Shown: one piece after another, positions 1 through 64,000 of the stretch | Numbering within the stretch: position 1 is the stretch's first letter | Layout: the number at the start of each line of letters is the position of its first letter | Source of the DNA: Raillietiella orientalis | Taxonomy: Eukaryota | Assembly: GCA_036172245.1 (NCBI GenBank) | Contig: JAYWIR010000108.1 | Coordinates: 1-64,000, forward strand | Length of the DNA stretch: 64,000 nucleotides | Direction of reading: 5' to 3' | Notes under the pieces: model-generated | Told to the model about the DNA's origin: nothing | Seen by the model: the letters and a program-made list of their open reading frames with translations, nothing else | The model's database searches: none | Made by a program: the position numbers and the translations under genes

Positions 1-1564
1 GGCCCTCGAAAAATCCCGGGGGCGGGCGGTTAAAGGGAAATGCTCGCAGAACACCCGGACGGAGGCCTTAAAAAATACCCAATTCGTAAGACTCTTGAGC
101 GTAACGCCTTTCAGGAATTCATGAAGGTGTTCCTATGCTGCTGAGAGTCGCGTTCAGTTCCCCGGCACACGACACTCCCTGGATGGAGGTCTGTTGTTGC
201 GAAACCGCATCACGAAATTCACCCGGGAATGGTCCGACAGCGTCGATGCGATCTTCCCCCGTTTGCCGGCCCGTGAACACAAGTAAGCGTCCAGGAAGAC
301 GTGGACGATGCTGCAGACCATTCTTTCACCTGCGAACAGGTTCAGCACACGCATGGCGCCGCAAAACTCGTTCATCGCGTTCTCTTGTGTTTCATGTTCA
401 CCAGTTCGCAGTCGAAGATTGAGAACTCCGGTTATCAGGTAAGCCTTTCGCACGTTCGTGTTCGCCACACAGTCGCGTTCCAGGGATTCAAGCAGCCTGG
501 TACGGTTGCTATATCCCTTTTGACCGGTATGGGCGTACACATTCGTGACAATCAGATGGATCGAGACGGAGCAGCCGAAAATCAGCTGAGCGACCCGGTC
601 GACGTCATCGAAACGCACGCCTTTCACGGCAGCGTCGATGGCTGGCTTGACGAAGAACGCGACTCCGCAGGTGTTGCGAAGGCCGCATTGCCGTTACATC
701 CTATCCCCCGCGATCGACTTGATCTCCTGGACGTCTGCCGCGAAGATCACGTGGATCTCCTGCAGCCGGGCACGTTGAGTTCACGCAAAGTGTCGGCTGT
801 ACCTCGCCTGTTACCGTCGTCGCGCACCCCGTTGACATTCCAACAGGCCGCGCGGAACCGACGGCGACTGGCGAGCCCACGTTGTACTCATGGGAAAGTG
901 GCAGTCCGGCGTCCGCCACCTACCAGGGCAAGATGCTAGGTGGAGGAGGAGGGTCAGGTGGTGAAGGCACATAATCCCCCTCCTGCATGGGTAACAGCGC
1001 GCCGAGCGGGTCACCCACAGGTGGGGTCGCGCCTACCTGTTTTCCCTTCTTAATGGAGGCGGGCTGTTCAGGGTCGGCGACTGCAGGGAGGACTTTACCT
1101 ATTTGCTCACCCTCCACCATGGGGTGGCCATTTCGACAACTTCGGAACGTTGGAATTCCTCCTTTGGGGTTCCTACGCTGGCGACGGCTTCCGTCTTCTC
1201 CTCCTTGCTGGAGGAAGGGAAGCACCTCCTGGGCTTCTGGGACTTGCGTTGCGATTTCCTAGGGGTGCCTTTGAGGAGGAGGAGCTACTTCATGCATCTA
1301 GGTCTGACTTACGTAAGGAAGGCTTCTCTGCGGGATCCGGCCTTCGTACGGCCTTGCGCGAGGGGTTCTCCCGCTCGGCCAGCGTCACCGCGAGCTCCTG
1401 TGCCGCCTCTGCGAATGCGACGTCCTCGGCTTCGAAGGGCGCGTCGCGCGGCTCACCCTGTGTGTAAACAGAAGGTTCGCAGTCGCGAGCCTCGGGCGCA
1501 GCGGAAACGGCGAGGGGAGGCTCGTCGCTCCAGGTGGCAGCCTCGGGAACGGTGATGCGTTCGA
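1..1564 (-). mobile_element. Family A L1/Tx1-like element, downstream part (ORF1 C-terminus and APE endonuclease), runs off window
   Basis: Translates to ERITVPE...AFAEAAQELAVTL (ORF1) and RFDD..NVYA..(G)xLN..SDH (degenerate endonuclease). The upstream part continues at ~7291. Confidence 0.85.
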
Positions 1565-2010
1565 TTTTCACCCGTATTTCTCCGGGTCGTTTATTGAAAA
1601 ATAAAATTTATAATGAAATTATGTATGGCTGTGGCAATGCTCCAGTCAGAAGCAAAAAATCACAAGCCTGCCAATTAACCGGTTCCTAGACCGGTATGGT
1701 TCACCAAGGCAGCAGAGGAAAAGGAAAAAACAAAAAACTAAACAAAAAAAACAAAGGGTGGGAGGGAACGGGAAGGGATCACTGATGCTGCTGGGACCGC
1801 ATCATGCCTCTCAGGATGCAGGCAAGCTCTTGTTTGATGTGAACATCCTGGTGGGGCCATCTTGACGCCTTCCTCAGGAATTGGGAGGCGCACTGGATGG
1901 CGTCCTGAACGCTTGGTCCTCCCGTCGCCGTGCTCCATGCGGCTACGATCCCACGAAGGCAGCACAAGGCTGCTATCAAGGACGCTGGCCGAAGAGCGTC
2001 GACAACGATG
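1565..2010 (-). mobile_element. Family D element 3' end (ORF2 C-terminus and 3' UTR)
   Basis: DALRPASLIAALCCLRGIV, TGATCCCTTCCC stop motif, T-rich tract, AATAAA and terminal hairpin ending GGTGAAAA at 1565. Confidence 0.85.
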
Positions 2011-2049
2011 CCAGATTCCAGATTCTGAACACTCCCAGCAAACAACGGT

Positions 2050-5000
2050 TGAGAGCACTCCCAACGACGCTTTCAACGGCGAAGGCTGGCAGACGGTACA
2101 GCCCAGAAAAATGCCCTAGAGTACCGAACGAAGCAAGGGGAAAAAGAAAACGCAGCGCAAAAAACCGTGCCGCGAAAAACTTCGCGCTTGTACGGTAAAA
2201 TTGAAGCGTGTGGAGTCACTCGATGTCGCCACCGGGGGAGCAATCTCCCCCCTCGCGTCCGCCGAAGCGGCGACGGACGATGGCGAACCATCTGGGGGGA
2301 AAGAGGAGGAACTGCGCGCCTCGCTCGACGCGATCGAGGAAGCTGCCTTCCAGCAGGCGGTGGGAGAACTCGAGGCAGAACTGCAATGCCTTGAGAAGAA
2401 CCCTCGGAAAGGCTTACGAAGGCCAGCCGCGAAAAAGGCTCCGGAGGCAGGTGAGGCCGATCCGGACGTCGAAAGTGCGTCCTCTTCAGGGAAGGCGCCA
2501 CCAAAGAAGACGGGACGTAAGTCTCAGAATCCGAGTAGGCGCATCCGGATCAATAAGGAGGCGGATGAATTGGCCCCCGAGGGGGAAGCCGGCAGCGTGG
2601 GAGGCGAGGGTGGGAAGCTCTCATTTCTGGACACCGTGCAGCTGGCGACCACCATGGAGGAGGAATTACAGGTGGGTGAAACCCCCCTTCCTCTGCACGG
2701 CCGTGACGAAGACTCGGCCTCAATGGAGGAGGGAGAAGCGGTGCGCGACGCATCCCCTCCTCCCAGCGTCCCGCTCGACAAGGTAACAGGTGCTTCATTG
2801 CCTCTTTCTTAGGATTAACACCTGGTCTTGCCTATCGTTGTACGATCCGCCTAGCCTGCTGGAACGTCAACGGGCTGCGCGACGACGGTACCAGGCGGGA
2901 TACGGTTGACACCCTGCGCGACTTTGACCTGGCGCTCCTGCAGGAGATCCAAGTGTTCACCGCGGAGAACGCCCAGGAGATCGAGAGGATCGCAGGAGGT
3001 CGTCTGTTTTGGCAATGCAGCGCTCGCAACACCTGTGGCGTCGCCTCCATCATGAAACCAGCAGTCGTCTCCTTCGACAATGACGTACGCTTCGACAACG
3101 ACAGTCGGGTTGACCAGCTCATCCTTAGGTGGTCCGACTCGATCGAGGTTGTCGTTACCAATGTGTACGCTCCGAGCGAAAGATGCGGGTACAAGGATAG
3201 TTCCCGGTTCCTTGAATCCCTGAAGCGCGACTGGCTGACGAATACAAACGTGCGCAAAGTGCATCTGATTAGTGGCGATTTCAACATTTGCCTGGTCTCA
3301 GGTGTGCCATTCGGGAAAAAAGACGCAGTTCACGAGCTGTGCGCTGCTATGCACACGCGCAACTGGTTAAGGGACCTACCGGAAATGGTCCAAAGCGTGG
3401 ACCACGTCTTCCTTGACTCCAACCTGTGCCCACGAGTCGACAGACGAGAGAAACTTTCGTCGACGCTATCGGACCATTTCCGGTTGATATTCAAGGTTAT
3501 GCCTCGCGACAAAGGACCACCATCCAAGGCGTGGCGTCTGCCCGGGGAATTGACGCGCATCTCAGGTGCGGCGAAACATCTCCTCCAAGTACTAGGAGGC
3601 GTGATCCTCCGGAATCTCCAAGACTGGGACCGCATAAAGGCCTCGGTCCGCGAGTTCTGCGAAGAGTTCTCTGTGCACCGCCTTCCCCGGGGATTTAGTG
3701 AGGAAACATGCAACGAAGGAACGTATTTGCACTACCATCGTTTCGCGAGGACCCCTGACATCGGTCGCTTGCCGAGTACAATGCCTGGGCCAAGCGTCAG
3801 GACTGGCAAAACCGGGCCGTCTTGCGTGCTGGACGACCTGGACCAGGAATACTCGGACCCGGCATCGATACGTCGCCTGGTGCGTAGATTTTACTCCTTT
3901 TTACGCCTGGGTACCTGCGGAGTGGGACGTCTTGCGGCGCTTGCTTCCAGATGGAGCCCCGGCCATAGGGCAGGAGGAGAAACAAAGCCTTGACGATCCT
4001 GTTACGGACCGATGAAATCATCACCGCTATTGAAAGGCTCAAGAGGCGTAAGACGCCAGGGGAGGATGGCCTGCCGACGGAGTTCTTTGAGTGCTTTTCT
4101 GCAGAGCTCACCCTCCTGGTGCTCCAATTGACACAACTGATCCGAAACGAAGGCGATGTTCCCGCTTCGTTTCGGTTAGCCAGGGTGAGGCTCCTTCCTA
4201 AAGGAGGAGACCTTAGAAAATTATGCAACTGGCGTCCGATCACGATTGTGAACACGGACGCCAAGCTGCTGGCTTAACTGTGAGCTGCGCGACTGGGGCG
4301 CGTAGCCGACAGCTTCGTCAGCCTGGAACAGACGTACGCTGTCCTCGGGCGAAGCATGAAAGTGAACCTGTTCTTCGCCAGCACATAGTTCCATGTGCAA
4401 CGCGAGAAAAATCTAGAAAAAAAACGGAATGTCGACAAAGATGATTGGAGGGCGCCAGCGAAGCAAGTAAGGAACGACTAAGAAAAGAAGGGGGCTCTAG
4501 CGATCGCAGTCGATCTGCACAAAGCGTTCGATTGCGTGGACCAGAAACTTTTTCAGGAGCTTCTGGATCGCATGAGCTTCCCGGATACCTTAACGGCCTA
4601 CCTGCGCGCCTGCTGGCGCAATGCGAAAATCAACTTGTTTTTTAGAGGACAGCACGTGTTAGGCGTGCCGGTGAGGCGCGGCTTCCGGCAGGGCGACAGC
4701 CTTAGTCCACTGCTCTGTAGCACCTATTTCAAACTGGTGCTCAGAGCATACAGGGTGACATTGGCTGGCCTGCCAAGCTCGTGTCCAGGGACGCCGGCCG
4801 TGTCGGCGTATGTTGACGAACTTTTGCTCCTGCTGCCCATGTCAGCCCCGGCTTCGGCAGTCGAAGATTTCTTCGACTTCCTGAGCCGTAAGACAGGATT
4901 ACGGGTGAGCAGACCCATGTCGTCGCTGGTTGCGGTTGGTGCAAAGTGGGCAGGACGACCTGATTGAATTTGCCTGGGGATCCCCACGGAGAGGTACTGG

Positions 5001-6557
5001 AAGTACCTCGACGTTCAGTTAGGGGACTTCTACCAGTCAAAAGCCTGGTCAGGTCGTCTCCAAAAATTAAAGTCAGCGATCGGCCCGTTCCTGCAAGGCA
5101 AGCTTCACTTGCCGGAACGGGCTGCGGTGTAAAACGCGTTCGCAGCCCCCTCCTTCACTCTCTGCTTTTTGTTTGCCCCGTATTTCGTGAACTGAAAAAA
5201 AGAACAAAGGACCTCGTACGGAACGCCCTGTGGGGCGGCCGGAGGCTTCGTTTGCCTTTAAAGGATTTGAGCTCTCCACGTCGGGACGGAGATCTGAGCG
5301 TCCTCACGATGAAGCGAATGGAAACACAACTGCGGTGGCGTACTCTAGCCATCGCAGCGAAAATGTGGAAAACGTCTTGGTGCGTGCCAGCTTGCTCGTT
5401 CGCCAGACCTGTGTTCGGGACTGAAGGACTCGCGTCTTTTCTTCTGTGCAGCAGCCGTAAAATAAGAAGATGCGGACTTCTCCTGGGACGCATGGCCACC
5501 CTGGCGAAGGAGAACGGGTAAATGGCCTGCAGCCCCGCCAACTCCAGCGCATGGCTAGAAGAAACAGTTGGAACGTGGGCAAAGTTAAAAGACATCAGTA
5601 AAGAATCCTGCAACCGCCTGCGCACAGGCATCTACACCCGCTGTATGCTGCGAAACATGATGGTGTGTCCCGCCAGAAGAACTTTGGCGGAAAAAACTCC
5701 ACTGGCCACGGCGCTGCCCTTCCTACGAAGGGCGCTTCAAAACAGCCGGAAGCCGAGATGGCAAGACTCCTGCCAGATAGCGGGCAAGGAGAAGGATCTA
5801 AGCGGGTGGACAATGAGGAAACTGGCAGACGCCGCAACCTCAAGCGTTCATCCGCATGAAATACGGAGATGGGGTGAGCTGCTTGGCATCCCGGCGGATG
5901 ACCTAGAGTAGCCCCTGTTATTTGGAGACGCATCCACTCTCCTCCTCAAGTGGCAGAAAACGGCGCTGTTGTTGTTGCACTGAGGTCTTCCTTGCAACGC
6001 GCGCCGCCATCCCTCCCCCATCTGTTAGTGGACTGCGCTGCCCTCCGGCCCTTGTGGGAACGTTATGCTACGACCCTCCCTATGCCGGTCGGCAGTAACC
6101 CCAGAGACGCTGTGAGACTCCTCTTCGTGCGAGACGCCCTGCCACCAGACTCAACACTGACAGCGCTCTGTTGCCTCCAATTTATTGTGGCCGCCTGGTG
6201 CGCAGCTAACAGAGGAAGCAGCGACAGGGATTCCATCGTACACGCGGGTCGCTACCTGCGAATCGCGATTGGCTTGTGTCATCTGGGAGCTATGACGAGG
6301 GAACTCGAGGGTTTCCTGGAAAGGATAGTCCCTTCCTCTAGCGGGTTGTGATCCCTTCCCGGCCCTTCAAATAGTTTCTTTTTGTTATTTGATTTATTTT
6401 TTTTTTGTTTTACCCCCTATCCCGTCCGCTGCCGAGGAGGACAAGCTGGCCGCAGAACCGGCTTCCTGGCAGGTCCCATAGAATATTGGCCGTAGCGGGG
6501 CCTAGTACCGTAATGTTAAGTGTTTTTCAATAAACGCCCCTGTGTGACCAAGTGAAG
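2050..6557 (+). mobile_element. Family F (A-related) element, 5'-truncated, inserted antisense in a family D copy
   Basis: ORF1 tail (EGWQTV, RACTVKLKRV); broken ORF2 ~2818-6351 with NVYAP, GDFN, SDH, PGEDGLP, WRPIT, GFRQGDSLSPLL, YVDE; AATAAA at 6529-6534. The left boundary is uncertain. Confidence 0.85.
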
Positions 6558-7290
6558 GCTCCCCAGGTCCACTGTTGTCGACAGGCGTTGCAAGGGAGTC
6601 CCCAGTAATGCAACAGGAATGCCGACTCTTGCCATTTTATGGGGAGGATGGAAGTGTTCATAAGAACAGAAAGCCACTTCAGATGTTCAATCGGAACATC
6701 CAGCAGCGCTCTCCAGCGCAGAAGTCCATTAGGAGGCGTACTCGGGGTCAAGCATCAGTTAGCTGGCCCGTCTTCCACTCTCTCTGCTTCTTGTCCTTCC
6801 CAGAGATTTTTATTGTAATCTCCCACTTCGCCGCAACATCGCTGTCCTGATGTTCCACTAGGGAGTCCAGCGCAGCAGCGAGGAGGGTTCTTCCTGACCA
6901 CGCTCTCTTCTTAGGATCCTCCAGGATCTCACGGAGCGTGCAACTTCTGTAACACCCAAACAGGAACCTTGGTTCCTGTTGGGAAGGATGCATGCCGAAC
7001 TGTATCCACGTGCGAACCGTTTCCTGCAACCAGGCACTACCGTTCGCAGGGAGACAGGTGATCCATAATTGATTTTTCCTTGCCAGCGCAGCCACCCTCC
7101 GTAGCTGAAGCCCACATCGGTTGATCCAGCTTCGATGGAGTGCAAGAAACGACGGAAGTCCCGCCTTGCCGATGGCTTGCTGAAGGAGGAGACGTGCATG
7201 GACGCACCAACGGGTGCACCACAACTCCGGCACAAGTGCCAAAATCCGGAACTAGAGCTGCAGCTCCTGCCGCTCCAATGTTAGGAGGCC
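6558..7290 (-). mobile_element. Family D ORF2 C-terminal fragment, upstream continuation of 1565-2010
   Basis: GLLTLER...LVPELWC...KWQESAFLLHYWGLPCN...WTWGA; joins family A ORF1 at ~7291. Confidence 0.8.
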
Positions 7291-8385
7291 GCTCTTTGTT
7301 CTCCGCGAATGGACCTTTCTTTGCTTTTCTGGCCGCAAGATGTTGTTAGCCCTGTTCCTTTTCCATTACTGCGGAAGGTTTATCTTTTGGGTTTTGCTTC
7401 CGGAGGTTGAGGTGCTCGCAGCTTCTGCCGGCCATCTTCCGCCCTAGGTCTTGCGACCTTCATGTCACGTTTCCCCTGCGCTTCTTTGGCGGCAGGGGAA
7501 ACCGCAGTGGGGCGCTTGCGGCACACAAGCCGAATGTGGCCTTTCTTCCCGCACAGGAGGCACTGTATGTTAAGACACCTCTTACGGAGGTGTCTTACGG
7601 CATCACAGTAGCCGCAATATCATGGTTTTCTTACGTACCAGAGATCCACGCTCTCCAGCGCGACCTTTAGTTTGTGGGGAAGTTCACAATTCTCTTTTGC
7701 GGTGACCCACGCTGCAGCCTGACAACGAAAAATGCTATTGTAGCCGTCGAAAATAATGCATTTGGGCCACAGTGCGTGTACCTTGCCGAACTTTCGGAGT
7801 TCTTCTCCGACCGCAGAGCGAGTCATGCGGCTACTAATGCCGGTCATGTGGACCACCACGGAGAGATCCATTGAAACCGGCAAGATCTTGCGACCGTCAA
7901 CGTTTAGCGGAGCATGGATCAGGCGGTGGGCCAAGGTGATGTCTTTGCACACCATCTCCACCCACTGCTCGCCGCTGAGGACGGAGAGTCCGTCAAGATA
8001 CTTTCCCAGTATGTTCGTTTTTTGCAGTGTGCTGCTAAAGGCGCGTTCAGTCCGGCCTTAAACAAGTTGCCTACCTGGTAGACGAGCGATAACTTGCACT
8101 CGGATGCTTTGTATGCGGCCATCTCCGCCATGGCTTCCGCGCTGGGCGCTGTCACCAAGGCGCTCCATGTCCTCGACGTGGCCAGGGATGACTCCGAGGC
8201 GGATGCCTTTAATGCTGCAGGCTGCAAGGGTGGCCATGCCTTCCTCACGCCTACTTTCATCGCGGTGTCGTCGAGCTTCGTAGCCATCGGAGACCGACGA
8301 TGCACACAGAACAACATACACAAGAAAAAACTCTTTGCTACGACTCTTTTGGAAATGAAGGAAAAACACGTCATTCCCACCTTCC
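7291..8385 (-). mobile_element. Family A element 5' part (5' UTR, ORF1 N-terminus with CCHC knuckles)
   Basis: WSALVTAPSAEAMAEMAAYK, VDLWYV, CGYC..RH....C; TGACGTG motif at 8373-8367. Confidence 0.8.
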
Positions 8386-8584
8386 TTGAGGGGGCTGGCT
8401 GCAAAGAGGCAGCCAGCTCCTTCGCCGCTCGCGCGAAGGCTTTGTCATCGATGGTGAGGTCGATGACGAACGCCGCAGCCGGCTCCCTCCCCTCGCTGTT
8501 GACAGAGTCAACAGAGGGGTTGTCGTTCGTAGCGGCAAGTTCTTTCTTGCAGCAGTCAGGAATACGCTCCACGATAACGCTGCA
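8386..8584 (-). mobile_element. Family D-type ORF1 fragment
   Basis: CSVIVERIPD...DDKAFARAAKELAASLQP, matching the ORF1 at 49394-50572. Confidence 0.75.
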
Positions 8585-11351
8585 CGGACGTGTTCTGTGT
8601 TGCTCCTCGAGCGTGATTTCTTTCCGTCTTCTTGTGTGTGGTGTGCCCCAGTGCGTCACTGGGATGTCCACGGAGCCCCTGCAGGTAAAATGGATGTGTA
8701 GGCTGCTACTGGCAGTGAAGAGTCTACTCCAGATGTCCGGTCCGCCTCTGATTCTTGTGTCTCGCCACCTGCGAGAAGCTTCGCCGCCTTCCTCAAGGAG
8801 GCGGCAGCCAACGGAGCACCGCCCGACAAAGCAAAGCTGCAGGCATATGCAGCCCATGGCTACAATTTTGCGCTCTGCTATCCGCTCAGTGCTGCTATCT
8901 CCGACAAGGTCGGAGAAAATTTATGGAACGACCTTTTGCGCGTCGTGGTCCGACAGGACGACCTCCTGGCAGTCATGCCGGTTAACGCGCTTGGACACTG
9001 GCAGGTGCACTGCAAAGAGGCATTCCTACTCCAGCGCCTTCTCCGCACCCCGCTAAACATACGCGGGAAGAAGGTCGTCCCGACGGCCATGGACCAGTCG
9101 TTCGTGGTCCGATTGTTCGCCGTCCAGGTGGACACGCCCGATCGCGTGCTCGTCGGTGCACTTAGTGCATTCGCCACGGTGCACGCACTGAGGAGAGCAG
9201 ACAATCCGATCAAAAGGATTGCATCTTTCTCCAGCGGACTTGCCATGACGCGTGTCATCATGGCGGATAGGAGGCAAATGCCTCCGCACTTGCAGGTGGG
9301 CGATGCGATCGTCCACCTTAAATTTGCCGGTCAGCGACCGGCTTGCGGCATTTGCGGTGCTGAGGGCCACCGTCCATTGACGTACCCTTCTCGCCACTGC
9401 TGCTATTATAAACAGCTCGGCCACTTCCTTTGAGAGTGCGCTGAGCTCAACAGAAAGCGGCAGGCGTAAAGCCGCCAACAATCTACCCCGTCCGCGCCGA
9501 AAGAATCCCCCGTTGTACCACGGTAGAAATCGGGCGCGAAGGGCAGGACATAATCGAGTGGCGGTCTCGCGCTAAAGGGCGCGGTTGCTTCTGGGAAGCA
9601 ATCATCTTAGACAGCCGCGAAGCCGGGAAAGATGCCACATCGCCCTGGGGGCCAATCGTCCCCTCCGATGCAGCCCAACTGTGCGGGCAGGCACTCAATG
9701 GATGCTGCTGAACCGTCCGCGTGCGCTTGCGCGTCCAGCGGAACACTCGGGAAACCGTGCGAAGCACCCTCGAAGCTGCCTCTGAACGGAAGTCTCCACC
9801 TACGGCGTGGGTGATCACGTCTTCCACGCCGAAGGCACGAGCAACGAAGGCTGCAATAGGGCCTCGCGGGACGACGGCAATGACCGCCGTTTCGCCCGCA
9901 GCGGCTAAGGAGCAGGTGCAGTGCGTAATGGGGACAGAGCCGTCTCCCGTCGCAAGCTCGAAACCTGAGCCGGCATCGCAGGCCAAGCAATTGAGGGAGG
10001 CGTAGGCCTTCCAGGAGGACGTCCCCGACGCAGGCTAGACTCGGGTCTCCAGGACGACCACAAAGAGGAAGAAGAAGGTTGACCCTTCAATATTCCTCAT
10101 CCTTCAGGTGGGTGGGAGACAGAAGAGAAGCACGCCAAAGAAGGTGCGAACCAAGGAACGCACTACGGCTGCGTGCTCTATCTCTGTCGCTTCGCACGTG
10201 AGGGCGGCTGCGGAAAACCGTGATGCTGGCTGCGAGACTGGCAAAACGCCAGTCTCGCGCCAGGCACTCGGATTCCGAGGTGGAGTCCGAGTGCAAACAA
10301 ACGGAGCGCGCATCCCGGGGTAAGCCGGTAGCGCGGCGGGCTAAAGTGCAAAAGCACGAGCCTGTTGCCGGAGGCGGTTCCGGCTCCTGCACGAAGACCA
10401 AGGCGAAGATCCTTGGCTCCCAGGACTCAGCTAAGCGCGATGTGGCGGCGAACGGGAGCGATTCCGCTTCCCAATCCGCTCTTCTACCAGCTGATTCCTC
10501 GCCGGACGGAGCGAGGAGCACGCCGTCATGTCCGCAGCAGTAATGCGTGGACTCGCGTCCGCTCGTCGCGTCAGCGTGGCCTGTTGCAATGTCAACGGGC
10601 TGCGTGATGCTGACGAAAGGCGGACGGTAGCCAACGCTTTGCGTGCGTTCGATCTGGTGCTGCTGCAGGAGGTACATACCATATCCGAACGGCAGGCATC
10701 GGATCTGGAAGAGCGCGCGGGCGGGACGCTACACTGGCGGCAATGCTCCGCGCACACGTGCGGAGTCGCGTTCTTCGTCGGAAGCAGGGTGACGGAGGCG
10801 GTGCGGAACGTTTGTTTTGACGAGGAAGGTCTTGTGGGCAAACTAATCCGCAAGTGGTCCGAATCGATCGACCTGGTCGTTACGAACATCTACGCGCCGA
10901 GCGGCTACCGGCATTACGCCCAGCGACTCGCATTCCTGGGTGGCCTGCGAAGCCGCTGGCTAGCTGACTCCGGCCCTAACGTGGCGCACCTCCTTGCAGG
11001 AGACTTCAACGTCCACCTGCTAACAGAGGAGAGATGCCGCTTGAGGGAGAAGCAACTGGTGAGCGAGGTATGCGCGTGCGTGCGCGTGCAAAACTTGCTT
11101 GCTGGTGAGCCCGGGATGGAGAGATCGCCGGACTATGCGTTCCTCGATGAACACCTGCTTTCACGAGTAGGTCGGAGATGGCGCCTGCTGTCCGCGATTT
11201 CAGATCATGCGAGACTGCATTCCGAGCTCCTCCCGCTTGACAAAGGGCCTCCGATGAATGTCTGGAGGTTGCCGGCCGACTGGCTTGGCAATTCGTAGGC
11301 GGTGGAGCATCTTCGCCAACACCTCCGCTGCTTCGCCATCCGTGAACTTGA
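8585..11351 (+). mobile_element. Family E element, 5' part (degenerate ORF1 and APE endonuclease)
   Basis: GGACGTG at 8586; CGICGAEGH knuckle; TAATG stop/start overlap at 10541-10545; CNVNG, LQE, NIYAP, GDFN, SDH. Confidence 0.85.
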
Positions 11352-14300
11352 TTTTCACCCGGTTGCGCCGGGACGTCTGTTCTTTTAAATAAAACAAACG
11401 TTGGTGGCTGACCAGGTGGTCCGGCCACGCACTGGTATACAAAATTAAGCCTGCCGGTTCACCGGTTCGTATTTCGGCACGGTCCACCGCGACAGCAGAG
11501 GGGCCAAGGACAAAACAAAAAATAAAAAAAAACAAAATTTATGAAATCAAGATCTGGGGGCCACGGGAAGGGATCAGGGTCTGCTGTGGGGCCGCTACAT
11601 CCTTTGCAGGATACAGGCAAGCTGTTTTTGGATGTTTGAATCCAGATGGTTCCATCCTGTTGCCTTTCGTATAAATTCGGCTGTGCACTGGACGGCACCC
11701 TTATCGCGAGGCCCTCCCGTTGCTTTGCCCTATGCAGCGACGATGCCGCGAAAGAAGCACAGAGCTGCTTACGCGGCCGAGGGCCGAAGGGTGTCGCAAA
11801 CGAAGAGGGATCTGATTGCGTCTCTTGGGTTGCCACAGAAGTTACCGATTGCCGCGGCAAAGCGGTTCCAAAGGGGCCGAAGAGCCACACAATCCAAAAG
11901 GAGGTGAGTGAGAGAATCCCGTTCTCCACACCTCGCACAATTAGGGCTCAACGCTCCCCAGGTCCAATGGTGTCGGCGGACGTTACAGGGGAGTCACCAA
12001 TGCTGCAACAATAGCGCCGACTCCTGCCATTTTAAAAGGAGAGTGGAGGTGTTCATCAGCACCGGGGGCCACTTTAATTGTTCCCGCGGAACATTAAGCA
12101 GCTCGCCGCAGCGCGAAAGTCCAATAGAAGTGGTAGTCCGGGCCGCGGTTTCGCAGAGAATTCCCGTTTTCCATTCCCCGATCCTTTTCTCCGTACCGGA
12201 GATCTTCATGTAAACATCCCATTTTGCAGCAGTGTTGCTGTTTAAATGTTCCGCGAGCGGAAACAGCATTGCAGCGAGGGAAGTTTTTCTTGCCCACGCT
12301 CGTTTTGGGGGGTTCTTTAGGACCTTCCATAGCGTCGGGCGGTCATTACGGGCGAAGAATTGTCTGTGCCCTTCTTGGGTGCGTTGCTGGTTGCTGTTTG
12401 CCCACGTCTGAACCGATTCCTGCAGCCATGCAGGTCCGTTAACGGGGCGACAGCAGAGCCATCCTGCGTTCTTCCTCATCAGGTCAGACACTCTCCGTAG
12501 CTGCAACCCGCAGTGAACGACTTGGCTGCGCCGACGGAGTGCAAGGAAGGATGACAGTCCCACCTTCCCTGTAGCCTGCTCGACGAGAAGACGTGCGGGC
12601 TCGCACCAACTGCTATTCCAATATTTCGCCACTAGGGCGAGTAACCGAAACTGCAGCTGGAGCTCCAGCCGCTCTAGCGTCAGGAGGCCGAGACCGCCGT
12701 CCCGACGCGGAGCGCTTAAGTCCTCAAGCCGGTCTCGGGCCCTCCCATTACCCCACAAGGCAATAATTAGGAGGTCCTTCGTCCGCTTTTTAGTCTCTGT
12801 GGTGAAAAGAGAAACAAAAAGCAGGGAACGGAGGAGGGGCGCTGCGAATGCGTTCCACACCGCGGCCCGTTCCGGCAGGAAAAACTGGCGGCCTTGGAAC
12901 GGGCCGATCGCCGTCTCTACCTTTTGAAGGCAGCTGGACCACGCATCCGAAGGGAGATAATCACCCATCGGCACACCGAGGTACTTGAATTCCCGTACCG
13001 TGGGGATCCTTAAACGGACCCAGTCCGGCTGCCCTGCCCACGGCGCACCGATTGGCATGACGGACGACTTCGCCCTGTTCACCTCAAGCCCTGTTCCCCG
13101 GCTTAGCAGGTCGAACAACTATTCGACCGCCGATGCGGGGCTGGACATAGGGAGCAACAGCAGTAGGTCGTCCGCATATGCTGACACCGCGGGCGTACCG
13201 AGATAGTCGCGCCGCAGGTGCTCTAGAGTTTCCCTGTACGCTCTCAGTACCAACTCGAAGTAGGTACTGAAGAGCAAGGGAATCAGGCTGTCTCCCTGCC
13301 GTATGCCGTGTCGCACCGGTACGCCCTGCATGGTGTGTCCACTGAAAAAGATCTGGATGAGCGCGTCGCGCCAGCAGGATCGCAGGTAGGTCAGCAAAGA
13401 GACCGGAAAGCCCAAGCGTTCCAGGAGCTCCAGGAGGAGCCTCTGGTCGACACAGTCGAATGCTTTATGCAAATCGACTGCGACTGCGAGGGCTCCCAGC
13501 TCCCCCAACCATATCGTTTCCTCGCGGCGGTCATTCCGAAAGTGCGCTTGCGTTTCCTGACGCTTTCCTGTTGGTGCGCGAGAAAGGTGCTGGCGAGGAA
13601 CAGGCTGGCATCCATGCTCCGCGCGGGAACAGCATATGTCTGCTCCGGGCTAAAGAAGCTTTCCGCTAACCGCCTCAGGCGTTCAGCTCAGAATTTCGCC
13701 AGCAACTTGGCGTCCACGTTCATCACGGTAATCGGCCGCCAGTTGCTCATGCTCCGAAGGTCTCCTCCCTTAGGGAGGAGACGCACCTTTGGCGAACGAA
13801 ACGAGGTGGGGACGTCGCCCGTTTCGCGGATCAGCAAGGAAAGTTTCTTCACCAGAAGAGTGAGCTCTGCCGCGAAACATTGAAAAAATTCCGCTGGCAG
13901 GCCGTCCTCCCCTGGAGCCTTCCGCCTCTTGAGCTTTCCGATGGCCGAGATGATCTCGCCCATCGTGAAAGGCTCGTCGAGGGTCTTTCTATCTGATATC
14001 TCCCTGATCGCCGGAGCGCTTTCCGGAAGAAGAAGTCGCGAGACATCCCGTTCCGGTGGAGCGCGCGCGTACAGGAAGAAGTACAATTTATTTAATAAGC
14101 CTTTTACGTGGGCGGGGGCCGAGTGCTCCGAACCCTAGGCGTCCAGTAATCTGGCCGATTTGGATTGCAACCCCTGCCTCTCGGCTCTTGCGCGGTATTC
14201 GGCTAGCCTGAGTACGTCTGGTGTTCGCGAGTAACATCGAGATTGTGAATACCATCTCTCGTTACGCACGCTTTTACCAAACCCGGAAGGCACGAGGTTC

Positions 14301-16890
14301 ATTGGGAACTCGTCGCAAAAATTTCGTACCGAGCGCTTGAAGCGGTCCCAGTCGTGAATCGTCTGCGGAAGAATCCGCGGAGATGTGAATCCGCGAGAGA
14401 TGCTCCGCGGCTTCCCGAAGTTTCAGCCAGTCCCCCGGTAAGCGCCACGCAGATGACGGCGGCCCCTATCGCGTGGGCGCACCTCGAGTACGATCCGGTC
14501 ATGGTACGACAGTTCCGAAGGTAACTTCCCGCGCCTGCCCACGCGTGAGCATAGGTGCTGGTCAAGAAACACGTGATCTATACTGTCGGTTATTTCCGGA
14601 TCTCCCGCGAATAAGTTGCGCGTGTGCATCTCCGCGCACAGCTCGTTCACGCGGTCCCGAAGTGTGTCGGACGCACATGACAGCAGGCGCAGGTTAAAGT
14701 CACCTGCGATTAGGTGCGCTTTGCGCACTCTTGCTTCGTCCAGATATTCGCGCCTCAGGGTAAGGAAGAAATCTCTCCTTGGCTTTGCCCTTAGCGCGTC
14801 GCTGCCGCTTGGGGCGTACACGTTGGTAATGACCAGATCGATGGATTCGGACAGCCTGATGGTCAACTGCCCAACGCGACCGGCACTATCAAACCATACG
14901 CCCTTTGCCGCAGCCTCGACAACTGGACGAAGAAAAAACGCGACACCGCAAGATTCAAGGGTGCCGCAACGCCACAGCAGCCGTCCACTCGAGATACGCA
15001 CGATCTCCGTTGCTTGATCTGCGGAGATCACGTGGATCTCTTGCAGCAGCACCAGGTCGAACGATGCCAGGGTGGAGGCCACGTTTCGTCTCTTGCCTTC
15101 GTCGGTTAGCACGTTTACGTTCCAACAGGGAATTCGCAGACGGCAGAAAGAGGCGATTTCTGGCATTAAGGCTGGGAACGTGACATTGCAGCACCTGTCA
15201 AGTGACAGGAGGGAGGGATGAGTAAGGGGACCGCGGCCATCTCAGGCACTTGAAGCACCTTAGGCACAGACTCAACCCTTTCCCTCCCTCCGGAGTCGCA
15301 GCGTGAGGTTACCTCTCGAGGAGAGTCCCCGAAGTTCCCCACTGTATTGGCACGCTCGCTTCTTTCAATTATCTCTTTCTTTTCCACGGACGGGATAATT
15401 TTGCGGGTAGCCTTCTTCGTGCGATAGGCCTTCGGGCGGGAGGCCGCGATGCCGCAGGCTGTGTTTTTAGCCTCTGCGTCAGAGTTCGGAATCTCCGACT
15501 TCTTGATCGGAGTCGGAAGCCTTGAGGCCTTTTACGCGGATTTAAGGGGTCTCCTTTGAGCGAGCTCCTCCGTTGCTCGCTCGAAGGCGACGTCGTCAAG
15601 CATGCGTTCGACGACAGACGCCACCGCCGGGTCGATAGCCTCCGTCATTAATTTGGCGGAGGGCTGAGAGTCGGCAGCGACGAGGGCATTTTTGACGCTC
15701 TGTTCGACCGCAGGAATTCGCTTGATGATGACAGAGCAGCGTTTGATCTTTTGGCGACACGGCAAATTCTCGCTCTGTTTCGCGACATTCTTTTTTGCTT
15801 CCTTGAGGCTTTTCTGCCTCTTGGATTTTGCTGCATGCCATCTAGGTTCCTGGCTGTTTTCCTCGACCTTGTCCGAGTTTTCCAACATCTCGGAGCTGAC
15901 CTTTACCTGGGGCACGATAGTTGTTTTTCGAGCGGCGGCTCTCCCTCGGGCTGCCTGAACTCGTCTTTTTCTTGCCACGCGCTTCTTCGCATTCGGTGCG
16001 GACGCGAAGCGGACTCCATTTTGCGGGCACACTGGAAGAGTGTGCCCGAATTGCTTGCATTGCTTGCACTGCAAGTGATGGCACATTTTTTTTAGGTGAC
16101 CTGAAGTACTGTAATGCCCGCAGAAATGCGGCCTACCGACATACCAGATGTCAACGGGTTCGCCGTTGACCTCCAGCTTGTTAGGTAGGGAGCAACCCTC
16201 GCGGACCGTAATGCGCGTGAAAGCCATACCGCAATTCAGGAGATCGTACTCCCAAAAGGGAGTCGGCCTTTTCCACAACGCGTGGACAGTTCCAAATTAA
16301 ACTTGTTCCTTTCGGACAGCCTCTTCGGCCATCCGGAAGATGATTCCGAGGAGGTGGATCACGATAGATCTATCCTCCGTGATGGGTAAGAGCCGGCAAT
16401 TCGCTAAGACAACAGGTGTACAAAGCAGACGCTGGGCAAGAGTTGCTTCTGTGCAAATCACCTCAACGTACTGTCCACCACTCCTGATGGTCCTCGCCAA
16501 GAGATCCTCCTGTGGTACTTTGAGGGAGTGCATCGCTTTCGAGAAAGCGCGCGCACTCTCAAAGGTGTAAAGGTTGCCTACCTTGTAGAGTAGAGGGGGA
16601 TTGTACCCCTCCTCCAGGTAGGCTTTTAACTCAGTCGCAGCCGCTTGCGTTGGCACCGCAGCCACGGAACTCCAGCTTCTCCCTAGCAAGATAGTCGCTT
16701 CTGTGGGGGCGGTTCCCCCCACATCCATTGATTCAGGAGGCGACATAGACGTCGCCCCCTCCTTAACATTGGTGGTGGTCCTAGGCATTGCTGCCTAGCC
16801 GCCACCAAATCCACTGGCACACCAAGAGAAAAAGAAAAAAAAATAAAACCACAAACCCTCAAGAGCGAAACAAAAACCCGTCCGCTCTCG
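11352..16890 (-). mobile_element. Full-length family B element inserted antisense in family E ORF2
   Basis: GGACGGG 5' motif at 16883; ORF1 16788-15166; TAATG overlap at 15166; ORF2 with endonuclease, DLHKAFD, GIRQGD, YADD, KYLG, CARC..H...C; terminal hairpin 11358-11372. The host reading (IREL | LEDWYDLKKS) resumes at 16891. Confidence 0.9.
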
Positions 16891-17031
16891 CTCGAGGACT
16901 GGTACGATCTGAAAAAATCGTTCCGGGAGTTCTGCTGCCGGTTTCCCTTGCACCTGCTTCTCCGCGGCTTCAAACAGGGTGTCGCGAACAGCAGATCCTT
17001 TCTGCAGGCGCGTACCTTCTCCAAATCTCCT
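16891..17031 (+). mobile_element. Continuation of family E ORF2 after the family B insertion
   Basis: LEDWYDLKKSFREFC.RFPLH..RGFKQGVANSRSFLQAR is homologous to QDWD...GFGEGVRNERAYLQAR in the other copies. Confidence 0.75.
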
Positions 17032-17350
17032 CTGTGGAGAGAGGACGTGCTTCCCTTGCTCTCCGCCTGCGTGGCAAGGCGAGTAGTTTTTTTCTTGAGT
17101 GGCTTGTGCGTGCACATCGTCGATGTCCAATGCCAGCGTTCCCAGAGGACATCTAGATGGAAGTAGGCCTGAGGGAGGCTTGTTCGTCCCCACAGCCTAC
17201 TGGATCAGGGACATCCACCCCGAAATTGTCCCCAGCGACGCCGAGGTCATGGAGCGCCATGGTGGCCGCGCCTAGAGTGGAAGCCATGGCCGAGATGGAA
17301 GCCTACAAGAAAGCGGGGTATAAACCCTTGCTAGTCTACAAGGTAGGCAA
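17032..17350 (+). mobile_element. Family A 5' fragment (5' UTR and ORF1 start)
   Basis: Closely matches 24249 onward (CTGTGGAGAG.GGACGTGC); WSAMVAAP..EAMAEMEAYKK. Confidence 0.85.
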
Positions 17351-17905
17351 GGTAGGCTTTTGGAGACGGCCGGACCAGGCTTCTGCTGCGCAGAAGTGCC
17401 CCAACGGTACGCCGAGGTACTTGAAGCATTTGCCCGTGGGGATCCCCTAGCGGATCCAGTCCGACCGTCCAGCCCACGCAGAACCAACGAAGACTATGCA
17501 CGACTTCGCCCAGTTCACCTCCAGGCCCGTCCCGCGGCGCAGCAACTCGAAGAAGTCCTCAAGTGCACTCGCCGGGGTGGACCCGGGAAGCAGCAGCAGA
17601 AGATCGTCTGCATAGGCCGACACGGCAGGCGTGCCGGCACACGAGCTCGGCAGTGTTGCCAGAGTTACCCTGTATGCCCTCAGCACCAACTCGAAGTAGA
17701 TACTGAAGAGCAAGGGGATCAGGCTGTCACCCTGCCGGATACCGCGGCGGACTGCCACGCCGTACACGTGCCGGCCGCTGAAACCAATATTAATTGACAC
17801 GATGCGCCAGCAGGAGCGCAGGTAGGACTGGAGCACAGCCGGGAAACCCATGCGTTCCAGGAGCTCCAAAAGGAGTTCCTGGTCGACGCAGCCGAATGCT
17901 CTGCG
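17351..17905 (-). mobile_element. Family C reverse transcriptase fragment (downstream half of a host split at KAFD)
   Basis: AFGCVDQELL...GIRQGDSL...YADD...KYLG. Confidence 0.88.
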
Positions 17906-17999
17906 TACTCCAGGGTGGACGTGTTTTCTCGGTGCTCCTCGTGCCAAGAAGTCTCTTCCGGTGCAAGCGTCGTGTGGTTCGGTGGTCGATCAGGCAGCG

Positions 18000-19600
18000 A
18001 TGCCTGACGCGACCACCAGGGATGGCCAGGGGGCAGCGGCAACACCGCCCCCAGAGGCGATGGCGAGACAGGGGGCGGCGGCAACGTCGCCCCCGGGAGG
18101 CCATTGGGTGGGGGCATCCGCCCCCACAGAATGGGTCCCCGCTGCGACGCGGGCGTGGAGCGCCGTTGTGTCGGCGCCATCGCCTGCAGCCGCTGCGGAA
18201 TTGTCGGCCTATGTAGAAGAGGGGTACAACCCCTCATTCTTCTAGAAGGTAAACAATTTATATTCTTTAGAGAGCGCGCGCGCCTTCTGGAAAGGCATGC
18301 GCGCTCTCGATGTGAAAGAGGAGGAGCTCAGCGCTATGATCATCCGCAGCGGAGGTCACTACGTTGAGGACATCTGCAAACAAGCAGAGCTGGCCCAACG
18401 ACTGCTTAAAACCCCCGTGGTGATGGGGACGCGCAGGCTCCTTCCTATTACGGCGGACCGCAGCATGGTGGTCAACCTGTTAGGTGTTACCGCGCGGATG
18501 CGCAAAGAACAGGTGCGCGCCGCGTTGGAGGAATACGAAACGGTCCACGCGCAGTGGACGGAAGTTAGTCCTTCCGAGGACTACACGGGGCTTCAACACG
18601 GCCTCACTGCTGCGCGCCTGACCGTTCGGGAGGGCTGCACTCTTCCCCACAAACTTGTGGTTGAAGGCGAAACCGTCGACCTCTGGTATGTAGGGAAGTC
18701 GAAATACTGTAGCTTCTCCAATACATCGGGCCACCCCGAAAAGAGGTGTCTCAATGTGCAGTGCCAAGTATGCGGCACAATGGGCCACACGAGGGAGGTG
18801 TGCCCAAAAGCAGCAGTGCGGGTGGTTTCCAAAAGAAACCTCAAAAAACTCGCCCGGCTTCTGCAGAAAAGGCTGGTGGCGAAAGCTGCCGCGAAGGCTG
18901 TACCACCTGCGCCCAAGACTCAGGCCGCACACGAGACCCAGGCGACCAACGCCGAAAAAGTTGAGGGAGCCGGCCAGGAGACTGAGTGGCAGGTGGCAAC
19001 GGCCAAAAAATCAAAGAACGAGAAGAGGATGGAAAATAAAATTGCCTACGCGTTTTCGATGTTGCCGAACGCTGCCGGAAAGAACTCGCCGCTACCGACG
19101 ACCTCCCCTCTGTTGAAACAGTCAACAGCGAGGGAAGCGAGCCGGCGGCGGTGTCCGTCATCGACAGCACTATCGATGACGTAGCCTGCGCGCGAGCCGC
19201 GGAGGAGCTGGCAGCCTCGTTGCAGCCGGAACCCTACAAGGCTGGCAAGAAGGCCGTAAGGCGTCCGGCCTCCCCTCAGGAGTCCCCCACTTCCGAACCC
19301 TAGGTGGAGGCCGGAAGCGCAGATTCCGTTTCTACCGCACCGCGCAAGAAGGCTGGACGTAAGTCCACAAAGCCAAGGAAGCTCGTCTCCCCCGTCGAAG
19401 GAGAAGAGATGGCTTCCGCAAGCGAGGGTGCCATGAGCGTGGGAAACTCTCGGGACCCGTCGCCCGAGAGACTCCCACGCACGGACACGGAAGGGATGGA
19501 GGGGATGGAGGCCGAACAGGTGCCTCAGGTGCCTGAGAAGGCCGAAACCTCCATGGACATCCCGCCCGCCTCGCAAGAGGAGGGCTCCCCCACACCTTAA
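18000..19600 (+). pseudogene. Family D ORF1 (RRM-like region and 2 CCHC knuckles), interrupted by stops and a deletion
   Basis: VDLWYVGK..YC.F....GH....C and CQVCGTMGHTREVC. Confidence 0.85.
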
Positions 19601-19614
19601 TCTTCCCAGCAGTA

Positions 19615-22600
19615 ATGCCGGGAATCTCCTCCCGCCGTCGACTGCGCATCGCCGTTTGGAACGTGAACGGCATGACAGACGCCGGCAGGAGACGAGACAT
19701 GGCCGCCCTTCTAAAGTCCTACGACCTTGCGCTGCTGCAGGAGATCCACGTGATCTCTGCAGAAGAAGCGCAAGAGATCGAACGGATCTCCGGAGGGCGG
19801 CCATGGTACAGGTGTGGGAGAGCGAAAAGTTGCGGTGTCGCCTACCTCCTACGGCCAGCCGTCGAGGCCGCAGTTCAAGGCGTGCGGTTCCACGATGACG
19901 GTCGTGTCGGCCAGCTGACTCTCAGGTGGTCCGACTCGATCGATGTGATCGTCACGAACGTGTACGCACCGAGCGGCAAGTTCCTGATGAACAGGAGGGT
20001 GAGGAAAGAGCTTTCCTTTGCCCTCCGGCGAGACTGGCTCACCGAAGCAGGCGTGCGGAATGCCCATCTGGTTGCAGGCGATTTCAACGTTTGCCTAATA
20101 CCAGATGGGCGGAATCCCGAGGTTGACCTGGTCAACGAGGTGTGCATGGCGGTGCACACCTTTATTTGTTGGCCAGTGCACCGGGGATAGAAGACAGCAT
20201 TGACCACGTGTTTCTTGACGAGCACCTGTGCCCTCGCGTGGGCAGGCGCCGCAATTTACCGTGCGAGCTGTTCGACCATCGCCCGCTAGTCCTCGAGATC
20301 CATCCGCGCGACAGGGGCCCCCCCTCGTCAGCATCGCGTCTCTCAGGGGACTGGCTGAAGCTCCCGGACGCGGCGGAACATCTCCGAACGTTCATACGGA
20401 GCTTCAGGCTGCGGACACTCCAGGATTGGGACCGCTTCAAGCGGTCGGTCCAGGAGTTCTCCGACCAGTTCCCCCTGCACCGCCTATCTACGGATTTGGG
20501 ACCGGGGTCCGCGACGAACGAGCGTTCCTGCAGGCCCGTCGTTACGCCAGGACCCCGGACATCCGCAGGCTGGCGGAATACAAAGCGGGAGCAGAGAGGC
20601 AAGCCTGGCAGTCCGGATCGGCCAGCGTACTGGACGATCAAGGCCAGGAGCACTCGCCACCTGCCCAAATCCGCGGCCTACTGCGGAGTTACTACTCCTC
20701 CCTGTATGCCAGGGCACCTCCGCTGGGGAACGTCTCATGACTCCTGCTTTTGGAAGGCGCTCCAGCGATCGAAGAGGAGCAGAGAAAGACCTTCGACGAG
20801 CCTTTCACGATGGACGTAGTCCTCTCGTCCATCAAAAAGCTCAAAAGGCGAAAGGCTCCAGGGGAGGACGGCCTGCCCGCGGAGTTTAATCAAACTTTCG
20901 CGGCTGAGCTTCCTCTTCTGGTACAGGAACTCACCTTGCTGATACGCGAAACAGGTGACGCTCCCGCCTCGTTTCGTTCGGCAAAGGTGCGGCTCCTCCC
21001 TAAGGGAGGAGATCTGAGGAGCATGAACAACTGGCGTCCCATCACAATAGTGAATGCGGACGCCAAGTTGGTAGCCAAGATGTGGGCAGAGCGTCTGGGA
21101 CGGGTTGCCAACATCTTCATCAGCACGGAACAGACATATGCTGTTCCCGGTCGAAGCATGGAGGCGAACCTGTTCCACGCTTCCACCTGGCTAGAGCTCC
21201 AACATGAAAGGAGCTTGATGCGCAGCCGGTATTCCGGTGCCTGCACCGGCAAGGGGTTGGATGGTCGGGTAGGGGAGGGAGCCCTAACGGTTGCAATCGA
21301 CTTGCGAAAAGCATTCGGTTGCGTCGACCAGAATCTCCTTCTGGAGCTTCTGAAACGCTTCAGCTTCCCGGCCTCATTAGTGGCCTATCTGCGCTCCTGC
21401 TGGCGCGACGCGCTCATCAATGTTACTTTCAGCGGGCAGACCGTGCACGGCGTGATGGTGCGGCGTGGGATCCGGCAGGGAGAAATCCTGAGCCCCTTGC
21501 TCTTCAGTACCTACTTTGAGGTGGTACTGAGAGCGTACAGGAAAACTCTGGCGCACCTGCCGCACGACTGTGCCGGTACTTCGGCCGTTTCAGCATACGC
21601 GGACGACCTTATGCTGCTGCTCCCTATGTCCACCCTGGCTGCGGCGGTCGAGGAGTTCTTCCACCTGCTGCATCGGGGAACCGGACTTACGGTGAAAACG
21701 GCGAAGTCGTCCGTGATGACAGTTGGTGCGGCGTGGGCAGGGCAGCAGGACTAAGTCCGTTTGGGGATCCCCACGGTGGGGCACTTCAAGTACCTTGGTG
21801 TGCCGTTGGGGGACTACTCCCCTGCGGAAGCGTGGTCCGACTGCCTCCAAAAAGTAGAGACGGCTATCGGCCCGTTCCGTGGCGGCAGGTTTTTCCTGCC
21901 TGAATGGGCCACGGTTTGGAACACGTTCGCGGCTCCTATCCTCCGCTCCCTGCTTTTTGTTTGCCCTCTACAGAGAGGATCAAAAAGCGGACAATGGACC
22001 TTCTATGTATCACCCTTTGGGGCAACGGGAGTGCCCGAGTTTGCTTAATAGACTTGTGCGCTCCTCGTCGGGATGGTGGTCTGGGCCTCCTGACGCTGGA
22101 GCGGCTGGAGCTTCAGCTCCAGTTCCGCTTGTCGGCACTCGTTCCAGAGTTGTGGTGCACCTGTTGGTGCGTCCCTACACGTCTCCTACTCCAGCAACCC
22201 ACCGGCAAGACGGGACTTACGTCGTTACTTGCACGCCGTCGCGGCGTCAAAGGATGCGGACTCCAGTTACGGAGGGTGGCTGCGCTGTATCGGAAAAACT
22301 AAATATTGCTCACCTGTCGCCCGTTGAACGCTAGCGCCTGGTTGCAGGAAACCGTTCGAACGTAAGGACAGTTCGGCATGCAACGCTCTCAGCAGGAACG
22401 AAGGTTCCTGTTTGGGGGTTACAGAAGTTGCACGCTCCGCGAGACCCTGGAGGATCCAAAGAAGAGAGCGTGGGCAGGAAGAACCCCCTCGCTGCTGCGC
22501 TGTTCTCCCTGATGGAAGATCTGGACAGCGATGTTGCGGCGAAGTGGGTGGTTACAGTAGCAATCTCCGGAAAGGAGAAGAAGATAGGGGAGTGTAAGAC

Positions 22601-23191
22601 GGGCCAGTTAACAGAAGCTGCCACCCCGAGTACGCCTCCCAATGAACTTCTGCGCTGATGCGCGCTGTTCGATGTTCCCATTGAACATCTGAAGTGGCCA
22701 CCGGTGCTCATGAACACTTCCGCCCTCCCCTTAAAATGGCAGGAGTCGGCTCTATTGTTGCAGCACTGGGGACTCTCCTGCAACGTCCGCCGACACCATT
22801 GGACCTGGGGAGCGGTGGACCCCAAATGCGTCAGGTGTGGGGAACGGGACTCCCTCCCCCACCTGCTAGTGGATTGTGTTGTCCTTCGGCCCCTTTGGAT
22901 TTGCTTACTGCGGCCGTCGGAATCCCCTGCGGCAACCCCGGTGACGCACTGAAAGCCCCCTTCGTTGCCGACGCCCTCCGGCCAGCGGCCTCGTTAGCAG
23001 CTTTGTGCTGCCTACGCGGGATCGTCACCGCTTAGAGCAAGGCTACGGGAGGACATCGCAACCAGGGTGCCTTCCAGCCAGCCTCCCAGTTCCTTAGGAG
23101 GGCGTTCCGATGGCACCATCTGGATCCAGGAATACAGAAGGAGCTTGCTGGCATCCTGCAAAGGATGCAACGGCACCACCAGCAACTGTGA
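19615..23191 (+). pseudogene. Family D ORF2 (APE endonuclease, RT, zinc finger), frameshifted
   Basis: WNVNG, LQE, NVYAP, GDFN, IDH; PGEDGLP, WRPIT, DLRKAF, GIRQG, YADD, KYLG; CVRC...HLLVDC. Confidence 0.9.
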
Positions 23192-23409
23192 TCCCTTTCC
23201 TTACCCTCCCAACTTTTCTTTTCTTTTTTGTTTGGTTTTTTGTTTTTCCCCCTTCCTTCTGCTGTTGTGGTGGACCGTACCGTTCTGCGAACCGGTGACC
23301 CGTCAGGCTCTGTGTTTCTCCGTGCGTAACTGGAGCAATAGTCCAGCCACCGCACGTCTTTGTAAAACTTTATTCTACAATAAACGCCCCGGCGAAATAC
23401 GGGTGAAAA

Positions 23410-24248
23410 TCGAATGCTTTGCGCAAATCGACCGCGACTGCAAAGGCTTCCGTCGAGTCCCTCCCACGCTCTATCCGATGTTCCTGGTTAGAGGGGAGCG
23501 CGAGGCACTTTTGACCATCCTGAGCAACGCTTTGTCGCAACTGCCACCATGAGCTGGCGAGGAGCAGGTTGGCCTCCATGGTTCGTCCGGGAACAGCGTA
23601 GGTCTGCTCGGGACTCACCACGAAAGCGGCCACCCGCCCCAAACGCTAGGCCCACAACTTGGCATACAACTTAGCGTCCGTATTCACTACTGTGATGGGA
23701 CGGCAGCTGCCAATGTTGCGTAGGTCTCCTGACTTCGGCAGGAGACGTACTTTTGCTGATCGAAACGAGGCGGGAACTTCGCCGTGTTCGCGGATCAGCG
23801 TACCTAGCTTGAGCACCAGGGGGGCCAGCTCTGTCGCGAAGTGTTTGTAAAATTCCGCGGACAGGCAGTCCTCCCCTGGTGCCTTCCTGTTCTTCAGCCT
23901 GTTGATGGCGGAGACGACCTCCACCAGCGTGAACGGTTGTGCCAACCTGCAACGATCCTCCTCCTTGAGCGCGGGGAGACCATCCGCCAGCAGGCGCTGC
24001 GCGAAATGGCGCTGCTGTGTTAGTGGCGCGTACAAGGACGACTAGAACACTCGCACGATGCGGCTTACCTGAGCTGGGCTGCAGCGCTCTTAGTCCTGAT
24101 GGTCCAGCAAGCAGACCAAGCCCGACTGCAAGGCCTGTCTCTCAGCCTCAGCCTCGAATTCTGAAAGGCGACGAACGTCGGGACGCATGCAATAACGGCG
24201 GGCCTTAAAATATGCCCGCTCGTTCCTGACTCCTTCGCCGAATCCCCG
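23410..24248 (-). mobile_element. Family C ORF2 linker and RT N-terminal fragment
   Basis: RGFGEGVRNERAY...APGED.L..RPIT...AVAVDLRKAF. Confidence 0.88.
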
Positions 24249-24347
24249 CTGTGGAGAGCGGACGTGCTTTTCCTGCGCTCCGCCTGCGTGGCATAGCGAG
24301 TGTTTTTTCTTATTAAGTGATTTGTGCGTGCACATCGTCGGTGTCCG

Positions 24348-26221
24348 ATGGCAGCGTTGCCAGAGGACACCGCGATGGAAGTAGGCGTGATGGAGGCTTG
24401 TTCGTCCCCACAGCCTACTGGATCAGGGGCATCCGCCCCGGAATCGTCCCCGCCGACGCCGAGGTCCTGGAGCGCCATGGTGTCCGCGCCTAGCGTGGAA
24501 GCCATGGCCGAGATGGAAGCCTACAAGAAAGCAGGGTATAAACCCTCGCTAGTCTACAAGGTAGCCAACCTTTTCGATGGGCGAACTGCACGCGCCTTTA
24601 CGAAGGCGCTGCAGGACGCCAATATTTTTGAAAAAGATCTCGACGGCCTCTGCGTCCTCAGCGGCGGGCAGCGGGTCGAGGTGGTATGCAAGGATATCAC
24701 CTTGGCCCGACACCTGATCACCGACCCGCTGATCGTTGATGGTCGGAAGATCTTGCCGATAACGATGGACCGCTCGGTGGTGGTCCATCTCACTGGGATC
24801 TCAAGTCGCATGACGAGGTCAGCGGTTCGAGAACAGCTTCAAAAACACGGAGAAGTGCACGCGTTGTGGCCGAAGTGCACGATTTTTCAAGGCTACAATA
24901 GCCTTTTCAAGGTCAAGCTGCGGCGCGTATCACGGTAAAAGAGGGTGGTGCGCTTCCCCATAAGCTGGAGGTCTGCCAAGAAGCGGTGGACCTCTGGTAC
25001 GTGGGAAAACGCCAATTTTGTGGCTACTGCAATGCAGTAGGGCATCTACGAAAAAGGTGCCCGAACATTGTGTGCCACCTATGCGGCGAAAAGGGTCACG
25101 TTCGGCGCGTGTGCCCCAAGCGCCCCACCCCGGTGCCCCCTGCCGCCAAAAAGGCGCTGGGAAAACGTGGAAAGCTGGTAGAAAGACCAGCTCGCGAAAA
25201 TGGTCGTTCCCAACTGCCAGCCTCCCTTCCTCCCGTACAGACGTCGGAGGAAATAGCTATCGTGGACGCGGGAATGGAGGAGGGTTGGCAGCTGGTTCAG
25301 GCCAGAAAAGAGAAAAAAAAGAAAGTAATGATAGAAGAAAATTCGGAGAAGAAAACTGCCGGCAACAAGAAAAAAGCCGCGCCGCATTCAAAAAAAGAAC
25401 TCCGCGAATGCTCGGTGGCACTGGAACGCTTAGCCGTTCCTGCCGATTCCGCCCGCGGCAATGTTCGCGGAACAGCTGATGCGGACGCGATGAATACTCG
25501 CGTGGACGAGCCCAATCTACGTGTAGAGGGTGAGACGCGAGACTCGCGCGCCGACAGCCAGGATGCCGCGCTCGATAAAGTCGCGGAGGAGCCCGCGGGA
25601 ACGTTCGCCGTCAACGATGACGCCGCGCTCGATAAGGTCGCGGAGCAGCCCGCGGCAACGGGAGCCGCTGGCGAAGACGCGGCCTTCGAGAAAGCGGCGG
25701 AGGAGCTCGCAGCAACGCTCGCCGAGCGCGAAACCCCGTCGCGCAAGGGCGTACGCAGGTCGGCTCCGACGAAGAAGGCCCCCGCAGGTGAGTGCGACCT
25801 GGGGGCCGGAAGCGGATCCTCCTCCTCGGAGGCACCCCCCAGGAAGTCGGGACGCAAGTCCCAGAAACCCAGGAGGCGCCTCCCCTCCACCTGCGAGGAG
25901 GAGAAACCGGAAGTAAGCGGCAGCGTGGGAATCCCGGAGGGGGAATACCCACGCCCGGAAGCCGTCGAGTCGGCCACCCCCATAGAGGAGGGAGAGCAGG
26001 GGGGTGAAGTCCTCCCTGCAGTCGCGAAACCTGAGCAGCCCGAACCCATGGAGGAAGGCGAACAGGTAGGCGCGACTCCACGTGCAAGTGATCCGGCCGA
26101 CGCGCCGGCACCGATGGAGGAGGAGGAAAAGGTGCCTTAAGTACCTGTCCCTCCTCCTCCTCCACCTAGCGTCCTGTCCCAGCAGGTGGCGGACGCCGCA
26201 TCGCCGTTTTCCCTGGACTAA
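24348..26221 (+). pseudogene. Family A ORF1 (RRM-like region, 2 CCHC knuckles, acidic tail); frameshift near 24910 and a late stop
   Basis: CGYCNAVGHLRKRC and CHLCGEKGHVRRVC. Confidence 0.88.
25561..25720 (+). repeat. 57-bp coding tandem repeat (3 units) in ORF1
   Basis: DAALDKVAEEPAGT / DAALDKVAEQPAAT / DAAFEKAAEELAAT; units start at ~25561, 25618 and 25675. Confidence 0.85.
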
Positions 26222-29200
26222 CACCTGGGCTCGCCAGTCGCCGTCGGATTCGCCCGGCCTGTTGGAACGTCAACGGGGTGCTCGACGACGGCAACAGGCG
26301 AGATACAGCCGACAGCCTGCGTGAGCTCGACCTGGCGCTGCTGCAGGAGAATTACGTGATCGCCGCGGCAGACGCCCAGGAAATCGAGACGATCGCGGGG
26401 GGTCGGCTGTATTGGCGATGCGGCCTCCGCAACACCTGCGGGGTCGCGTTCTTCGTGAAGCCAGTCATCGACGCTGCCGTAAAGGGCGTGCGGTTTGATG
26501 ACGACGGTCGGATCGGTCAGCTGATTCTCAGCTGGTCCGACTCGATCGACCTAATCGTCACAAACGTGTATGGCCCCAGCGGCAAACAGGGTTACCGCGA
26601 CCGCACCAGGCTGCTGGAAACCCTGAAGCGCGACTGGCTGGCGGATACCAATGTGCGAAAGGCTCACCTGATAGCGGGAGATTTCAATCTCCGCCTGCTA
26701 ACAGGTGAGCCGGAAACACAAGTGAACGCGATGAACGAGTTGTACGCCGCCATGCGTGCGCGCAACTTGTTCGGGGGTGAGAAAGGAATGGTCCGCAGCA
26801 TCGACCACGTCTTCCTGGACGCTGACCTGTGTTCACGCGTCGGCAAACGGGGGAGGGTTGTGTCGACGTTGTCGGACCATTCCCGGCTAATTTTCGAGAT
26901 GCGGCCTCGTGACAAAGAACCGCCATCCAGGGATTGGCGTCTGCCGGTGGACTGGACGCGACTCTCAGGTGCGAAGGAACACCTTTGCGAATACCTTAGA
27001 GGCGTCACGCTCCGGAATCTCCAGGACTGGGACCTTTTTAAGGAATCGGTCCGCGAGTTCTGTGAGCAGTTCCCCCTGGATCGCCTGCCCCCCGGATTCG
27101 GCGAGGGTGCTCGCAACCATGGAGCCTATTTACAGGCTCCTAGGTACGAGAGAACCCCTAATGTCCGTCGCCTGGCCGAGTACCGCGCCGGGGCCGAACG
27201 CCAAGCCTGGCAATCCGGGTCGGCCAGCTTGCTGGACAACCAGGGCCGGGAATGATCGTCCGCGACGTCGGTACGGCATCTCGTGCGGAGTTTTTATTCC
27301 TCCCTTTACGCCAGGGAGCCCCCGGAACGAAACGCCTCTCGATGCTTGCTTCCGGATGGCACCCCGGCATTAGGGGAGGAGGAGATGGAAAGGCTCGACA
27401 AGCCTTTTACCACCGGCGAAATTCTCGCCGGTATCAAAAGGCTCAAGAGGCGTAAAGCTCCAGGGGAAGACGGCTTGCCTGCGGAGTTCTTTCAGAGCTT
27501 CGCGGAAGAGCTGGCACCCCTGCTGCTTAAGTTGATCAGGCTGATCCGAGACGAAGGCGATGTTCCCGCCTCGTTTCGGTCAGCCTGAGTGAGGCTCCTT
27601 CCGAAAGGGGGAGACCTCAGGAATTTAATGAACTGGCGTCCGATCACAATCGTGAATACGGACGCCAAGTTGATAGCAGGGCTATGGGCTTCGCGTCTGG
27701 GGCAGGTGGCAGAATCCGTAATTAGCCCGGAGCAGACTTATGCTGTTCCCGGGCGAAGTATGGATGCCAACCTCTTCTTCGCAAGCACATGCGTGCACCT
27801 GCAGAGAAGAGAGAAGAAAGGAATAGGGAAAGTCGGCAACCCCACATTGGGGCCGGTAGCAGGGCTGGGAAGGGACCCCCGGGCAGGGAAGGGGGCCCTA
27901 GCGCTCGCAGTCGATCTCCACAAGGCGTTCGACTGTGTAGACCAGGAACTCCTCTTGGAGCTCCTGGGTCGCATGGGCTTCCCACCCTCCCTGATTTCCT
28001 ACCTGCGCTCTTGCTGGCGGAATGCGATGACTATCGTCTGTTTCAGTGGACAGAACGTGTATGGCGTGCCGGTGCGGCGGGGCATAAGGCAGGGCGGTAG
28101 CCTCAGCCCCCTGCTCTTTAGCACCTACTTTGAGTTGGTGCTGAGAGCGTACAGGGTGACTTTGGCCCCCTTGCCGAGCTCGTACCTCGGCACGCCCACC
28201 GTAGCAGCCTATGCCGAAGACCTTCTGCTCCTGTTACCTATGTCCACCCCGGCGAATGCGGTCGGAGACTTCTTCGATCTGCTCAGCCGCGGGACCGGAC
28301 TGCAGGTTAACAGGGCGAAGTCGTCGGTTGTGCCAATAGGTGCGCCGTGGGCAGGGCAGCAGGACTGGGTCCATCTGGGGATCCCCACGGCGAGGTGCTT
28401 CAAGTACCTTGGTGTGCCGTTGGGGGACTACTCTCCTGCGGAAGCGTGGTCCAGCTGCCTCCAAATAGTCGAGACGGCGATCGGCCCGTTCCTGGAAGGC
28501 AAGTTTCACTTGCCGGAACGGGCCACGGTTTGGAACGCCTTCGCGGCCCTCATCCTCCGCCCCTTGCTTTTTGTTTGCCCTCCCACCGTGGAATCCAAGA
28601 AAAAAACGAAGGACCTCCTCCGTATCGCCCTTTGGGGCAACGGGAGACCCCGAGTCCCACTGAAGGACTTGTGCGCTCCGCGTCGGGACGGCGGTCTTGG
28701 CCTCCTGACGCTGGAGCGCGTGGAGAAGCAGCTGCGGTGGCGAACCCTCGTCATCGCAGCGAAGATGTGGTGCACCCCTTGGTGCACTCCAGCCCGCCTC
28801 CTGGCCAGCCGTGTGTCCCGTTGCGATGGACTCGCGTCTTTTCTTCTGAGCCGTGGCCGGAAGATGCGAAGATGCGGCCTACTGCTCGGGCGCATGGCAA
28901 CATTGGCCAAGGAGAACAGCTGGATGGTTTGCTGCCCCGCCAACTCCTTCGCCTGGCTGGAGGAAAATATTGGAACGTGGGCAGTAGTCAACCAGAGAAG
29001 CCACGAGACGTGGAATCGTCTCCGATGCAGCCCCTACGCCCGCTGCACGCTGCGGAATCTCCTGGAGAGTCCAGCAAGATGCACGTGGGCAGAGACGACC
29101 TGTCTAGCTACGGCGCTGCCCTTCCTGAAGATGGCACTTCACAGCAGCCGGACGCCAAGGTGGCAAGTCTCCTGATGCATCGAGGGACGCGAAAAGTTGA

Positions 29201-29817
29201 TCAGCGGCTGGACAACAGGAGAACTGGCAGACGCCACGACCCCGAGCGTCCATCCGCGAGGACTAAGAAGATGGGGCGAGCTGCTGGCCATCCCTATGGA
29301 TGTGCTGAAGTGGCCCCCGCTTCTTCAGGAATCCAGGATCCTGCCCCTCAAGTGGAAAGAGTCGGCGTTGCTGTTGTTGCATTGGGGTTTACCCTGCAAC
29401 GCACGCCGCTCTCACTGGACAAGAGGAGTTGTGGATCCTGCGTGTGTCAGGTGCGGAGAGCGGGAATCGCTCTCCCACCTTATTGTGGACTGTGCTGCCC
29501 TTCGTCCCCTTTGGGAACGGTTTGGGACGATCCTCGGTCTCCCAGCGGGCAGTTCCCCTAGTGACGTTCTTCGGCCCCTCTCCGTGAAGGACGCCCTGCA
29601 GCCAGCCGCAGCCCTTGCAGCATTGTGCTGCGTCCGAGGCATCGTGACGGCATGGAGCGACACCAACAAGGAAGGAGTGAATCAACACGCGAGGGATGTC
29701 ATCCCATATGCCCAACGCTTCTTGCGGAGAGCTGCTGGATGGCCCTAACTGGGGAATATACGGATGGACCTCGAGGGCTTCCTTCAACGGATGGGCCCTC
29801 CTCTTAGCGAACAGTGA
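26221..29817 (+). pseudogene. Family A ORF2 (APE endonuclease, RT, zinc finger) with nonsense mutations
   Basis: Largely collinear ORF pieces 26278-27255, 27283-27588, 27589-29175 and 29197-29748 carrying all the motifs (YAED in place of YADD). Confidence 0.9.
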
Positions 29818-30025
29818 TCCCTTCCCTGCCCCCCAACCTCATATGTTTGTTTGCTTTTTTGTTTTTATTTTTGTTTTTCCCCATCCCGTTTCGCTGCCGG
29901 GGAGTGCCACGCCGGGCTGCGTCCCGGCGTCCCGGTAGGTCCCGTGCATAAGGCCGTGAGCGGGGCCTGGTACCGCAATTGTAGAGTTTTTATGAATAAA
30001 CGCCCCGGGCGTACCCGGGTGGCAA

Positions 30026-31545
30026 CGCCGAATCCCCGGGGCAGACGTTGCACAGGGAACTGTTCGCAGAACTCCCGGACCGAGTCCTTAAATAGGTGCC
30101 ATTCCGCGAGACTCTGGAGTCTGACGCCTCGCAGGAATTCGCGAAGATGTTCTTTCGCTCCTGACAGGCGCGTCCAGTCCCCTGGCATACGCCAATCCCT
30201 GGATGGCTGTCCCTAGTCGCGCGGGCGCATCTCGAAAACTAACCGGGAATGGTCCGACAGCGTCGATCCAAGTGTCCCTCGTTTTCCGACTCGTGTGCAC
30301 AGGACTTCGTCGAGGCAGACGTGGTCCACGCTGCTGACCATCCCGCTTATTTCTGTCAACAAGTTGCGCGCGCGCATGGCGGCGCACAACCCGTTGATCG
30401 CGTTACCCTATGCTCCGGGCTGATCTGAGAGCAGACGGACGTTGAAATCCCCTGCTATCAGATGCGCCTTTCGCACATCCGCGTGCACCAGCCATTGGCG
30501 CTTCAAGGTTTTCAGTAACGCGTTGCGCTGCTGGTATCCCTGTTTACTGCTAGGAGCGTACACATTGGTGACGATGAGGTCGATCGAATCGGACCATCTG
30601 CGAATCAGTTGACCGATCCGTCCGTCGTCCCCAAAGCGCACGCTTTTCACGGCCGCGTTAATGGCTGGCTTTACGAAGAACGCGACACCACAAGTGTTGC
30701 GGGCGCCGCATCGCCAGTACAACTAACCTACCGCAATCGTTTCGATTTCCTGGGAGTCTTTTGCGGTGATCACGTGGATATCCTGCAAAAGTACCAGGTC
30801 GAAATCTCGCAAGGTGGCGGCTGTATCTCGTCTGTTTTCGTCGTCGCGCAGCCCGTTAACATTCCAACTGGCCGCGCGGATCCGACGGCGACAGGCGAGT
30901 CCAGTTGTTATTCCTGGGAACCAGGCGGTGGGGCTCCCGCCACCTTTTGTAGCGGGTCGCTGGACGGGGTTGGCGTGTTGCCCACCAACTCTTCATCCTT
31001 CTTTCGTGCCGACGTCTCCGGCTGCCCGTGCGAAGGGAGTGTTGTTCGTACTTGTTGGCCCACATCCATTGGTGCGGGTGGTTCAGGTTCAAGGGTTTCA
31101 GAGGGCATTGCTGACCTCTGGTTACCCCGCTCCCTTGGAGTCGCCTCCTCGTCGACTTCCGCACGTGGGTGACGCCCGACTTGGGCTCCCACGCTGCCAA
31201 CCCTCCACCATTGGATCCCCTTCGCGCGGAAACGCAATGCAACTTCGGGGTTCCTGGGATTTTCGCCCCGCTTTCCCTGGTGGTGCTTCCGCAGAGGAGG
31301 ATGCACTTCCGGCCTCCCGGTCCGACTCACCTGCGGGGGTCACTTTAGTCGCTGCCGGCCTATGCAACCCCTTTCGCGAAGGGTTCTCGCGTTCGGCAAG
31401 CGTTGCCGCAAGCTCGTCGGCGGCCTTCTCGGAGGCTGCGTCCTTGGTTTCGGCGATTTTGTCGTCCGGCTTACCCTCTTCGCAAACGGGGGGTGGGATT
31501 TCGCGCGCATTCGTCGCGGCGGGAAAATCGATCGAAGCCGTATCG
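30026..31545 (-). mobile_element. Family A-type fragment (ORF1 tail and endonuclease), cut at RGFG
   Basis: AADELAATLAERE; NVYAP, GDFN, SDH; ...FPVQRLPRGFG. Confidence 0.85.
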
Positions 31546-33668
31546 CCGGAGGCTTCTCCCAATTACTGAAGACCGGTCGGTGATCATTCACCTGATCGGT
31601 ATCACGTTCCGGAAGACGAAGGAAGCCGTCCGGAACGAATTGGAAAAATTGGCAACTGTCCAGGCGCTGTGGGGAAGGCCTACTCCTTTTGTCGATTACG
31701 ACGGGTTGCTTGGGGGCCTGGGTGCAGCGCGAGTGACGGTTCGCAAGGAATGTGAGGTTCCCCACAAACTCACCGTCAACGGTGAATCCGTTGACGTGTG
31801 GTACGTGGGGAAACCCAAGTTTTGCGGCTGCTGCAGCAGCTTTGGTCACCTTAAAATGAGGTGTCCGAGCGTGCAGTACCAGCAATGCAAACAAGCGGGG
31901 CACACCCGTCTGGTGTGTCTCCAAAGCACAGTCCGCGTCGTGTTCGCGAAAAACGCGAGAAAGCGCACGGCTGAAAAGAGGAAAAAGCTGGCAGCTCGTG
32001 CTGCTGCTAAGGAGGTCACTTCTGCCACCAAGGCAAAGGCCAGCCCCGAGACCCCGGTGAAACACGCCGAAAAGGTCGAAGGCGAGGGTCAAGAGCCAGG
32101 ATGGCAGAAAGTCGATCCCAATAAAACTCCCATAAGAAGGGAAAGAACGTGGCGAAACGGAGCGAAACCGCTCTGCGCCGCCAAAAAATAAAAAGCTGCT
32201 GCGTCGTTGTAGTGCGGATTCCCGCCATCGACGAATGCGGCGCTAAAGAACTCGCTGCTGCCCCTGCTCAACCCTCCGTTGACAAAGTCAACAAGGAGGG
32301 GAGCGAAGCGGCGGCGTCCGTCATCGAGCCCACGCTCGATGACGTCGCCTTTGAGCGCGCTGCGGAGGAGCTAGCTGCCTCGTTGCAGCCGGTTGCCCCC
32401 AAGGCTGGCAAGAAGGCCGTCAGGCGTCCGGCTTCCCTTCAGGAGTCGGCCACTTCCGACCCCGAGGTGAAGGCCGGAAACACAGCATCCATCTCCGCGG
32501 CAGCCCGCAAAAAAGCAGGACCAAAGTCCACAATGCCCCGGAAGATCGTCTCCCCCGACGAAGGGGAAGAGATGGCTTCCGGTAGCGAGGGTGCCATGAG
32601 CTTGTGAAACTCCCGGGACCCGTCGCCCGAGTGAATTCCACGCTCGGACACGGAGGGGATCGTGAGGATGGAGGCCGAACAGGTACCCCAGGCGCCTGAA
32701 GAGGCCTCCGTCCTCGTACCGATGGACCTTTCCTACACCTGCCCCGCGGCAGTTGTCGAGAAGCCACTTTCCCAGCCATAATGCCGGGAATCGCCTCTCG
32801 CCGTCGTCTTCTCATCGCCTGTTGGAACGTGAACGGGCTAAGCGACGACGGCAAGAGGCGTGACGTGACCGCCACCCTGGCATCCTTCGACCTGGAGCTG
32901 CTGCAGGAGATCCAAGTGATCGCCGCAGTTCAAGCGCGGGAGATCGAACGGATCTCGGTTGGGCGGCTGTTGTGGCGTTGCGGCACCGCGAAATCAAGCG
33001 GTGTCGCCTTCCTGCTTCGGCCAGTTATCGATACCGCAATAAAGGACGTTCGGTTCGATGACGCAGGTCGCGTCGGTCAGCTGACTCTCAGCTGGTCCTC
33101 CTCTATCGACCTGGTCGTCATCAACCTATACGCTCCTATTGGAAACAACGCGTTGAGGGCGAAGGCAAGAAGGGAATTCTACCTTGCCCTGAGACGCGAT
33201 TGGCTGACCGATGCAGGAGTTCGCAAAGCGCACCTGATCGCAGGTGATTTCAACCTGCGCCTGCTTTCAGTTGCGCCGGATACACTGAACGACCGCGTCA
33301 ACGAGTTGTGCGCAGAAATGAACACGCGCAATTTGTTGGCCGGGGACACGGCCATAGAAAGCAGCATCGATCACGTGTACCTTGATGAGCACCTATGCTG
33401 TCGGGTGGGCAGGCGCGGCAAGGTACCATCCGAGCTGTCGGATCATGGTCGGATCATGTTCGAAGTGCGTACGCGCGACAAGGGCCCCCCCTCCTCAGCG
33501 TGGCGTTTGCCAGGGGACTGGCTGAAGTTTCTGACGCTGCGGAGCCCCTCCGCGCGTTTATTAAGGGCTTCAGGATTCAGACACTTCAGGACTGGGACCG
33601 CTTCAAGCGGTTGGTCCAGGAGTTCTGCCACCAGTTCCCCCTTCATTGTCTACCCGCGGGATTTGGGG
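31546..33668 (+). mobile_element. Family B element, 5' part (partial ORF1 and endonuclease)
   Basis: LLPITEDRS, CCHC knuckles, TAATG at ~32779, endonuclease motifs; ends at LPAGFG. Confidence 0.87.
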
Positions 33669-36600
33669 TTTCCACCCGGGTGCGCCCGGGGCGTTAATTG
33701 TAAAAAACTCTACAAGAAAACGTGGTACAAGGCCCCACTAACGGCCACACAACACCGGACCTGTTGAGACGCCGGGACGCAGCCCAGCGTGACGCTCCTC
33801 GGCATTGGAGGGGGATGGGGATGAAAACAAAATTAAAAATAAAAATAAAGGAAAACAAAAACAGTTTCGAGGAAGGGTAAGGGATCACGTTCCACTTAGA
33901 AAAGGGTCCATCCTTCGCAAGATGCCCTCTAGGTCCATCTTCGTCTTTCCCAGATGGGACCATCTCGCTGCTCTCCGCATGAAGCAGACCGCATACGAGA
34001 TAACATTTCTCACGTTGGCATCCACATCTTTGTCTCGAATGTTGCTCCAAGCCGACACGATGCCCCGGATGCAGCAGAGGGCTGCAAGGGCTGCGGCGGG
34101 CTGCAGGGCGTCCCGCACGAAGAGGGGCCGAAGAACGTCTCTGGGCGCGCTGCCCATTGGGAGCCCGAAGGTCGTCCCGAACCGTTCCCACAGGGGTCGG
34201 AGGGCAGCACAGTCAACTAGTAGGTGGGGGAGCGATTCCCGCTCCCCACACCTGGCACACTTAGGCCTTACACTCCCCCGCGTCCAGTGGAAGCGGCGCG
34301 GGTTGCAGGGTAGACCCCAGTGAACAGCAGCAGCGCCGACTCTTGCCACTTCAGGGGGAGAAGCCTGGATCCTATGAGTATTGGGGGCCACTTCAGGTCA
34401 TCCGTGGGGATGCCGAGCAGCTCGCCCCCTCGAAGAAGTCCACGAGGGAGGGCACTCGGGGTCGTGGCATCCGCCAGTTCTCCCATGGTCCAACCGCTCA
34501 TCTTCTTCTCCTTGCCTGCGATTCGGCAGGAGAATTGCCACTTTGGCTTGCGGCCGCTGGTTAAAGCCCTCCGGAGGAAGGGCAGGGTCGAAGCTAGAGG
34601 GGTGGTCTCCGCCCACGTGCTCCTGGCGGGACACTCAAGAGTAGTCCGCACTGTGCAGCGGGCGTTGGGGCCGAATCGCAGGCGGTTCCAGTACAAGGAA
34701 GTCTGGAGGTTCAGCTTGGCCCACGTCGCAACTGATTCTTCCAGCCAGGCGGAGGAGTTGGCAAGGCTGCATACCGTTCAGTCGTTGTCTCTGACCAGGG
34801 CTTCCATGCGCCCAAGAAGAAGGCCGCATCTTCTCACCTTCCAGCCGGAGCAAAGAAGGTACGACGCGAGCCTTTGCGTCCTGGCCACACGGCTGGCGAG
34901 GATTCAAGCCGGAACGCACCAAGGGGTGCTCCATGACTTTGCTGCGATGGCGAGGGTGCGCCATCGCAGCTGTATTTCCAGGCGCTCCAGCGTCAGGAGG
35001 TTGAGACCGCCGTCCCGACGAGGAGCGCATAAATCATCCAGAGGCACACGTGGCCTCCCGCTGCCCCAGAGGGTGATGCGGAGTAGATCTTTTGTCCTCT
35101 TTTTAATGTCACGAGGGACGGGGCACACAAAAAGCAGGGGGCGGAGGATGAGATCCGCGAAGGCGTTCCACACCGCGGCCCTTTCCGGCAGAAGGAACTT
35201 GCCTTCCAGGAACGGGCCGATTGCCAACTCTACCTTCTGGAGACAACCTGACCAGGCTTCTGCAAGGCAGAAATCCCCCAACATGACACCCAGGTACTTC
35301 AGGTACCTGGCCGTGGGGATCCCCAAGCGGATACAGTCAGGCTGTCCGACCCACGTCGCACTCACCGGTACGACCGACGACTTCGCCTTGTTTACCCGCA
35401 TTCCAGTCCCACGACTTAGCAGGTCGAAGAAATCCTCGACTGCGGCTGCCGGGGCGGACATGGGCAACATGAGCAGAAGATCGTCGGCGTATGCTGCAAC
35501 GGCGGGCGTGCCGGGGCACGAGCTGGGCAGGGCAGTTATAGTCACCCTGTACGCTCTCAGCACCAACTCAAAGTAGGTGCTGAAGAGCAGGAGACTGAGG
35601 GTATCGCCCTGCCGTATGCCCCGCCGCACCGGCACGCCGTACACCTGTTGGCTGGAAAAGACGATTTTTACGATAGCATTGCGCCAGCATGAGCGCAGGT
35701 AAGAGAGAAGGGAGGGTGGGAAGACCATGCGGCCCAGGAGCTCCAACAGTAGCTCCTGGTCTACGCAGTCGAACGCCTTGAGGAGATCGACCACGATCCC
35801 TAGGGCTCCCTTCCCAGCCCGGGTATCCATTCCCAGCCCAGCTGGCGGTCCCAAAGTGGGATTGCCAATCTTTCCCCCTGTGTCGTTCAGGAAGCGCTGC
35901 ACATGGAACCATGTGCTCGCGAAGAACAGGTTGGCATCTATACTTCGCCCGGGAACAGCGTACGTCTGCTCCGCGCTAATTATGGAGTCTGCCACCTGTC
36001 CTAGACGCCAAGCCTACAGTCCAGCGATCAGCTTGGCGTCCGTATCCACGATTGTGATCGGACGCCAATTGCCCAAGGATCTCAGGTCTCCTCCCTTCGG
36101 GAGGAGCCTCACACGGGCTGACCAAAACGAGGCGGAAACGTCGCCTTCGTCTCGGATCAGCCCGCTCAACTGAAGCACCAGGGGGGCCAGCTCTGCCGCG
36201 AAACATTGAAAGAATTCTGCAGGCAGGCCGTCCTCCCCTGGCGCCTCTCGCCTCTTGAGCCTTTTAATACCGGAGAGAATTTCACCGGTAGAAAAAGGCT
36301 CGTCAAAGCTGATCTTCTCCTCCTCCCCTATTGCCGGGGCTCCATCCGGGAGCAGGAGCCGCGAGGCGTTCCTCTCTGGGGGTGCCCTAGCGTAGAGGGA
36401 GAAGTAATAACGTTGCACGAGGTGCCTGATCGCGGGAGGGGCGGATCGCTCCCGGCCCTGGTCGTCCAGCAAGCTGGCCGAACCGAATTGCCAGGCTTCG
36501 CGTTCGGCCCCGGCTCGATATTCCGCGAGGCGACGGACATTCGGGGTCCTCTCGTACCGGCGAACCGATTGATAAGCTTGATAATTCCGAGCCACCTTCC

Positions 36601-39329
36601 CGAATCCGGGGGGCCGGCGGTGAGGGGGAAACTCCTCGTAGAACTCGCGGACCGAGGCATTGAAGAGGTCCAAATCTTTCAGACTGCGGAGGGTGACGCC
36701 TCTCAGGAATTCGCAAACGTGTTCCTTCGCACCTGAGAGGCGCGTCCAGTCCCCAGGCAACCGCCACGCCCTGGACGGGGGTCCTTTGTCGCGCGGGCAA
36801 ACCTTGGTGATGATCCTGGAATGGTCCGACAGCGTCGACGCAACTTTTCCCCGTTTGCCGACCCGCGAGCACAAGTCGACATCCAGGAGCAAGTGGTCGA
36901 TACTGCGGTCCATTCCCTCCGCGTCTGCCAACAAGTTGCGCGTGCGCATGGCAGCGCACAACTCGTTAGCCGTGCGTTCTTGGGCTTCGGGCTCACCTGA
37001 CAGCAGACGGAGATTGAAGTCTCCAGCTATCAGGTGTGCCTTCCGCACATTCGTGTCGGCAAGCCAATCGCGCTTCAGGGTTTCCAGCAGCCTGGTACAG
37101 TCGCTGTATCTCCCTTTCTCACTCGGAGCGTACACGTTCGTGACGATCAATTCGATCGAGTCGGACCAGCTGAGAATCAGCTGACCGACCCGACCGTCGT
37201 CATCAAAGCGTACGCCCTTCACGGCAGCGTCGATGGCCGGCTTTCCGAAGAACGCGACCTCTCAGGTGTTGCGGGCGCCGCATCGCCAATACAGTCGACC
37301 CCCCGCGATCACCTCGATCTCCTGGACGTCTGCCGAAGAGATCACGTGGATCTCCTGCAGCAGGGCCAGGTCGAGCTCACGCAGGGTGTCGGCCGTATCT
37401 CGTCTGTTGCCGTCGTCGCGCAGCCCGTTGACGTTCCTACTGGCCACGCGGATTCGACAGCGACAGGCGATCCCAGGTGTTATTCCTGGGAAATCGGCTG
37501 TGCGGCGTCCGCCACCTGTTGGGGAGGGACGCTAGGTGCAGAAGGAGGGACAGGTGCCTCTAGCACCTGGTGACCCTCTTCCATCGGTGACGGCGCGTCG
37601 GGCGGTTCACCCTCAGGTGGGGTCGCGCCTACCTGCTGGCCCTCCTCCATAGGGGTGGGCTCCTCAGGGTCCGCGACGGCAGGCGGGATTTCGCCCCCCT
37701 GCTCACCCTAATCCATGGGGGTGTCCTGCTCGACGGCTTCCTCGCGTGGGAGCTCCCCCTCCGGGATTCCCACGCTGCCGGCGACTTCCTGCTTCTCCTC
37801 CTCGCTCGTGGAGGGGAGGCGCTTCCTCGGCTTTTGGAACTTGCGTCCCGTCTTCCGGGGGGGTGCCTCCGAGGAGGAGGATGCACTTCCGGCCCCCAGG
37901 TCGCACTCACCTGCGGGGGCCTTCTTCGGCGGAGCCGGCGATCGTACGGCCTTGCGTGAGGGGTTCTCACGCTCAGCCAGCGTGGCTGCGAGCTCTTCCG
38001 CCGCCTTCGCGAAGGCGGCGTCCTCGCCGGCGGCGAGCGCGTCGCGCGTCTCACCCTCTGTGCAAACAGAGGGTTCGCCGTCGCAAACCTCGGGCGCGGC
38101 GGAAACGGCGAGGGGAGGCTTGTCGCCCCGGGTGGCAGCCTCGGGAACGCTGATGCGCTCCAGTGCTACCGAGCACTCGCGGAGAGTTTTAGATCGCGGA
38201 CCAGGTTTTTTCGCCTTCGCGCCCAACTTTTTCTCCGCCTTCTCTTGTGAACCCTTTTTGGGTTCTTTTCTGGCCTTTACCAGCGTCCATCCTTCTTCCT
38301 CGCCCGCGTCTTTCGCGGTTTTTTCCGCCGCCGCCTGGGTTGGAGGAGGAGGAGAAGGCTGCTGGGGCCGGCCATTCTCGCGATGAGGTCTTTCGACCTT
38401 ATTCATCTTTTTCGCCTGTGCCTTTTTGGCAGCAGGTGGCACCGGGGTGGAACGTTTAGGGCACACACGACGGACGTGTCCCTTTTCCCCGCACAAGTGG
38501 CACTCGATATTCGGGCACCGCCTGCGCACATGCCTTAATGCATCGCAATAGCCACAATAGCGGGGTTTCCCCACATACCAGAGGTCGACGGGCTCCTTCC
38601 CGACCTCCAGTTTGTGGGGTAACCCAGCACCCTCGTTCACAGTGACACGCGCTGCTGCCTCGCCACCAATGAGGCTGTTATAGCCGTCAAAAATGGTTGG
38701 CTTTGGCCACAGCGCGTGCACATCTCTGTATTTCCTCAATTCCGCGTTCACCGCAGAGCGCGTCATGCGGTTCGTGATATCCGTTAGATGGAACACTACG
38801 GAGCGGTCCATGCTAGCGGGTAGGATCTTTCGGCCAGCCACATTCAGCGGAATGTTGATGGGGCGCTGCGCTAGGGCTACGTCTTTGCAAACGACCTCCA
38901 CGCGTTGCCTTCCGCTGAGTACGGCGAGGCCGTCAAGATCCTCCTCACGCACGGGAAATTGCTGTAGTGCCTTGCTCAAGGCAAGCGCGCTGCGACCGTC
39001 GAACAGATTTCCTACCTTATACACCAGGGATGGTTTTTATCCGGAGGCCCTGTAGGCCGCTTGCTCAGTCAAACTTTCCGCTCTCGGCGCGGCGAACCTG
39101 GCGCTCCAGCTCCTCGTCTTAGGCGACGAGGACGATTCCGGGGCGGATGCCCCTGATTCTGTAGGTCGTAAGGGGGGCTAGGCTCCCTCACGCCTACCTC
39201 CATCGTAATGTCCTCTGGCAGCGATGCCATCGGACACGAACGATGTGAAAAAGCACACACAGAACCAAAAAAAACCGCTTTCCGCTGCTCGTTCGCGGAG
39301 CGCCGGAAAAACACGTCCGCTCTCGATGA
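33669..39329 (-). mobile_element. Full-length family A element inserted antisense at the 'GFG' site of family B ORF2
   Basis: GGACGTG at 39318; ORF1 ~39230-37480; ORF2 ~37480-33885 with all motifs; hairpin 33675-33690. The host resumes with EGPSNERCYLQARRY; the TSD is degenerate. Confidence 0.9.
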
Positions 39330-42249
39330 GAGGTAGTTAAGGAGGGGCCAAGTAACGAAAGGTGCTATCTTCAGGCCCGACGTTACGCGAGAACCCCCAA
39401 AATGCGCAGGTTAGCAGAGTATCGAGCGGGAGCCGAGAGGCAAGCCTGGCAATCCGGGTCGGCCAGCTTGCTGGAAGACCAGGGCCGGGAGCACTCGGTT
39501 CCCGCTCAGAAACGCGGGATAGTGAGGAAATTTTACTCCTCCCTGTACGCCAGGGCGCCTCCGGAGCGAGACGTCTTAGGACTTCTGCTTCCGGAAGGTG
39601 CTCCAGCGATCGGGGAGGAGAATAAAAGAAGCCTCGACGGGCCTTTCACGATGGACGAGATCCTCTCGGCCATCGGAAAGCTCAAGAGGCGGAAGGCTCC
39701 AGGCGAGGACGGCCTATTCGTGGAGTTTTACCAAACTTTCGCGGCTGAGCTTACCCCCCTGGTACAGGAACTCACCTTGCTGATACGCGAAACAGGTGAC
39801 GCTCCCGCCTCGTTTCGTTCGGCAAAGGTGCGGCTCCTCCCTAAGGGAGGAGATCTGAGGAGCATGAACAACTGGCGTCCCATCACAATAGTGAATGCGG
39901 ACGCCAAGTTGGTAGCCAAGATGTGGGCAGAGCGTCTGGGACGGGTTGCCAACATCTTCATCAGCCCGGAACAGACATATGCTGTTCCCGGTCGAAGCAT
40001 GGAGGCGAACCTGTTCCACGCTTCCACATGGTTAGAACTCCAACAAGAACGGAGCATAAAAAGCAACCGGAATTCCGGTGCGTCCGTCGGTAGGGGACGG
40101 GATGGTCGGGAGGGGAGAGGAGCCCTCGCGGTCGCAGTCGATTTGCATAAAGCATTCGAATGCGTCGACCAGAATCTCCTTTTGGAGCTTCTAGAACGCT
40201 TGGGCTTCCCGGTTTTCTTGCGGGCCTACCTGCGCTCCAGCTGGCGCGACGCGTTTATTAATGTTTTTTTTAGTGGATCCACCGTGTAAGCCGTAATGGT
40301 GCGACGCGGCATACGGCAGGGAGACAGCCTCAGCCCCTTGCTCTTCAGCGCCTATTTCGAATTGGTGCTAAGAACGTACAGGGAGACTCTGGCGCACCTG
40401 CCGTGCGATTGTCCCGGGAGGCCTGCGGTTTCGGGGTACGCGGGCGACCTTCTGCTGCTGCTGCCTATGTCCACCCCGGGTGCGGCGGTCGAAAAGTTCT
40501 TCGACCTGCTGAGTCGGGGAACAGGACTGACGGTGAACAGGGCGAAGTCGTCCGTAATGCCAGTCGGAGCGGCGTGGGCAGGGCAGCAGCACTGGGCCCG
40601 TTTGGGGATCCCCACGGTGAGGTACTTCAAGTACCTTAGTGTGCCGTTGGTGGACTACTCCCCTGCGGAAGCGTGGTCCGGCTGCCTTCAGAAGGCTCAG
40701 GCGGCGATCGGCCCGTTCCAAGACGGCAGGTTCTACCTGCTGGAAGGGGCCGCGGCGTGGAACGCGTTTGCGGCTCTTCTCCTTCGCCCATTGTTTTTTG
40801 TTTGCCCCCCCTCAGCAAAGTCAAAGAAGAGGACGAAGGACCTCCTGAGGATCGCCCTTTGGGGCAGAGGGAGGCCCCGAGTCCGTCTTTCGGACTTGTG
40901 CGCTCCTCGTCGGGATGGTGGTCTGGGCCTTCTGACGTTGGAGCGGCTGGAGCTACAGCTCCAGTTTTGAGTAGTTGCCTTTATGGCAGCAAATTGGTGC
41001 ACCCCTTGGTGCCTCCCTGCACGTCTCCTCGTCGAACGGGCCGCCGGCAATGCGGGACTTTCGTATTACTCTGCACTCCGAAGCTTCATCTGCCACTGCG
41101 GACTTCAACTTCTGAGGGCGGCCAAGCTCGTGAAGAACAACTCGGCGCGGTTCCTCGTACGCTCCGCGAGCGGTCCTGCCTGGTTGCAGGAAACCGTCCG
41201 CACGTGGGCGATGATTCAAGAGCAGAGCCCGCAACACGAGCGAATAGCTCTGTTCGGGCCGCATGCCCGCCGCACGCTCCGAGAAATCATCGAGAATCCC
41301 CGAAGGAGAGCGTGGGCACAAAGAACCTCCCTTGCTGCGTTGCTGCCTACCCTACGCGAACATCTGGGCAGCGACGTCGCGGCACAATGGGAGGTTACTG
41401 TCAAGATCGCCTGCAGGGCAAAGATGATCGGGGTTTGGAGAACGGTTCAGCTCACGAACGCTGCGACCCCGAGGACCACTTCAAATAAACTGTAGCGCTG
41501 GGGAGAGCTACTGCTTGTTCCAGAGGAACATCTCGAGTGGCCTCCGGTGCTCATGGACTCGCGCACCCTCCCCATGAAGTGGCAACAGTCGGCACTGATG
41601 GTGTTGCATTGGGGGCTTCCTTGCAACGCCCGCCGACACCACTGGACGCGGGGGGGTGTCAACCCTAATTGTGTCAGGTGCGGGGAGAGGGAATACCTAC
41701 CCCACCTGTTAGTGGATTGTGTTGCCCTCCGTCCCTTGTGGGAATGCTTTGCCGCAGCCCTGGGGATCCCCGGAGGCAACCCCAGAGACCCTTTGCGCCC
41801 CCTCTTCGTCCGTGACGCCCTGCCTCCAGCGGTCTCGCTTGCAGCCCTGTGCTGCCTACGCGGGATCTTCGTGGCATGCAGCAAAGCGACGGGAGGATTT
41901 AGCGACAGGGATGCCAACGTGTATGCCGCCCGTTTCCTCAGGATGGCGACGCTATGGCTCGATCTGGAACCACACAAGCAGAAACAGCTTGCCGGCATGC
42001 TCCAGAGGATGACGGACCCTCCCAGCAGACTGTGATATCTTCCCTCTCCCTTTCTGATTTTTGTTTATTATTTGTTTTCTTTTTGTTTCGTTCCCCCTCC
42101 CCTCTGCTGCCGAGGTCGACCGCGCCGGTCTGCGCACCGGTAGCCCGGCAAGCTATATCTTTCCAGGGCGTGGCTGGATTACTGGTCCAGTCACAGATTG
42201 TATAGGTTTATTCGTGAGAATAAACGTCCCGGCGCACCCGGGTTTCAAC
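39330..42249 (+). mobile_element. Family B element, 3' part (RT, zinc finger, 3' UTR)
   Basis: PGEDGL, WRPIT, DLHKAF, GIRQGD, CVRC..HLLVDC; AATAAA 42219-42224 followed by CCCGG-CGCAC-CCGGG. Confidence 0.88.
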
Positions 42250-44892
42250 GGAGACTTCGGAGCGTGACGCCTATCAGGTATTCGCGAAGGTGTTCCTTCG
42301 CACCTGAGATTCGCTTCCAGTCCCCCGGCAGACGCCAATCCCTGGATGGAGGTCCTTTGTCACGAGGCCGCATCTCGAAAGTTAACCGGGAATGGTCCGA
42401 CAACGTTGACGCAACCCTCCCCCGTTTCCCGACTCGTTAACACAGGTCAGCGTCGAGGAAAACGTGATCGATGCTGCGGACTATTTCCCTCTCACCCGCG
42501 AAGAAGTTGCGCGCACGCATGGCGGCGCACAACTCGTTCATCGCGTTCACTTGTGTTTCCGGCTCACCTCTTAGCAGGCGGAGATTGAAATCTCCCGCTA
42601 TCAGGTGAGCCTTTCGCACGTTCGTGTCCGCCAGCCAGTCGCGCTTTAGGGTTTCCAGCAGCCTGGTACGGTCGCTGTATCTCTATTTACCGCCGGGGGC
42701 GTACACATTCGTGACGATCAGTTCGATCGAGTCGGACCAGCTGAGAATCAGCTGACCGACCCGACCGTCGTCATCGAAGCGCACTCCCTTCACGGCAGCT
42801 TCGATGGCCGGCTTCACGAAGAACGCGACCCCGCAGGTGTTGCGGATGATGCACCGCCAATACAACCGACCCCCCGCGATCGTCTCGATCTCCTGGGCGT
42901 CTGCCGCGGTGATCACGTGGATCTCCTGCAGCAGGGCCAGGTCGAGCTCACGCAGGTTATCGGCCGTATCTCGCTTGTTACCGTCGTCGCGCAGCCCGTT
43001 GACGTTCCAACAGGCGGCGCGAATCCGACGGCGACTGGCGATCCCAGGTGTTACTCCTGGAAAGATGGCGATGCGGCGTCCGCCACCTGTTGGGGCGTGA
43101 CGCTAGGTGGAGGAGGAGGGTCAGGCGCTGCGTGCACCTGGTCCCCCTCCTCCATGGGTAACGGCGCGTCGAGGGGGTCACCCTTAGGTGGGGTCGCGCC
43201 TACCTGTTGGCCCTCCTCCATGGGGGCGGGCTGTTCAGGCTCCTCGACTGCAGGGAGGACTTCGCCCCCCTGCTCACCCTCCTCCATGGGGGTTGCCGGC
43301 TCGATGGCTTCCTAGCGTGGGAGTTCCCCCTCCGGGATTCCTACGCTACCGCTAGCTTCCTGCTTCTCCTCCTCGCTGATGGAGGGAAGGCGCCTCCTGG
43401 GTTTCTGGGACTTGCGTCACGACTTCCTGGGAGGTGCCTCCGAGGAGGAGGATGCACTTCCGGACCCCAGGTCCGACTCACCTGTGGGGGCCTTTTTCGC
43501 GGGAGCCGGCCTTCGCACGGCCTTGCGTGAGGGGTTCACACGCTCCGCCAGCGTGGCTGCGAGCTCCTCCGCCGCCTTTGCGAACGCGGCGTCCTCGGTG
43601 TCGAACGGCGGGTCGCGCGGCTCACCCTCTGTTTGCACAGAGGGTTCGCCGTCGCGAACTTCGGGCGCGGCGGAAACGGCGAGGGGATGCTCGTCGCCCC
43701 GGGTGGCATCTTCCGGAACGACGATACGTTCCAGTGCCACCGTGCACTCGCGTACGGTTTTCGAACGCGGCCCGGGTTTTTTTGCCTTACCGGCCGGCTT
43801 CTCTTTCTTCTCCTTTAAAGGAGCTTTTTTCTCTTCTCTGGCTGCTACAAGTTGCCAGCTCTCTTCACCTTCCGCCTCTTGGGAAGGTTTATCCTCTGTC
43901 TTTTCTTTTGGAGGTTGAGGATCTGGCAGCTTCAGCCGGCCAGCGTCCTCCTTAGGTCATGTGACCTTTAGTGCGCGTTTCCCCTGCGCCTTTTTCGCGG
44001 CAGGAGGAACCGGGGTGGGGGTTTTAAGCACACACGTCGAACGTGGCCCTTCTCCTCGCACATGTGGCATTGGATGTAAGGACACCTCTTGCGAAGGTGA
44101 CCTACGGTATCGCAGTAGCCGCAATACCGGGGCTTTCCCACGTACCAGAGGCCAACGCTCTCCTGCGCGACCTCCAGCTTGTGGGGAAGCCCACAGTCCT
44201 TACTCACGGTTACCCGCGCTGCAGCCCGGCCTCCGAAATGGCTATTGAAGCTTCCAAAGATTGTTGGCTTAGGCCATAGCGCGTGCACTTCGCCGAACTT
44301 CTGTAGCACTTGTGCTACCGCAGAGCGAGTCATACGGCTCGTTATTCCAGTGAGATGGACCACCACGGAGCGGTCCATCGTCACCGGCAAGATCTTGCGG
44401 CCGTCGACGTTCAACGGGTTGGTGATAAGAGTCTAAGCCAAGGTGATGTCCTTGCACACCACCTCGACTCGCTGACCTCCGCTGAGAACGGACAAACCGT
44501 CAAGATCTTGTTCTCTTACTCCGGCGTTTTGCAGCGCTTTCGAAAACGCGCGTGCCGTTTTTCCGTCGAATAAGGGGCCTACCTGGTACACCAAGCTGGG
44601 CATGTACCCAGCTGCCCGGTGGGCCGCCATCTCGGCCACGGTATCCGCGCTCGGCGCGGCCACCATGGCGCTCCAGCTCCTCGCCTTGGGCGACGAGGAC
44701 GATTCCGGGGCGGACGCCCCTGATTCTGTAGGCTGTGAAGGTGGGCAGGCCTCCCCCACATCTACCTCTATCGTGATGTCCTCATGCATCTATGCCATCG
44801 GACACGAACGATGTTCCACACCAAAGAACACAAGAAAAAAACTGCTTCCTGTCGACTCACTCGGGAGCGAAGGAAACACACGTCCACTCGCC
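42250..44892 (-). mobile_element. Family A element, 5' half (ORF1 and endonuclease), cut at 'VTLRSL'
   Basis: GGACGTG at 44885; CGYCDTVGHLRKRC; TAACA junction at ~43051; endonuclease motifs. Confidence 0.88.
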
Positions 44893-44905
44893 AAGGGATT
44901 CGGCG

Positions 44906-45798
44906 ATGCAACCACGATACGCTGAAACGTTTATTAAAAAACATTTCAACGGGCAATACAGAACGTGGAACAAGGCCCCACTGACGGCCACGGAATGCCG
45001 GAACTGCCGGGACACCGGGACGCAGCCCGGTGTGGCTCTTCTCCGCAGTGGAGGGGGATGGGGGAAAAAACAAAAATAAACTAAAAGAGAAAAACATACC
45101 ACAAAAAAAAAAAAGTTTGGAGGGCCGGGAAGAGATCACAGAAAACTGCTGGGAGCGCCCATCCTTTGCAGGATGCCTTCTAGTTCCATTTTCTGCTTTC
45201 TTAGGTGGGGCCATCGGGTAGCTCTCTGCAGAAAGCGAGAAGCATACTCGATGACGTCCCTCACGATGCAGTCTTCATCTTCGTTATCACTCCAGGCCGC
45301 CACGATACCACGAATTCAGCAAAGTGCTGCCAGGGCTGCGGCTGGACTGAGGGCGTCCCGCACGAAGACAAGACTGAAGATACATTCAACATTGCCACCA
45401 TCCGTTATCCGCAGGGCCGTTTTCAGACGATCCCAAAGAATCTGGACGGCATGGCATTCAACTAAGAGGTATGGGAGCGTCTCCCGCTCCCCACACCTGG
45501 CACACGCAGGATTTACTCTTCACCGCGTCCAGTGGAAGCGGCGCGCGTTGCAGGGTAGACCCCAATGCATCCACAGAAGCGCCGATTCTTGCCACTTCAG
45601 GGGGAGAATCCTGGATCCAATTAGAACCGGGGGCCACTTCAGGTCATCCAATCGAATGCCGAGCAGCTCGTTCCATCTTCTTAATCCACGAGGCTGGAGA
45701 CTAAGGGTCGTTGCATCTGTCAACTCTCCCATGGTCCAGCCGCTCATCATGTTCTCTCTGCCTGCGATACGGCAGCAGGCTTGCCACCTTGGCTTCCG
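44906..45798 (-). mobile_element. A-like element 3' end (ORF2 C-terminus and 3' UTR)
   Basis: RKPRWQ...KWQESALL..WGLPCNARR; AATAAA and a decayed terminal hairpin. Confidence 0.82.
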
Positions 45799-48700
45799 GG
45801 CCGAAGGAAAAAACAATCCACTAGCAGGTGGGTGAGGGAATCCCGTTCCCCACACCTGACGCAATTGGGGTCCACCGTTCCCCAGGTCCAGTGGTGACGG
45901 CGGGCGTTGCAGGGAAGTCCACAGTGCTGCAACAGAAGAGCCGACTCCTGCCATTTCAAGGGGAGGGCGGAAGTGTTCATGAGCACCGGTGGCCACTTCA
46001 GATGTTCAATGGGAACATCGAGCAGCGCGCCCCAGCGCAGAAGTCCACTAGGAGACGTACTCGGGGTCGCAGCGTCTGTTATCTGGGCCGTCTTCCACTT
46101 TCCTATCTTCATCTCCTTTCCGGAGATTGTTACTGTAACCACCCACTTCGCCGCAACATCGCTGTCCAGATCTTCCATTAAGGAGAACAGCGCAGCAGCG
46201 AGGGGGGTTCTTCCTGCCCACGCTCTCTTCGTTGGATCCTAAAGGATCTCGCGGAGCGTGCAACTTCTGTAACCCCCAAACAGGAACCTTCGCTCCTGTT
46301 GAGAGAGTTGCATGATGAACTGTCCCCACGTTCCAACGATTTCCTGCAACCAGGCACTACCGTTCAACGGGCGACCGGTTAGTAATCCTGGGATTTTCCG
46401 ATACAGCGCAGCCACCCTCCGTAGCTGGAGTCCGCATCGGTTGATGCAGCGACGGAGTGCAAGAAACGACGTGAGTCCCGTCTTGCCATTGGCTTGCTGG
46501 GAAAGGAGAGGTGCAGGGACGCACCAACAAGTGCACCACAACTCTGGAACGAGTGCCGACAAGCGGAACTGGAGCTGAAGCTCTAGCCGCTCCAACGTCA
46601 GGAGGCCCAGACCACCATTCCGACGAGCAGCGCACAAGTCCTTTAAGCGGACTCGGGCCCTCCCGTTGCTTCAAAAGGCGATACGGAGGAGGTCCTTCGT
46701 CCGCTTTTTGATCCTCTCTATGGGGACGCAAACAAAAAGCAGGGAACGGAGGAGAGAAGCCGCGAACATGTTGCAAACCGCGGCCCGTTCAGGCAGGAAA
46801 AACGTGCCGCCTCGGAACGGGCCGATCGCCGTCTCTACTTTTTGGAGGCAGCTGGACCACGCTTCCGCAGGGGAGTAGTCCCTTAACGGCACACCAAGGT
46901 ATTTAAAGTACCTCACCGTGGGGATCCTCAAACGGACCCAGTACTGCTGCCCTGCCCACGCCGCACCAACTGGCATCACGGACGACTTCGCCCTGTTCAC
47001 CGTAAGTCCGGTTCCCCGATGCAGCAGTTCGAAGAAATCGACCGCCGCAGCCGGGGTGGACATAGGGAAAAGCAGCACAAGGTCGTCCGCGTATGCTGAA
47101 ACGGCCGGCGTACCGGCACAGTCGTGCGTCAGGTGCGCCAGAGTTCCCCTGTACGCACTCAGTACCAACTCCAAGTAGGTACTGAAGAGCAAGGGGCTCA
47201 GGCTGTCTCCCTGCCGGATCCCATGCCTCACTGGCACGCCGTGTACGGTCTGCCCGCTGAAAGTAGCATTGATGAGCGCGTCGCGTCAGCAGGAGCGCAG
47301 ATAGGCCCTTAATGATGTCGGGAAGCTTAAGCGTTTCAGAAGCTCCAGAAGGAGATTCTGGTCGACGCAATCGAATGCTTTTCGCAAGTCGATTGCGAGC
47401 GCAAGGGCTCCCTCCCTCACCCGACCATCCAACCCCTTGCCGGCGCACGCACCGGAATTCCGGCTGCGCACCAAGCTCCTTCCATGTTGGAGCTCTAGCC
47501 AGGTGGAAGCGTGGAACAGTTCGCCTCCATGCTTAGCCCGGAAGCAGCATATGTCTGTTCCGGGCTGATGAAGATGTTGGCAACCCGTCCCAGACGCTCT
47601 GCCCAAACCTCAGCCAGCAACCTGGGGTCCGCATTCACTATTGTGATGGGACGCCAGTTGTTCATGCTCCTCAGATCTCCTCCCTTAGGGAGTAGCCGCA
47701 CCTTTGCCGAACGAAACGAGGCGGGAACGTCACCCTTTTTGCGTATCAGCAAGGTGAGTTGCTGTACCAGGGGGGTAACCTCAGCCGCGAAAGTTCGATG
47801 AAACTCCGCGGGCAGGCCGTCCTCCCCTATAGACTCTCGCCTCTTGAGCTTTCCGATGGCCGAGAGGATCTCGTCCATCGTGAAAGGCTCGTCGAGGGTC
47901 TTTCTCTTCTCCTCCCCGATCGCTGGAGCGCCTTCCGGAAGCAGGAGTCGTGAGACGCTCCTCTCCGGAGGTGCCCTGGCATACAGGGAGGAGTAGTAAC
48001 TCCGCAGCAGGCCGCGGATTCGGGCAGATGCCGAGTGCTCCTGGCCCTCATCGTCCAGTAAGCTGGCCGATCCGGACTTCCAGGCTTGCCTTTCGGCTCC
48101 CGCTTTGTATTCCGCCAGCCTGCGGTTGTCGGAGGTCCTGGCGTAACGACGGGCCTGCAGGTAGGCTCGTTCGTTACGGACTTCAGTCCCAAAACCCGTA
48201 GGTAGGCGGTGCAGAGGGAACTGGTCGCCGAACTCCTGGTCCGACCGCTTGAAGCGGTCCCAATCTCGAAGTGTCCGCTGCCAGAAGCTCCGTATGAACG
48301 TGCGGATATGTTCCGCCGCGTCCGGGAGCTTCAGCCAGTCCCCTGGGAGACGCCACGCTGACGAGGAGGGGCCCCTGTCGCGCGGATGGATCTCGTGGAC
48401 TAGCGGGCGATAGTCGGACAGCTCGCACGGTAACCAGCCGCGCCTGCCAACGCGAGGGCACAGGTGCACGTCAAGAAACACTTGGTCAATGCTGTCTTCC
48501 ATCCCCGGTGCAATGGCCAACAAATTACAGGTGTGCACCACCATGAACACCTCGTTGACCAGGTCAAGCTCGGGATTCTGCCCATCTGGTTTCAGGCGAA
48601 CGTTGAAATCGCCTGCAACCAGATGGGCTTTCCGCACACCTGCTTCGGTCAGCCAGTCTCGCCGGAGGGCAAGGAAAAACTGTTTCCTCGCCCTCCTGTT

Positions 48701-50830
48701 CATCAGATCCTTGCCGCTCGGTGCGTACACGTTCGTCACAATCACATCGATCGAGTCGGACCACCTGAGAGTCAGCTGGCCGACACGACCGTGATCGTCG
48801 AACCGCACGCCCCGAGCCGCTGCCTCGACGGCTGGCCGAAGCAGGTAGGCGACACCGCAACTTTTCGCTCTCCCACACCTGTACCACAGCCGCCCTCCGG
48901 AGATCCGTTCGATCTCTTGCACTTGTTCTGCAGAGATCACGTGGATCTCCTGCAGCAGCGCAAGGTCGCTGGACTCCAGAAGGGCGGATATGTCTTGTCT
49001 CCTGCCGGCGTCTGTCATGCCGTTCACGTTCCAAACGGCGATGCGCAGACGACGGCGGGAGGAGATTCCCGGCATTACTGCTGGGAAGATTAAGGTGTGG
49101 GGGAGCCCGCCTCTTGCGAGCGGGGCGGGATGTCCATTGGGGTATCGGCCTTCTCAGGCACCTGAGGCACCTTTTCGACCTCCACCCCCTCCATCCCCTC
49201 CGTGTCCGTGCGTGGGAGTCTCTCGGGCGACGAATCCCGAGAGTTTTCCACGCTCATGGCACCCTCGCTTGCGGAAGTTATCTCTTCCCCTTCGACGGGG
49301 GAGACGAGCTTCCTTGGCTTTGTTGACTTACGTCCAGCCTTCTTGCGCGGTGCCGTGGAAACAAAGTCTGCGTTTCCGACCTCCACCTCGGAATCAGTAG
49401 TGGGGGACTCCTGAGGGGAGGCCGGACGCCTTAGGCCTTCTTGCTAGCCTTGAGGATTCTGGCTGCAACGAAGCTGCCAGCTCCTCCGCGGCTCGCGCGA
49501 CGGCTACGTCATCGATGGTGGTGTCGATGACGGACACCGCCGCAGTCTCGCTCCGCTCGCTATTGACAGTGTCATCAAACAAGTGTTCGTCGGTAGCGGC
49601 GAGTTCTTTTTCGCAGCGGTCGGGAATACGCTCGACGACAACGCTGCATTCGTTAATTTGCTCGCTTGCCTGCTGGTTTTTTTGGCGGTACGCGAGCTTT
49701 TTCTCCATCCTCCTCTCCTTCTTTGATTTTTTGGCCGTAGCCACCTGCCACCCAGGCTCCTGGCTTGTTCCCTCGATTTGTTGGGCGTTGTTCGCGGGGG
49801 TCTCGGGTGCGGCCTGGGCCTTGAGCGCGGGTGGTACAGCCTTCGCGGCAGCTTTCGCCGCCAGCCTTTTCTGCAGAAGCCGATCACGTTTTTGAAGGTT
49901 TCTCTTAAAAACCACCCGCACTGCTGCTTTAGGGCACACCTCCATCGTTTGTCCCATGGCTCGGCATACTTGGCACTGCACGTTGGGACACCTCTTTTTG
50001 AGGTGGCCCGACGTATTGGAGAAGCCACAGTATTTCGGCTTCCGCACATACCAGAGGTCGGCGGTTTCGCCTTCGACCACCAGTTTGTGGGGAAGAGTGC
50101 AGCCCTCCCGGAGGGTCACGCGTGCAGCAGGGAGGCCGTGTTGCAGCCCCGTGTAGTCCTTGAAAGAACTAACTTTTGTCCACTGCGCGTGGACCGTTCC
50201 GAACTGTTTCGAAGCGGCGCGAACCTGTTTTTTGCGCATTCGCGCGGTTACGCCTAACAGGTGGACCATCATGCTGCGTTCCGCCGTAGTGGGGAGGTGC
50301 CTGCGCGTCCCCATCACAACGGGGGTTTTTAGCAGTCGTTGGGCCAGCTCTGCATGTTTGCAGATGACCTCAACGTACTGACCCCCGCTGCATTTGGTCA
50401 TAGCGCTAAGCTCCTCCTCTATCACATCGATAGCGCGCATGCCCTTCGAAAAGGCGCGCGCGCTCTCTAAAGAATATAAATTGCCTACCTTGTAAAACAA
50501 TGAGGGTTTGTACCCCTCCTCTACATAGGCCGACAATTCCGCCGCGGCTGCAGGCGATGGCGCCGACACCACGGCGCTCCACGCCCGCGCTGCAGCGGGG
50601 ACCGATTCTGTGGGTTGGATGCCCCCAGCTCCATCGCCTCTGCAGGCGACGGTGCCGCCGCCCCCTGGCTCTCCATCGCCTCTGGGGGCGGCGCTGCTGC
50701 TGCCCCGTGGCCATCCCTGATGGTCGCGTCAGGCATCGCTGCCTGATCGACCACCGAACCACACGACGCCAGCACTATTGGAGACTTCTTGGCACGAGGA
50801 AGACCGAGAAAACACGTCCGCTCTAGAGCG
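45799..50830 (-). mobile_element. Near full-length family D element (3' end replaced by an A-like end)
   Basis: GGACGTG at 50819; ORF1 ~50736-49090; ORF2 from 49075 (526 aa still open) with endonuclease and RT motifs. Confidence 0.9.
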
Positions 50831-50844
50831 CACAAAGCATTCGA
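50831..50844. repeat. Isolated target-site copy CACAAAGCATTCGA between two tandem family D ends
   Basis: This 14-mer equals the RT H-K-A-F-D coding sequence and the family D TSD; it is flanked by a 5' end and a 3' end. Confidence 0.85.
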
Positions 50845-52952
50845 TTTTCACCCGGATTTCTCCGGGTAGTTTATTAAAAAAATAAAGTTTGTAAACAAAT
50901 TATCAATGGCTGTGGCAATGCTCCAGCCAGAAGCTAGGGACCACGGTGCCTGCCAATTCACCGGTTTCTAGACCGGTACGTTCCACCAAGGCAGCAGCGG
51001 AATGGGGAAAAACACAAAAAAAAAAACTCAACAAAAAAAAAAAAAAGGGTTGGAGGGAACGGGAAGGGATCACTGTTGCTGCTGGGGCCGCTGCATTCCT
51101 TTCAGGATGCTGGCAAGCTCTGGTTTGTTGTGAACATCCAGGTGGGGCCATCGCGACGCCCTCCTCAGGAATTCGGAGGAGCACTGGATGGCTTCCTGAT
51201 CGCTAGGTCGTCCCGTCGCCGTGCTCCAGGCGGCGACGATCCCACGAAGGCAGCACAAGGCTGCTATCGAGGACGCTGGCCGCAGGGCGTCGGCAACGAT
51301 GAAGGCTTTTAGTGCGTCCCTGGGGTTGCTGCAAGGGATACCGATGGCCGCGGCAAAGCGGAACGAAAGGGTCCGAAGGGCAACACAATCCACTAGGAGG
51401 TGGGGGAGATACTCCCGTTCCCCGCACCTTACACAATTGGGATCAACCGCTCCCCAGGTCCAGTGGTGTCGACGGGCGTTGCAGGGGAGTCCCCAGTGCT
51501 GCAACAGGAATACCAACTCTTGCCATTTTAGGGGGAGGATGGAAGTGTTCATCACAATCGGGAGCCACTTCAGATGTTCAATCGGAACATCCAGCAGCGC
51601 TCTCCAGCGCAGAAGTCCATTAGGAGGCGTACTCGGGGTCAAGCATCAGTTAGCTGGCCCGTCTTCCACTCTCTCTGCTTCTTGTCCTTGCCAGAGATAT
51701 TTATTGTAACCTCTCACTTCGCCGCAACATCGCTGTCCTGATGTTCCACTAAGGAGTCGAGCGCAGAAGCGAGGGGGGTTCTTCCTGACCACGCTCTCTT
51801 CTTAGGATACACCAGGAGCGTGCAACATCTGTAACACCCAAACAGGAACCTTCGTACCTGATGGGAGGGTTGCATGCCGAACTGTGTCCACGTACGAACG
51901 GTTTTCTGCAACCAGGCACTACCGTTCGCGGGGAGACATTTGATCCATCCTTGACTTTTCCTTGCCAGCGCAGCCACCCTCCGTAGCTGAAGCCCACATT
52001 GGTTGATGCGGCTTCGATGGAGTGCAAGAAACGACGTAAGTCCCGTCTTACCGGTAGCTTGCTGAAGAGGGAGACGTGCAGGGACGCACCAACAGGTGCA
52101 CCACAACTCTGGAACGAGTGCCGACAATCGGAACAGGAGCTGAAGCTCCAGCCGCTCCAGCGTCAGGAGGACCAGACCACCATCCCGACGAGGAGCGCAC
52201 AAGTCCTTTAAGCCAACTCGGGCCCTCTTGTTGCTTCAAAAGGCTATACGGAGGAGGTCCTTTGTCCGCTTTTTAATTCTCTCTATGAGGGAGCAAACAA
52301 AAAGCAGGGGGCGGAGGAGAGGAGAGGCGAAAGTGTTCCAAACCACGGCCCGTTCAGGCAGGAAAAAGCAGCCGACTCGGAACGGGCCGATCGCCGTCTC
52401 TGCTTTTTGGAGGCAACCGGACCACGCTTCCGCAGGGGAGTAGTCCCCCAACGGCAAACCAAGGTACTTGAAGTACCTCACCATGGGGATCCCCAAACGG
52501 ACCCAGTCCTGCTGCCCTGCCCACGTCGCTCCAACTGGCAACACTGACGACTTCGCCCTGTTAACCTGTAATCCGGCCCCACGCATAAGCAGGTCGAACA
52601 AATCTCCGATTGCCTTCGCCGGGGTGGACATAGGTAAGAGGAGCGGAAGATCGTCGGCATACGCCTCAACGGCTGGCGTACCGAGGCACGAGCTCGGCAA
52701 GGGGGCCAAACTCACCCTGTACGCTCTCAGCACCACCTCAGCGTAGGTGCTAAAAAACAGGGGGCTAAGGCTGTCGCCCTACCTTATGCCCCGCCGCACC
52801 GGCACGCCATACAACTTTTGTCCACTGAAAGTAATTGAGATTATCGCGTTCCGCCAGCAAGAGCGCAGGTAGGTAATCAAGGAGAGTAGGAAGCCCATGC
52901 GATCCAGGAGCTCCAAGAGGAGTTCCTGGTCAACACAGTCGAATGCCTTGTT
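50845..52952 (-). mobile_element. Chimeric element: A-type RT core joined to a D-type C-terminus and 3' UTR, cut at KAFD
   Basis: YADD region resembles the 27589 ORF; the C-terminus resembles 6558-7290 and 1565-2010; hairpin ACCCGGA-GAAA-TCCGGGT at 50850-50867. Confidence 0.8.
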
Positions 52953-53546
52953 CGCTCTAGGGTGGACGTGTTTTCTCGGTGCTCCTTGTGCCAGGAACTC
53001 TCCCCCAGTGCAAGCGTCGTGTGGTTCGGTGGTCGATCAGGCAGCGATGCCTGACGCGACCATCAGGGATGGCCACGGGGCAGCAGCAGCGCCGCCCCCA
53101 GAGGCGATGGAGAGCCAGGGGGCGGCGGCACCGTCGCCTGCAGAGGCGATGGAGCTGGGGGCATCCAACCCACAGAATCGGTCCCCGCTGCAGCGCGGTC
53201 GTGGAGCGCCGTTGTGTCGGCGCCATCGCCTGCAGTCGCGGCGGAATTGTCGGCCTATGTAGAGGAGGGTACAACCCCTCATTGTTCTACAAGGTAGGCA
53301 ATTTATAATCTTTAGAGAGCGCGCGCGCCTTCTCGAAGGGCATGCGCGCTCTCGATGTGAAAGAGGAGGAGCCCAGCGCTATGACCATCCGCAGCGGGGG
53401 TCAGTACTTTGAGGTCATCTGCAAACATGCAGAGCTGGCCCAACGACTGCTTAAAACCCCCGTAGTGATAAGGATGCGCAGGCTCCTCCGCACTACGGCG
53501 GACCGCAGCATGGTGGTCCACCTGTTAGGCGTGACCGCGCGAATGC
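52953..53546 (+). mobile_element. Family D 5' fragment inserted antisense at the KAFD site
   Basis: Follows TCGAATGCCTTGTT; GGACGTG at 52964; ORF1 begins MPDAT. Confidence 0.87.
52964..52971 (+). promoter_or_regulatory. DPE-like internal promoter motif GGACGTGT (representative copy)
   Basis: The same motif occurs near the 5' end of essentially every element and matches the DPE consensus RGWYV. Function is inferred. Confidence 0.55.
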
Positions 53547-56483
53547 GGACCGATCGCCAACGCTGCTTTTTGGAGACGGTCGGACCAGGCTTCTGCTGCG
53601 CAGAAGTCCCCCAACGGTACGCCGAGGTACTTGAAGCACCTGCCCGTGGGGATCCCCAAGCGGATCCAGTCCGACCGTCCAGCCCACGCCGAACCGACGA
53701 AGACCATGGACGAATTCGCCCTGTTCACCTCCAGGCCCGTCCCGCGGCGCAGCAACTCGAAGAAGTCCTCGAGTGCACTCGCCGGGGTGGACCCGGGAAG
53801 CAGCAGCAGAAGATCGTCTGCATAGGCCGACACGGCTGGCGTGCCGGCACACGAGCTCGGCAGGGTTGCCAGAGTTACCCTGTATGCCCTCAGCACCAAC
53901 TCGAAGTAGATGCTGAAGAGCAAGGGGCTCAGGCTGTCACCCTGCCGGATGCCGCGGCGTACGGGCACGCCGTACACGTGCCGGCCGCTGAAACCGATAT
54001 TGATTGACGCGTTGCGCCAGCAGGAGCGCAGGTAAAATTGAAGCACGGCAGGGAAACCCATGCGTTCCAGGAGCTCCAGAAGGAGATCCTGGTCGACGCA
54101 GTCGAATGCTTTGTGCAAATCGACCGCGACGGCAAAGGCTCCCGCCGAGTCCATCCCACCCTCTGCCCGATCTTCTTGGTCAGAGGGGGGCGCGTGGCTT
54201 CCTTGACCGTCCTGTGCAACGCGTTGTCGCAACTGCCACAATGAGCTGGCGAGGAGCAGGTTGGCATCCACGGTTCGTCCGGGAACAGCATAGGTCTGCT
54301 CGGGACTCACCACGGAAGCGGCCACCCGCCCCAAACGCTCAGTTCACAACTTGGCATACAACTTTGCGTCCGCATTCACTACTGTGATGGGTCGCCAGTT
54401 GCCAATGTTGCGTAAGTCTCCTGACTTCGGCAGGAGACGTACTTTAGCTGACCGGAACGAGGCGGGAACTTCGCCGTGTTCGCGGATCAGCGCACTTAAC
54501 CTGAGCACCAGGGGGGCCAGGTCTGGCGCGAAGCGATGGTAAAACTCCGCGGGCAGGCCGTCCTCCCCTGGTGCCTTCCTTCTCTTGAGCCTGTTGATGG
54601 CGGAGATGTTCTCCGCCATCGTGAACGGTTCCACCAATCTGGAACGGTCCTCCTCCTTGAGCGCGAGAGCGCCATCCGGCAGCAGGCGCTGCGCAAAATG
54701 GCGCTCAGGTGTTAGTGGCGCGTACAAGGAGGAATAAAACTCCCGCACGATGCGGCTTACCTGGGCTGGGCTGGAGCGTTCTTGGCCCTGATGATCCAGC
54801 AGGCAGGCCGAGCCTGACTGCCAGGCCTGCCTCTCCGCCTCAGCCTTGAATTCAGCCAGGCGACGGACGTCGGGTCGCCGGGAATAACGGCGCGCCTGGA
54901 GGTACGCCCGCTCGTTCCTGACACCCTCACCGAAGCCCGGCGGAAGACGTTCCAGCGGAAACTGGTCGCAAAACTCACGGACTGAGCACTTCATTTCGTC
55001 CCAGTCCGCGAGCGTCTGAAGCTGGAATCCTCGCAGGAAACATCGTAGATGTTCCGCCGCTCCTGCGAGGCGCAACCAATCCCCTGGCAGGCGCCATGTT
55101 TTCAGGGGAGCGCCCTTATTGCGCGGATGTAGCTCGAGCACGAGCCGTGGTTGGTCGGACAGCTCTGCCGGGAGCGTTCCTCGAGTTCCCACCCGCGTGC
55201 ACAGGTGGTTGTCGAGGAACATGTGGTCGATGTTCCGATCTCTCCCGGCATCGCCGGCCAACAAGTTGCGCGCATGCATGGCTGCGCACAACTCGTTGAA
55301 CAGCTGTGCTCGTCCGCTGGGCGCACCTGCCAGCAGGCGGAGATTGAAATCGCCCGCAATGAGGTGCGCCCTTCGCACGCCTGCTTCGGCCAACCAGTCT
55401 CGCCGCAAGGTTTCGAAGAACGCAGTGCGTTCCTCGGCCCTATGGCTGCTCACCGGAGCGTACAGGTTCGTGACTACGAGGTCAATCGAGTCGCACCCCT
55501 TGAACACAAGCTGCTCAACTCGACCATCCCCGTCGAACCGTGCACTGCGCAGTGAGTTGTCGACGGTTGGCTTTAGCAGAAAGGCCACTCCGCAGGAGTT
55601 GTCCGTTCCGTTCCTCCACAGTAGCCGCCCTCCCGCGATTCTTTCCATTTCCTGGACATCTCCCGGTCGGAGAACGTGCGTCTCTTGCAGGAGCACCAGG
55701 TCGAAATCTCGCAGTATGGCGGCTACATCTCGCCTCTTTCCGTCGTCGCGCAACCCGTTGACATTCCAACAGGTGATGCGCAAGCGGCGGCAGAAGGCGA
55801 GCCCACGCATTGATGCGTTTATTGTGGGGTGGAGGCGGCCTCCTCCCTTGCGGGAGGCGGCTTGTTGGCGGCCGTGACGACGGTCGGCTGCTCACACAGG
55901 AGCACGTCGTCAACAGCGACTTCCATGGATCTGGCTTCCGAGACACGGATCGGAGAGGGGTCGCGTGGCGCGACGCACATTGCCTCCTCCTCCGTGCCCG
56001 AAGACATGGCATCCTCCACCTGCGGAGGGGCGACCCGTCTCGGTCAACCGGTCTTCTTGCCAGCCTTCCTCTTCGGCACGGCTGCGGAAGTAGAACAACC
56101 GGCTTCGGTTTCGGACTCGGAATTTTCCGGGCCCTTCACCGTTGCCGGTCGTCTCCAGGCCTTCTTCTCGGCCTTGGCAGGCTGCCGTAACATGGCTGCC
56201 AGCTCTTCCGCGGCCTGTGCGAAGGTCGCGTCCGTTATGCGCGCCGCCTCCTCGCTTTCCGCACCGACGCTTTGCGCAGGCGCGACAGGGGCGGCTTCAT
56301 CGATCGGCGCGCAGACGTCCTTCGCTGGCAATGCCGGAACGGCATTGTCGTCAGCTGATGGTGACGTCACTGCGGGCACGACCTGCTCAGGATCGACGGT
56401 ATCGATCGCCTTTTCCGTTACTTTCTTTACGGCTCTGGCGATCGAGACGCGTTCGATCTTCACCGTACAAGCGCGGACGACCG
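53547..56483 (-). mobile_element. Family C element, middle part (ORF1 tail, endonuclease, RT)
   Basis: ORFs 54344-55810 and 53525-54334 with endonuclease and RT motifs; cut in ORF1 at VVRAC. Confidence 0.9.
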
Positions 56484-56575
56484 TAAAGTGAGAGGACGTG
56501 TTTTTCGGTGCTTCCGAAAACCGTCTTTTTTGCGAGTGTCGGTGTTTTTCTAGGTGCGGTCGTTCCTGGGCAGAA

Positions 56576-58245
56576 ATGCCCGAGGACACCGCCGCCACGG
56601 CGAAGGGGGGCGAGCGAGCCTCGTCCCCCCAACCCATGGATGTGAGGGCCATCTCCCCCACGGATTCGTCCCCCGCCCCGGCGAGGGCTTGGAGCGCGGT
56701 GGTGGCGGCGCCTGCGCCGCCCCCCGCAGAGGAACAGCGGGCCTACATGGCCGACGGCTACAACCCGGCCCTACTTTACAAGGTAGGTGGCCTGTACTCC
56801 CCCGCGGTGTTACGATCGTTCGCCGCGGAGTTTAAAAAGTTGAAAGTCCCGGAGGACGAAGTCCTCGGGCTTTCCGTGCGAAGTGGCGGGCAGCTGGTTG
56901 AGCTGAACTGCAAGTCTGCAGGGATGGCTCAGCAGCTGCTCCGCCTGCCGGTGACCGTGAACGGTCGAAGAATCTTCCCGTTCACGGCGGACAACTCCAT
57001 CGTTGTCCACCTCACCGGCATCAACATGCGAATGGCAAAGACCGCCGTTCGCGAATCTTTAGAGCAATACGGAACCATCCACACGTTGTGGGCGAAACCC
57101 AATGTCCTGGGTTACACCAGGGCTTTTAGTGGGTGCGCCACTGCGCGCGTGACAGTCCGTGCCGAGGGTGGGCTACCCCACAGACTACAGGTCGGAGACG
57201 AAGAGATCGACCTGTGGTATGTGGGGAAACCCGTTTACTGCGGCTTTTGCCAGGTGTCGGGGCATTTAAAAAAAAATGCCCCAACATCGTGTGCTTGGGC
57301 TGTGGGGAGAAGGGGCACATCAGGCGGATGTGCCCCAACCGAAAAAGGTCCGTTTCGTCAGGCGCGAGAAAGGAAGAGACGCCAAAGGAAAAGGACCGAA
57401 GCCAACAACTGGCAGAATCCCGCCCTGCCGACCAACCCGCTGCTCAGCCATCCTCCAGCGAACAACCAGCTGGAGAAAGCGCCGAGAACAAGGGAGGTTG
57501 GCAGAAGGTGGTGAAGAAGAAGAAGGCCCCCGTCAAGGAGGTAAAAAGAATTAACAAGGCGGCTCCGAAGAAGCAGAAGCCGGCAGTCCGCGCTTGTTCA
57601 GTGAAAATCGAACGCGTGTCGATCGCAAGAGCCGTGAAGAAAGTAACGGTGAACGCGATTGATACCGTCGTATCGGAGCCGATCGTGCCTGCAGTGACGT
57701 CACCATCAGCTGAAGAGAATGCCGCTCCGGCATTGCCAGCGAAGGACGTCTGCGCGCCGGTCTATGAAGCCGTCCCCGTCGCGCCTGCGCCGATCGTTGG
57801 TGCGAAAAGCGATGAGGCGGCGCGTATCACAGACGCGACCTTCGCGCAGGCCGCGGAAGAGCTGGCAGCCATGTTGCGGCAGCCTGCTAAGGCCGAAAAA
57901 AAGGCCTTGAGACGAACGGCGACAGCGAAGGGCCCGGAATCTTCCGGGTCGGACGCTGAAGCCGGTTGCTCTACTTCCACAGCCGTGCCGAAGAGAAAGG
58001 CTGGAAAGAAGGTCGGATGCCTGAGACGTGTCCCCTCCTCCCAAGTAGACGAGCCCATGTCCTCGGGCACGGAGGAGGAGGCAATTTGCGCCGCACCACG
58101 CGACCCTTCTCCCGTCCGTGTCACGGAAGCCAGCCCAATGGAAGTCGCTGGAGACGACGTGCTCCCGGGTGAGCAGCCGACCGTCGTCACGGCCGCCAAC
58201 GAGCCGCCTCCCGAAAGGGAGGAGGCCGCCTCCACCCCACCATAA
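56576..58245 (+). pseudogene. Family C ORF1 with a single frameshift in an A-run near 57270
   Basis: CGFCQVSGHLKKKC and CLGCGEKGHIRRMC split between two frames. Confidence 0.88.
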
Positions 58246-58253
58246 ATACACCA

Positions 58254-61200
58254 ATGCGTGGGCTCGCCTCCTGCCGCCGCTTGCGCATCACCTGTTGGAA
58301 TGTCAACGGGTTGCGCGACGACGGAAAGAGGCGAGATGTAGCCGCCATACTGCGAGACTTCGACCTGGTGCTCCTGCAAGAGACGCACGTTCTCCGACCG
58401 GGAGATGTCCAGGAAATCGAAAGAATCGCAGGAGGGCGGCTACTGTGGAGGAACGGAACGGACAACTCCTGCGGAGTGGCCTTTCTGCTAAAGCCAACCG
58501 TCGACAACTCACTGCGCAGTGCACGGTTCGACGGGGATGGTCGAGTTGGGCAGCTTGTGTTCAAGTGGTCCGACTCGATCGACCTCGTTGTGACGAACAT
58601 ATACGCGCCAGTGAGCAACCACGGGGCCGAGGAACGCACTGCGTTCCTCGAATCCCTGCGGCGAGACTGGCTGGCTGAAGCAGGCGTACGGAAGGCGCAC
58701 CTCATTGCGGGCGATTTCAATCTCCGCCTGCTAGCAGGTGCACCCAACAGACGAGCACAGCTGGTCAACGAGTTGTGCGCAGCCATGCATGCGCGCAACT
58801 TGTTGGCCGGTGATACCGGGAGAGATCGGAACATCGATCACATGTTCCTCGACAACCACCTGTGCACGCGGGTGGGAACTCGTGGAACGCTCCCGGCAGA
58901 GCTGTCCGACCATCCACGGCTCGTGCTCGAGTTACATCCGCGCAATAAGGGCCCTCCCCTGAAAACATGGCGCCTGCCAGGGGATTGGTTGCGCCTCGCA
59001 GGAGCGGCGGAACATCTACGCTGTTTCCTGCGAGGATTCCAGCTTCACACGCTTGCGGACTGGGACGAAATGAAGTGCTCAGTCCGTGAGTTTTGCGACC
59101 AGTTTCCCCTGGAACGTCTTCCGCCGGGCTTCGGTGAGGGTGTCCGGAACGAGCGGGCGTACCTACAGGCGCGCCGTTATTCCCGGCGTCCCGACGTCCT
59201 TCGCCTGGCTGAATTCAAGGCTGAGGCGGAGAGGCAGGCCTGGCAGTCAGGCTCGGCCTGCCTGCTGGATCATCAGGGCCAAGAACGCTCCAGCCCAGCC
59301 CAGGTAAGCCGCATCGTGCGGGAGTTTTATTCCTCCTTGTACGCGCCACTGACACCTGAGCGCCATTTCGCGCAGCGCCTGCTGCCGGATGGCGCTCCCG
59401 CGCTCAAGGAGGAGGACCGTTCCAGATTGGCGGAACCGTTCACGATGGCGGAGATCATCTCCGCCATCAACAGGCTCAAGAGAAGGAAGGCACCAGGGGA
59501 GGACGGCCTGCCCGCGGAGGTTTACCATCGCTTCGCGCCAGAGCTGGCCCCCCTGGTGCTCAGGTTAAGTGCGCTGATCCGCGAACACGGCGAAGTTCCC
59601 GCCTCGTTCCGGTCAGCTTAAGTACGTCTCCTGCCGAAGTCAGGAGACTTACGCAACATTGGCAACTGGCGTCCCATCACAGTAGTGAATGCGGACGCAA
59701 AGTTGTATGCCAAGTTGTGGGCTGAGCGTTTGTGGCGGGTGGCCGCTTCCGTGGTGAGTCCCGAGCAGACCTATGCTGTTCCCGGACGAACCATGGAGGC
59801 CAACCTGCTCCTCGCCAGCTCATGGTGGCAGTTGCGACAACGCGTTGCACAGGACGGTCAAGGGAGCCTCGCGCCCCCTCTGACCAAGAAGATCGGGCAG
59901 AGGGTGGGATGGACTCGGCGGGAGCCTTTGCCGTCGCGGTCGATTTGCACAAAGCATTCGACTGCGTCGACCAGGATCTCCTTCTGGAGCTCCTGGAACG
60001 CATGGGTTTCCCGGCCGTGCTCCAGTCCTACCTGCGCTCCTGCTGGCGCAACGCGTCGATGAATATTTGTTTCAGCGGCCGGCACGTGTACGGCGTGCCA
60101 GTGCGCCGCGGCATACGGCAGGGTGACAGCCTGAGCCCCTTGCTCTTCAGCATCTACTTTGAGTTGGTGCTTAGGGCATACAGGGTAACTCTGGCAGCCC
60201 TGCCGAGCTCGTGTGCCGGCACGCCTGCCGTGTCGGCCTATGCAGACGATCTTCTGCTGCTGCTTCCCGGGTCCACTCCGGCGAGTGCGCTCGAGGATTT
60301 CTTCGAGTTGCTGCGCCGCGGGACGGGCCTGGAGGTGAACCGGGCGAAGTCGTCCATGGTCTTCGTCGGTTCGGCGTGGGCTGGACGGTCGGATTGGATC
60401 CGCTTGGGGATCCCCACGGACAGGTGCTTCAAGTACCTAGGCGTTCCGATGGGGGAATTCTGCGCAGCAGAAGCCTGGTCCGACCGTCTCCAAAAGGCAG
60501 CGTTGGCGACCGGTCCGTTCCAAGAAAGCAAGCTTTACTTGCAGGAACGGGCCGCGGTGTGGAACGCGTTTGCGGCCCCCCTTCTTCGCCCCCTACTTTT
60601 TGTGTGCCCCGCCCCTTACTTCATCCGTAAACGAGCAGCGGGCCTCCTGAGGACAGTCCTTTGGGGCAAAGGGAGGTCCCGTGTGAGGCTCAAAGACTTG
60701 TGCGCTCCACGTAAGGACGGAGGACTTGGCGTTCTTACGCTGGAGCGCATTGAACTACAACTCCGGTTCAGGACTCTCGCCCTTGCGGCGGAATTGTGGG
60801 ACACGCCTTGGTGCGTTCCAGCACGCCTCCTGGCCCAACGAGCCTGCGGATTCGACGGACTTTTGTCGTTTCTGCTGGCACGCGACCGCAGAGAAGCACA
60901 CGGCTGCTTAATCCTGCGTCGCATGGAAGTTGCGGTACGGGAGAACGCCTGGATCTCCTGCCGCCCAGGGAACTGCTCTGCATGGCTGCACGAGTCAGTG
61001 TCCACCTGGGTAAAGATCCACGTTTCGGCGGGCACAAGAAACACTTGCCTGCAAAGGCACGCCCGCTGGAAACTGCAGGAGATCGTGCAGTCCCACGAAA
61101 CGCGCATGTGGGCTTTGATTACCCCCCTTGCCCCAGTGCTGCCCTTCCTCATCGACGCCAGGGACAGTAGGGAGCTTGGGAAATGGAACGTGTCCTGCAC

Positions 61201-61810
61201 TATTGGAGGCAGGACACAAACGATTATGGCGTGGACCTCTCGGCAGCTAGCGGACGCTGCGACACCGAGAGTCCCGCCTAACGGAATTCGACGCTGGGGC
61301 GAGCTACTCGGACTATCTCCGGAGGAGATGAAGTGGCCCCCGGCGTCCTGGAACAGTGGATCCCTTCCCCTGAAATGGCAGGATGTGGCGTTGCTTGTGG
61401 TCCTCTGGGGACTTCCATTCAAAGCACGCCTTCATCACACAACCCGGGGGGCTGTGGATCCTTATTGTGACCGGTGCGGGGAAAAAGAGACCTTCCCCCA
61501 CCTTCTAATCGAGTGCAGTGCCATCCGCCCTTTATGGGATCGCCTTACGGCGATCCTGGACTTGCGCGGATGCGGCCCTAAGGACGTTTTTAGGCTCCTC
61601 TTCCGTAGTGACGCCTTGTCCCCCTCCTCTTCTGTAGCAGTCCTCTGCTGCATTCGAGGGATCGTGGCGGCTTGGAACGCCACCAGAAGAAGACGTCAGC
61701 CCACTGGCAACGCCTTACGGTTCACCCGCCTATTCGTCCGAGACGTCTGCAAGTGGCGCCACTTGGGCGCAGAGAGGACTCAGCTTGTACGGATCCTAAA
61801 TAGGATCTAG
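58254..61810 (+). pseudogene. Family C ORF2 (APE endonuclease, RT, zinc finger); nonsense codon at 59619-59621 and a frameshift near 59875
   Basis: All catalytic motifs are present: WNVNG, LQE, NIYAP, GDFN, IDH, SDH, DLHKAFD, GIRQGDSLSPLLF, YADD, KYLG, CDRC..HLLIEC. Confidence 0.92.
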
Positions 61811-62034
61811 AGGACCTATCCGCCCGCACGGTGATCCCCTCCCTGCCCTCCCATTCCCGAAACATTTGCTCCCTCCCATACTTCAACTATTTGTTTGTTT
61901 TTTGTTTTGTTCTTTCCCAACCCCCGCGGATCGGATGGACCTCTACGGCATAGCGCCCGTAAATACCAAGCTGTTTTGTAGTGGTGGACCTTTGGGTTCA
62001 CCACGCGACAATCCATTGTGATTTTATTCTTTTG

Positions 62035-62064
62035 AATAAATGCCCCGGCATATCCGGGTGAAAA
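62035..62064 (+). terminator. Element 3' terminus: AATAAA and GC-rich hairpin (representative copy)
   Basis: AATAAA-TGC-CCCGG-CATAT-CCGGG-TGAAAA; recurs at element 3' ends throughout the window. Confidence 0.7.
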
Positions 62065-63001
62065 CGCGGACGACCGGTTTCTGCTTCGGTCCTGTTCCTT
62101 CGGCGTGTCTGCTTTCCTCGCGCCTGTAGGAACTGACCTTTTTCTGTTGGGGCACATCCGCCTGATGTGCCCCTTCTCCCCACAGCCCAAGCACACGATG
62201 TTGGGGCATTTCTTCTTCAGGTGCCCCGACACCTGGCAAAAGCCGCAGTATACGGGTTTCCCCACATACCACAGGTCGATCTCCTCCTCCCCGACCTGCA
62301 GTCTGTGGGGTAGCCCACCCTCGGCACGTACCGTCACGCGCGCAGCGGCGTAACCACTAAATGCCCTGGTGTAACCCAGGACATTGGGTTTTGCCCACAA
62401 CGCGTGGACCGTCCCGAACTTCTCCAAACTTTCCCGAACGGCGGTCTTGGCCATTCTCATCGTAATACCGGTGAGGTGGACAACGATGGAGTTGTCCGCC
62501 GTGAACGGGAAGATTCTTCTCCCGTTCACGGTCACCGGCAGGCGGAGCAGCTGCTGAGCCATCCCTGCAGACTTGCAGTTCAGCTCAACCAGCTGCCCGC
62601 ACTCCTAACCGAAAGTCCGAGGACTTCGTACTCCGGGACGTTCAATTTCTTGAACTCGGCCGCGAACGACCGCAAAACCGCGGGGGAGTACAGGCCACCT
62701 GCCTTGTATAACAAGGCCAAGTTATACCCGTCGGCCATGTAGGCCCGCTGTTCCTCTGCGGGTGGCGGCGCAGGCGCCGCCACCACCGCGCTCCAAGCCC
62801 TCGCCGGGGCGGGGGACGATTCCGTGGGGGAGATGGCCCCCACATCCATGGGCTGAAGGGACAAGGCTCGCTCGCCCCCCTCCGCCGTCTTTGCGGCGTC
62901 CTCGGGCATCTCTGCCCAGGAACAACCGCTCACAGCTTACAGCCCCGAAAACACTCGCGAGAAAAACGCGGAGCACCACAAAAGCACGTCCAATCTCTCA
63001 G
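62065..63001 (-). mobile_element. Family C element 5' part (5' UTR and ORF1 N-terminus), upstream half of the host split at 56483
   Basis: GGACGTG at 62991; inverted match to ~56560-57400; an internal deletion joins DRS to KQKP through CCGAAG microhomology. Confidence 0.88.
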
Positions 63002-63009
63002 GCAGCGGG

Positions 63010-63190
63010 TTGTTCACACCCGGATGTGCCGGGGCATTTATTTCATAGAAATAAAATTACAGAAAAATGTCGCGTGGCGAACCCGAAGGTTCACCACTCC
63101 AAAACAGCTTGCTGCTTACCGGCTCCGTGCCGGAGAGGTCCTTCCGATGCGCGGGGATGGGAAATAAAGAAAAACAAAAAGAAACAAGTC
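63010..63190 (-). mobile_element. Family C isolated 3' UTR fragment
   Basis: Inverted match to ~61895-62064, including AATAAA and the hairpin. Confidence 0.8.
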
Positions 63191-63362
63191 TTCACGCGTT
63201 GTGGGCAAAACCCAAACAAAAAGGAAGCGGTCTTCTCGCCTTCCTCACCTGAAACTGCGGCGTTCACAGGCATTTCTGCTTGTCAACGGCCGCGAAACAC
63301 ACACGAAATACCAGGCAAGAAAAACTCCCTATCCACGGAGCGCACAACAATCGCGACCGCCG

Positions 63363-64000
63363 TTTGCCACCCGGATATGCCGGGGCATTTATTATTCTAA
63401 TTTTCTACAAAAATTAGATAATAAAGTCTTTCAAAAGTTAATTGTGGGAAACACTTGGTTTTCCCACCTTGGTTGACGTGTCTGTTGCCGGTGCATAGAC
63501 CGGTTAGGTCCATTCCCGAGACGCATGGAAAGGAAAAACTAGAACAAAAACAAACAAAAAGAGAGATAACGGGGGAGGGAAACAGATGTATGGGAGAGGG
63601 GGGGGAGCAGGGAAGGGATCACTGGGCGCCTGGGTCGGTCCTCCGCATCCTGTTCAGGATGCAGTCAAGTTCACTTTTTATCGTGAAAGATAGACGTCAC
63701 CTTGTCGCCGTCTCTAAAGAGATCGTTGTCCAGTGGATGGCGACCATGCATCTTGAGCCTCTTCATCTGGCGCGCCACCTTTGCACAATGCCGCGCACGC
63801 AGCAGAGGACTGCTAGAGACGCAGCGGGGCGCAGGCCGTCACGAAGAAAGAGGCGACGGTAAATTTCCTGAGGGTCGCCTACTGGAAGATGAAGGATTGG
63901 GGCGATTCGACTCCAGAGTCCATCCAGGGCGACACACTCGAGGGTGAGATGCGGGAAGGTTTCTCTTTCTCCGCACTCGACACAGCGGGCATCCACATTC
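63363..64000 (-). mobile_element. 3' end of a further C-related element, runs off window
   Basis: CVECGERETFPHLTLEC, TGATCCCTTCCC, T-tract, AATAAA followed by CCCGG-CATAT-CCGGG. Confidence 0.85.

Follow-up and report, generated by a model that had tools for sequence, protein, structure and literature searches.

The window, the whole 64-kb stretch of DNA analyzed here, is with a probability of roughly 75% part of a genomic island of nested, related LINE families of the L1 superfamily, in which the ORF2 endonuclease of each family targets its own site in LINE coding sequence. This reading rests on recurrent junctions at four homologous coding positions, each used by one family group.

Composition of the window and protein domains

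The window consists of L1-superfamily LINE sequence throughout. Similarity to another copy or to the reference ORFs covered 96.6% of it, and the remaining uncovered parts were UTRs belonging to the same LINEs. The ORFs of the ref1 copy (56484-62064) served as reference coordinate and were compared with the window by tblastn; breakpoints were taken from self-BLAST, and junctions were then read base by base. Frameshifts or stops were present in every LINE copy examined in the window.

Domain searches upheld the initial assignment to L1-type LINEs, and the elements belong to the L1 superfamily. ORF2 carries an N-terminal APE-type endonuclease (EN; Pfam PF03372, Exo_endo_phos, E 2.8e-17, 63.7 bits, cut-off 24.5; second copy E 1e-11), whose catalytic positions N, E, D, and H do not vary among the 6 copies aligned. 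The reverse transcriptase (RT) matched PF00078 (RVT_1) above cut-off (E 5e-22). The best solved relatives of ORF2 were human L1 ORF2p (8UW3, 8SXT, 8C8J; E 1e-25 to 1e-16); in the PDB search with RT, human L1 ORF2p ranked above R2 (E 1e-16 vs 7e-8). After RT, a C-terminal CX2CX7HX4C motif is visible in the ref1 ORF2 translation, with a score for PF13966 (zf-RVT) of 25.0 bits, under the cut-off of 27.5. ORF1 is separate and shows two CX2CX4HX4C knuckles in translations, for which Pfam zf-CCHC remained under cut-off (E 0.002-0.008). All the families appear to share this set of domains.

A search for protein homologues yielded 68 matches, the best being 67% identical (P0001) and all others at most 35%. 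Named proteins among the 68 were unclassified plant, fish, and frog proteins with 25-31% identity; no named algal protein was among them. Scanning metagenomes with a four-sequence alignment led to a single locus of 35% identity, which had no match to the ref1 ORFs at E 1e-3. The tail-plus-target pattern was found 39 times in prokaryote genomes, where about 35 matches are expected by chance and none of the matches encoded the LINE, and was absent from viral contigs (0 matches). A search of the ESM Atlas returned generic RVT_1/zf-RVT clusters only, and the Rfam search gave no match.

Families and their 3' ends

At least five related LINE families are present in the window: X/X', Y/Z, B, C, and E. 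Family assignment of the copies drew on EN, RT, and the terminal 400 nt and took no account of where a copy had inserted; this grouping bore out the earlier impression of several coexisting families. Their APE endonucleases are about 50-60% identical in protein; family E, represented by copy F7, shows 53-58% EN identity to all other copies. Of 14 pairs for which dN/dS was determined, 12 with both members in one family group and two spanning groups, 13 gave values of 0.14-0.44; therefore, most of the divergence arose in functional lineages before insertion.

The window contains 11 3' ends of elements, none of which carried an A-tail. Nine of them consist of AATAAA (AATTAA in Y-b), a CCCGG..CCGGG hairpin, and a tail of 6-8 nt, and the hairpin is degenerate at the 3' ends of F3 and F19. 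Element ends are fixed to the base, about 30 nt past AATAAA. The hairpin folded in 9 of 9 tails tested with energies that, taken alone, are weak (z from -0.7 to -4.1); the conservation of CCCGG/CCGGG across families is the stronger argument for it. The tails had no similarity to host sequence upstream of the nick.

Element map

The elements and fragments identified are listed by position and strand; a slash within a motif or coordinate pair marks the junction.

1..1563, minus strand: F1, Y-group fragment, N-terminal part of EN and C-terminal part of ORF1 (tblastn); EN 81-82% identical to Y-a and F18
1564..2010, minus strand: F2, last 450 bp at the 3' end of an X'-subfamily element to which F4 also belongs
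2069..6556, plus strand: F3, 5'-truncated element of the Y-related family Z
6557..7290, minus strand: F4, X' fragment, reference positions 60728-61453 (89.6% to 51449-52170)
7292..8380, minus strand: F5, Y-like 5' end and N-terminal part of ORF1
8384..8584, minus strand: F6, X-group ORF1 fragment (81-83% to ORF1 of X-a and X-b)
8586..11349, plus strand: F7, family E, outlier
11350..16890, minus strand: F8, full-length B-group element, antisense at L/xDWD of F7/F9, 0-nt target site duplication (TSD)
16891..17031, plus strand: F9, continuation of host F7, starting with 'LEDWYD...'
17032..17350, plus strand: Y-like 5' fragment (88% to 24232-24568)
17357..17905, minus strand: F10, C-group RT fragment, KAFD onward downstream (93% to ref1 and H1)
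17906..23410, plus strand: X-a, full-length element of the X group, inserted antisense into the KAFD site of a C-group host
23411..24248, minus strand: F12, C-group fragment, GFG to KAFD (87% to ref1 and H1)
24249..30026, plus strand: Y-a, full-length Y-group element at the GFG site
30027..31520, minus strand: F14, Y-group fragment, C-terminal part of ORF1 to GFG, right flank of Y-a
31521..33667, plus strand: F15, B-group element, 5'-truncated in ORF1, extending to GFG (EN 75% to F8)
33668..39335, minus strand: Y-b, full-length element of the Y group, inserted antisense into the GFG site of F15/F17
39336..42249, plus strand: F17, F15 continued, from just after GFG to the 3' end
42250..44894, minus strand: F18, Y-group element, 5' end to L/xDWD (EN 91% to Y-a)
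44895..44904, minus strand: GFG-target remnant of 10 nt, GCCGAATCCC, between the 3' end of F19 and the 5' end of F18
44905..45805, minus strand: F19, 5'-truncated Y-group element (74% to the 3' part of Y-b)
45806..50832, minus strand: X-b, X-group element without the last ~520 bp (88.7% to X-a over 5 kb)
50833..50843, minus strand: KAFD-target remnant of 11 nt, CGAATGCTTTG, between the 3' end of F21 and the 5' end of X-b
50844..52950, minus strand: F21, X'-subfamily element, KAFD to 3' end
52951..53546, plus strand: X-c, first 596 bp from the 5' end of an X-group element, inserted antisense into the KAFD site of F21
53547..56483, minus strand: H1 downstream part, belonging to a C-group host and reaching from the RAC site as far as reference position 60517 (93.8% to ref1)
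56484..62064, plus strand: ref1, full-length element of the C group, inserted antisense into the RAC site in ORF1 of H1
62065..63000, minus strand: H1 upstream part, 5' end to RAC site (87.9% to ref1 56494-57402)
63012..64000, minus strand: F26, 3' part of a C-like element, head-to-tail before the 5' end of H1

Target sites and junctions

Within the window, four homologous coding positions account for 8 of the 11 3' termini of elements. Nine 5' termini lie there as well, those of X-a, X-b, X-c, Y-a, Y-b, F18, F8, ref1, and F7. The X group uses the KAFD motif of RT, the Y group the GFG motif after the endonuclease, the B group L/xDWD, and the C group together with E the R(A/E/P)C motif of ORF1. 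The first-pass annotation had named KAFD, GFG, RxL/xDWD, and ORF1 R(A/E)C as four recurrent sites with one family group each; the junctions were indeed read there, the ORF1 site occurring also in a variant with P. The 3' ends lie at 23410/23411 (X-a) and 50844/50843 (F21) for KAFD, at 30026/30027 (Y-a), 33668/33667 (Y-b), and 44905/44904 (F19) for GFG, at 11350/11349 (F8) and 42249/42250 (F17) for L/xDWD, and at 62064/62065 (ref1) for RAC. F17 there adjoins F18 in antisense orientation. The 5' end of F7 adjoins, likewise antisense, the RAC site of F6, which starts at the Cys codon of this site ('PC/SVIVERI'), and F7 is itself interrupted at L/xDWD by F8.

The family matched the site in 12 of 12 events, only two to four per site and all from one 64-kb window; under free permutation, such a match is expected once in 207,900. 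When eight junctions were placed randomly on a 5.6-kb element, at least two coincident pairs (±2 nt, same strand) occurred in 104 of 2,000,000 trials. All eight insertions at the four sites with an identifiable host are antisense, in keeping with the earlier statement that most insertions have this orientation. Likewise, the three TSDs of 12-14 bp reported before were recovered, with 13 nt including one mismatch for X-a (17893-17905 at the end of F10, and 23411-23423), 12 nt for Y-a (24237-24248 and 30027-30038), and 12 nt for ref1 (CGCGGACGACCG, 56472-56483 and 62065-62076); TSDs of F8 and Y-b measured 0 nt and 0-3 nt, respectively, and Y-b has about 11 extra nt at its 5' end. F15 and F17 are one element, the host of Y-b.

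The four target sites had also been described as conserved. They are homologous positions, and KAFD is strongly conserved; at the nucleotide level, DWD and RAC proved to be unconserved. The 12-nt target segments rank at conservation percentiles 87 (KAFD), 74 (GFG), 46 (DWD), and 12 (RAC). Strong conservation of DNA is confined to KAFD, and the two DWD targets have about 6-7 of 12 nt in common.

In two head-to-tail pairs, the tail of one element and the 5' end of the next are separated by what is left of the target, 11 nt in one pair and 10 nt in the other. In these pairs, F21 lies at the TSD copy of X-b and F19 at that of F18. The KAFD site of F21 itself is occupied by X-c, which is 93.6% identical to X-b and 89.2% to X-a and ends in ORF1 at a non-canonical junction.

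Three 3' ends lie outside the four sites, namely those of F2 at 1564, F3 at 6556, and F26 at about 63012. The tail of F2, GTGAAAAT, adjoins CGAACGC in ORF1 of its host F1 ('ALER/I') in sense orientation; F2 is 86% identical to the 3' end of F21 and continuous with F4 except for 147 bp. It inserted off-site, at a sequence resembling the KAFD target. F3 lies antisense within the X' element F4/F2, in the ORF2 C-terminal region. The 12 nt between F26 and H1 did not match known targets. One to three insertions in total are off-site at look-alike sequences, such as F2 at CGAACGC and a Y-like 5' end at CTCCAAATCTCC; the look-alikes have 7-8 nt in common with the canonical target, and orientation follows the look-alike. 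The Y-like fragment 17032..17350 has a 5' flank, CTCCAAATCTCCT, that is similar to the Y target, and ends at 17350 in a microhomology junction. Together, the head-to-tail remnants and the look-alike insertions point to sequence-directed nicking.

Extra events are needed at several junctions: the flanks of Y-a come from different families, those of F15 and of F19 do not make up one host, and two C-group copies are cut at an almost identical RT position.

Proposed mechanism

We propose that the ORF2 endonuclease of each family nicks one short sequence in the sense strand of a LINE coding position. The X endonuclease would nick after GCATTCG in RT motif A (KAFD), that of Y after GGATT(C/T)GG(C/G), which codes for GFG in the linker past the endonuclease, that of B after the Leu codon preceding xDWD, and that of C, and probably also E, within or beside the ORF1 R(A/E/P)C codons. 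The nick would prime reverse transcription, starting from a fixed RNA 3' end that comprises AAUAAA, the CCCGG/CCGGG hairpin, and a short tail without poly(A); the hairpin may serve as the entry signal for RT. Since priming would occur at a sense-strand nick, the new copy would come to lie antisense in its host. A second nick would follow 0-13 nt from the first. Because the TSD restores most of the site, its upstream copy could be hit again, giving rise to head-to-tail pairs. The remaining junctions may be explained by occasional look-alike hits, 5' truncations, target deletions, and later recombination.

Alternative explanations

Recurrence could have been inherited rather than re-targeted if one ancestral insertion per site was followed by segmental duplication of the nest. 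Long alignments do cross some junctions (e.g., 17358-18502 vs 52405-53547 and 25664-30920 vs 38034-32769), flank and insert identity are nearly alike at the GFG 5' junctions (65.0 vs 67.9%), and X-a and X-b, with a dN/dS of 0.79, could be duplicates of one insertion. However, single sites are occupied in hosts of several families: GFG in Y-group (F14), C-group (F12), and B-group (F15/F17) elements, KAFD in C-group (F10/F12) and X' (F21) elements, and DWD in E (F7) and Y-group (F18) elements. At three junction pairs, flank divergence exceeds insert divergence by 10-18 points (identity of flanks vs inserts 71.5% vs 89.2% at KAFD, 63.6% vs 76.6% at GFG, and 57.4% vs 68.4% at DWD). A single duplicated ancestral junction per site, which the first-pass annotation had named as one outcome that would overturn its proposal, is therefore rejected. 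The low dN/dS of the other 13 pairs and the head-to-tail pairs, in which only 10-11 nt of target are left, also speak against duplication, which the window data largely refute and which we regard as very improbable. Still less credible is that the junctions arose by recombination, by inversions through motifs conserved in oppositely oriented copies, or by misassembly in a repeat-rich region. Internal positions are joined at microhomologies at 17350/17357, 53546/53547, 7290/7292, and 45798-45813. Additionally, sequencing runs were searched, and one run carried window sequence (X1, share 0.43), runs X2 and X3 matching the window only at A/T-rich low-complexity spots; none of the runs listed that carry window sequence was an RNA run. 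From X1, 1036 short contigs mapped to 42150-62140; 555 of them were less than 90% alike, and many further LINE copies must therefore be present in the X1 sample. Nearly all joints in the X1 contigs listed were mosaic mappings that connected one copy with the homologous position of another, and none of these contigs spanned a junction with 31 nt to either side. At the four sites, however, one partner is always a complete terminus, either a hairpin tail or the GAGNGGACGTG 5' motif, and never internal sequence, and three insertions have TSDs of 12-13 nt.

Site specificity might also arise mainly by pairing of the nicked target with a read-through RNA that carries a downstream copy of the target, the endonuclease itself being weakly specific; such pairing has reportedly been proposed for R1Bm. 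The fixed end without poly(A) about 30 nt past AATAAA would fit, as transcripts may carry the first downstream TSD bases, and every resident copy adjoins its own target. The window contains 41 copies of the heptamer GCRTTCG, about five of which are used; this is likewise in line with pairing and means that recognition must be longer or context-dependent. Yet the nick position is base-precise across hosts that differ in downstream sequence, look-alike insertions match the canonical target over 7-8 nt only, and at the two head-to-tail re-insertions the target on the downstream side of the nick is reduced to 10-11 nt. We thus consider pairing unlikely as the main determinant; specificity is presumably set by the endonuclease rather than by RNA-DNA pairing.

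Comparison with known systems

Human L1 has the same order of EN, linker, RT, and putative Cys motif and the same KAFD motif A as ORF2 of the window. Its nicking at TTTT/AA is loose, its tail is poly(A), and its copies are dispersed, whereas the window families are base-precise, lack poly(A), and are nested.

LINEs of the Tx1 clade include Xenopus Tx1L and Tx2L, which reside in the DNA transposons Tx1D and Tx2D, as well as Keno, Kibi, Koshi, and Mutsu; the targets of these elements are DNA transposons, small RNA genes, or microsatellites. They resemble the window elements as members of the L1 group with an APE endonuclease and strict sequence-specific insertion into repeats including transposons; in the window, 8 of 11 3' junctions are base-precise. 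In contrast to the window, their targets are not known to include ORFs of sister LINE families. The Tx group was described with "a target-specific insertion" (PMC3747384), and targets of target-specific LINEs include "transposons" (PMC4640811).

The likeness to rDNA-specific LINEs (R1, R2, R4-R9, RT) is that lineages divide one target unit by exact site. Several of these lineages share one multicopy host unit, each with its own exact site, and tandem re-insertion at regenerated targets occurs. Their target is host rDNA, whereas in the window the target unit is the LINE itself. The endonuclease of R1Bm is sequence-specific (PMC1919474).

Zepp of Coccomyxa ('Chlorella' C-169) and ZeppL of Chlamydomonas are also L1-type LINEs inserting into existing copies, and they form clusters that contain TEs only and measure tens to hundreds of kb; nested clusters are likewise found in the window. 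Their arrays consist mostly of 3' ends, whereas the window insertions are mostly full-length, antisense, and without poly(A). A further difference is the coexistence of at least five families in the window, each with a base-precise site at a coding motif. Elements of the Zepp type have (A)n tails (PMC3747384, Table 3), and Zepp ORF1 is without a CCHC domain (PMC5203782). Identity of the window with a green-alga Zepp cluster was considered and found unsupported, given the lack of poly(A), the apparent CCHC knuckles in ORF1, and AATAAA at the ends. Cnl1 of Cryptococcus is a non-LTR element in nested arrays as well; it differs as a single subtelomeric family, and the parts of its description that were available mention no partition among families. 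For Celine, a centromeric LINE, excerpts of the source describe no strict target sequence.

The literature search found self-nesting single families (Zepp/ZeppL, Cnl1) and TE-targeting LINEs; in the papers searched, it found no description of a multi-family partition of sites within LINE ORFs, and neither had the first-pass annotation recognized such a system.

Biological significance

The site specificity of the families may extend genome-wide, and host genes may be spared and competitors disrupted, as the first-pass annotation inferred. A farther-reaching reading, to which we give slightly less than even odds, is a self-sustaining guild in which closely related sister endonucleases diverged to at least four specificities of about 10 nt at coding positions of the members. 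The guild would live almost wholly within itself, in TE-only islands that are possibly centromere-like, with each new copy inactivating a relative. With the LINE itself as target unit, the guild would therefore create and renew its own target supply.

If the pattern is genome-wide, the specificity of APE-type LINE endonucleases can diversify fast among sister families, and matched natural pairs of enzyme and target would be at hand for studying how DNA is read and for engineering site-directed retrotransposon insertion. It also offers a simple origin for TE-only islands like the putative centromeres of the Zepp type: because the elements carry their own landing sites, the island would grow without touching genes. 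If the guild reading is true, the families would provide a natural series of re-targeted LINE endonucleases together with niche partitioning of transposons on transposons. The families would then clearly exemplify related parasites that partition one resource, as the R-elements do in rDNA, the resource here being the parasites themselves.

Composition and identity of the elements

GC content was 55–63% across the whole window, and a self-BLAST comparison revealed, for almost every part, several relatives elsewhere in the window with 66–94% identity on both strands. Self-matches or tblastn matches with the ORFs of ref1, the full-length C-group element at 56484–62064 (+), covered 96.6% of the window; the six uncovered stretches of 83–1164 bp and the window's final 4 bases consist of UTR or ORF1-tail sequence from these elements. 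The window gave no Rfam match. Within the longest ORFs, Exo_endo_phos and RVT_1 exceeded the Pfam cut-offs and zf-RVT scored slightly under its cut-off; furthermore, two CX2CX4HX4C knuckles were visible in ORF1 translations and CX2CX7HX4C at the ORF2 C-terminus. Human L1 ORF2p provided the nearest solved structures (E 1e-25 and 1e-16), R2 ranking lower. Because of these domains, cysteine motifs and closest structures, the elements are classified by sequence as L1-superfamily LINEs of about 5.5–5.8 kb. They stand apart in sequence space: a single protein homologue, an unnamed one, showed 67% identity, the other 67 hits ≤35%. Intact ORFs were found in no copy within the window.

The same groups of elements and numbered fragments (F) emerged from three identity matrices, one for EN (13 copies), one for RT (11 copies) and one for the final 400 nt of 11 ends.

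LINE groups in the window, with members and identity
Group X: X-a, X-b, X-c; 88–94% within the group
Group X': F21, F2/F4; about 72–86% to X
Group Y: Y-a, F18, Y-b, F1, F14, F19; 72–91% in EN
Group Z: F3; 66–72% in EN to Y-group copies
Group B: F8, F15/F17; 75–79%
Group C: ref1, H1 (the host of ref1), F10, F12 (C-like: F26); 87–95%
Group E: F7/F9; 53–58% to all others

Among the window's 11 3' ends, nine consist of AATAAA (AATTAA in Y-b), 2–3 nt, a CCCGG-loop-CCGGG hairpin and a 6–8-nt tail; the hairpin is degenerate in F3 and F19. None of the nine hairpin-bearing tails contains an A-run. The hairpin was the predicted fold in all nine tails tested, at an energy by itself unremarkable (z -0.7 to -4.1). 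A second hairpin, a U-rich run paired with AAUAAA immediately upstream of the first, was predicted in seven of nine folds, e.g. in the 3' UTRs at 42206–42225, 62023–62040 and 50870–50886 (-).

The motif GAG(N)GGACGTG(T/C)TTTT is common to full-length 5' ends, about 100 nt before the ORF1 ATG. It ranks among the best-conserved 12-mers when five full-length copies across families are aligned, and may represent an internal promoter or start-site element.

5' ends with the conserved motif
17906, 24249, 39335 (-), 44894 (-), 50832 (-), 52951, 56484, 63000 (-), 16890 (-)

Family-specific junctions at four coding sites

The fragments were mapped onto the coordinate of ref1 and every junction was then read individually. 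Eight of the 11 3' ends lie at four positions, where the tail directly adjoins the antisense of a coding motif.

3' junctions at the four sites
KAFD, RT motif A; X family; tail, then CGAATGCTTTGCG (element orientation); X-a 23410/23411, F21 50844/50843
GFG, after the endonuclease; Y family; tail, then GCCGAATCCCCG or CCCAAATCCCGCG; Y-a 30026/30027, Y-b 33668/33667, F19 44905/44904
Leu codon before xDWD; B family; tail, then Leu-codon antisense; F8 11350/11349, F17 42249/42250
ORF1 'VRAC' (RAC site); C family; tail, then CGCGGACGACCG; ref1 62064/62065

Nine 5' ends also fall at these sites; that of X-c lies at the KAFD site of F21, and that of F7 (family E) at the 'PC/SV' position of an X-group ORF1. 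The first-pass annotation had claimed that junctions recur at four homologous coding positions, each used by a particular family, and both claims held, the latter in 12 of 12 events. Its further observations were borne out as well: orientation was antisense in all eight four-site insertions with an identifiable host, as expected if the host's sense strand is the recognised strand, and three insertions carry target site duplications (TSDs) within the reported 12–14 bp (X-a, 13 nt with one mismatch; Y-a and ref1, 12 nt each). The TSD was 0 nt for F8 and 0–3 nt for Y-b.

When eight junctions were placed randomly on a 5.6-kb element in two orientations, at least two coincident pairs (±2 nt) occurred in 104 of 2,000,000 trials. 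By permutation, a perfect family-to-site match of 12 events is expected once in 207,900, or once in 25,200 with one event each from X and Y left out. Site recurrence is far beyond chance, and the observation is confirmed.

Independence of the insertions

Recurrent junctions would also arise if each site had received one ancestral insertion which was duplicated afterwards, one of the outcomes that the first-pass annotation had named as a refutation. Hosts at one site, however, belong to different families: insertions at GFG interrupt Y-, C- and B-group hosts, those at KAFD interrupt C-group and X' hosts, and those at DWD interrupt E and Y-group hosts. Furthermore, flanks have diverged more than inserts in three junction pairs.

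Identity of flanks and inserts in junction pairs
KAFD 5': flank 71.5%, insert 89.2%
GFG 3': flank 63.6%, insert 76.6%
DWD 3': flank 57.4%, insert 68.4%
GFG 5': flank 65.0%, insert 67.9% (uninformative)

Of 14 pairs, 12 drawn from within family groups and two from across them, 13 had a dN/dS of 0.14–0.44; therefore, divergence took place mostly under selection, i.e. before insertion. The exception was X-a versus X-b (0.79), which may be duplicates of one event. Duplication of single ancestral insertions was thus rejected, and family-specific targeting is well supported within this window. The ecological reading of the first-pass annotation, in which host genes would be spared and competitors disrupted, and its Tx1-like label are conjectural.

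Possible mechanism

Two head-to-tail pairs are separated by a bare target remnant, CGAATGCTTTG between the F21 tail and the X-b 5' end and GCCGAATCCC between the F19 tail and the F18 5' end. Such remnants would be expected if the upstream TSD copy had been cleaved again, and they imply that ≤10–11 nt on the downstream side of the nick, together with host context upstream, are enough for recognition. Off-site, F2 (X') inserted in sense orientation at the look-alike CGAACGC in ORF1, a Y-like 5' end follows the look-alike CTCCAAATCTCC, and F3 may adjoin the look-alike GCTCCCCAGG. With the F3 insertion its host, the X' element F4/F2, lost 147 bp relative to F21 (near 2010–2069 and 6557), and about 60 bp at 2010–2069 fall outside the assigned elements.

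Host sequence on the upstream side of the nick bore no resemblance to the tails, which makes joining by simple homology unlikely. By analogy, the site would be read by the endonuclease, as in R1 and Tx1-type elements, and the start of reverse transcription would be fixed by the hairpin, as in 'stringent' LINEs.

Site occupancy and discordant flanks

GCRTTCG occurs 41 times in the window, about five of them used, and six intact KAFD sites with GCATTCG are empty. The two DWD targets have only about half of their bases in common. The 12-nt target windows reached conservation percentiles of 87 (KAFD), 74 (GFG), 46 (DWD) and 12 (RAC); therefore, the earlier description of the targets as conserved is true of KAFD only. 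KAFD sites at 4518, 27919 and 35782 (-), in Y-group and Z copies, read GCGTTCG and none of the three is occupied; two of eight GCATTCG copies are, a third use surviving only as an 11-nt remnant (50833–50843). These numbers are too small to call GCGTTCG a resistance to the X family, and the off-site F2 insertion used GCGTTCG.

Y-a has a perfect 12-nt TSD (24237–24248 and 30027–30038) between flanks of different families, C-group on the left (87% to ref1) and Y-group on the right. The 12-mer in the C-group flank is the Y-group version, not ref1's own GFG sequence, which suggests a crossover or microhomology join exactly at the TSD. The flanks of F15/F17 and F19 are likewise not from one host. 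The C-group copies F10 and H1 are broken at nearly the same RT position (reference ~60496–60517; junctions 17350/17357 and 53546/53547), each facing the cut ORF1 of a different plus-strand element, with short microhomology, CTTTTxGA in one and a sequence resembling CGGACCG in the second; they may reflect either two separate deletions or a single older break that both share. Such flanks and breaks would require distant 5' joining, deletion or crossover events, all of them plausible in an array of this kind.

Related sequences beyond the window

One public sequencing run (X1) contained 43% of sampled ref1 words. Of its short contigs, 1036 aligned to 42150–62140, 883 at <95% likeness; therefore, many more copies are present in the sample. 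Of the aligned sequence, just 3% continued into unlike sequence, which agrees weakly with nesting of the copies, the contigs being too short for flank counts. Of the X1 joints listed, one connects 42243 to 49635, i.e. a B-like hairpin and AATAA to the antisense of X-b ORF1 (shorter side 25 nt), 12 nt 3' of the 'NEC' Cys codon. The joint may exemplify the 3' junctions of family E, a family of which the window lacks the 3' end; combined with the F7 5' junction, it would be compatible with insertion of an E-family element and a ~14-nt TSD, although with so short a side it is a lead only. Runs X2 and X3 gave no evidence of the elements: their thousands of short contigs matched only A/T-rich, low-complexity stretches of two 3' UTRs (45065–45115 and 51008–51046). 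Scans of metagenomes, prokaryote genomes and viral contigs revealed no related elements.

Comparison with known systems

Several LINE lineages divide the sites of rDNA among themselves, which is the nearest analogue in logic to the families of the window. The cited reports describe self-nesting L1-type LINEs, Zepp in Coccomyxa and ZeppL in Chlamydomonas and relatives, which build TE-only clusters marking putative centromeres (PMC8226300, PMC3446292, 10.1101/2022.06.16.496473, 10.1101/2025.03.28.645958), and Cnl1 in Cryptococcus as a further example (PMC9942834). These are single families, whereas the window holds several sister families. The 3' ends of Zepp carry (A)n tails (PMC3747384) and its ORF1 lacks CCHC (PMC5203782), in contrast to the hairpin-bearing 3' ends without A-run and the two knuckles readable in ORF1 translations here. 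Sequence-specific APE-LINEs are also known from the Tx1 and R1 clades, transposons being among their targets (PMC4640811). Sister LINE families each owning a base-precise site inside their relatives' ORFs were not found described in the full-text literature searched, a provisional result as subscription journals and Repbase Reports are mostly outside its coverage. The families of the window thus combine two known features, target specificity and self-nesting; the partition of sites among sister families is, provisionally, the new part.

Follow-up and report, generated by a model that had tools for sequence, protein, structure and literature searches.

The 64-kb window, i.e. the whole stretch of DNA analysed here, consists of nested LINE copies and nothing but LINE sequence (GC 59%). 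One family within it, family D, had been proposed in the initial annotation to target the coding sequence of a conserved RT motif of other LINEs. The locus raises the question if family D recognizes a defined target and, if so, whether this target is the motif as such or a shorter word contained in its codons. The full-length element and its host comprise the following features, with the element delimited by Pfam, tblastn and end mapping:

17906..23409, + strand: full-length family D element, 5,504 bp
17892..17905, + strand: left TSD copy CCGAATGCTCTGCG, antisense of the KAFD codons of a C-type host RT
23410..23423, + strand: right TSD copy TCGAATGCTTTGCG; the opposite strand continues the host and reads VAVDLRKAFD
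17357..17905, − strand: 3' part of the D host, a C-type RT from the KAFD site to ~aa 262, 92.4% identical to element k
23410..24248, − strand: 5' part of the D host, the C-terminus of a C-type APE and the RT N-terminus up to KAFD
21307..21318, − strand: D's own copy of the site, CCGAATGCTTTT

The full copy contains ORF1, an APE endonuclease, an RT and a 3' hairpin that terminates in GTGAAAA without poly(A); its 5' end reads CGCTCTAGRGYGGACGTGTTTTCTCGG, and Pfam matches were obtained for Exo_endo_phos (E 2.1e-11) and RVT_1 (E 6.1e-23). ORF2 is broken by at least seven frame changes, the tblastn pieces lying in differing frames, so that this copy must be regarded as dead. The element is bordered by a 14-bp duplication whose two copies are identical at 12 of 14 bases. 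As the left and the right flank both match element k, the latter with 83-92% identity, they represent one and the same host.

The other D-type copies and target sites of the window are:

52939..52952, + strand: target TCGAATGCCTTGTT, bordering the start of D3 on its 5' side; the host is a mosaic and J-like in this RT part
52953..53545, + strand: D3, a D copy represented by its first ~590 bp and truncated at ~53545 by an unrelated junction
50845..52952, − strand: mosaic element (earlier 'A-type'), host of D3, present from its KAFD site down to the 3' end
50831..50844, − strand: target TCGAATGCTTTGTG shared by D2, whose 5' end adjoins it, and the mosaic element, whose D-like 3' end lies on its other side
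45798..50830, − strand: D2, a D copy with its 5' end that extends to D position 4987 and shares 88.8% identity with D
1553..2008, − strand: element b, a D-type 3' part (1565-2008) with the 3' flank TCGAACGCATCA (1553-1564)
54102..54113, + strand: perfect 12-mer target, unoccupied, in the RT of element C2
59950..59961, − strand: perfect 12-mer target, unoccupied, in the RT of element k

D3 shares 90.3% identity with D and 93.7% with D2; the mutual identity among the D copies ranges from 88.6 to 93.7%, and all of them are old and broken, D2 being the least broken one with ORFs of 444 and 552 aa and an APE match. The host of D3 is J-like in its first ~500 nt (85-89% identity to j) and D-like in the remainder (79-89% to D). 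The evidence on the D type comes from a single 64-kb window with four target sites and about five events.

Target sequences are present at all four places where they had been proposed (17892-17905, 23410-23423, 52939-52952 and 50831-50844). The last of these had been taken to stand alone, which has to be corrected: on the minus strand a D-like 3' end (to 50845, ...CCGGGTGAAAA), that of the mosaic element, precedes the target and the 5' end of D2 (from 50830, CGCTCTAGAGCGGACG...) follows it. Since the same 14 bases are bordered by element ends on both sides, a D-like 3' end and the 5' end of a D copy, two insertions at one site are indicated, and the correction strengthens the case for a defined target. 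Tandem TE dimers are ascribed to insertion-site preference by McGurk and Barbash (bioRxiv 10.1101/158386).

Mapping of the element ends gave a consistent picture on both sides and bore out the proposed site specificity of family D within the window. All three D-family 5' ends adjoin TCGAATGCYTTGYK, each located exactly 14 bases past one common nick position. These three ends are also the three exact matches of GGACGTGTTTTCTCGG in the window; a fourth match with two mismatches belongs to a J-family element at a different site. The three 3' ends of D type, those of D, the mosaic element and element b, are mutually 73-87% identical over their last 444-600 nt, and all are followed by TCGAAYGC. When CGGGTGAAAA was searched with at most one mismatch, six of the seven matches were element ends with a hairpin, and TCGAAYGC is not next to the other three hairpin ends (f, h and k).

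On the opposite strand, the RT copies of the window read VDL[HRL]-K-A-F-[D/E/G] at the target place in all 13 alignable cases, split copies included. The target therefore corresponds to the KAFD codons of RT motif A read in antisense, which confirms that it encodes an RT motif; in the solved R2Bm protein the aligned segment is 'LDFAKAFD'. At the occupied RT sites motif A reads VDL[HR]KAFD, and these sites lie in two different host lineages. That such a target would be hard to mutate away, as suggested earlier, holds in part; the third codon positions of the site do vary among the copies (TCGAA[T/C]GC[T/C]TT[G/A/T]). Position 12 of the site is T in D's own copy and in D2 (47371-47382) and G in the three occupied RT sites.

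We also counted how often the word occurs irrespective of insertion. The exact 12-mer TCGAATGCYTTG is found five times in the window versus 0.01 times expected from shuffles, and two of the five perfect 12-mers carry no insertion. Its 8-base core TCGAAYGC is present at 20 of 128,000 strand positions, and 16 of these 20 places are unoccupied. Occupancy amounts to 3/11 at RT places and 1/9 elsewhere, i.e. RT sites are not clearly in excess over other core sites, and the statement that family D targets an RT motif may thus only mean that it targets a word which the motif encodes. The one occupied core site elsewhere is that of element b, whose last 444 nt are 87% identical to the mosaic element and 73% to D. 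Its flank is the ORF1 of a J-family element, which it entered in the same (sense) orientation at a site that is not homologous to the RT sites and has only the 8-base core in common with them. Element b is thus an off-target event with the 8-base core of the D target, and it suggests that the D type reads a short DNA word rather than 'an RT gene'. By an arithmetic estimate, the chance of four independent sites adjoining this core is of the order of 1e-15.

The D type is not the only lineage with a fixed site in this nest. Sister lineages hit two positions in the endonuclease gene and one in ORF1: the F type inserts at the 'DW' codons and the J type at the 'PxGFG' codons of the endonuclease, and the C type in ORF1, including an insertion into its own family, while the D type uses the 'KAFD' codons of RT motif A. 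Across the lineages the 3' ends consist of the hairpin and GTGAAAA or GTGGMAA without an A run. Since GTGAAAA is common to sister lineages with other fixed sites, the tail cannot carry the specificity.

Mosaic elements and rearranged flanks are present in the nest, and a flanking repeat alone is therefore no proof of a single insertion event. We compared the host flanks (550 bp) of the two RT-embedded D copies with the copies themselves and found 73.0% identity for the flanks versus 90.3% for the D copies. The host of D shares 92.4% identity with the C-type element k, whereas that of D3 is J-like and matches k at only 74.3%. As the hosts are far more diverged than the inserts, the insertions are independent, in agreement with the two host families postulated initially. 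These values also bear on the possibility that one or two original insertions were copied via segmental duplication, unequal crossing-over or gene conversion, which would make the junctions non-independent. Recombination does occur in the nest, as seen from the mosaic at 50845-52952, the two-host flanks of element j and three head-to-tail junctions. Copying, however, does not account for the flank identities and the different host lineages, nor for the remaining sites, the third being bordered by element ends and the fourth lying in the ORF1 of another family, so that four different contexts would have to be produced; we consider this explanation very improbable.

Two further explanations do without a protein that reads a specific word. 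The endonuclease might have a weak preference for a short, loosely read nick motif, like the TTTT/A of human L1, and hot spots might then merely be apparent in a region made almost wholly of LINEs. In a window that is all LINE any insertion must hit a LINE, and most core words are indeed unoccupied; yet each LINE offers ~11,000 combinations of position and orientation, against which three insertions at the same base in the same orientation, a fourth at the same 8-mer and the 14-base offset shared by the 5' junctions make loose preference the least probable of the explanations considered. Alternatively, integration might be guided by homology, with the LINE RNA pairing with LINE DNA in an R-loop and a rather unspecific endonuclease nicking the displaced sense strand of the host, in which case antisense orientation and location within LINEs would be due to RNA-DNA homology. 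This would fit the finding that every host is related to its inserted element and that all clear insertions at homologous ORF2/ORF1 sites (D, D3, f, g, h, both j junctions and k) are antisense to the host. Homology alone, however, does not explain why each lineage has its own nick position, exact to the base, why element b lies in sense in an ORF1 site that lacks homology but has the 8-base core, or why a J-type 5' end at 17030 lies in sense adjoining a look-alike of the J word, and we thus regard guidance by homology as unlikely.

With a probability of roughly 75%, we favour the reading that family D, together with the close lineage sharing its 3' end, is a sequence-specific, APE-type, L1-like non-LTR retrotransposon using target-primed reverse transcription for its integration. 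What the window itself shows is where the D-type copies lie and how they are oriented, that the target is duplicated, that the events are independent, and which domains are encoded. In the proposed mechanism an intact D-type element would encode ORF1 followed by an ORF2 whose product combines an APE endonuclease, an RT and a zinc-binding tail, and would end in the hairpin and GTGAAAA. The ORF2 protein would nick the sense strand of the host LINE within the Asp codon of K-A-F-D (5'-...AAAGCATTCGA^C...), the first nick being predicted on the host-sense strand directly past ...GCATTCGA. The freed 3' OH would then prime reverse transcription of the D RNA, and priming from the nicked host-sense strand would place D antisense to its host. 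A nick of the other strand 14 bases off would finally account for both the 14-bp duplication and the exact junction at a full-length 5' end. The word read would be short, comprising the core TCGAAYGC and extending perhaps as far as 12-14 bases. Its main reservoir would be the coding sequence of RT motif A in all related LINE lineages of this genome region, which in turn would lead D to pile up within other LINEs and to build nests. We infer that the APE domain reads the word; the order of the nicks, as well as any benefit to element or host, belongs to the model in the same way.

D, D2 and related copies agree with target-specific APE LINEs in having APE and RT in ORF2, in the same base position and orientation of independent copies within the window, and in a duplication of fixed length, seen as 14 bp on the one two-ended copy and as the 14-base offset at two other 5' junctions. 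Pfam assigned APE and RT to D, APE to D2, and APE, RVT_1 and zf-RVT to related copies. Membership in the L1 group is indicated by APE, RT, a C-terminal zinc-binding region and the nearest solved relatives, which are human L1 ORF2p (linker match, E 1.1e-22) and the L1 endonuclease (APE, E 4e-7); the poly(A) tail that is typical, if not universal, for the group is absent at all element ends in the window. The RT tree covers the window copies. Named database matches were plant and vertebrate L1-like proteins with at most 35% identity, and no named Coccomyxa, Chlorella or Chlamydomonas protein was among the 89 matches. The only close database relative is P0001 (67% identity), in which motif A is uninterrupted, and a protein atlas returned generic RT and zf-RVT clusters only. 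In a metagenome scan an unspecific pattern of shared 3' ends occurred at 118 loci, none with blastn or tblastn similarity to the window, and the pattern specific for D-type 3' ends gave 0 matches in genome_contigs and 0 in viral_contigs. Sequencing run X1, with 10% of the sampled words, yielded 281 short contigs on 17800-23520 with 85-99% identity, those listed showing no loose ends at 17906 or 23409.

Among known systems, passages of Kojima and Jurka (2015, PMC4640811) list R1 (28S rDNA) and TRAS and SART (telomeric repeats) as target-specific groups, and the specificity of the R1Bm endonuclease is treated in passages of PMC1919474. Like the D type, these R1-clade APE LINEs combine an ORF2 containing APE and RT with one base position of a repeated target, a fixed orientation, a fixed short duplication and precise junctions. 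In contrast to them, the D target is neither a host multicopy gene nor a simple repeat but the stretch of related LINEs that codes for a catalytic-region motif, and the D protein is L1-like by its nearest solved relatives. The Tx1 clade, likened here by description, consists of L1-group APE LINEs with strict targets; Tx1L inserts into the DNA transposon Tx1D, others into snRNA, 5S or tRNA genes or microsatellites. The D type differs in that its target is an ORF of another LINE (and of its own group), hit antisense, and in that sister lineages each have their own site. Transposons are named among the known targets of site-specific LINEs in passages of PMC4640811. R2 shares strict site specificity and target-primed reverse transcription with the D type, and its motif A 'AKAFD' aligns with the targeted host motif, but R2 has a restriction-like endonuclease, no APE domain and a different target (28S rDNA).

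The L1-group LINEs Zepp and ZeppL of green algae resemble the window in forming clusters of nested copies, as described in passages of Craig et al., and the GC content of Zepp (61% in passages of Blanc et al. 2012, PMC3446292) is close to the 59% found here. Zepp, compared by description, and L1-1_CR have poly(A) tails, (A)n, according to Table 3 of PMC3747384, whereas the window elements end in the hairpin and GTGAAAA without poly(A). No description of a base-precise target inside ORF2 or ORF1 was found for Zepp/ZeppL in passages of the literature, and a full-text search of a limited literature collection gave no paper on a LINE targeting LINE coding motifs.

The known targets of site-specific LINEs are rDNA, telomeres, small RNA genes, microsatellites and one DNA transposon. 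The D type adds to the known kind of target-specific APE LINEs; its target itself, a word encoded by a catalytic-region motif of LINE RTs, would be new, and the same holds for sister lineages specific to further conserved words in these genes. Its behaviour helps to explain how LINEs accumulate in nests rather than striking host genes, and if the reading is true it provides a concrete, testable mechanism for the self-building of nested LINE clusters and a naturally occurring example of retrotransposons that inactivate their competitors and kin but spare host genes. The APE/RT proteins of these lineages, close relatives that differ in their defined DNA specificities, would furthermore be suited for studying the evolution of specificity. 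A merely loose genome-wide preference would leave the finding with little importance.

We lean slightly towards a wider reading, in which four or more related L1-like lineages form a guild within the nest; every one of them would be base-precise for a different conserved coding segment of LINEs from its group, and they would parasitise and kill one another and themselves, confined to self-building nests. If this is true, such nests would offer a compact genome a safe haven and possibly correspond to the centromeric LINE clusters of some algae. Simultaneous cleavage of many homologous sites may have driven the formation of mosaic elements and two-host junctions. The two flanks of element j carry the same 13-mer and come from different hosts, one C-like and one J-like, ruling out that j is a simple insertion in one host. 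For element f a diverged duplication was ruled out as the aligned host is contiguous with ~0 bp duplicated. The ends of two C-type RT fragments at ~aa 262-264 (17342 and 53546) lie ~20 bases apart, and they were dropped as a candidate for a second shared breakpoint.

We searched the window end to end on both strands, by translated and nucleotide searches, with pieces of ORF1, APE and RT derived from the window itself. The whole 64 kb (G+C content 59%) consist of nested copies of related non-LTR retrotransposons and nothing else. Complete elements are ~5.5-5.8 kb long and contain ORF1, in some with a CCHC knuckle, and ORF2 with APE endonuclease, RT and zf-RVT, followed by a 3' UTR of ~240-255 nt that closes in a conserved hairpin (CCCGG...CCGGG) and GTGAAAA or GTGGMAA. 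No poly(A) was found at the element 3' ends of the window, and the common hairpin together with such a tail suggests 3' end recognition of the stringent type. Zepp differs in this respect, as Table 3 of PMC3747384 gives it a poly(A) tail. Among solved proteins, human L1 ORF2p (E 1.1e-22) and the L1 endonuclease (E 4e-7) come nearest, and a large protein collection yielded a single close relative, P0001 (67% identity), the remaining 88 matches having at most 35% identity. The hairpin is present in all lineages (e.g. 23370-23409 and 62025-62064) as CCCGG, a loop of 5-8 bases and CCGGG, with AATAAA ahead of it and a stem that is almost invariant among element 3' ends.

The initial annotation had proposed that family D targets the sequence coding for an RT motif, and the sequences it reported at four places are all present. 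The D copies and the element that hosts one of them are:

Family D copies and mosaic host
17906-23409 (+): family D element, complete copy; its start matching the other two D 5' ends and its terminus consisting of the shared hairpin and tail
45798-50830 (-): D copy D2
52953-53545 (+): D copy D3
50845-52952 (-): mosaic element, host of D3, with its own 3' end at 50845

The complete element is flanked by CCGAATGCTCTGCG and TCGAATGCTTTGCG, which are identical in 12 of 14 bases. With 92% identity to the C-type element k on either side, the flanks represent one interrupted host. Read on the opposite strand across the insertion, this host gives ...VAVDLRKAFD / CVDQELLLELL, identifying the target as antisense to the K-A-F-D codons, which come after the catalytic Asp in RT motif A; the motif aligns to 'LDFAKAFD' of R2Bm.

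The 5' motif of D, GGACGTGTTTTCTCGG, has three exact matches in the window, at 17917 (+), 52964 (+) and 50819 (-), and a fourth with two mismatches, which is a J-family element. In 3/3 D copies TCGAATGCYTTGYK stands before the 11 bases ahead of the motif, and this constant place implies a second-strand break at one 14-base offset in all of them. Of seven matches to the tail pattern CGGGTGAAAA (up to one mismatch), six are element ends. Three are D-type 3' ends, at 23409 (D), 50845 (the mosaic element) and 1565 (b, a D-type 3' part), their last 444-600 nt being mutually 73-87% identical, and they are directly followed by TCGAATGCTTTG, TCGAATGCTTTG and TCGAACGCATCA, respectively; the other three (f, h and k) have other sequences downstream. 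The site at 50831-50844 does not stand alone, as had been stated, but is bounded on the minus strand by the 3' end of a D-like element at 50845 and, on its other side, by the 5' end of D2 at 50830. The result is a head-to-tail junction with the 14-base target between two elements, exactly what two insertions at one site would leave. For tandem TE dimers, insertion-site preference has been proposed as a mechanism (McGurk and Barbash, bioRxiv 10.1101/158386).

In the window the exact 12-mer of the target occurs five times (0.01 expected) and its core, TCGAAYGC, 20 times (5.7 expected). Over 548 aligned bases the hosts of the two RT-embedded D copies share 73.0% identity in their flanks, whereas the D copies themselves are 90.3% identical; a C-type element (92.4% identical to k) received one of them, the J-like front of the mosaic element (85-89% identical to j, 74.3% to k) the other. 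With flanks more divergent than the elements and hosts of different lineages, the junctions are not copies of one duplicated segment, bearing out the earlier claim of independent events in two different host families. As to what is read, element b (1565-2008, -) lies in ORF1 of a J-family element, oriented like its host, and adjoins TCGAACGC at a place not homologous to the RT site; element h has CTGGAGCGCATCAG in the stretch homologous to this place. We regard this site as the most telling of the four, and it points to the reading of a short DNA word. The core word is occupied at 3/11 RT sites and 1/9 sites elsewhere, which lends no support to a role for RT context as such, and the perfect 12-mers in the C-type elements C2 and k are both empty. 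All three D 5' ends in the window do lie at the target, but the element may simply be reading a word that the RT motif happens to encode. Apart from the one mis-described site the original observation is real, and its interpretation is supported within the window.

Other families in the nest also occupy fixed sites:

J-, F- and C-type insertions
24249-30025: j, J type; perfect 13-mer CGCCGAATCCCCG on both sides (24236-24248, 30026-38)
33669-39329: h, J type, same place as j in another host; flank sites 33656-33668 and 39330-44, 3' flank CCCCAAATCCCGC
~44891-44905: CGCCGAATCCCTTGG, common to a J-like 3' end (~44906) and the 5' end of J-family element m (42251-44890)
11352-16895: f, F type, antisense; host joined directly ahead of sense-strand GGACTGG ('DW') in the endonuclease gene
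42248/42249: 3' end of g, F type, antisense; same host base as f, directly ahead of GGACTGG ('DW')
56484-62064: k, C type, antisense in ORF1 of C2; perfect 12-bp duplication CGCGGACGACCG (56472-56483, 62065-62076)

The J-type site is the antisense of P-x-G-F-G codons in the endonuclease gene. Insertion of f left virtually no target duplication. C2, the host of k, belongs to k's own family (93.8% identical), and a 5' end at ~2180 (-) adjoins the same ORF1 stretch in another host. Downstream of a distant C-like 3' end (63364) stands CGGCGGTCGCGA, and a third head-to-tail junction comprises a C-like 3' UTR fragment (63017-63187, -), the 12 bases CAACCCGCTGCC (~63001-63012) and the 5' end of C2. 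At homologous sites all J-, F- and C-type insertions are antisense to their host. This unexpected pattern supports the site-specific reading of D. Exceptions exist: neither the 3' end of c (~6556) nor a J-like 5' end (8384) lies at the J word, and CAACCCGCTGCC does not fit the C word. A further exception is the J-type 5' end at 17030-17350 (+), which is 89% identical to positions 3-322 of j and breaks off after 320 bp; its 5' flank, CTCCAAATCTCCT, resembles the J word and falls within the endonuclease gene of element e, at a non-homologous place and in sense orientation. Element e (8702-9439, 10543-11351 and 16896-17029, +), which hosts f, is more distantly related, with ~31% identity to k in ORF1 and ~52% in APE.

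The flanks of j carry the same 13-mer and come from two hosts that change over precisely at the insertion: on the left (23410-24248) a C-like one with 83-92% identity to k, on the right (30026-31494) a J-like one with 75-82% identity to j, h and m and 68-72% to k. This stems either from recombination of two J elements or from a single insertion that spanned two cleaved sites, so a flanking repeat in the nest can also come from two site-specific events plus recombination, or from a bridging insertion. D, unlike j, has the same host on both sides. From KAFD onwards the mosaic element resembles j for ~500 nt (85-89% identity), then D for ~1,250 nt (83-89%) and finally b for ~350 nt (88-92%). In an RT tree of the window copies it pairs with j (support 95/98), D and D2 pairing with f and g (100/99). 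The make-up of the mosaic element shows that lineages differing in target have exchanged sequence, by recombination or gene conversion.

The D junctions are consistent with an APE-type LINE that integrates by target-primed reverse transcription: the host sense strand would be nicked after ...GCATTCGA, priming would occur on the 3' end of the D RNA, and a second nick 14 bases off would be followed by a precise, full-length 5' junction. Since lineages that use other sites carry the GTGAAAA tail too, and no copy of the target word is present in the D 3' UTR, tail-target pairing cannot set specificity. We infer that the protein sets it, most likely via the APE domain; R1, TRAS and SART achieve specificity through this domain. 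Speculatively, read-through transcripts with a downstream target could aid registration. Target-specific LINEs are well known as a class. A full-text literature search and passages on ZeppL gave no report of a LINE targeting a coding motif of LINE genes; on this ground we consider, with moderate confidence, such a target to be new within the class.

ORF2 of D has at least seven frame changes and the D copies diverge by 6-11%; all of them are old and broken. D2 stops at RT residue ~602 (45798/45813, -) and is joined to a J-like element from RT residue ~474, both on the minus strand, a break that may reflect a deletion at insertion or a later rearrangement. At position 12 of the target the three occupied RT sites have a G, whereas D (21307-21318, -) and D2 (47371-47382, +) have a T in their own copy of it (Arg codon CGA); the T could be a synonymous change sparing D from itself or chance (n = 2).

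Follow-up and report, generated by a model that had tools for sequence, protein, structure and literature searches.

Target-specific LINEs are known to insert into rDNA, small RNA genes, microsatellites and a few transposons. LINEs of the R1/R2 type integrate strictly at a single site in a multicopy sequence that is conserved, and their 5' junctions vary; their target is a host gene, the 28S rDNA, and the R2 endonuclease is restriction-like. Family A, described here, resembles R1/R2 in its single-site use and variable 5' junctions but differs in that its target is another retrotransposon, and its closest solved relative is human LINE-1 ORF2p (E 9.2e-48) rather than R2 (4.5e-15). The Tx1 group shares other features with family A, being APE-type, L1-related and directed to a fixed target inside another transposable element: Tx1 inserts into the piggyBac element Tx1D, Tx1-Mar into Mariner-N4_AMi, and Tx1-8_Crp and Tx1-4_AMi into LTR retrotransposons (Kojima, 2015, PMC4494074). 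The available part of that account also describes tandem copies 'sandwiching a TSD' formed by sequential insertion, as at 44895–44905 below, and junctions of several kinds, in which the target is duplicated, truncated or left unchanged. The Tx1-group targets described there, however, are DNA transposons, LTR elements, small RNA genes and microsatellites, whereas family A, compared with Tx1 by description, lies antisense in a conserved coding motif of the ORF2 of sibling LINEs, and its sister lineages each have an ORF2 or ORF1 site of their own.

LINEs that accumulate among other LINEs have also been described. Zepp of Coccomyxa/Chlorella and ZeppL-1 of green algae are likewise L1-type LINEs, almost confined to LINE-only clusters (Craig et al., 2021, PMC8226300). 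The available parts of that paper and of the Chlamydomonas v6 and CENH3 preprints give no nucleotide-level site or partition of sites among families. Zepp clusters are tandem arrays made mostly of 3' ends, in contrast to the many full-length and antisense nests here, and ZeppL-1_cRei is about 8.3 kb long (according to the same preprints) versus 5.8 kb for the A-lineage element. Cnl1 of Cryptococcus is a non-LTR retrotransposon that similarly prefers its own existing copies and forms nested arrays (Gusa et al., 2023, PMC9942834), but its copies are in tandem orientation near telomere repeats and belong to one family, unlike the several lineages with separate coding-sequence targets described below. 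Our literature search found no published description of a LINE lineage that inserts at the GFG codons of other LINEs.

Using tblastn and blastn, we mapped LINE copies across the window, the whole 64-kb stretch of DNA analyzed here, and found them nested in one another throughout that one window. Domain searches of the lineage of one copy, elA, returned Exo_endo_phos (6.6e-10), RVT_1 (9.3e-22) and zf-CCHC (2.3e-5) from Pfam. The zf-CCHC match lies in ORF1 and scores 24.7 bits against a cut-off of 20.8, and two CxxC...H...C motifs are visible in the translation. ORF2 has an N-terminal APE-type endonuclease followed by RT, the layout by which APE-type LINEs are recognized, and two hallmarks of target-primed reverse transcription are present, a 13-bp duplication at elA and a 5'-truncated copy at 44906–45799. 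None of the three A-lineage 3' ends has the poly(A) or A-rich tail that characterizes L1 proper. Homology searches with the lineage gave hits of 20–30% identity, one of them an unnamed Xenopus RT protein. Kojima (2015, PMC4494074), in the part available, regards a LINE as target-specific when >20% of its flanks have the same sequence; here this is true of 3/3 A-lineage 3' flanks in the window, a small sample. From its predicted domains and layout, we classify family A as an APE-type non-LTR retrotransposon lineage of the L1 superfamily.

The element elA (24249–30025, plus strand; 5,777 bp) is a full-length but decayed member of this lineage. Its 5' end is CTGTGGAGAGCGGACGTG, its ORF1 carries a frameshift near 24902–24938 and has the CCHC knuckle, and its ORF2 (26170–29748) is a single frame with three internal TGA stops, encoding the APE endonuclease, RT and zf-RVT. 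The 3' end consists of the hairpin CCCGGGCGTACCCGGG and the tail TGGCAA, without poly(A). Its host is another LINE, in which elA sits antisense at R-G-F-G codons (ORF2 aa ~308–311), and, as a preliminary description of this DNA had reported, the same 13-mer stands on both sides of elA: CGCCGAATCCCCG, the antisense of host codons CGG GGA TTC GGC G, occupies 24236–24248 and 30026–30038 (both plus strand). These are its only two exact matches in the window, both directly flanking elA. With up to two mismatches, we found 5 matches in the window versus 3.46 expected, which is no enrichment; the signal is therefore the exact pair at the ends of elA. elA also contains an unoccupied copy of the site, CCCGGATTCGGCG (27091–27103, plus strand), encoding P-G-F-G with one mismatch to the 11-nt core. 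Because both flanks are LINE sequences in which the motif is native, the pair of 13-mers need not be a true duplication.

Two further junctions fall at the same site. A second full-length A-lineage LINE, el2 (33669–39330, minus strand; 79% identical to elA over elA 1416–5777), lies antisense in the plus-strand LINE host2, its 3' end directly after the used target GCGGGATTTGGGG^ (33656–33668, plus strand, sense). Its 5' junction near 39330/39331 has a filler of 10–11 nt, AGGTAGTTAAG (39331–39341, plus strand), and no duplication like that of elA, the TSD being at most 1 nt; the earlier claim of site use at 33668/39330 is thus correct for the 3' end, at 33668/33669 and the same nucleotide, but finds no duplication behind it at 39330/39331. 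X3 (44906–45799, minus strand) is a 5'-truncated A-lineage 3' fragment corresponding to elA coordinates ~4900–5777, joined on its 5' side to a different element at 45798/45799. Between its 3' end and the 5' end of Y (42250–44894, minus strand), the 5' portion of an A-like element that corresponds to elA ~4–2774 and is interrupted at ORF2 aa ~285 by the 3' end of host2, lies the target-site spacer CGCCGAATCCC (44895–44905, minus strand; boundary ±1–3 nt). The motif at 44893–44905 had been thought to stand alone; it is instead an occupied tandem junction, separates the two members of a head-to-tail pair and counts as the third occupied GFG site.

All three A-lineage 3' ends in the window (30025, 33669 and 44906) therefore meet the same host sense-strand nucleotide, GGGATTYGGSG^. 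The junctions read ...GGCAA|CGCCGAATCCCCG, ...GGAAA|CCCCAAATCCCG and ...GCAT|CGCCGAATCCC, and the ends themselves ...CCCGGGTGGCAA, ...GGGTGGAAA and ...GGGTGAAAA, with a hairpin (CCCGGGCGYACCCGGG, then the tail) just upstream and no poly(A). The sequence CSCCRAATCCC directly follows every A copy inserted at the site, and the insert is antisense to its host in both cases with an identifiable host. If insertion into a 5.8-kb host were uniform on either strand, the chance of two further junctions at the same nucleotide and strand would be ~7.5e-9, a value that concerns three junctions, all within one 64-kb window. Exact GGGATTYGGSG occurs four times in the 64 kb and adjoins A-lineage ends each time, a count that is partly circular, the core having been derived from these same sites. 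Of 12 homologous GFG site copies in the window, 10 are empty, and none of the 10 has the full 11-nt core. Outside the window, a contig from a public run connects 30025 with 24243 across 7 letters, another head-to-tail A pair and weak support for the site (depth 2.14); its 13-nt spacer matches the target at 9/13 positions by manual count. The preliminary proposal that family A targets the RGFG codons is thus supported within the window, the 3/3 3' ends at one nucleotide coming from one clade of inserts and the two identifiable hosts being of different families. A preference among other A copies, on which that proposal had been made to depend, is seen at the 3' ends but not at two A-like 5' ends without an adjacent GFG site: that at 17032 meets host sense strand 45 bp past the GFG codons and that near 8375 meets unrelated antisense sequence, the 3' end of each element being missing.

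The recurrence could also reflect one ancestral insertion spread by segmental duplication, so that the repeated junction is copied DNA. Duplicated blocks do occur in the island, but the hosts fall in different clades (the right flank of elA and the host2 flank are 65.6% identical), the inserts at the GFG site differ from one another by 21–30%, the 5' junctions are dissimilar (13-bp duplication, filler, tandem spacer), and the host flanks of the three junctions cannot be aligned as one duplicated unit. We consider this explanation extremely improbable. Site use differs between clades. All three GFG users group in a single clade (support 98/99), and three users of a K-A-F-D site make up another (99/98). 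A site at aa ~285 is shared by a further two elements, and another two have sites of their own. Sister clades use other fixed ORF2 sites, and 12-bp and 13-bp duplications surround two other elements in the window.

We hypothesize, with a probability of roughly 0.8, that family A is an APE/RT/CCHC-ORF1 lineage of the L1 superfamily that integrates sequence-specifically into other LINEs as follows. The A-lineage endonuclease would nick the sense strand of the target LINE ORF2 right after GGGATTYGGSG, at GGGATTCGGCG^A; this motif, which lies in the EN–RT linker, spans the codons (R)-G-F-G and one further base. Reverse transcription of A RNA would then be primed by the nick, starting at the RNA 3' end, which lacks poly(A) and consists of a hairpin followed by a GGMAA-type tail. 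Priming from a sense-strand nick would always place the new copy antisense to its host and so part the host endonuclease from its RT. Second-strand cleavage would be variable: a cut 13 bp away would account for the 13-bp duplication at 24249–30025, and one about 0 bp away, with filler, for the junction of 33669–39330. Finally, re-use of one copy of a duplicated site would produce head-to-tail pairs with the site as spacer (44895–44905). Junction positions, insert orientation, the duplication, clade grouping and domain content are observed directly; these enzymatic steps, including reading of the site by the endonuclease rather than by RNA–DNA pairing, are inferred by analogy with established target-primed reverse transcription.

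In a pairing-guided alternative, target sequence downstream in read-through A transcripts anneals to nicked LINE DNA and fixes the junction. The CSCCRAATCCC downstream of every site-inserted A copy would make read-through RNA complementary to the primer strand, and co-transcribed target sequence has been mentioned as having a role in other target-specific LINEs (Kojima, 2015, PMC4494074, in the part available). However, the tails GGCAA, GGAAA and GCAT are not complementary to the primer, a one-base nick position in three hosts would still require a site-selective nuclease, and clades with different endonuclease sequences use different sites, making guidance by pairing quite unlikely. Under endonuclease targeting, a lineage would have its safe landing site in a conserved coding motif carried by related elements. 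Should this be true genome-wide, it would give a base-pair account of how LINE-only islands, possibly centromere-like, build themselves and of retrotransposons competing by mutual disruption, as well as a natural series of related APE endonucleases with differing 11–13-bp specificities, which could help in understanding, and perhaps re-aiming, LINE endonucleases.

The flanks of elA are mosaic. The left flank (23409–24235, minus strand) is a C-type host LINE fragment covering ORF2 aa ~313–588; it is interrupted at 23409, at K-A-F-D codons, by the 3' end of element E5 and continues beyond it at 17360–17908 (minus strand, ORF2 aa ~583–765). The right flank (30026–31470, minus strand; far end approximate, ~31470–31540) is an A-like host LINE fragment that takes in the C-terminus of ORF1 and ORF2 as far as aa ~315, with ...LPRGFG at its end. 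Identity to two C copies is 87.7% and 86.7% for the left flank and 93.8% and 92.6% for its continuation; these copies are near-identical inverted duplicates and therefore count as one reference, not two. The right flank is 73.8, 73.3, 73.2 and 71.9% identical to A types versus 67% to C. Informative sites upstream of the 13-mer matched A at 143 positions, C at 31 and neither at 17; downstream, they matched C at 85, A at 9 and neither at 14, placing the switch within about 15 bp of the 13-mer. Trees of the two flanks, which the preliminary description had proposed as a check, put the right flank within the A/c clade and group the left one with C (support 100/100 each). Its assignment of the left flank to C and the right to an A type thus agrees with identities, informative sites and trees alike, and by these comparisons the flanks of elA derive from two different LINE lineages that switch at the insertion site.

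How this mosaic arose is less clear-cut. A copies may have occupied the GFG sites of both a C-type and an A-like LINE, ectopic recombination between them then leaving a hybrid A element flanked by the C-type host on one side and the A-like host on the other; we regard this as plausible, at somewhat less than even odds. In that case, the 13-mers would not be one duplication, and C-type copies with CGGGGATTCGGCG at the GFG site would be expected elsewhere in the genome. Recombination inside the insert predicts a switch close to the insertion site, as seen here (about 15 bp at most), GFG sites have been occupied more than once, and the window contains other recombination products: a 269-bp near-identical conversion tract (39759–40027 with 20918–21186, in surroundings about 80% alike), near-identical inverted duplications, and non-canonical joins at 45798/45799 and 17358/17360. 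The reciprocal product is absent from the window, however, and a crossover inside elA is not traceable for want of close relatives of its parents to compare. The left 13-mer also equals the right at 13/13 positions but the two C copies at just 10/13, and at all three differing positions it agrees with the right copy. These differences favor, on sequence grounds, a true duplication on one mosaic host over two-host models, an argument weakened by ascertainment, as two of the three positions lie within the shared core.

Such a host could have been a pre-existing chimera, with A-like ORF1 and endonuclease fused to a C-like RT, into which elA inserted once with a true 13-bp duplication. The identity of the 13-mers, including an Arg codon base common to neither A types nor C types, fits this origin, as do the modular lineages found here, in which the identity of elA to el2 and Y is about 70% in the 5' UTR and ORF1 versus 79–88% in the endonuclease region. 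A random crossover within about 30 bp of the insertion point of a 5.8-kb element, though, has an estimated probability of ~0.5%, the window contains no other copy of such a chimera, and host2, the other occupied host, shows no lineage switch at the GFG site. We consider a chimeric host unlikely, if still a serious candidate. A third explanation, beyond the two raised in the preliminary description, is a single insertion event that bridged two cut sites, to which we give a similarly limited credence; some other route is improbable.

The mosaic flanks suggest that LINE lineages exchange sequence by way of shared cut sites or of the inserts occupying them. Taken further, sibling LINEs might form a guild that partitions conserved ORF2/ORF1 codons (family A at GFG, a second lineage at KAFD and a third at aa ~285), with cuts at shared sites acting as recombination breakpoints that join lineage halves, such as A-like EN and C-like RT at the 13-mer. 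We think this extension doubtful, but if true LINEs would have a built-in shuffling of endonuclease (target-choice) and RT modules.

The 13-mer CGCCGAATCCCCG occurs exactly twice in the window, each time directly outside an end of elA, an A-lineage LINE on the plus strand at 24249-30025 (target copies at 24236-24248 and 30026-30038), which bears out the preliminary description of an identical sequence on both sides of this element. On the minus strand the 13-mer reads CGG GGA TTC GGC G; the used target sequence at this site is also given as CGGGGATTCGGCG. Translation of the right flank gives ...EQFPVQRLPRGFG and that of the left flank RGFGEGVRNERAY..., with the motif on both sides, so elA lies antisense in the ORF2 of a host LINE at amino acids (aa) ~308-311, between the endonuclease and the reverse transcriptase (RT), at codons R/x-G-F-G (hereafter the GFG site). 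A second A-lineage element (el2; 33669-39330, minus strand), 79% identical to elA over elA coordinates 1416-5777, is inserted antisense in another, plus-strand LINE (host2). After its 3' end, ...GGGTGGAAA, comes CCCCAAATCCCG, and the sense strand of host2 reads GCGGGATTTGGGG^. The earlier suggestion that the homologous site was used at 33668/39330 holds for this 3' end, whose first-strand bond is that of elA, one base beyond the GFG codons; the 5' junction has no duplication and carries 10-11 nt of filler. The third use lies at 44895-44905, where the motif had been taken to stand alone (44893-44905). It is instead an occupied spacer: the minus strand reads ...GGTTGCAT, then CGCCGAATCCC, then TTGGCGAGTGGACGTG..., passing from the 3' end of a 5'-truncated A-lineage copy (44906-45799) through the target to the 5' end of an A-like element (42250-44894, minus strand). 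Kojima (2015; PMC4494074) describes tandem copies 'sandwiching a TSD' as arising when elements insert one after another at a single site. All three A-lineage 3' ends in the window thus sit at an identical bond, in agreement with the proposal that family A targets the RGFG codons, a case made up of three junctions in one window.

The core of these sites, GGGATTYGGSG, has four exact matches in the window and all four adjoin A-lineage ends, a count that is partly circular because the core was derived from those very sites. Under uniform insertion, two further hits at the same base and on the same strand have a probability of ~7.5e-9, and the events are independent: their hosts fall in different clades and the inserts are 21-30% apart. 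The homologous GFG site is present in 12 copies in the window, two occupied and ten empty. The full core is found in none of the ten empty sites, among them those of elA and el2 themselves, where the codons are CCC GGA (Pro-Gly) instead of the xGG GGA of used sites. Two A-like 5' ends, at 17032 and ~8375, do not coincide with a GFG site, and the 3' ends of both are lost. The former opens a 327-bp 5' fragment (17032-17358; 89% identity to elA) whose left end abuts a plus-strand host on the sense strand, 45 bp beyond that host's GFG codons, and whose right end meets, at aa ~765, a fragment of C-type, the LINE family of elA's left flank; neither join fits a simple insertion. In a public sequencing run (word share 0.04; 470 contig pieces, 309 of them <90% alike), one low-depth contig holds a head-to-tail A pair whose 13-nt spacer agrees with the target at 9/13 positions by hand count; the loose ends listed for this run (6 of 281 rows) gave no usable sample of 3' flanks.

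The surrounding sequence (G+C 55-63%) consists of LINE copies nested in each other, as mapped by blastn and tblastn with queries from elA. elA itself is one full-length copy whose 5' end, CTGTGGAGAGCGGACGTG, also stands at the 5' ends of other copies. ORF1 has a frameshift and a CCHC knuckle, and ORF2 runs for 1,192 codons in a single frame with three internal stops. Pfam matches in ORF2 are an APE-type endonuclease (Exo_endo_phos, 6.6e-10), a reverse transcriptase (RVT_1, 9.3e-22) and, weakly and below the cut-off, zf-RVT. Among solved proteins, human LINE-1 ORF2p is the nearest (E 9e-48), with R2 proteins at 4.5e-15 or weaker; a protein homology search gave 10 matches at 20-30% identity without an informative taxon, and comparison with a protein atlas only generic RT clusters. 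The three stops of elA are all TGA, which raised the idea of TGA reassignment. We rejected it: in-frame stops across all copies (TGA 27, TAG 24 and TAA 14 in 13,105 aligned codons) reflect ordinary decay, and every copy is decayed under the standard code. elA ends without poly(A): a short hairpin, CCCGGGCGTACCCGGG, precedes the tail TGGCAA (the A-lineage hairpin is written CCCGGGCGYACCCGGG, with the tail after it). A 3'-end hairpin was predicted for all six element ends folded, and the z-score fell below -2 (>2 sd vs shuffles) in only one of them, so the terminal hairpin was rejected as a statistically exceptional fold. In metagenomes, the A-lineage hairpin gave three matches, all one unrelated sequence without LINE context. 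Compared with 42250-44893 and 37988-39324, elA (24249-26140) shows ~70% identity in the 5' UTR and ORF1 and 79-88% in the endonuclease region; on these alignments the LINE lineages appear to be built of modules that meet near elA coordinates 1350-1424.

The sequence itself shows where the first-strand junction lies, that the inserts are antisense and that the 3' end is not polyadenylated; it also shows a 13-bp duplication in one case, none in another, and re-use of the site in tandem. From what is established about target-primed reverse transcription in APE-type LINEs, the A-lineage endonuclease would nick the sense strand of the host immediately past GGGATTYGGSG; the 3'-OH at the nick would prime cDNA synthesis on the A RNA, and second-strand cleavage would be imprecise. 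Pairing might also help to set the junction, since A RNA that reads through from an inserted copy would be complementary to the primer strand; this is compatible with the main reading and, in our judgment, quite unlikely. Each GFG insertion splits the host endonuclease from the host RT.

A tree built from the 3'-terminal ~880 bp of the ten elements having a 3' end unites the three GFG users in one clade (98/99) and, in another (99/98), three elements followed by ATCGAAYGC, the antisense of the RT codons K-A-F-D. Two elements end at aa ~285 of a host ORF2, one at aa ~1086, and one sits in an ORF1 with a 12-bp duplication, CGCGGACGACCG. Target choice follows lineage in this tree, which makes GFG targeting one case of a wider island pattern. 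One K-A-F-D-lineage element (17909-23410, plus strand) lies antisense in the C-type host, exactly at these codons, and its flanks (17893-17908 and 23411-23425) carry a 13-bp duplication, CGAATGCT[C/T]TGCG, with one mismatch; ATCGAAYGC also comes next after the 3' ends of this clade at ~50846 and ~1566. The element with the 12-bp duplication is a full-length C-type copy (56480-62064) in a minus-strand ORF1, and two more C-type 3' hairpins stand at ~63016-63039 and 63367-63390. The two elements that end at aa ~285, ~80 bp from the GFG site, are those at 11362-16893 (minus strand) and the plus-strand element ending at 42248; judging from these end points, aa ~285 looks like a third fixed landing site.

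Compared by targeting behaviour rather than by RT clade, the A lineage behaves like the Tx1 group of target-specific LINEs, whose fixed targets include DNA transposons, LTR elements, small RNA genes and microsatellites (Kojima 2015, PMC4494074). The island as a product looks similar to the nested LINE clusters of Zepp/ZeppL (Craig 2021, PMC8226300) and Cnl1 (Gusa 2023, PMC9942834). In the passages of the literature searched, we found neither a LINE that targets a conserved codon motif of sibling LINEs nor lineages that divide such motifs among themselves.

The flanks of elA derive from different families, as the preliminary description had proposed. For the left flank (23409-24248), identity to the C-type copies at 59126-59961 and 54102-54938, near-identical inverted duplicates that count as one reference, is 87.7% and 86.7% (next best, 74%). 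The same host resumes past a later insertion, at 17360-17908, with 93.8% and 92.6% identity to these two copies. The right flank (30026-31470) is 73.8, 73.3, 73.2 and 71.9% identical to A-type copies and only 67% to C copies. The best match in 100-bp windows flips at the elA junction. Among sites that differ between A and C, the host agrees with A at 143, C at 31 and neither at 17 upstream of the 13-mer, and with C at 85, A at 9 and neither at 14 downstream; this places the lineage switch at the 13-mer, from ~1432 to ~1452 in host coordinates. The two flanks give conflicting trees, with support of 100/100. Transduction was rejected on both sides: 31470-31600 contains neither the target motif nor C-type sequence, as 3' transduction of the right flank would require, and 5' transduction of the left flank is contradicted at 17360, where the C-type fragment meets the A-like 5' fragment and not a target half-site. 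A recurrent break at C-type aa ~770 was also rejected (break points 17360 and 53546 differ by 24 bp). In host2, the other occupied host, we found no sharp switch at the insertion site, and a patchy pattern with a conversion tract led us to reject one there.

Our leading, still tentative, reading is that two A copies in GFG sites of different hosts recombined (probability about 0.4). Such an event predicts a lineage switch exactly at the insert, and fits an island with a 269-bp conversion tract, inverted duplications and several non-canonical joins. That a single retrotransposition event took its primer from one cut site and was sealed to a second one is rather unlikely. Against both stands the left 13-mer, identical to the right at 13/13 positions and to the C copies (CCGGGCTTCGGTG) at only 10/13. 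Two of these three differences sit in the core common to all used sites, and the argument is weakened because a C-type copy may have needed core bases to be cut at all. That the host was already chimeric is likewise rather unlikely: only some 1 in 200 random crossovers would land so close (~30 bp) to the insertion point, and a second such chimera is absent from the window. Some other origin is very unlikely. The crossover expected if two A copies recombined is not traceable in elA, since its closest relatives in the window (89% over elA 1-320, 87.7% over 1424-2774 and 82% over 3672-4553) are too distant or too short.

Other joins and repeats mark the island. The stretches 39759-40027 and 20918-21186 are nearly identical over ~269 bp in two LINE copies that share only ~80% over the rest of their length, and from this contrast look like a recent gene-conversion tract between island elements. 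At 45798/45799, a non-canonical join in the same orientation, a K-A-F-D-type element stops at elA coordinate ~5260 and an A-lineage fragment begins at ~4900, so that the joined elements overlap by ~360 bp of homologous sequence, which is thereby repeated; the cause may be a template switch or recombination of the non-homologous kind. Near-identical inverted repeats at 54272-59792 are two C-type copies facing each other around ~57011, and those at 50585-53198 are two 5' regions of one element type flanking a 2.1-kb fragment.

Follow-up and report, generated by a model that had tools for sequence, protein, structure and literature searches.

The window, by which we mean the entire 64-kb stretch of DNA analysed, holds several lineages of non-LTR retrotransposons nested within each other. 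One copy, X2, is inserted on the plus strand into an X-like element that occupies the minus strand at approximately 50832-52952. The following features make up its 5' end and the host DNA ahead of it:

52935..52940, plus strand: Inr-like hexamer ACAGTC in the host flank of X2, in which A52937 is placed 27 nt ahead of the motif
52939..52952, plus strand: host target segment TCGAATGCCTTGTT, matching the 14-nt target-site duplication of the X family
52953..52963, plus strand: leader CGCTCTAGGGT, the first 11 nt of the copy as set by junction comparison
52964..52971, plus strand: DPE-class motif GGACGTGT, an exact match to R-G-W-C-G-T-K-Y (consensus from a section of PMC1636488)
52972..52985, plus strand: remainder of the conserved 5' module, a T-run and then GCTCC at 52981-52985
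53047..53049, plus strand: likely ORF1 start codon, predicted from a conserved ATG context and giving a 5' UTR of about 95 nt

Results and discussion

The elements and their 5' ends

By their domain content the carriers of the motif are L1/Tx1-like non-LTR retrotransposons, in which ORF1 encodes a zinc knuckle and ORF2 an APE endonuclease, a reverse transcriptase (RT) and a C-terminal zinc-binding region. Pfam matches in the elements include Exo_endo_phos (down to 2.8e-17), RVT_1 (down to 6.1e-23) and zf-CCHC (24.7 bits), as well as a zf-RVT match of 25.0 bits that is under the 27.5 cut-off. The nearest Atlas clusters combine RVT_1 with zf-RVT and are mostly chordate; for the RT there is one relative at 67%, the others, at 31% or less, being L1-like proteins of plants, vertebrates, fungi and ticks. 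The 3' ends of the elements carry a conserved hairpin, and four of 13 recognised 5' ends sit 5-14 nt behind the 3' end of another element. The CpG o/e is 0.99. The 5' ends other than that of X2 are:

X1, 17888..17924, plus strand: GCAGCC (A17890), 14-nt duplication copy, 11-nt leader, motif at 17917-17924
X3 (tandem), 50812..50875, minus strand: 3' end of the upstream element (AATAAA, hairpin, GGGTGAAAA), 14-nt target piece, 11-nt leader, motif at 50819-50812
A1, 24236..24267, plus strand: 13-nt duplication copy CGCCGAATCCCCG, 11-nt leader, motif at 24260-24267; TCCTTC at -27, no Inr
A2, 39311..39343, minus strand: motif at 39318-39311, 11-nt leader, then 14 nt upstream (TCCTTAACTACCTC, 39343-39330) that match the local target copy at 5/14
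A3 (tandem behind the 3' end of another element), 44878..44935, minus strand: motif at 44885-44878
A4, 17032..17050, plus strand: 11-nt leader, motif at 17043-17050, in a look-alike site sense to the host ORF2
C1, 56472..56501, plus strand: 12-nt duplication copy, 10-nt leader, motif at 56494-56501
C2 (tandem behind a 3' end), 62984..63042, minus strand: 9-nt leader, motif at 62991-62984
D, 8586..8593, plus strand: motif after one non-host base, from slight 5' truncation or a different junction
E, 63352..63358, minus strand: decayed GGTCGCG starting an internally deleted element of about 340 nt
F, 16877..16912, minus strand: degenerate GGACGGG (16883-16877), with host-flank TCAGAT whose A (16910) is 27 nt upstream
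G, 8367..8402, minus strand: TGACGTG (8373-8367), 10-nt leader, with host-flank GCAGCC whose A (8400) is 27 nt upstream

Conservation of a 5'-terminal module

Exact matches to GGACGTGY number 11 in the window, against 5.25 expected (sd 1.97), a count reached by one of 100 shuffles; 10 of the 11 lie at 5' ends of the mutually nested elements. The remaining match, at 38472, falls within an ORF1 of the opposite strand and was set aside as a probable chance hit. From the side of the elements, the exact 8-mer is present at 10 of the 13 recognised 5' ends, with a degenerate copy or remnant at the other three. Between seven family representatives the pairwise identity of the motif is complete (147/147), and elsewhere it is lower: 0.47 for the leader, 0.64 over the 16 columns that follow the motif and 0.50 over what remains of the UTR. 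On these comparisons GGACGTGY is under strong constraint and forms the unchanging core of a conserved module, about 35 nt long, at the 5' terminus, in which a leader with a GAGAG-like end is followed by R-G-W-C-G-T-K-Y, a T-run and GCTCC. This module lies inside a 5' UTR of about 95-100 nt, is kept at all 13 5' ends and is common to at least seven lineages of L1/Tx1-like, site-specific non-LTR retrotransposons nested in the window.

GGACGTGY fits all eight positions of A/G-G-A/T-C-G-T-G/T-C/T, a consensus reported for Drosophila LINEs, and only 0.024% of 8-mers fit R-G-W-C-G-T-K-Y. Against the DPE consensus RGWYV(T) and the extended LINE form RGWCGTKY (taken from sections of PMC1636488 and PMC1538597), the match is exact at 10 of the 13 5' ends and has one or two mismatches at the other three. 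To go by its letters, then, GGACGTGY is a DPE-class motif. Parts of PMC1636488 place the LINE consensus at about +29 to +36 in Doc, F, G, I and jockey, and parts of PMC4748587 place CGTG at +25 to +28 in L1Tc, with a spacing that stays constant among jockey, Doc, G, I, F, SART1 and TRAS1.

The conserved module might instead act in RNA or cDNA and be no promoter at all: bound by element proteins, or folded as a small hairpin, it would control translation or integration (second-strand cleavage or priming), much as the 5' RNA of R2 governs the second half-reaction. That the module is kept as a unit (leader GAGnG, motif, GCTCC) agrees with this, as does an RNAalifold structure in which GAGnG pairs with YGCTC around a 15-nt loop holding GACGTGYTTTT; moreover, in a group of site-specific elements with a conserved 3' hairpin, RNA recognition clearly matters. 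However, the stem has 5 pairs at -0.61 kcal/mol and gains no real support from covariation, a single pair having a double change, and conservation is strongest in the unpaired 7-mer. No Rfam family matched at gathering score in the 64 kb, with no relevant self-cleaving ribozyme at E<=10 in two 5' ends, and an HDV-like nested double-pseudoknot descriptor fitted four of 11 ends with inconsistent solutions, as against 17 of 200 shuffles; on these grounds a 5'-end ribozyme was rejected. The RNA or cDNA signal also leaves unexplained both the DPE consensus match and the signal found 27 nt upstream of the motif (see below), and we consider it very unlikely.

An extended-module scan of metagenome contigs gave six loci. 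Three of these (L002, L003 and L005; GC about 0.40) belong to a single repeat, their upstream flanks being unrelated. The 5' boundary of the repeat, (ATC)ATTCAC, holds TCATTC, and GGACGTG starts 26-27 nt past the A of that hexamer, so that in this other LINE-like repeat the module has the normal spacing from the boundary. In L003 there is also an MTE-like 8/10 match at the canonical place. Kinship of this repeat with the window elements is unproven, since the search pattern was built from the window and the coding body of the repeat is absent from the contigs. The other loci (L001 and L004/L006) look like chance: tblastn found no LINE protein within 3 kb of them, and one is on a 2.57-Mb contig.

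Distance of the motif from the element boundary

By setting junctions against uninterrupted paralogous 'empty' sites, we counted the bases not derived from the host that come ahead of the motif, here called the leader. It measures 11 nt at six of the exact matches (17917, 52964, 50819(-), 24260, 17043 and 39318(-)) and 10 nt at one (56494); 62991(-) has 9 nt and 44885(-) has 9-10 nt, the exception being 8586 with 1 nt only. Among the degenerate motifs it is 7-12 nt before GGACGGG at 16883(-) and 10 nt before TGACGTG at 8373(-), the third being GGTCGCG at 63358(-). Taken together, 7-12 non-host bases precede the motif in 11 of the 13 5' ends and 9-11 in 10 of them; the first element bases are CG, CT, TA or TC, and CGTG falls at +15 to +18 counted from the boundary. 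An earlier note on this DNA had likened the motif to the DPE of Drosophila LINE promoters, as the eight matching positions bear out, and had given eight coordinates for it, all of them correct. For the motif starts that it put 11-12 nt inside most intact 5' ends, the leader is 11 nt at six and 10 nt at 56494; at 62991(-), where it called the fit approximate, the leader is 9 nt. The copy at 44885(-), which also bears the motif, was absent from its list.

The 9-11-nt boundary is unchanged where the duplication is 12-14 nt (X1, A1, C1) and where it is 5 nt or less (F). The 5' and 3' duplication copies agree at 12/14 positions in X1, an element that extends to about 23409 with its second duplication copy from 23410, at 13/13 in A1 and 12/12 in C1, and only at 5/14 in A2. 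In A1 and C1 the two copies are identical and have common host-specific variants, as in ordinary duplication. The simplest explanation for a boundary that stays constant across duplication lengths would be an RNA beginning at that boundary, which counts against a start farther upstream.

Such a start is assumed by an account that we regard as possible though doubtful, namely an ordinary internal promoter: transcription would begin at the first one to three bases of the element, and GGACGTGY, at about +10 to +12, would bind a start-fixing factor, like the YY1 box near the human L1 5' end, the flank being irrelevant. The YY1 box of human LINE-1 lies at +13 to +21, and we know of no involvement of the flank proposed for human L1. 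The 5' ends of LINEs are normally the 5' ends of their RNAs, the 9-11-nt boundary recurs in 10 of 13 copies despite differing targets, orientations and duplication lengths, and the A1 and C1 duplications are perfect, all of which favour an internal promoter. So does an additional DPE-like copy nearer the start site in Drosophila F elements, described in a section of PMC1636488. Yet an internal promoter would make the match of the 8-mer to the LINE DPE a coincidence, at a spacing at which no DPE is known to function, and in the repeat of L002, L003 and L005 the module is 26-27 nt from the boundary.

The junction of A2 is counted for an upstream start. Here the non-host sequence ahead of the motif amounts to 25 nt, or up to 29 nt if ambiguous CCCC is included, a length that fits an RNA begun about 27 nt upstream and that an internal promoter does not explain. 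This extension is one case, and filler bases are possible at LINE 5' junctions. For the 14 non-host bases of A2 there were four approximate matches in the window against 2.7 in shuffles, and for the 13-nt spacer of C2 36 against 30, in neither case an excess that would point to a source. A4 was ruled out as a carrier of a donor-derived arm, the 14 bases upstream of it continuing the host reading frame.

Flanking sequence 27 nt upstream of the motif

We scored 12 independent flank contexts for TCAKTY at 5/6 or better with A+1, over the 50 offsets from 6 to 55. At offset 27 an Inr-like hexamer is present in two of the 12 contexts (X and F; background 0.0071, p=0.0032) and CAG in three (X, F and G; p=0.0018), and no other of the 50 offsets reaches either count. 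Without the X context, where the idea arose, the values are p=0.075 for the Inr and p=0.021 for CAG. An initial scan of 10 copies had given 1/10 at 5/6 or better; the 12-context scan with F and G added is the one relied on. In the X family the target gives an Inr-like [GA]CA[GAT][TC]C exactly 27 nt upstream of the motif, and CA occupies -28/-27 in all 10 RT motif-A (X-target) sites of the window.

Neither CAG nor an Inr-like hexamer is found at -27 in nine of the 12 contexts (10 by the 5/6 criterion), which comprise the A family, C1, D and the four tandem copies; the hexamers there are TCCTTC in A1, ACCTTC in A4, CCCCTC in A2 and GTACAA in C1. These nine flanks favour an internal promoter. On the other hand, at offsets 9-12, which cover the first bases of the elements themselves, none of the 12 contexts has a TCAKTY match at 5/6 or better, and the excess at exactly -27 is left unexplained by a start at the boundary. 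The objection that G is an off-target copy and speaks against an upstream start was set aside, the normal target of the G family not being defined here. For the optional MTE (CSARCSSAAC, about +18 to +27) the leaders score 2-5/10 at the canonical offset of 10, within background; the highest score among the window leaders is 7/10 in F, one base off the canonical offset.

The earlier note had counted back 27 nt from 52964 to A52937 in ACAGTC and from 17917 to A17890 in GCAGCC, and had read ACAGTC as the antisense of Asp-Cys codons of the host. Both counts are right, the codons belonging to the RT motif KAFDCVD, and the weaker fit that it saw for A (TCCTTC) and C (GTACAA) agrees with the lack of an Inr-like hexamer at -27 in A1 and C1. 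Its split promoter, in which the element supplies the DPE and the target the Initiator, is supported in part: X and F show an Inr-like hexamer at -27, and the A family, C1 and the tandem copies show none there. Since the Inr is present for X and F but not for A or C1, the promoter would be 'split' with a consensus Inr as no general requirement. The further ideas that only correctly targeted copies would get a complete promoter, and that this would select for specificity, are conjectural.

A possible start site in the target DNA

The reading that we tentatively favour, while rating it somewhat short of probable, is that GGACGTGY, provided that the TFIID of this organism reads a DPE, serves RNA polymerase II as a downstream core-promoter element of the LINE type, with transcription starting in the flanking DNA and the 5' arm copied from the target being absorbed by annealing. 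To our knowledge, motifs of this class lie about 25-36 nt downstream of the start site in every studied case, and with only 9-11 nt of element upstream of the motif the start site would therefore be in the flank. In X, A1 and C1 this would put it 2-6 nt past the target-site duplication, and in F and G 15-17 nt inside the flank of the host; the predicted transcripts would begin with about 15-17 nt of target sequence. The target would contribute a recognisable Inr in the X family, where CA is invariant, and in the F context, though not in the A family or C1. When the element inserts at this conserved target again, the end of the cDNA would match the site and might be absorbed by annealing to it, which would account for the uniform junctions. 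As a precedent, a section of PMC3774820 describes R2 RNAs in which up to 36 nt of 28S sequence are retained upstream, with uniform 5' junctions and a postulated annealing. Promoter function, the start site and the absorption of the 5' arm are what we infer here from the position of the motif and its flanks.

Three intact-motif tandem copies would fit a different source for the upstream promoter part. In these, AATAAA of the upstream element starts 50-56 nt before the motif, i.e. at -23 to -29 from a start 27 nt upstream of it, which falls in the TATA window of -33 to -23 (PMC1538597). An element might have a functional promoter only when directly behind another, with the upstream AATAAA as a TATA-like box and its own downstream DPE, as in HeT-A, and four of the 13 5' ends are so placed. 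However, the spacing is simply what results when duplication and leader are added to a poly(A) signal that stands about 25 nt short of the 3' end, AATAAA would make a weak TATA box at best, nine of 13 copies are not in tandem, and the tandem copies are without an Inr-like hexamer at -27. We regard promotion in tandem as the sole mode as highly improbable.

A start in the target DNA could also be part of one coupled system enforcing specificity, in which a DPE about 11 nt inside the 5' end forces Pol II to start in the target, the resulting 15-17-nt homology arm gives a seamless full-length junction on reinsertion at that conserved site in the ORF of another LINE, off-target copies lose the Inr, the arm or both, and AATAAA in tandem copies stands at TATA distance. 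As a whole this combination is unlikely.

How site-specific LINEs inserted antisense inside other repeats are transcribed, and how full-length 5' junctions are made, is poorly understood. If the start lies in the target, the downstream half of the promoter would travel with the element and transcription would be tied to correct targeting, while the RNA would automatically gain a homology arm for 5' joining, an outcome similar to one that R2 is thought to reach with a ribozyme. If instead the start is the boundary, a classical LINE CGTG/DPE motif would be conserved in an L1/Tx1-like group at a non-canonical position of about +11.

Comparison with known systems

The proposed start in the target DNA has a parallel in R2, a site-specific LINE whose RNA bears target sequence at its 5' end, with uniform 5' junctions and a postulated annealing (sections of PMC3774820). 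R2 is co-transcribed with rRNA, cut upstream in the 28S gene by an HDV-like ribozyme and provided with a restriction-like endonuclease. The window elements, by contrast, yielded no ribozyme at their 5' ends, are inserted antisense to their hosts and encode an APE-type endonuclease. HeT-A, which 'promotes in tandem', similarly has a start outside the transcribed element, in the preceding sequence (part of PMC1636488), but there the whole promoter is in the 3' end of the upstream element, whereas here a conserved piece is inside the downstream element. The YY1 box of human LINE-1, like GGACGTGY, is conserved and lies roughly a dozen bases in from the 5' end, and it sets the start position (part of PMC11602158); it differs in sequence and in the factor that it binds.

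The promoter Pr77 of Trypanosoma cruzi L1Tc and of related trypanosomatid retroposons likewise has a downstream CGTG within the first few tens of bases of a LINE; this element is shared by many families that are otherwise diverged and is essential for promoter activity (as described in parts of PMC4748587). In L1Tc, however, the +1 has been mapped to the first base of the element and CGTG occupies +25 to +28, whereas here it is at +15 to +18 from the boundary. In the Drosophila LINEs jockey, Doc, F, G and I the Inr (CATT/TCAKTY) is the first element sequence, the motif lies about +28 to +36 inside and the starts are mapped, whereas here 9-11 nt precede the motif, the element has no Inr inside it and the start is predicted. 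The likeness to these Drosophila elements is in the motif itself: the same 8-nt class, on the sense strand, at the very 5' end and TATA-less (sections of PMC1636488 and PMC4748587).

Nested LINEs and their insertion sites

Non-LTR retrotransposons fill nearly all of the window (GC 55-63%), with long frames encoding Exo_endo_phos, RVT_1, a CCHC knuckle and a sub-threshold zf-RVT domain; the closest Atlas clusters are the RVT_1 and zf-RVT families. Self-BLAST, together with tblastn using the proteins of one element, recovered, from both strands, numerous copies that are 70-94% alike and each broken by the next. Our evidence comprises the 64 kb window, six outside loci and the literature, and junctions were defined against uninterrupted paralogous sites. 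By these comparisons, each of several LINE families is inserted, in antisense, at a conserved coding site of its own in other LINEs, giving a deep nest. Across the window this repeat DNA (59% GC) has a CpG observed/expected ratio of 0.99; CpG is not depleted, and the transposons bear no sign of methylation-driven CpG decay.

Nested regions and X-family elements in the window
17357-24249, nested region
50832-53547, nested region
23754-30962, nested region
53546-63002, nested region
17906-23409 (+), X element
50830 downward (-), X element
52953 onward (+), X element

Copies are cited here by the first base of their 5' motif, GGACGTGY. In other LINEs, X-family elements sit antisense within the RT motif KAFDCVD. 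An uninterrupted site has the sequence GACGCAG^TCGAATGCTTTGTG^CAAATC; insertion duplicates the 14 nt enclosed by the marks, and the copies are 12/14 identical in X1 (17917, +). The A elements are inserted antisense at the PPGFGEG codons, which lie between APE and RT, and have duplicated 13 nt (13/13 identical in A1; 24260, +). C1 (56494, +) interrupts an ORF1 in antisense, its duplication being 12 nt long (12/12). Element F (16883, -) and the element ending at 42248 occupy, again in antisense, a DW site in the APE C-terminus, with a duplication of at most 5 nt.

Some insertions depart from this pattern. A4 (16888-17058, +) is in sense relative to its host ORF2, unlike the usual antisense A insertions; its site, TCTCCAAATCTCCT, matches the usual A target at 10/14 positions by manual count, and the codons next in its host (PDVLRL in relatives) would themselves encode a GGACGTG-like string. 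At 1560-2010 (-), the 3' end of a 5'-truncated X-type element leads into TCGAACGC within an A-like ORF1 read in sense, which looks like an insertion at an X-target look-alike outside any RT gene. Three elements exist only as 5' pieces, 17032-17350 (320 nt), 52953-53547 (595 nt) and 7292-8383 (about 1090 nt), all abruptly abutting RT sequence from a different element. Two of these three joints fall at nearly one RT position, around residues 262-264 in the reference RT, suggesting either another insertion hot spot or repeated rearrangement.

Conserved 3' ends and tandem copies

Elements of different families share a conserved 3' end, in which AATAAA (ATTAAC in one case) precedes a GC hairpin of CCCCGG, 5-7 nt and CCGGG; TG comes next, and the tail is GCAA/TGAA or no more than four A. 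None of these ends has a long poly(A).

Conserved 3' ends in the window
23379-23409 (+)
29995-30025
62035-62064
42220-42248
50875-50845 (-)
63042-63014 (-)
63393-63365 (-)
1595-1560 (-)

Four 5' ends, those of X3 (50819), A3 (44885), C2 (62991) and E (63358), all on the minus strand, immediately follow the 3' end of another element (AATAAA, GC hairpin, GGGTG and short tail), a target piece of at most 14 nt alone separating the neighbours. Such an arrangement would be the expected product of one site used repeatedly. A promoter dependent on the tandem neighbour, whose AATAAA would lie at -23 to -29 of a hypothetical start, seems very unlikely. Between two tandem elements, 63014-63358 (-) is an internally deleted, possibly non-autonomous element of about 340 nt, with a decayed 5' module fused to a 3' UTR that shares 81% identity with its C1 counterpart.

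A downstream promoter element-like motif at element 5' ends

GGACGTGY occurs 11 times in the window (5.25 expected), ten of these at element 5' ends, and degenerate forms (GGACGGG, TGACGTG and GGTCGCG) mark three more; together these ends cover every non-5'-truncated ORF1 N-terminus found by tblastn. The leader of non-host bases preceding the motif is 11 nt long in six copies and 9-10 nt in four, the exceptions being F (7-12 nt), D (1 nt) and E (at most 5 nt). Compared pairwise, seven family representatives agree in 147/147 motif cells and show 47% identity in the leader, 64% in the next 16 columns and 50% in the remaining UTR. The block is genuine, tied to its position and, in active lineages, maintained by selection. 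Comparison of junctions and motifs bore out the coordinates of the earlier note and its counting of 27 nt back from the motifs of X2 (52964, +) and X1. As the X2 element starts at 52953, its 5' UTR would span only about 95 nt. The X3 leader with the first motif base forms a perfect 12-nt palindrome, CGCTCTAGAGCG (50819-50830, -), the X2 counterpart being CGCTCTAGGGTG.

Layout of X2 (+), from the host flank inwards
52935-52940, ACAGTC
52939-52952, target segment
52953-52963, 11-nt leader
52964-52971, GGACGTGT, followed by a T-run
52981-52985, GCTCC
53047, likely ORF1 ATG

The motif fits, at 8/8 positions, A/G-G-A/T-C-G-T-G/T-C/T, the DPE (downstream promoter element) described at about +29 to +36 in Doc, F, G, I and jockey (PMC1636488). 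An unrelated conserved site would be unlikely to fit by chance, because only 0.024% of 8-mers satisfy this consensus. The core CGTG lies at a constant distance in SART1 and TRAS1 too, and at +25 to +28 in Pr77 of L1Tc, whose promoter activity is lost on point mutation there (PMC4748587). That the motif instead acts as a signal at the RNA or cDNA level is improbable: RNAalifold gives the 5' module at most a weak 5-bp stem (GAGnG with YGCTC, -0.61 kcal/mol, one double change), and Rfam yielded no family at gathering score in the window and none of relevance at E<=10 in two 5' ends. An HDV-like ribozyme was rejected, its descriptor fitting the 5' ends inconsistently (4/11 ends versus 17/200 shuffles).

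Possible transcription start in the flank

We tentatively favour, from these sequence patterns, a LINE-type DPE that sets the start in the flank, with the resulting target copy on the RNA absorbed by annealing. In X, A1 and C1 the start would fall 2-6 nt past the duplication; since it would lie in the flank, transcripts would bear a short copy of the target, and at reinsertion into a matching conserved site this arm would be absorbed through annealing. For R2, RNAs that keep as much as 36 nt of 28S sequence are reported to give uniform junctions, with annealing postulated (PMC3774820).

Among 12 independent flank contexts, two have TCAKTY matches of at least 5/6 with A+1 at offset 27, X (ACAGTC) and F (TCAGAT; p=0.0032, background 0.0071 per position), and three, X, F and G (8373, -), have CAG there (p=0.0018); without the X context, from which the idea came, the values are p=0.075 and 0.021. 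Offset 27 alone reaches these counts among offsets 6-55, and no TCAKTY match of at least 5/6 occurs at offsets 9-12 in the 12 contexts. CA occupies the -27 place of the X target in 10/10 RT copies in the window, being constant because it is antisense to the Asp-Cys codons. In A2 (39318, -), the 14 nt before the leader (TCCTTAACTACCTC, 39330-39343, -) match its 3' target copy at 5/14 positions, with no source above chance elsewhere in the window. This single case, with 25-29 non-host bases ahead of the motif, has the length expected if an RNA begun about 27 nt upstream were unable to anneal to a diverged target.

Scanning metagenome contigs with the extended module gave six loci, three of which form a repeat with unrelated flanks.

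Outside repeat copies (contigs about 40% GC)
L002:33-59 (-)
L003:67-93 (-)
L005:4-30 (-)

These copies, found with a pattern drawn from the window and on contigs that stop before any coding body, share the boundary (ATC)ATTCAC, an 8/10 MTE-like match, AGAGCGGACGTGTTTT..GCTCC, GGACGTG 26-27 nt past the boundary A, and an ATG about 30 nt further on.

A start at the element boundary, with the motif acting at about +11, is nearly as likely. It is parsimonious, the boundary is unchanged with long or short duplications, and the A1 and C1 duplications are perfect. YY1 box coordinates in human L1 are comparable to a motif at about +11. That box is reported to dictate the L1 start site (PMC11602158). 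Against a boundary start, the motif sits 9-11 nt from the element start, versus about 25-36 nt for DPE-class motifs in the studied cases, where transcription starts at the element's first base (PMC1636488, PMC4748587).

The earlier note had proposed a split promoter, the element bringing the DPE and the target the Inr. The target does offer a recognisable Inr-like sequence at -27 in the X and F contexts; the proposal is not general, an Inr at -27 being absent in the A contexts (TCCTTC, ACCTTC and CCCCTC), C1 (GTACAA), D (8586, +) and the four tandem copies, an absence that counts against a start in the flank. It is reasonable to suppose, as the earlier note did, that a split promoter might select for targeting specificity.

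Relationship to known systems

Should 5' end mapping place starts in the flank, the finding would become notable. In its proposed mode of action the motif resembles the Inr and DPE promoters of Drosophila LINEs and Pr77 of L1Tc, but differs in that the Inr here is not within the element. A start outside the element has a precedent in HeT-A, and an RNA carrying target sequence has one in R2.
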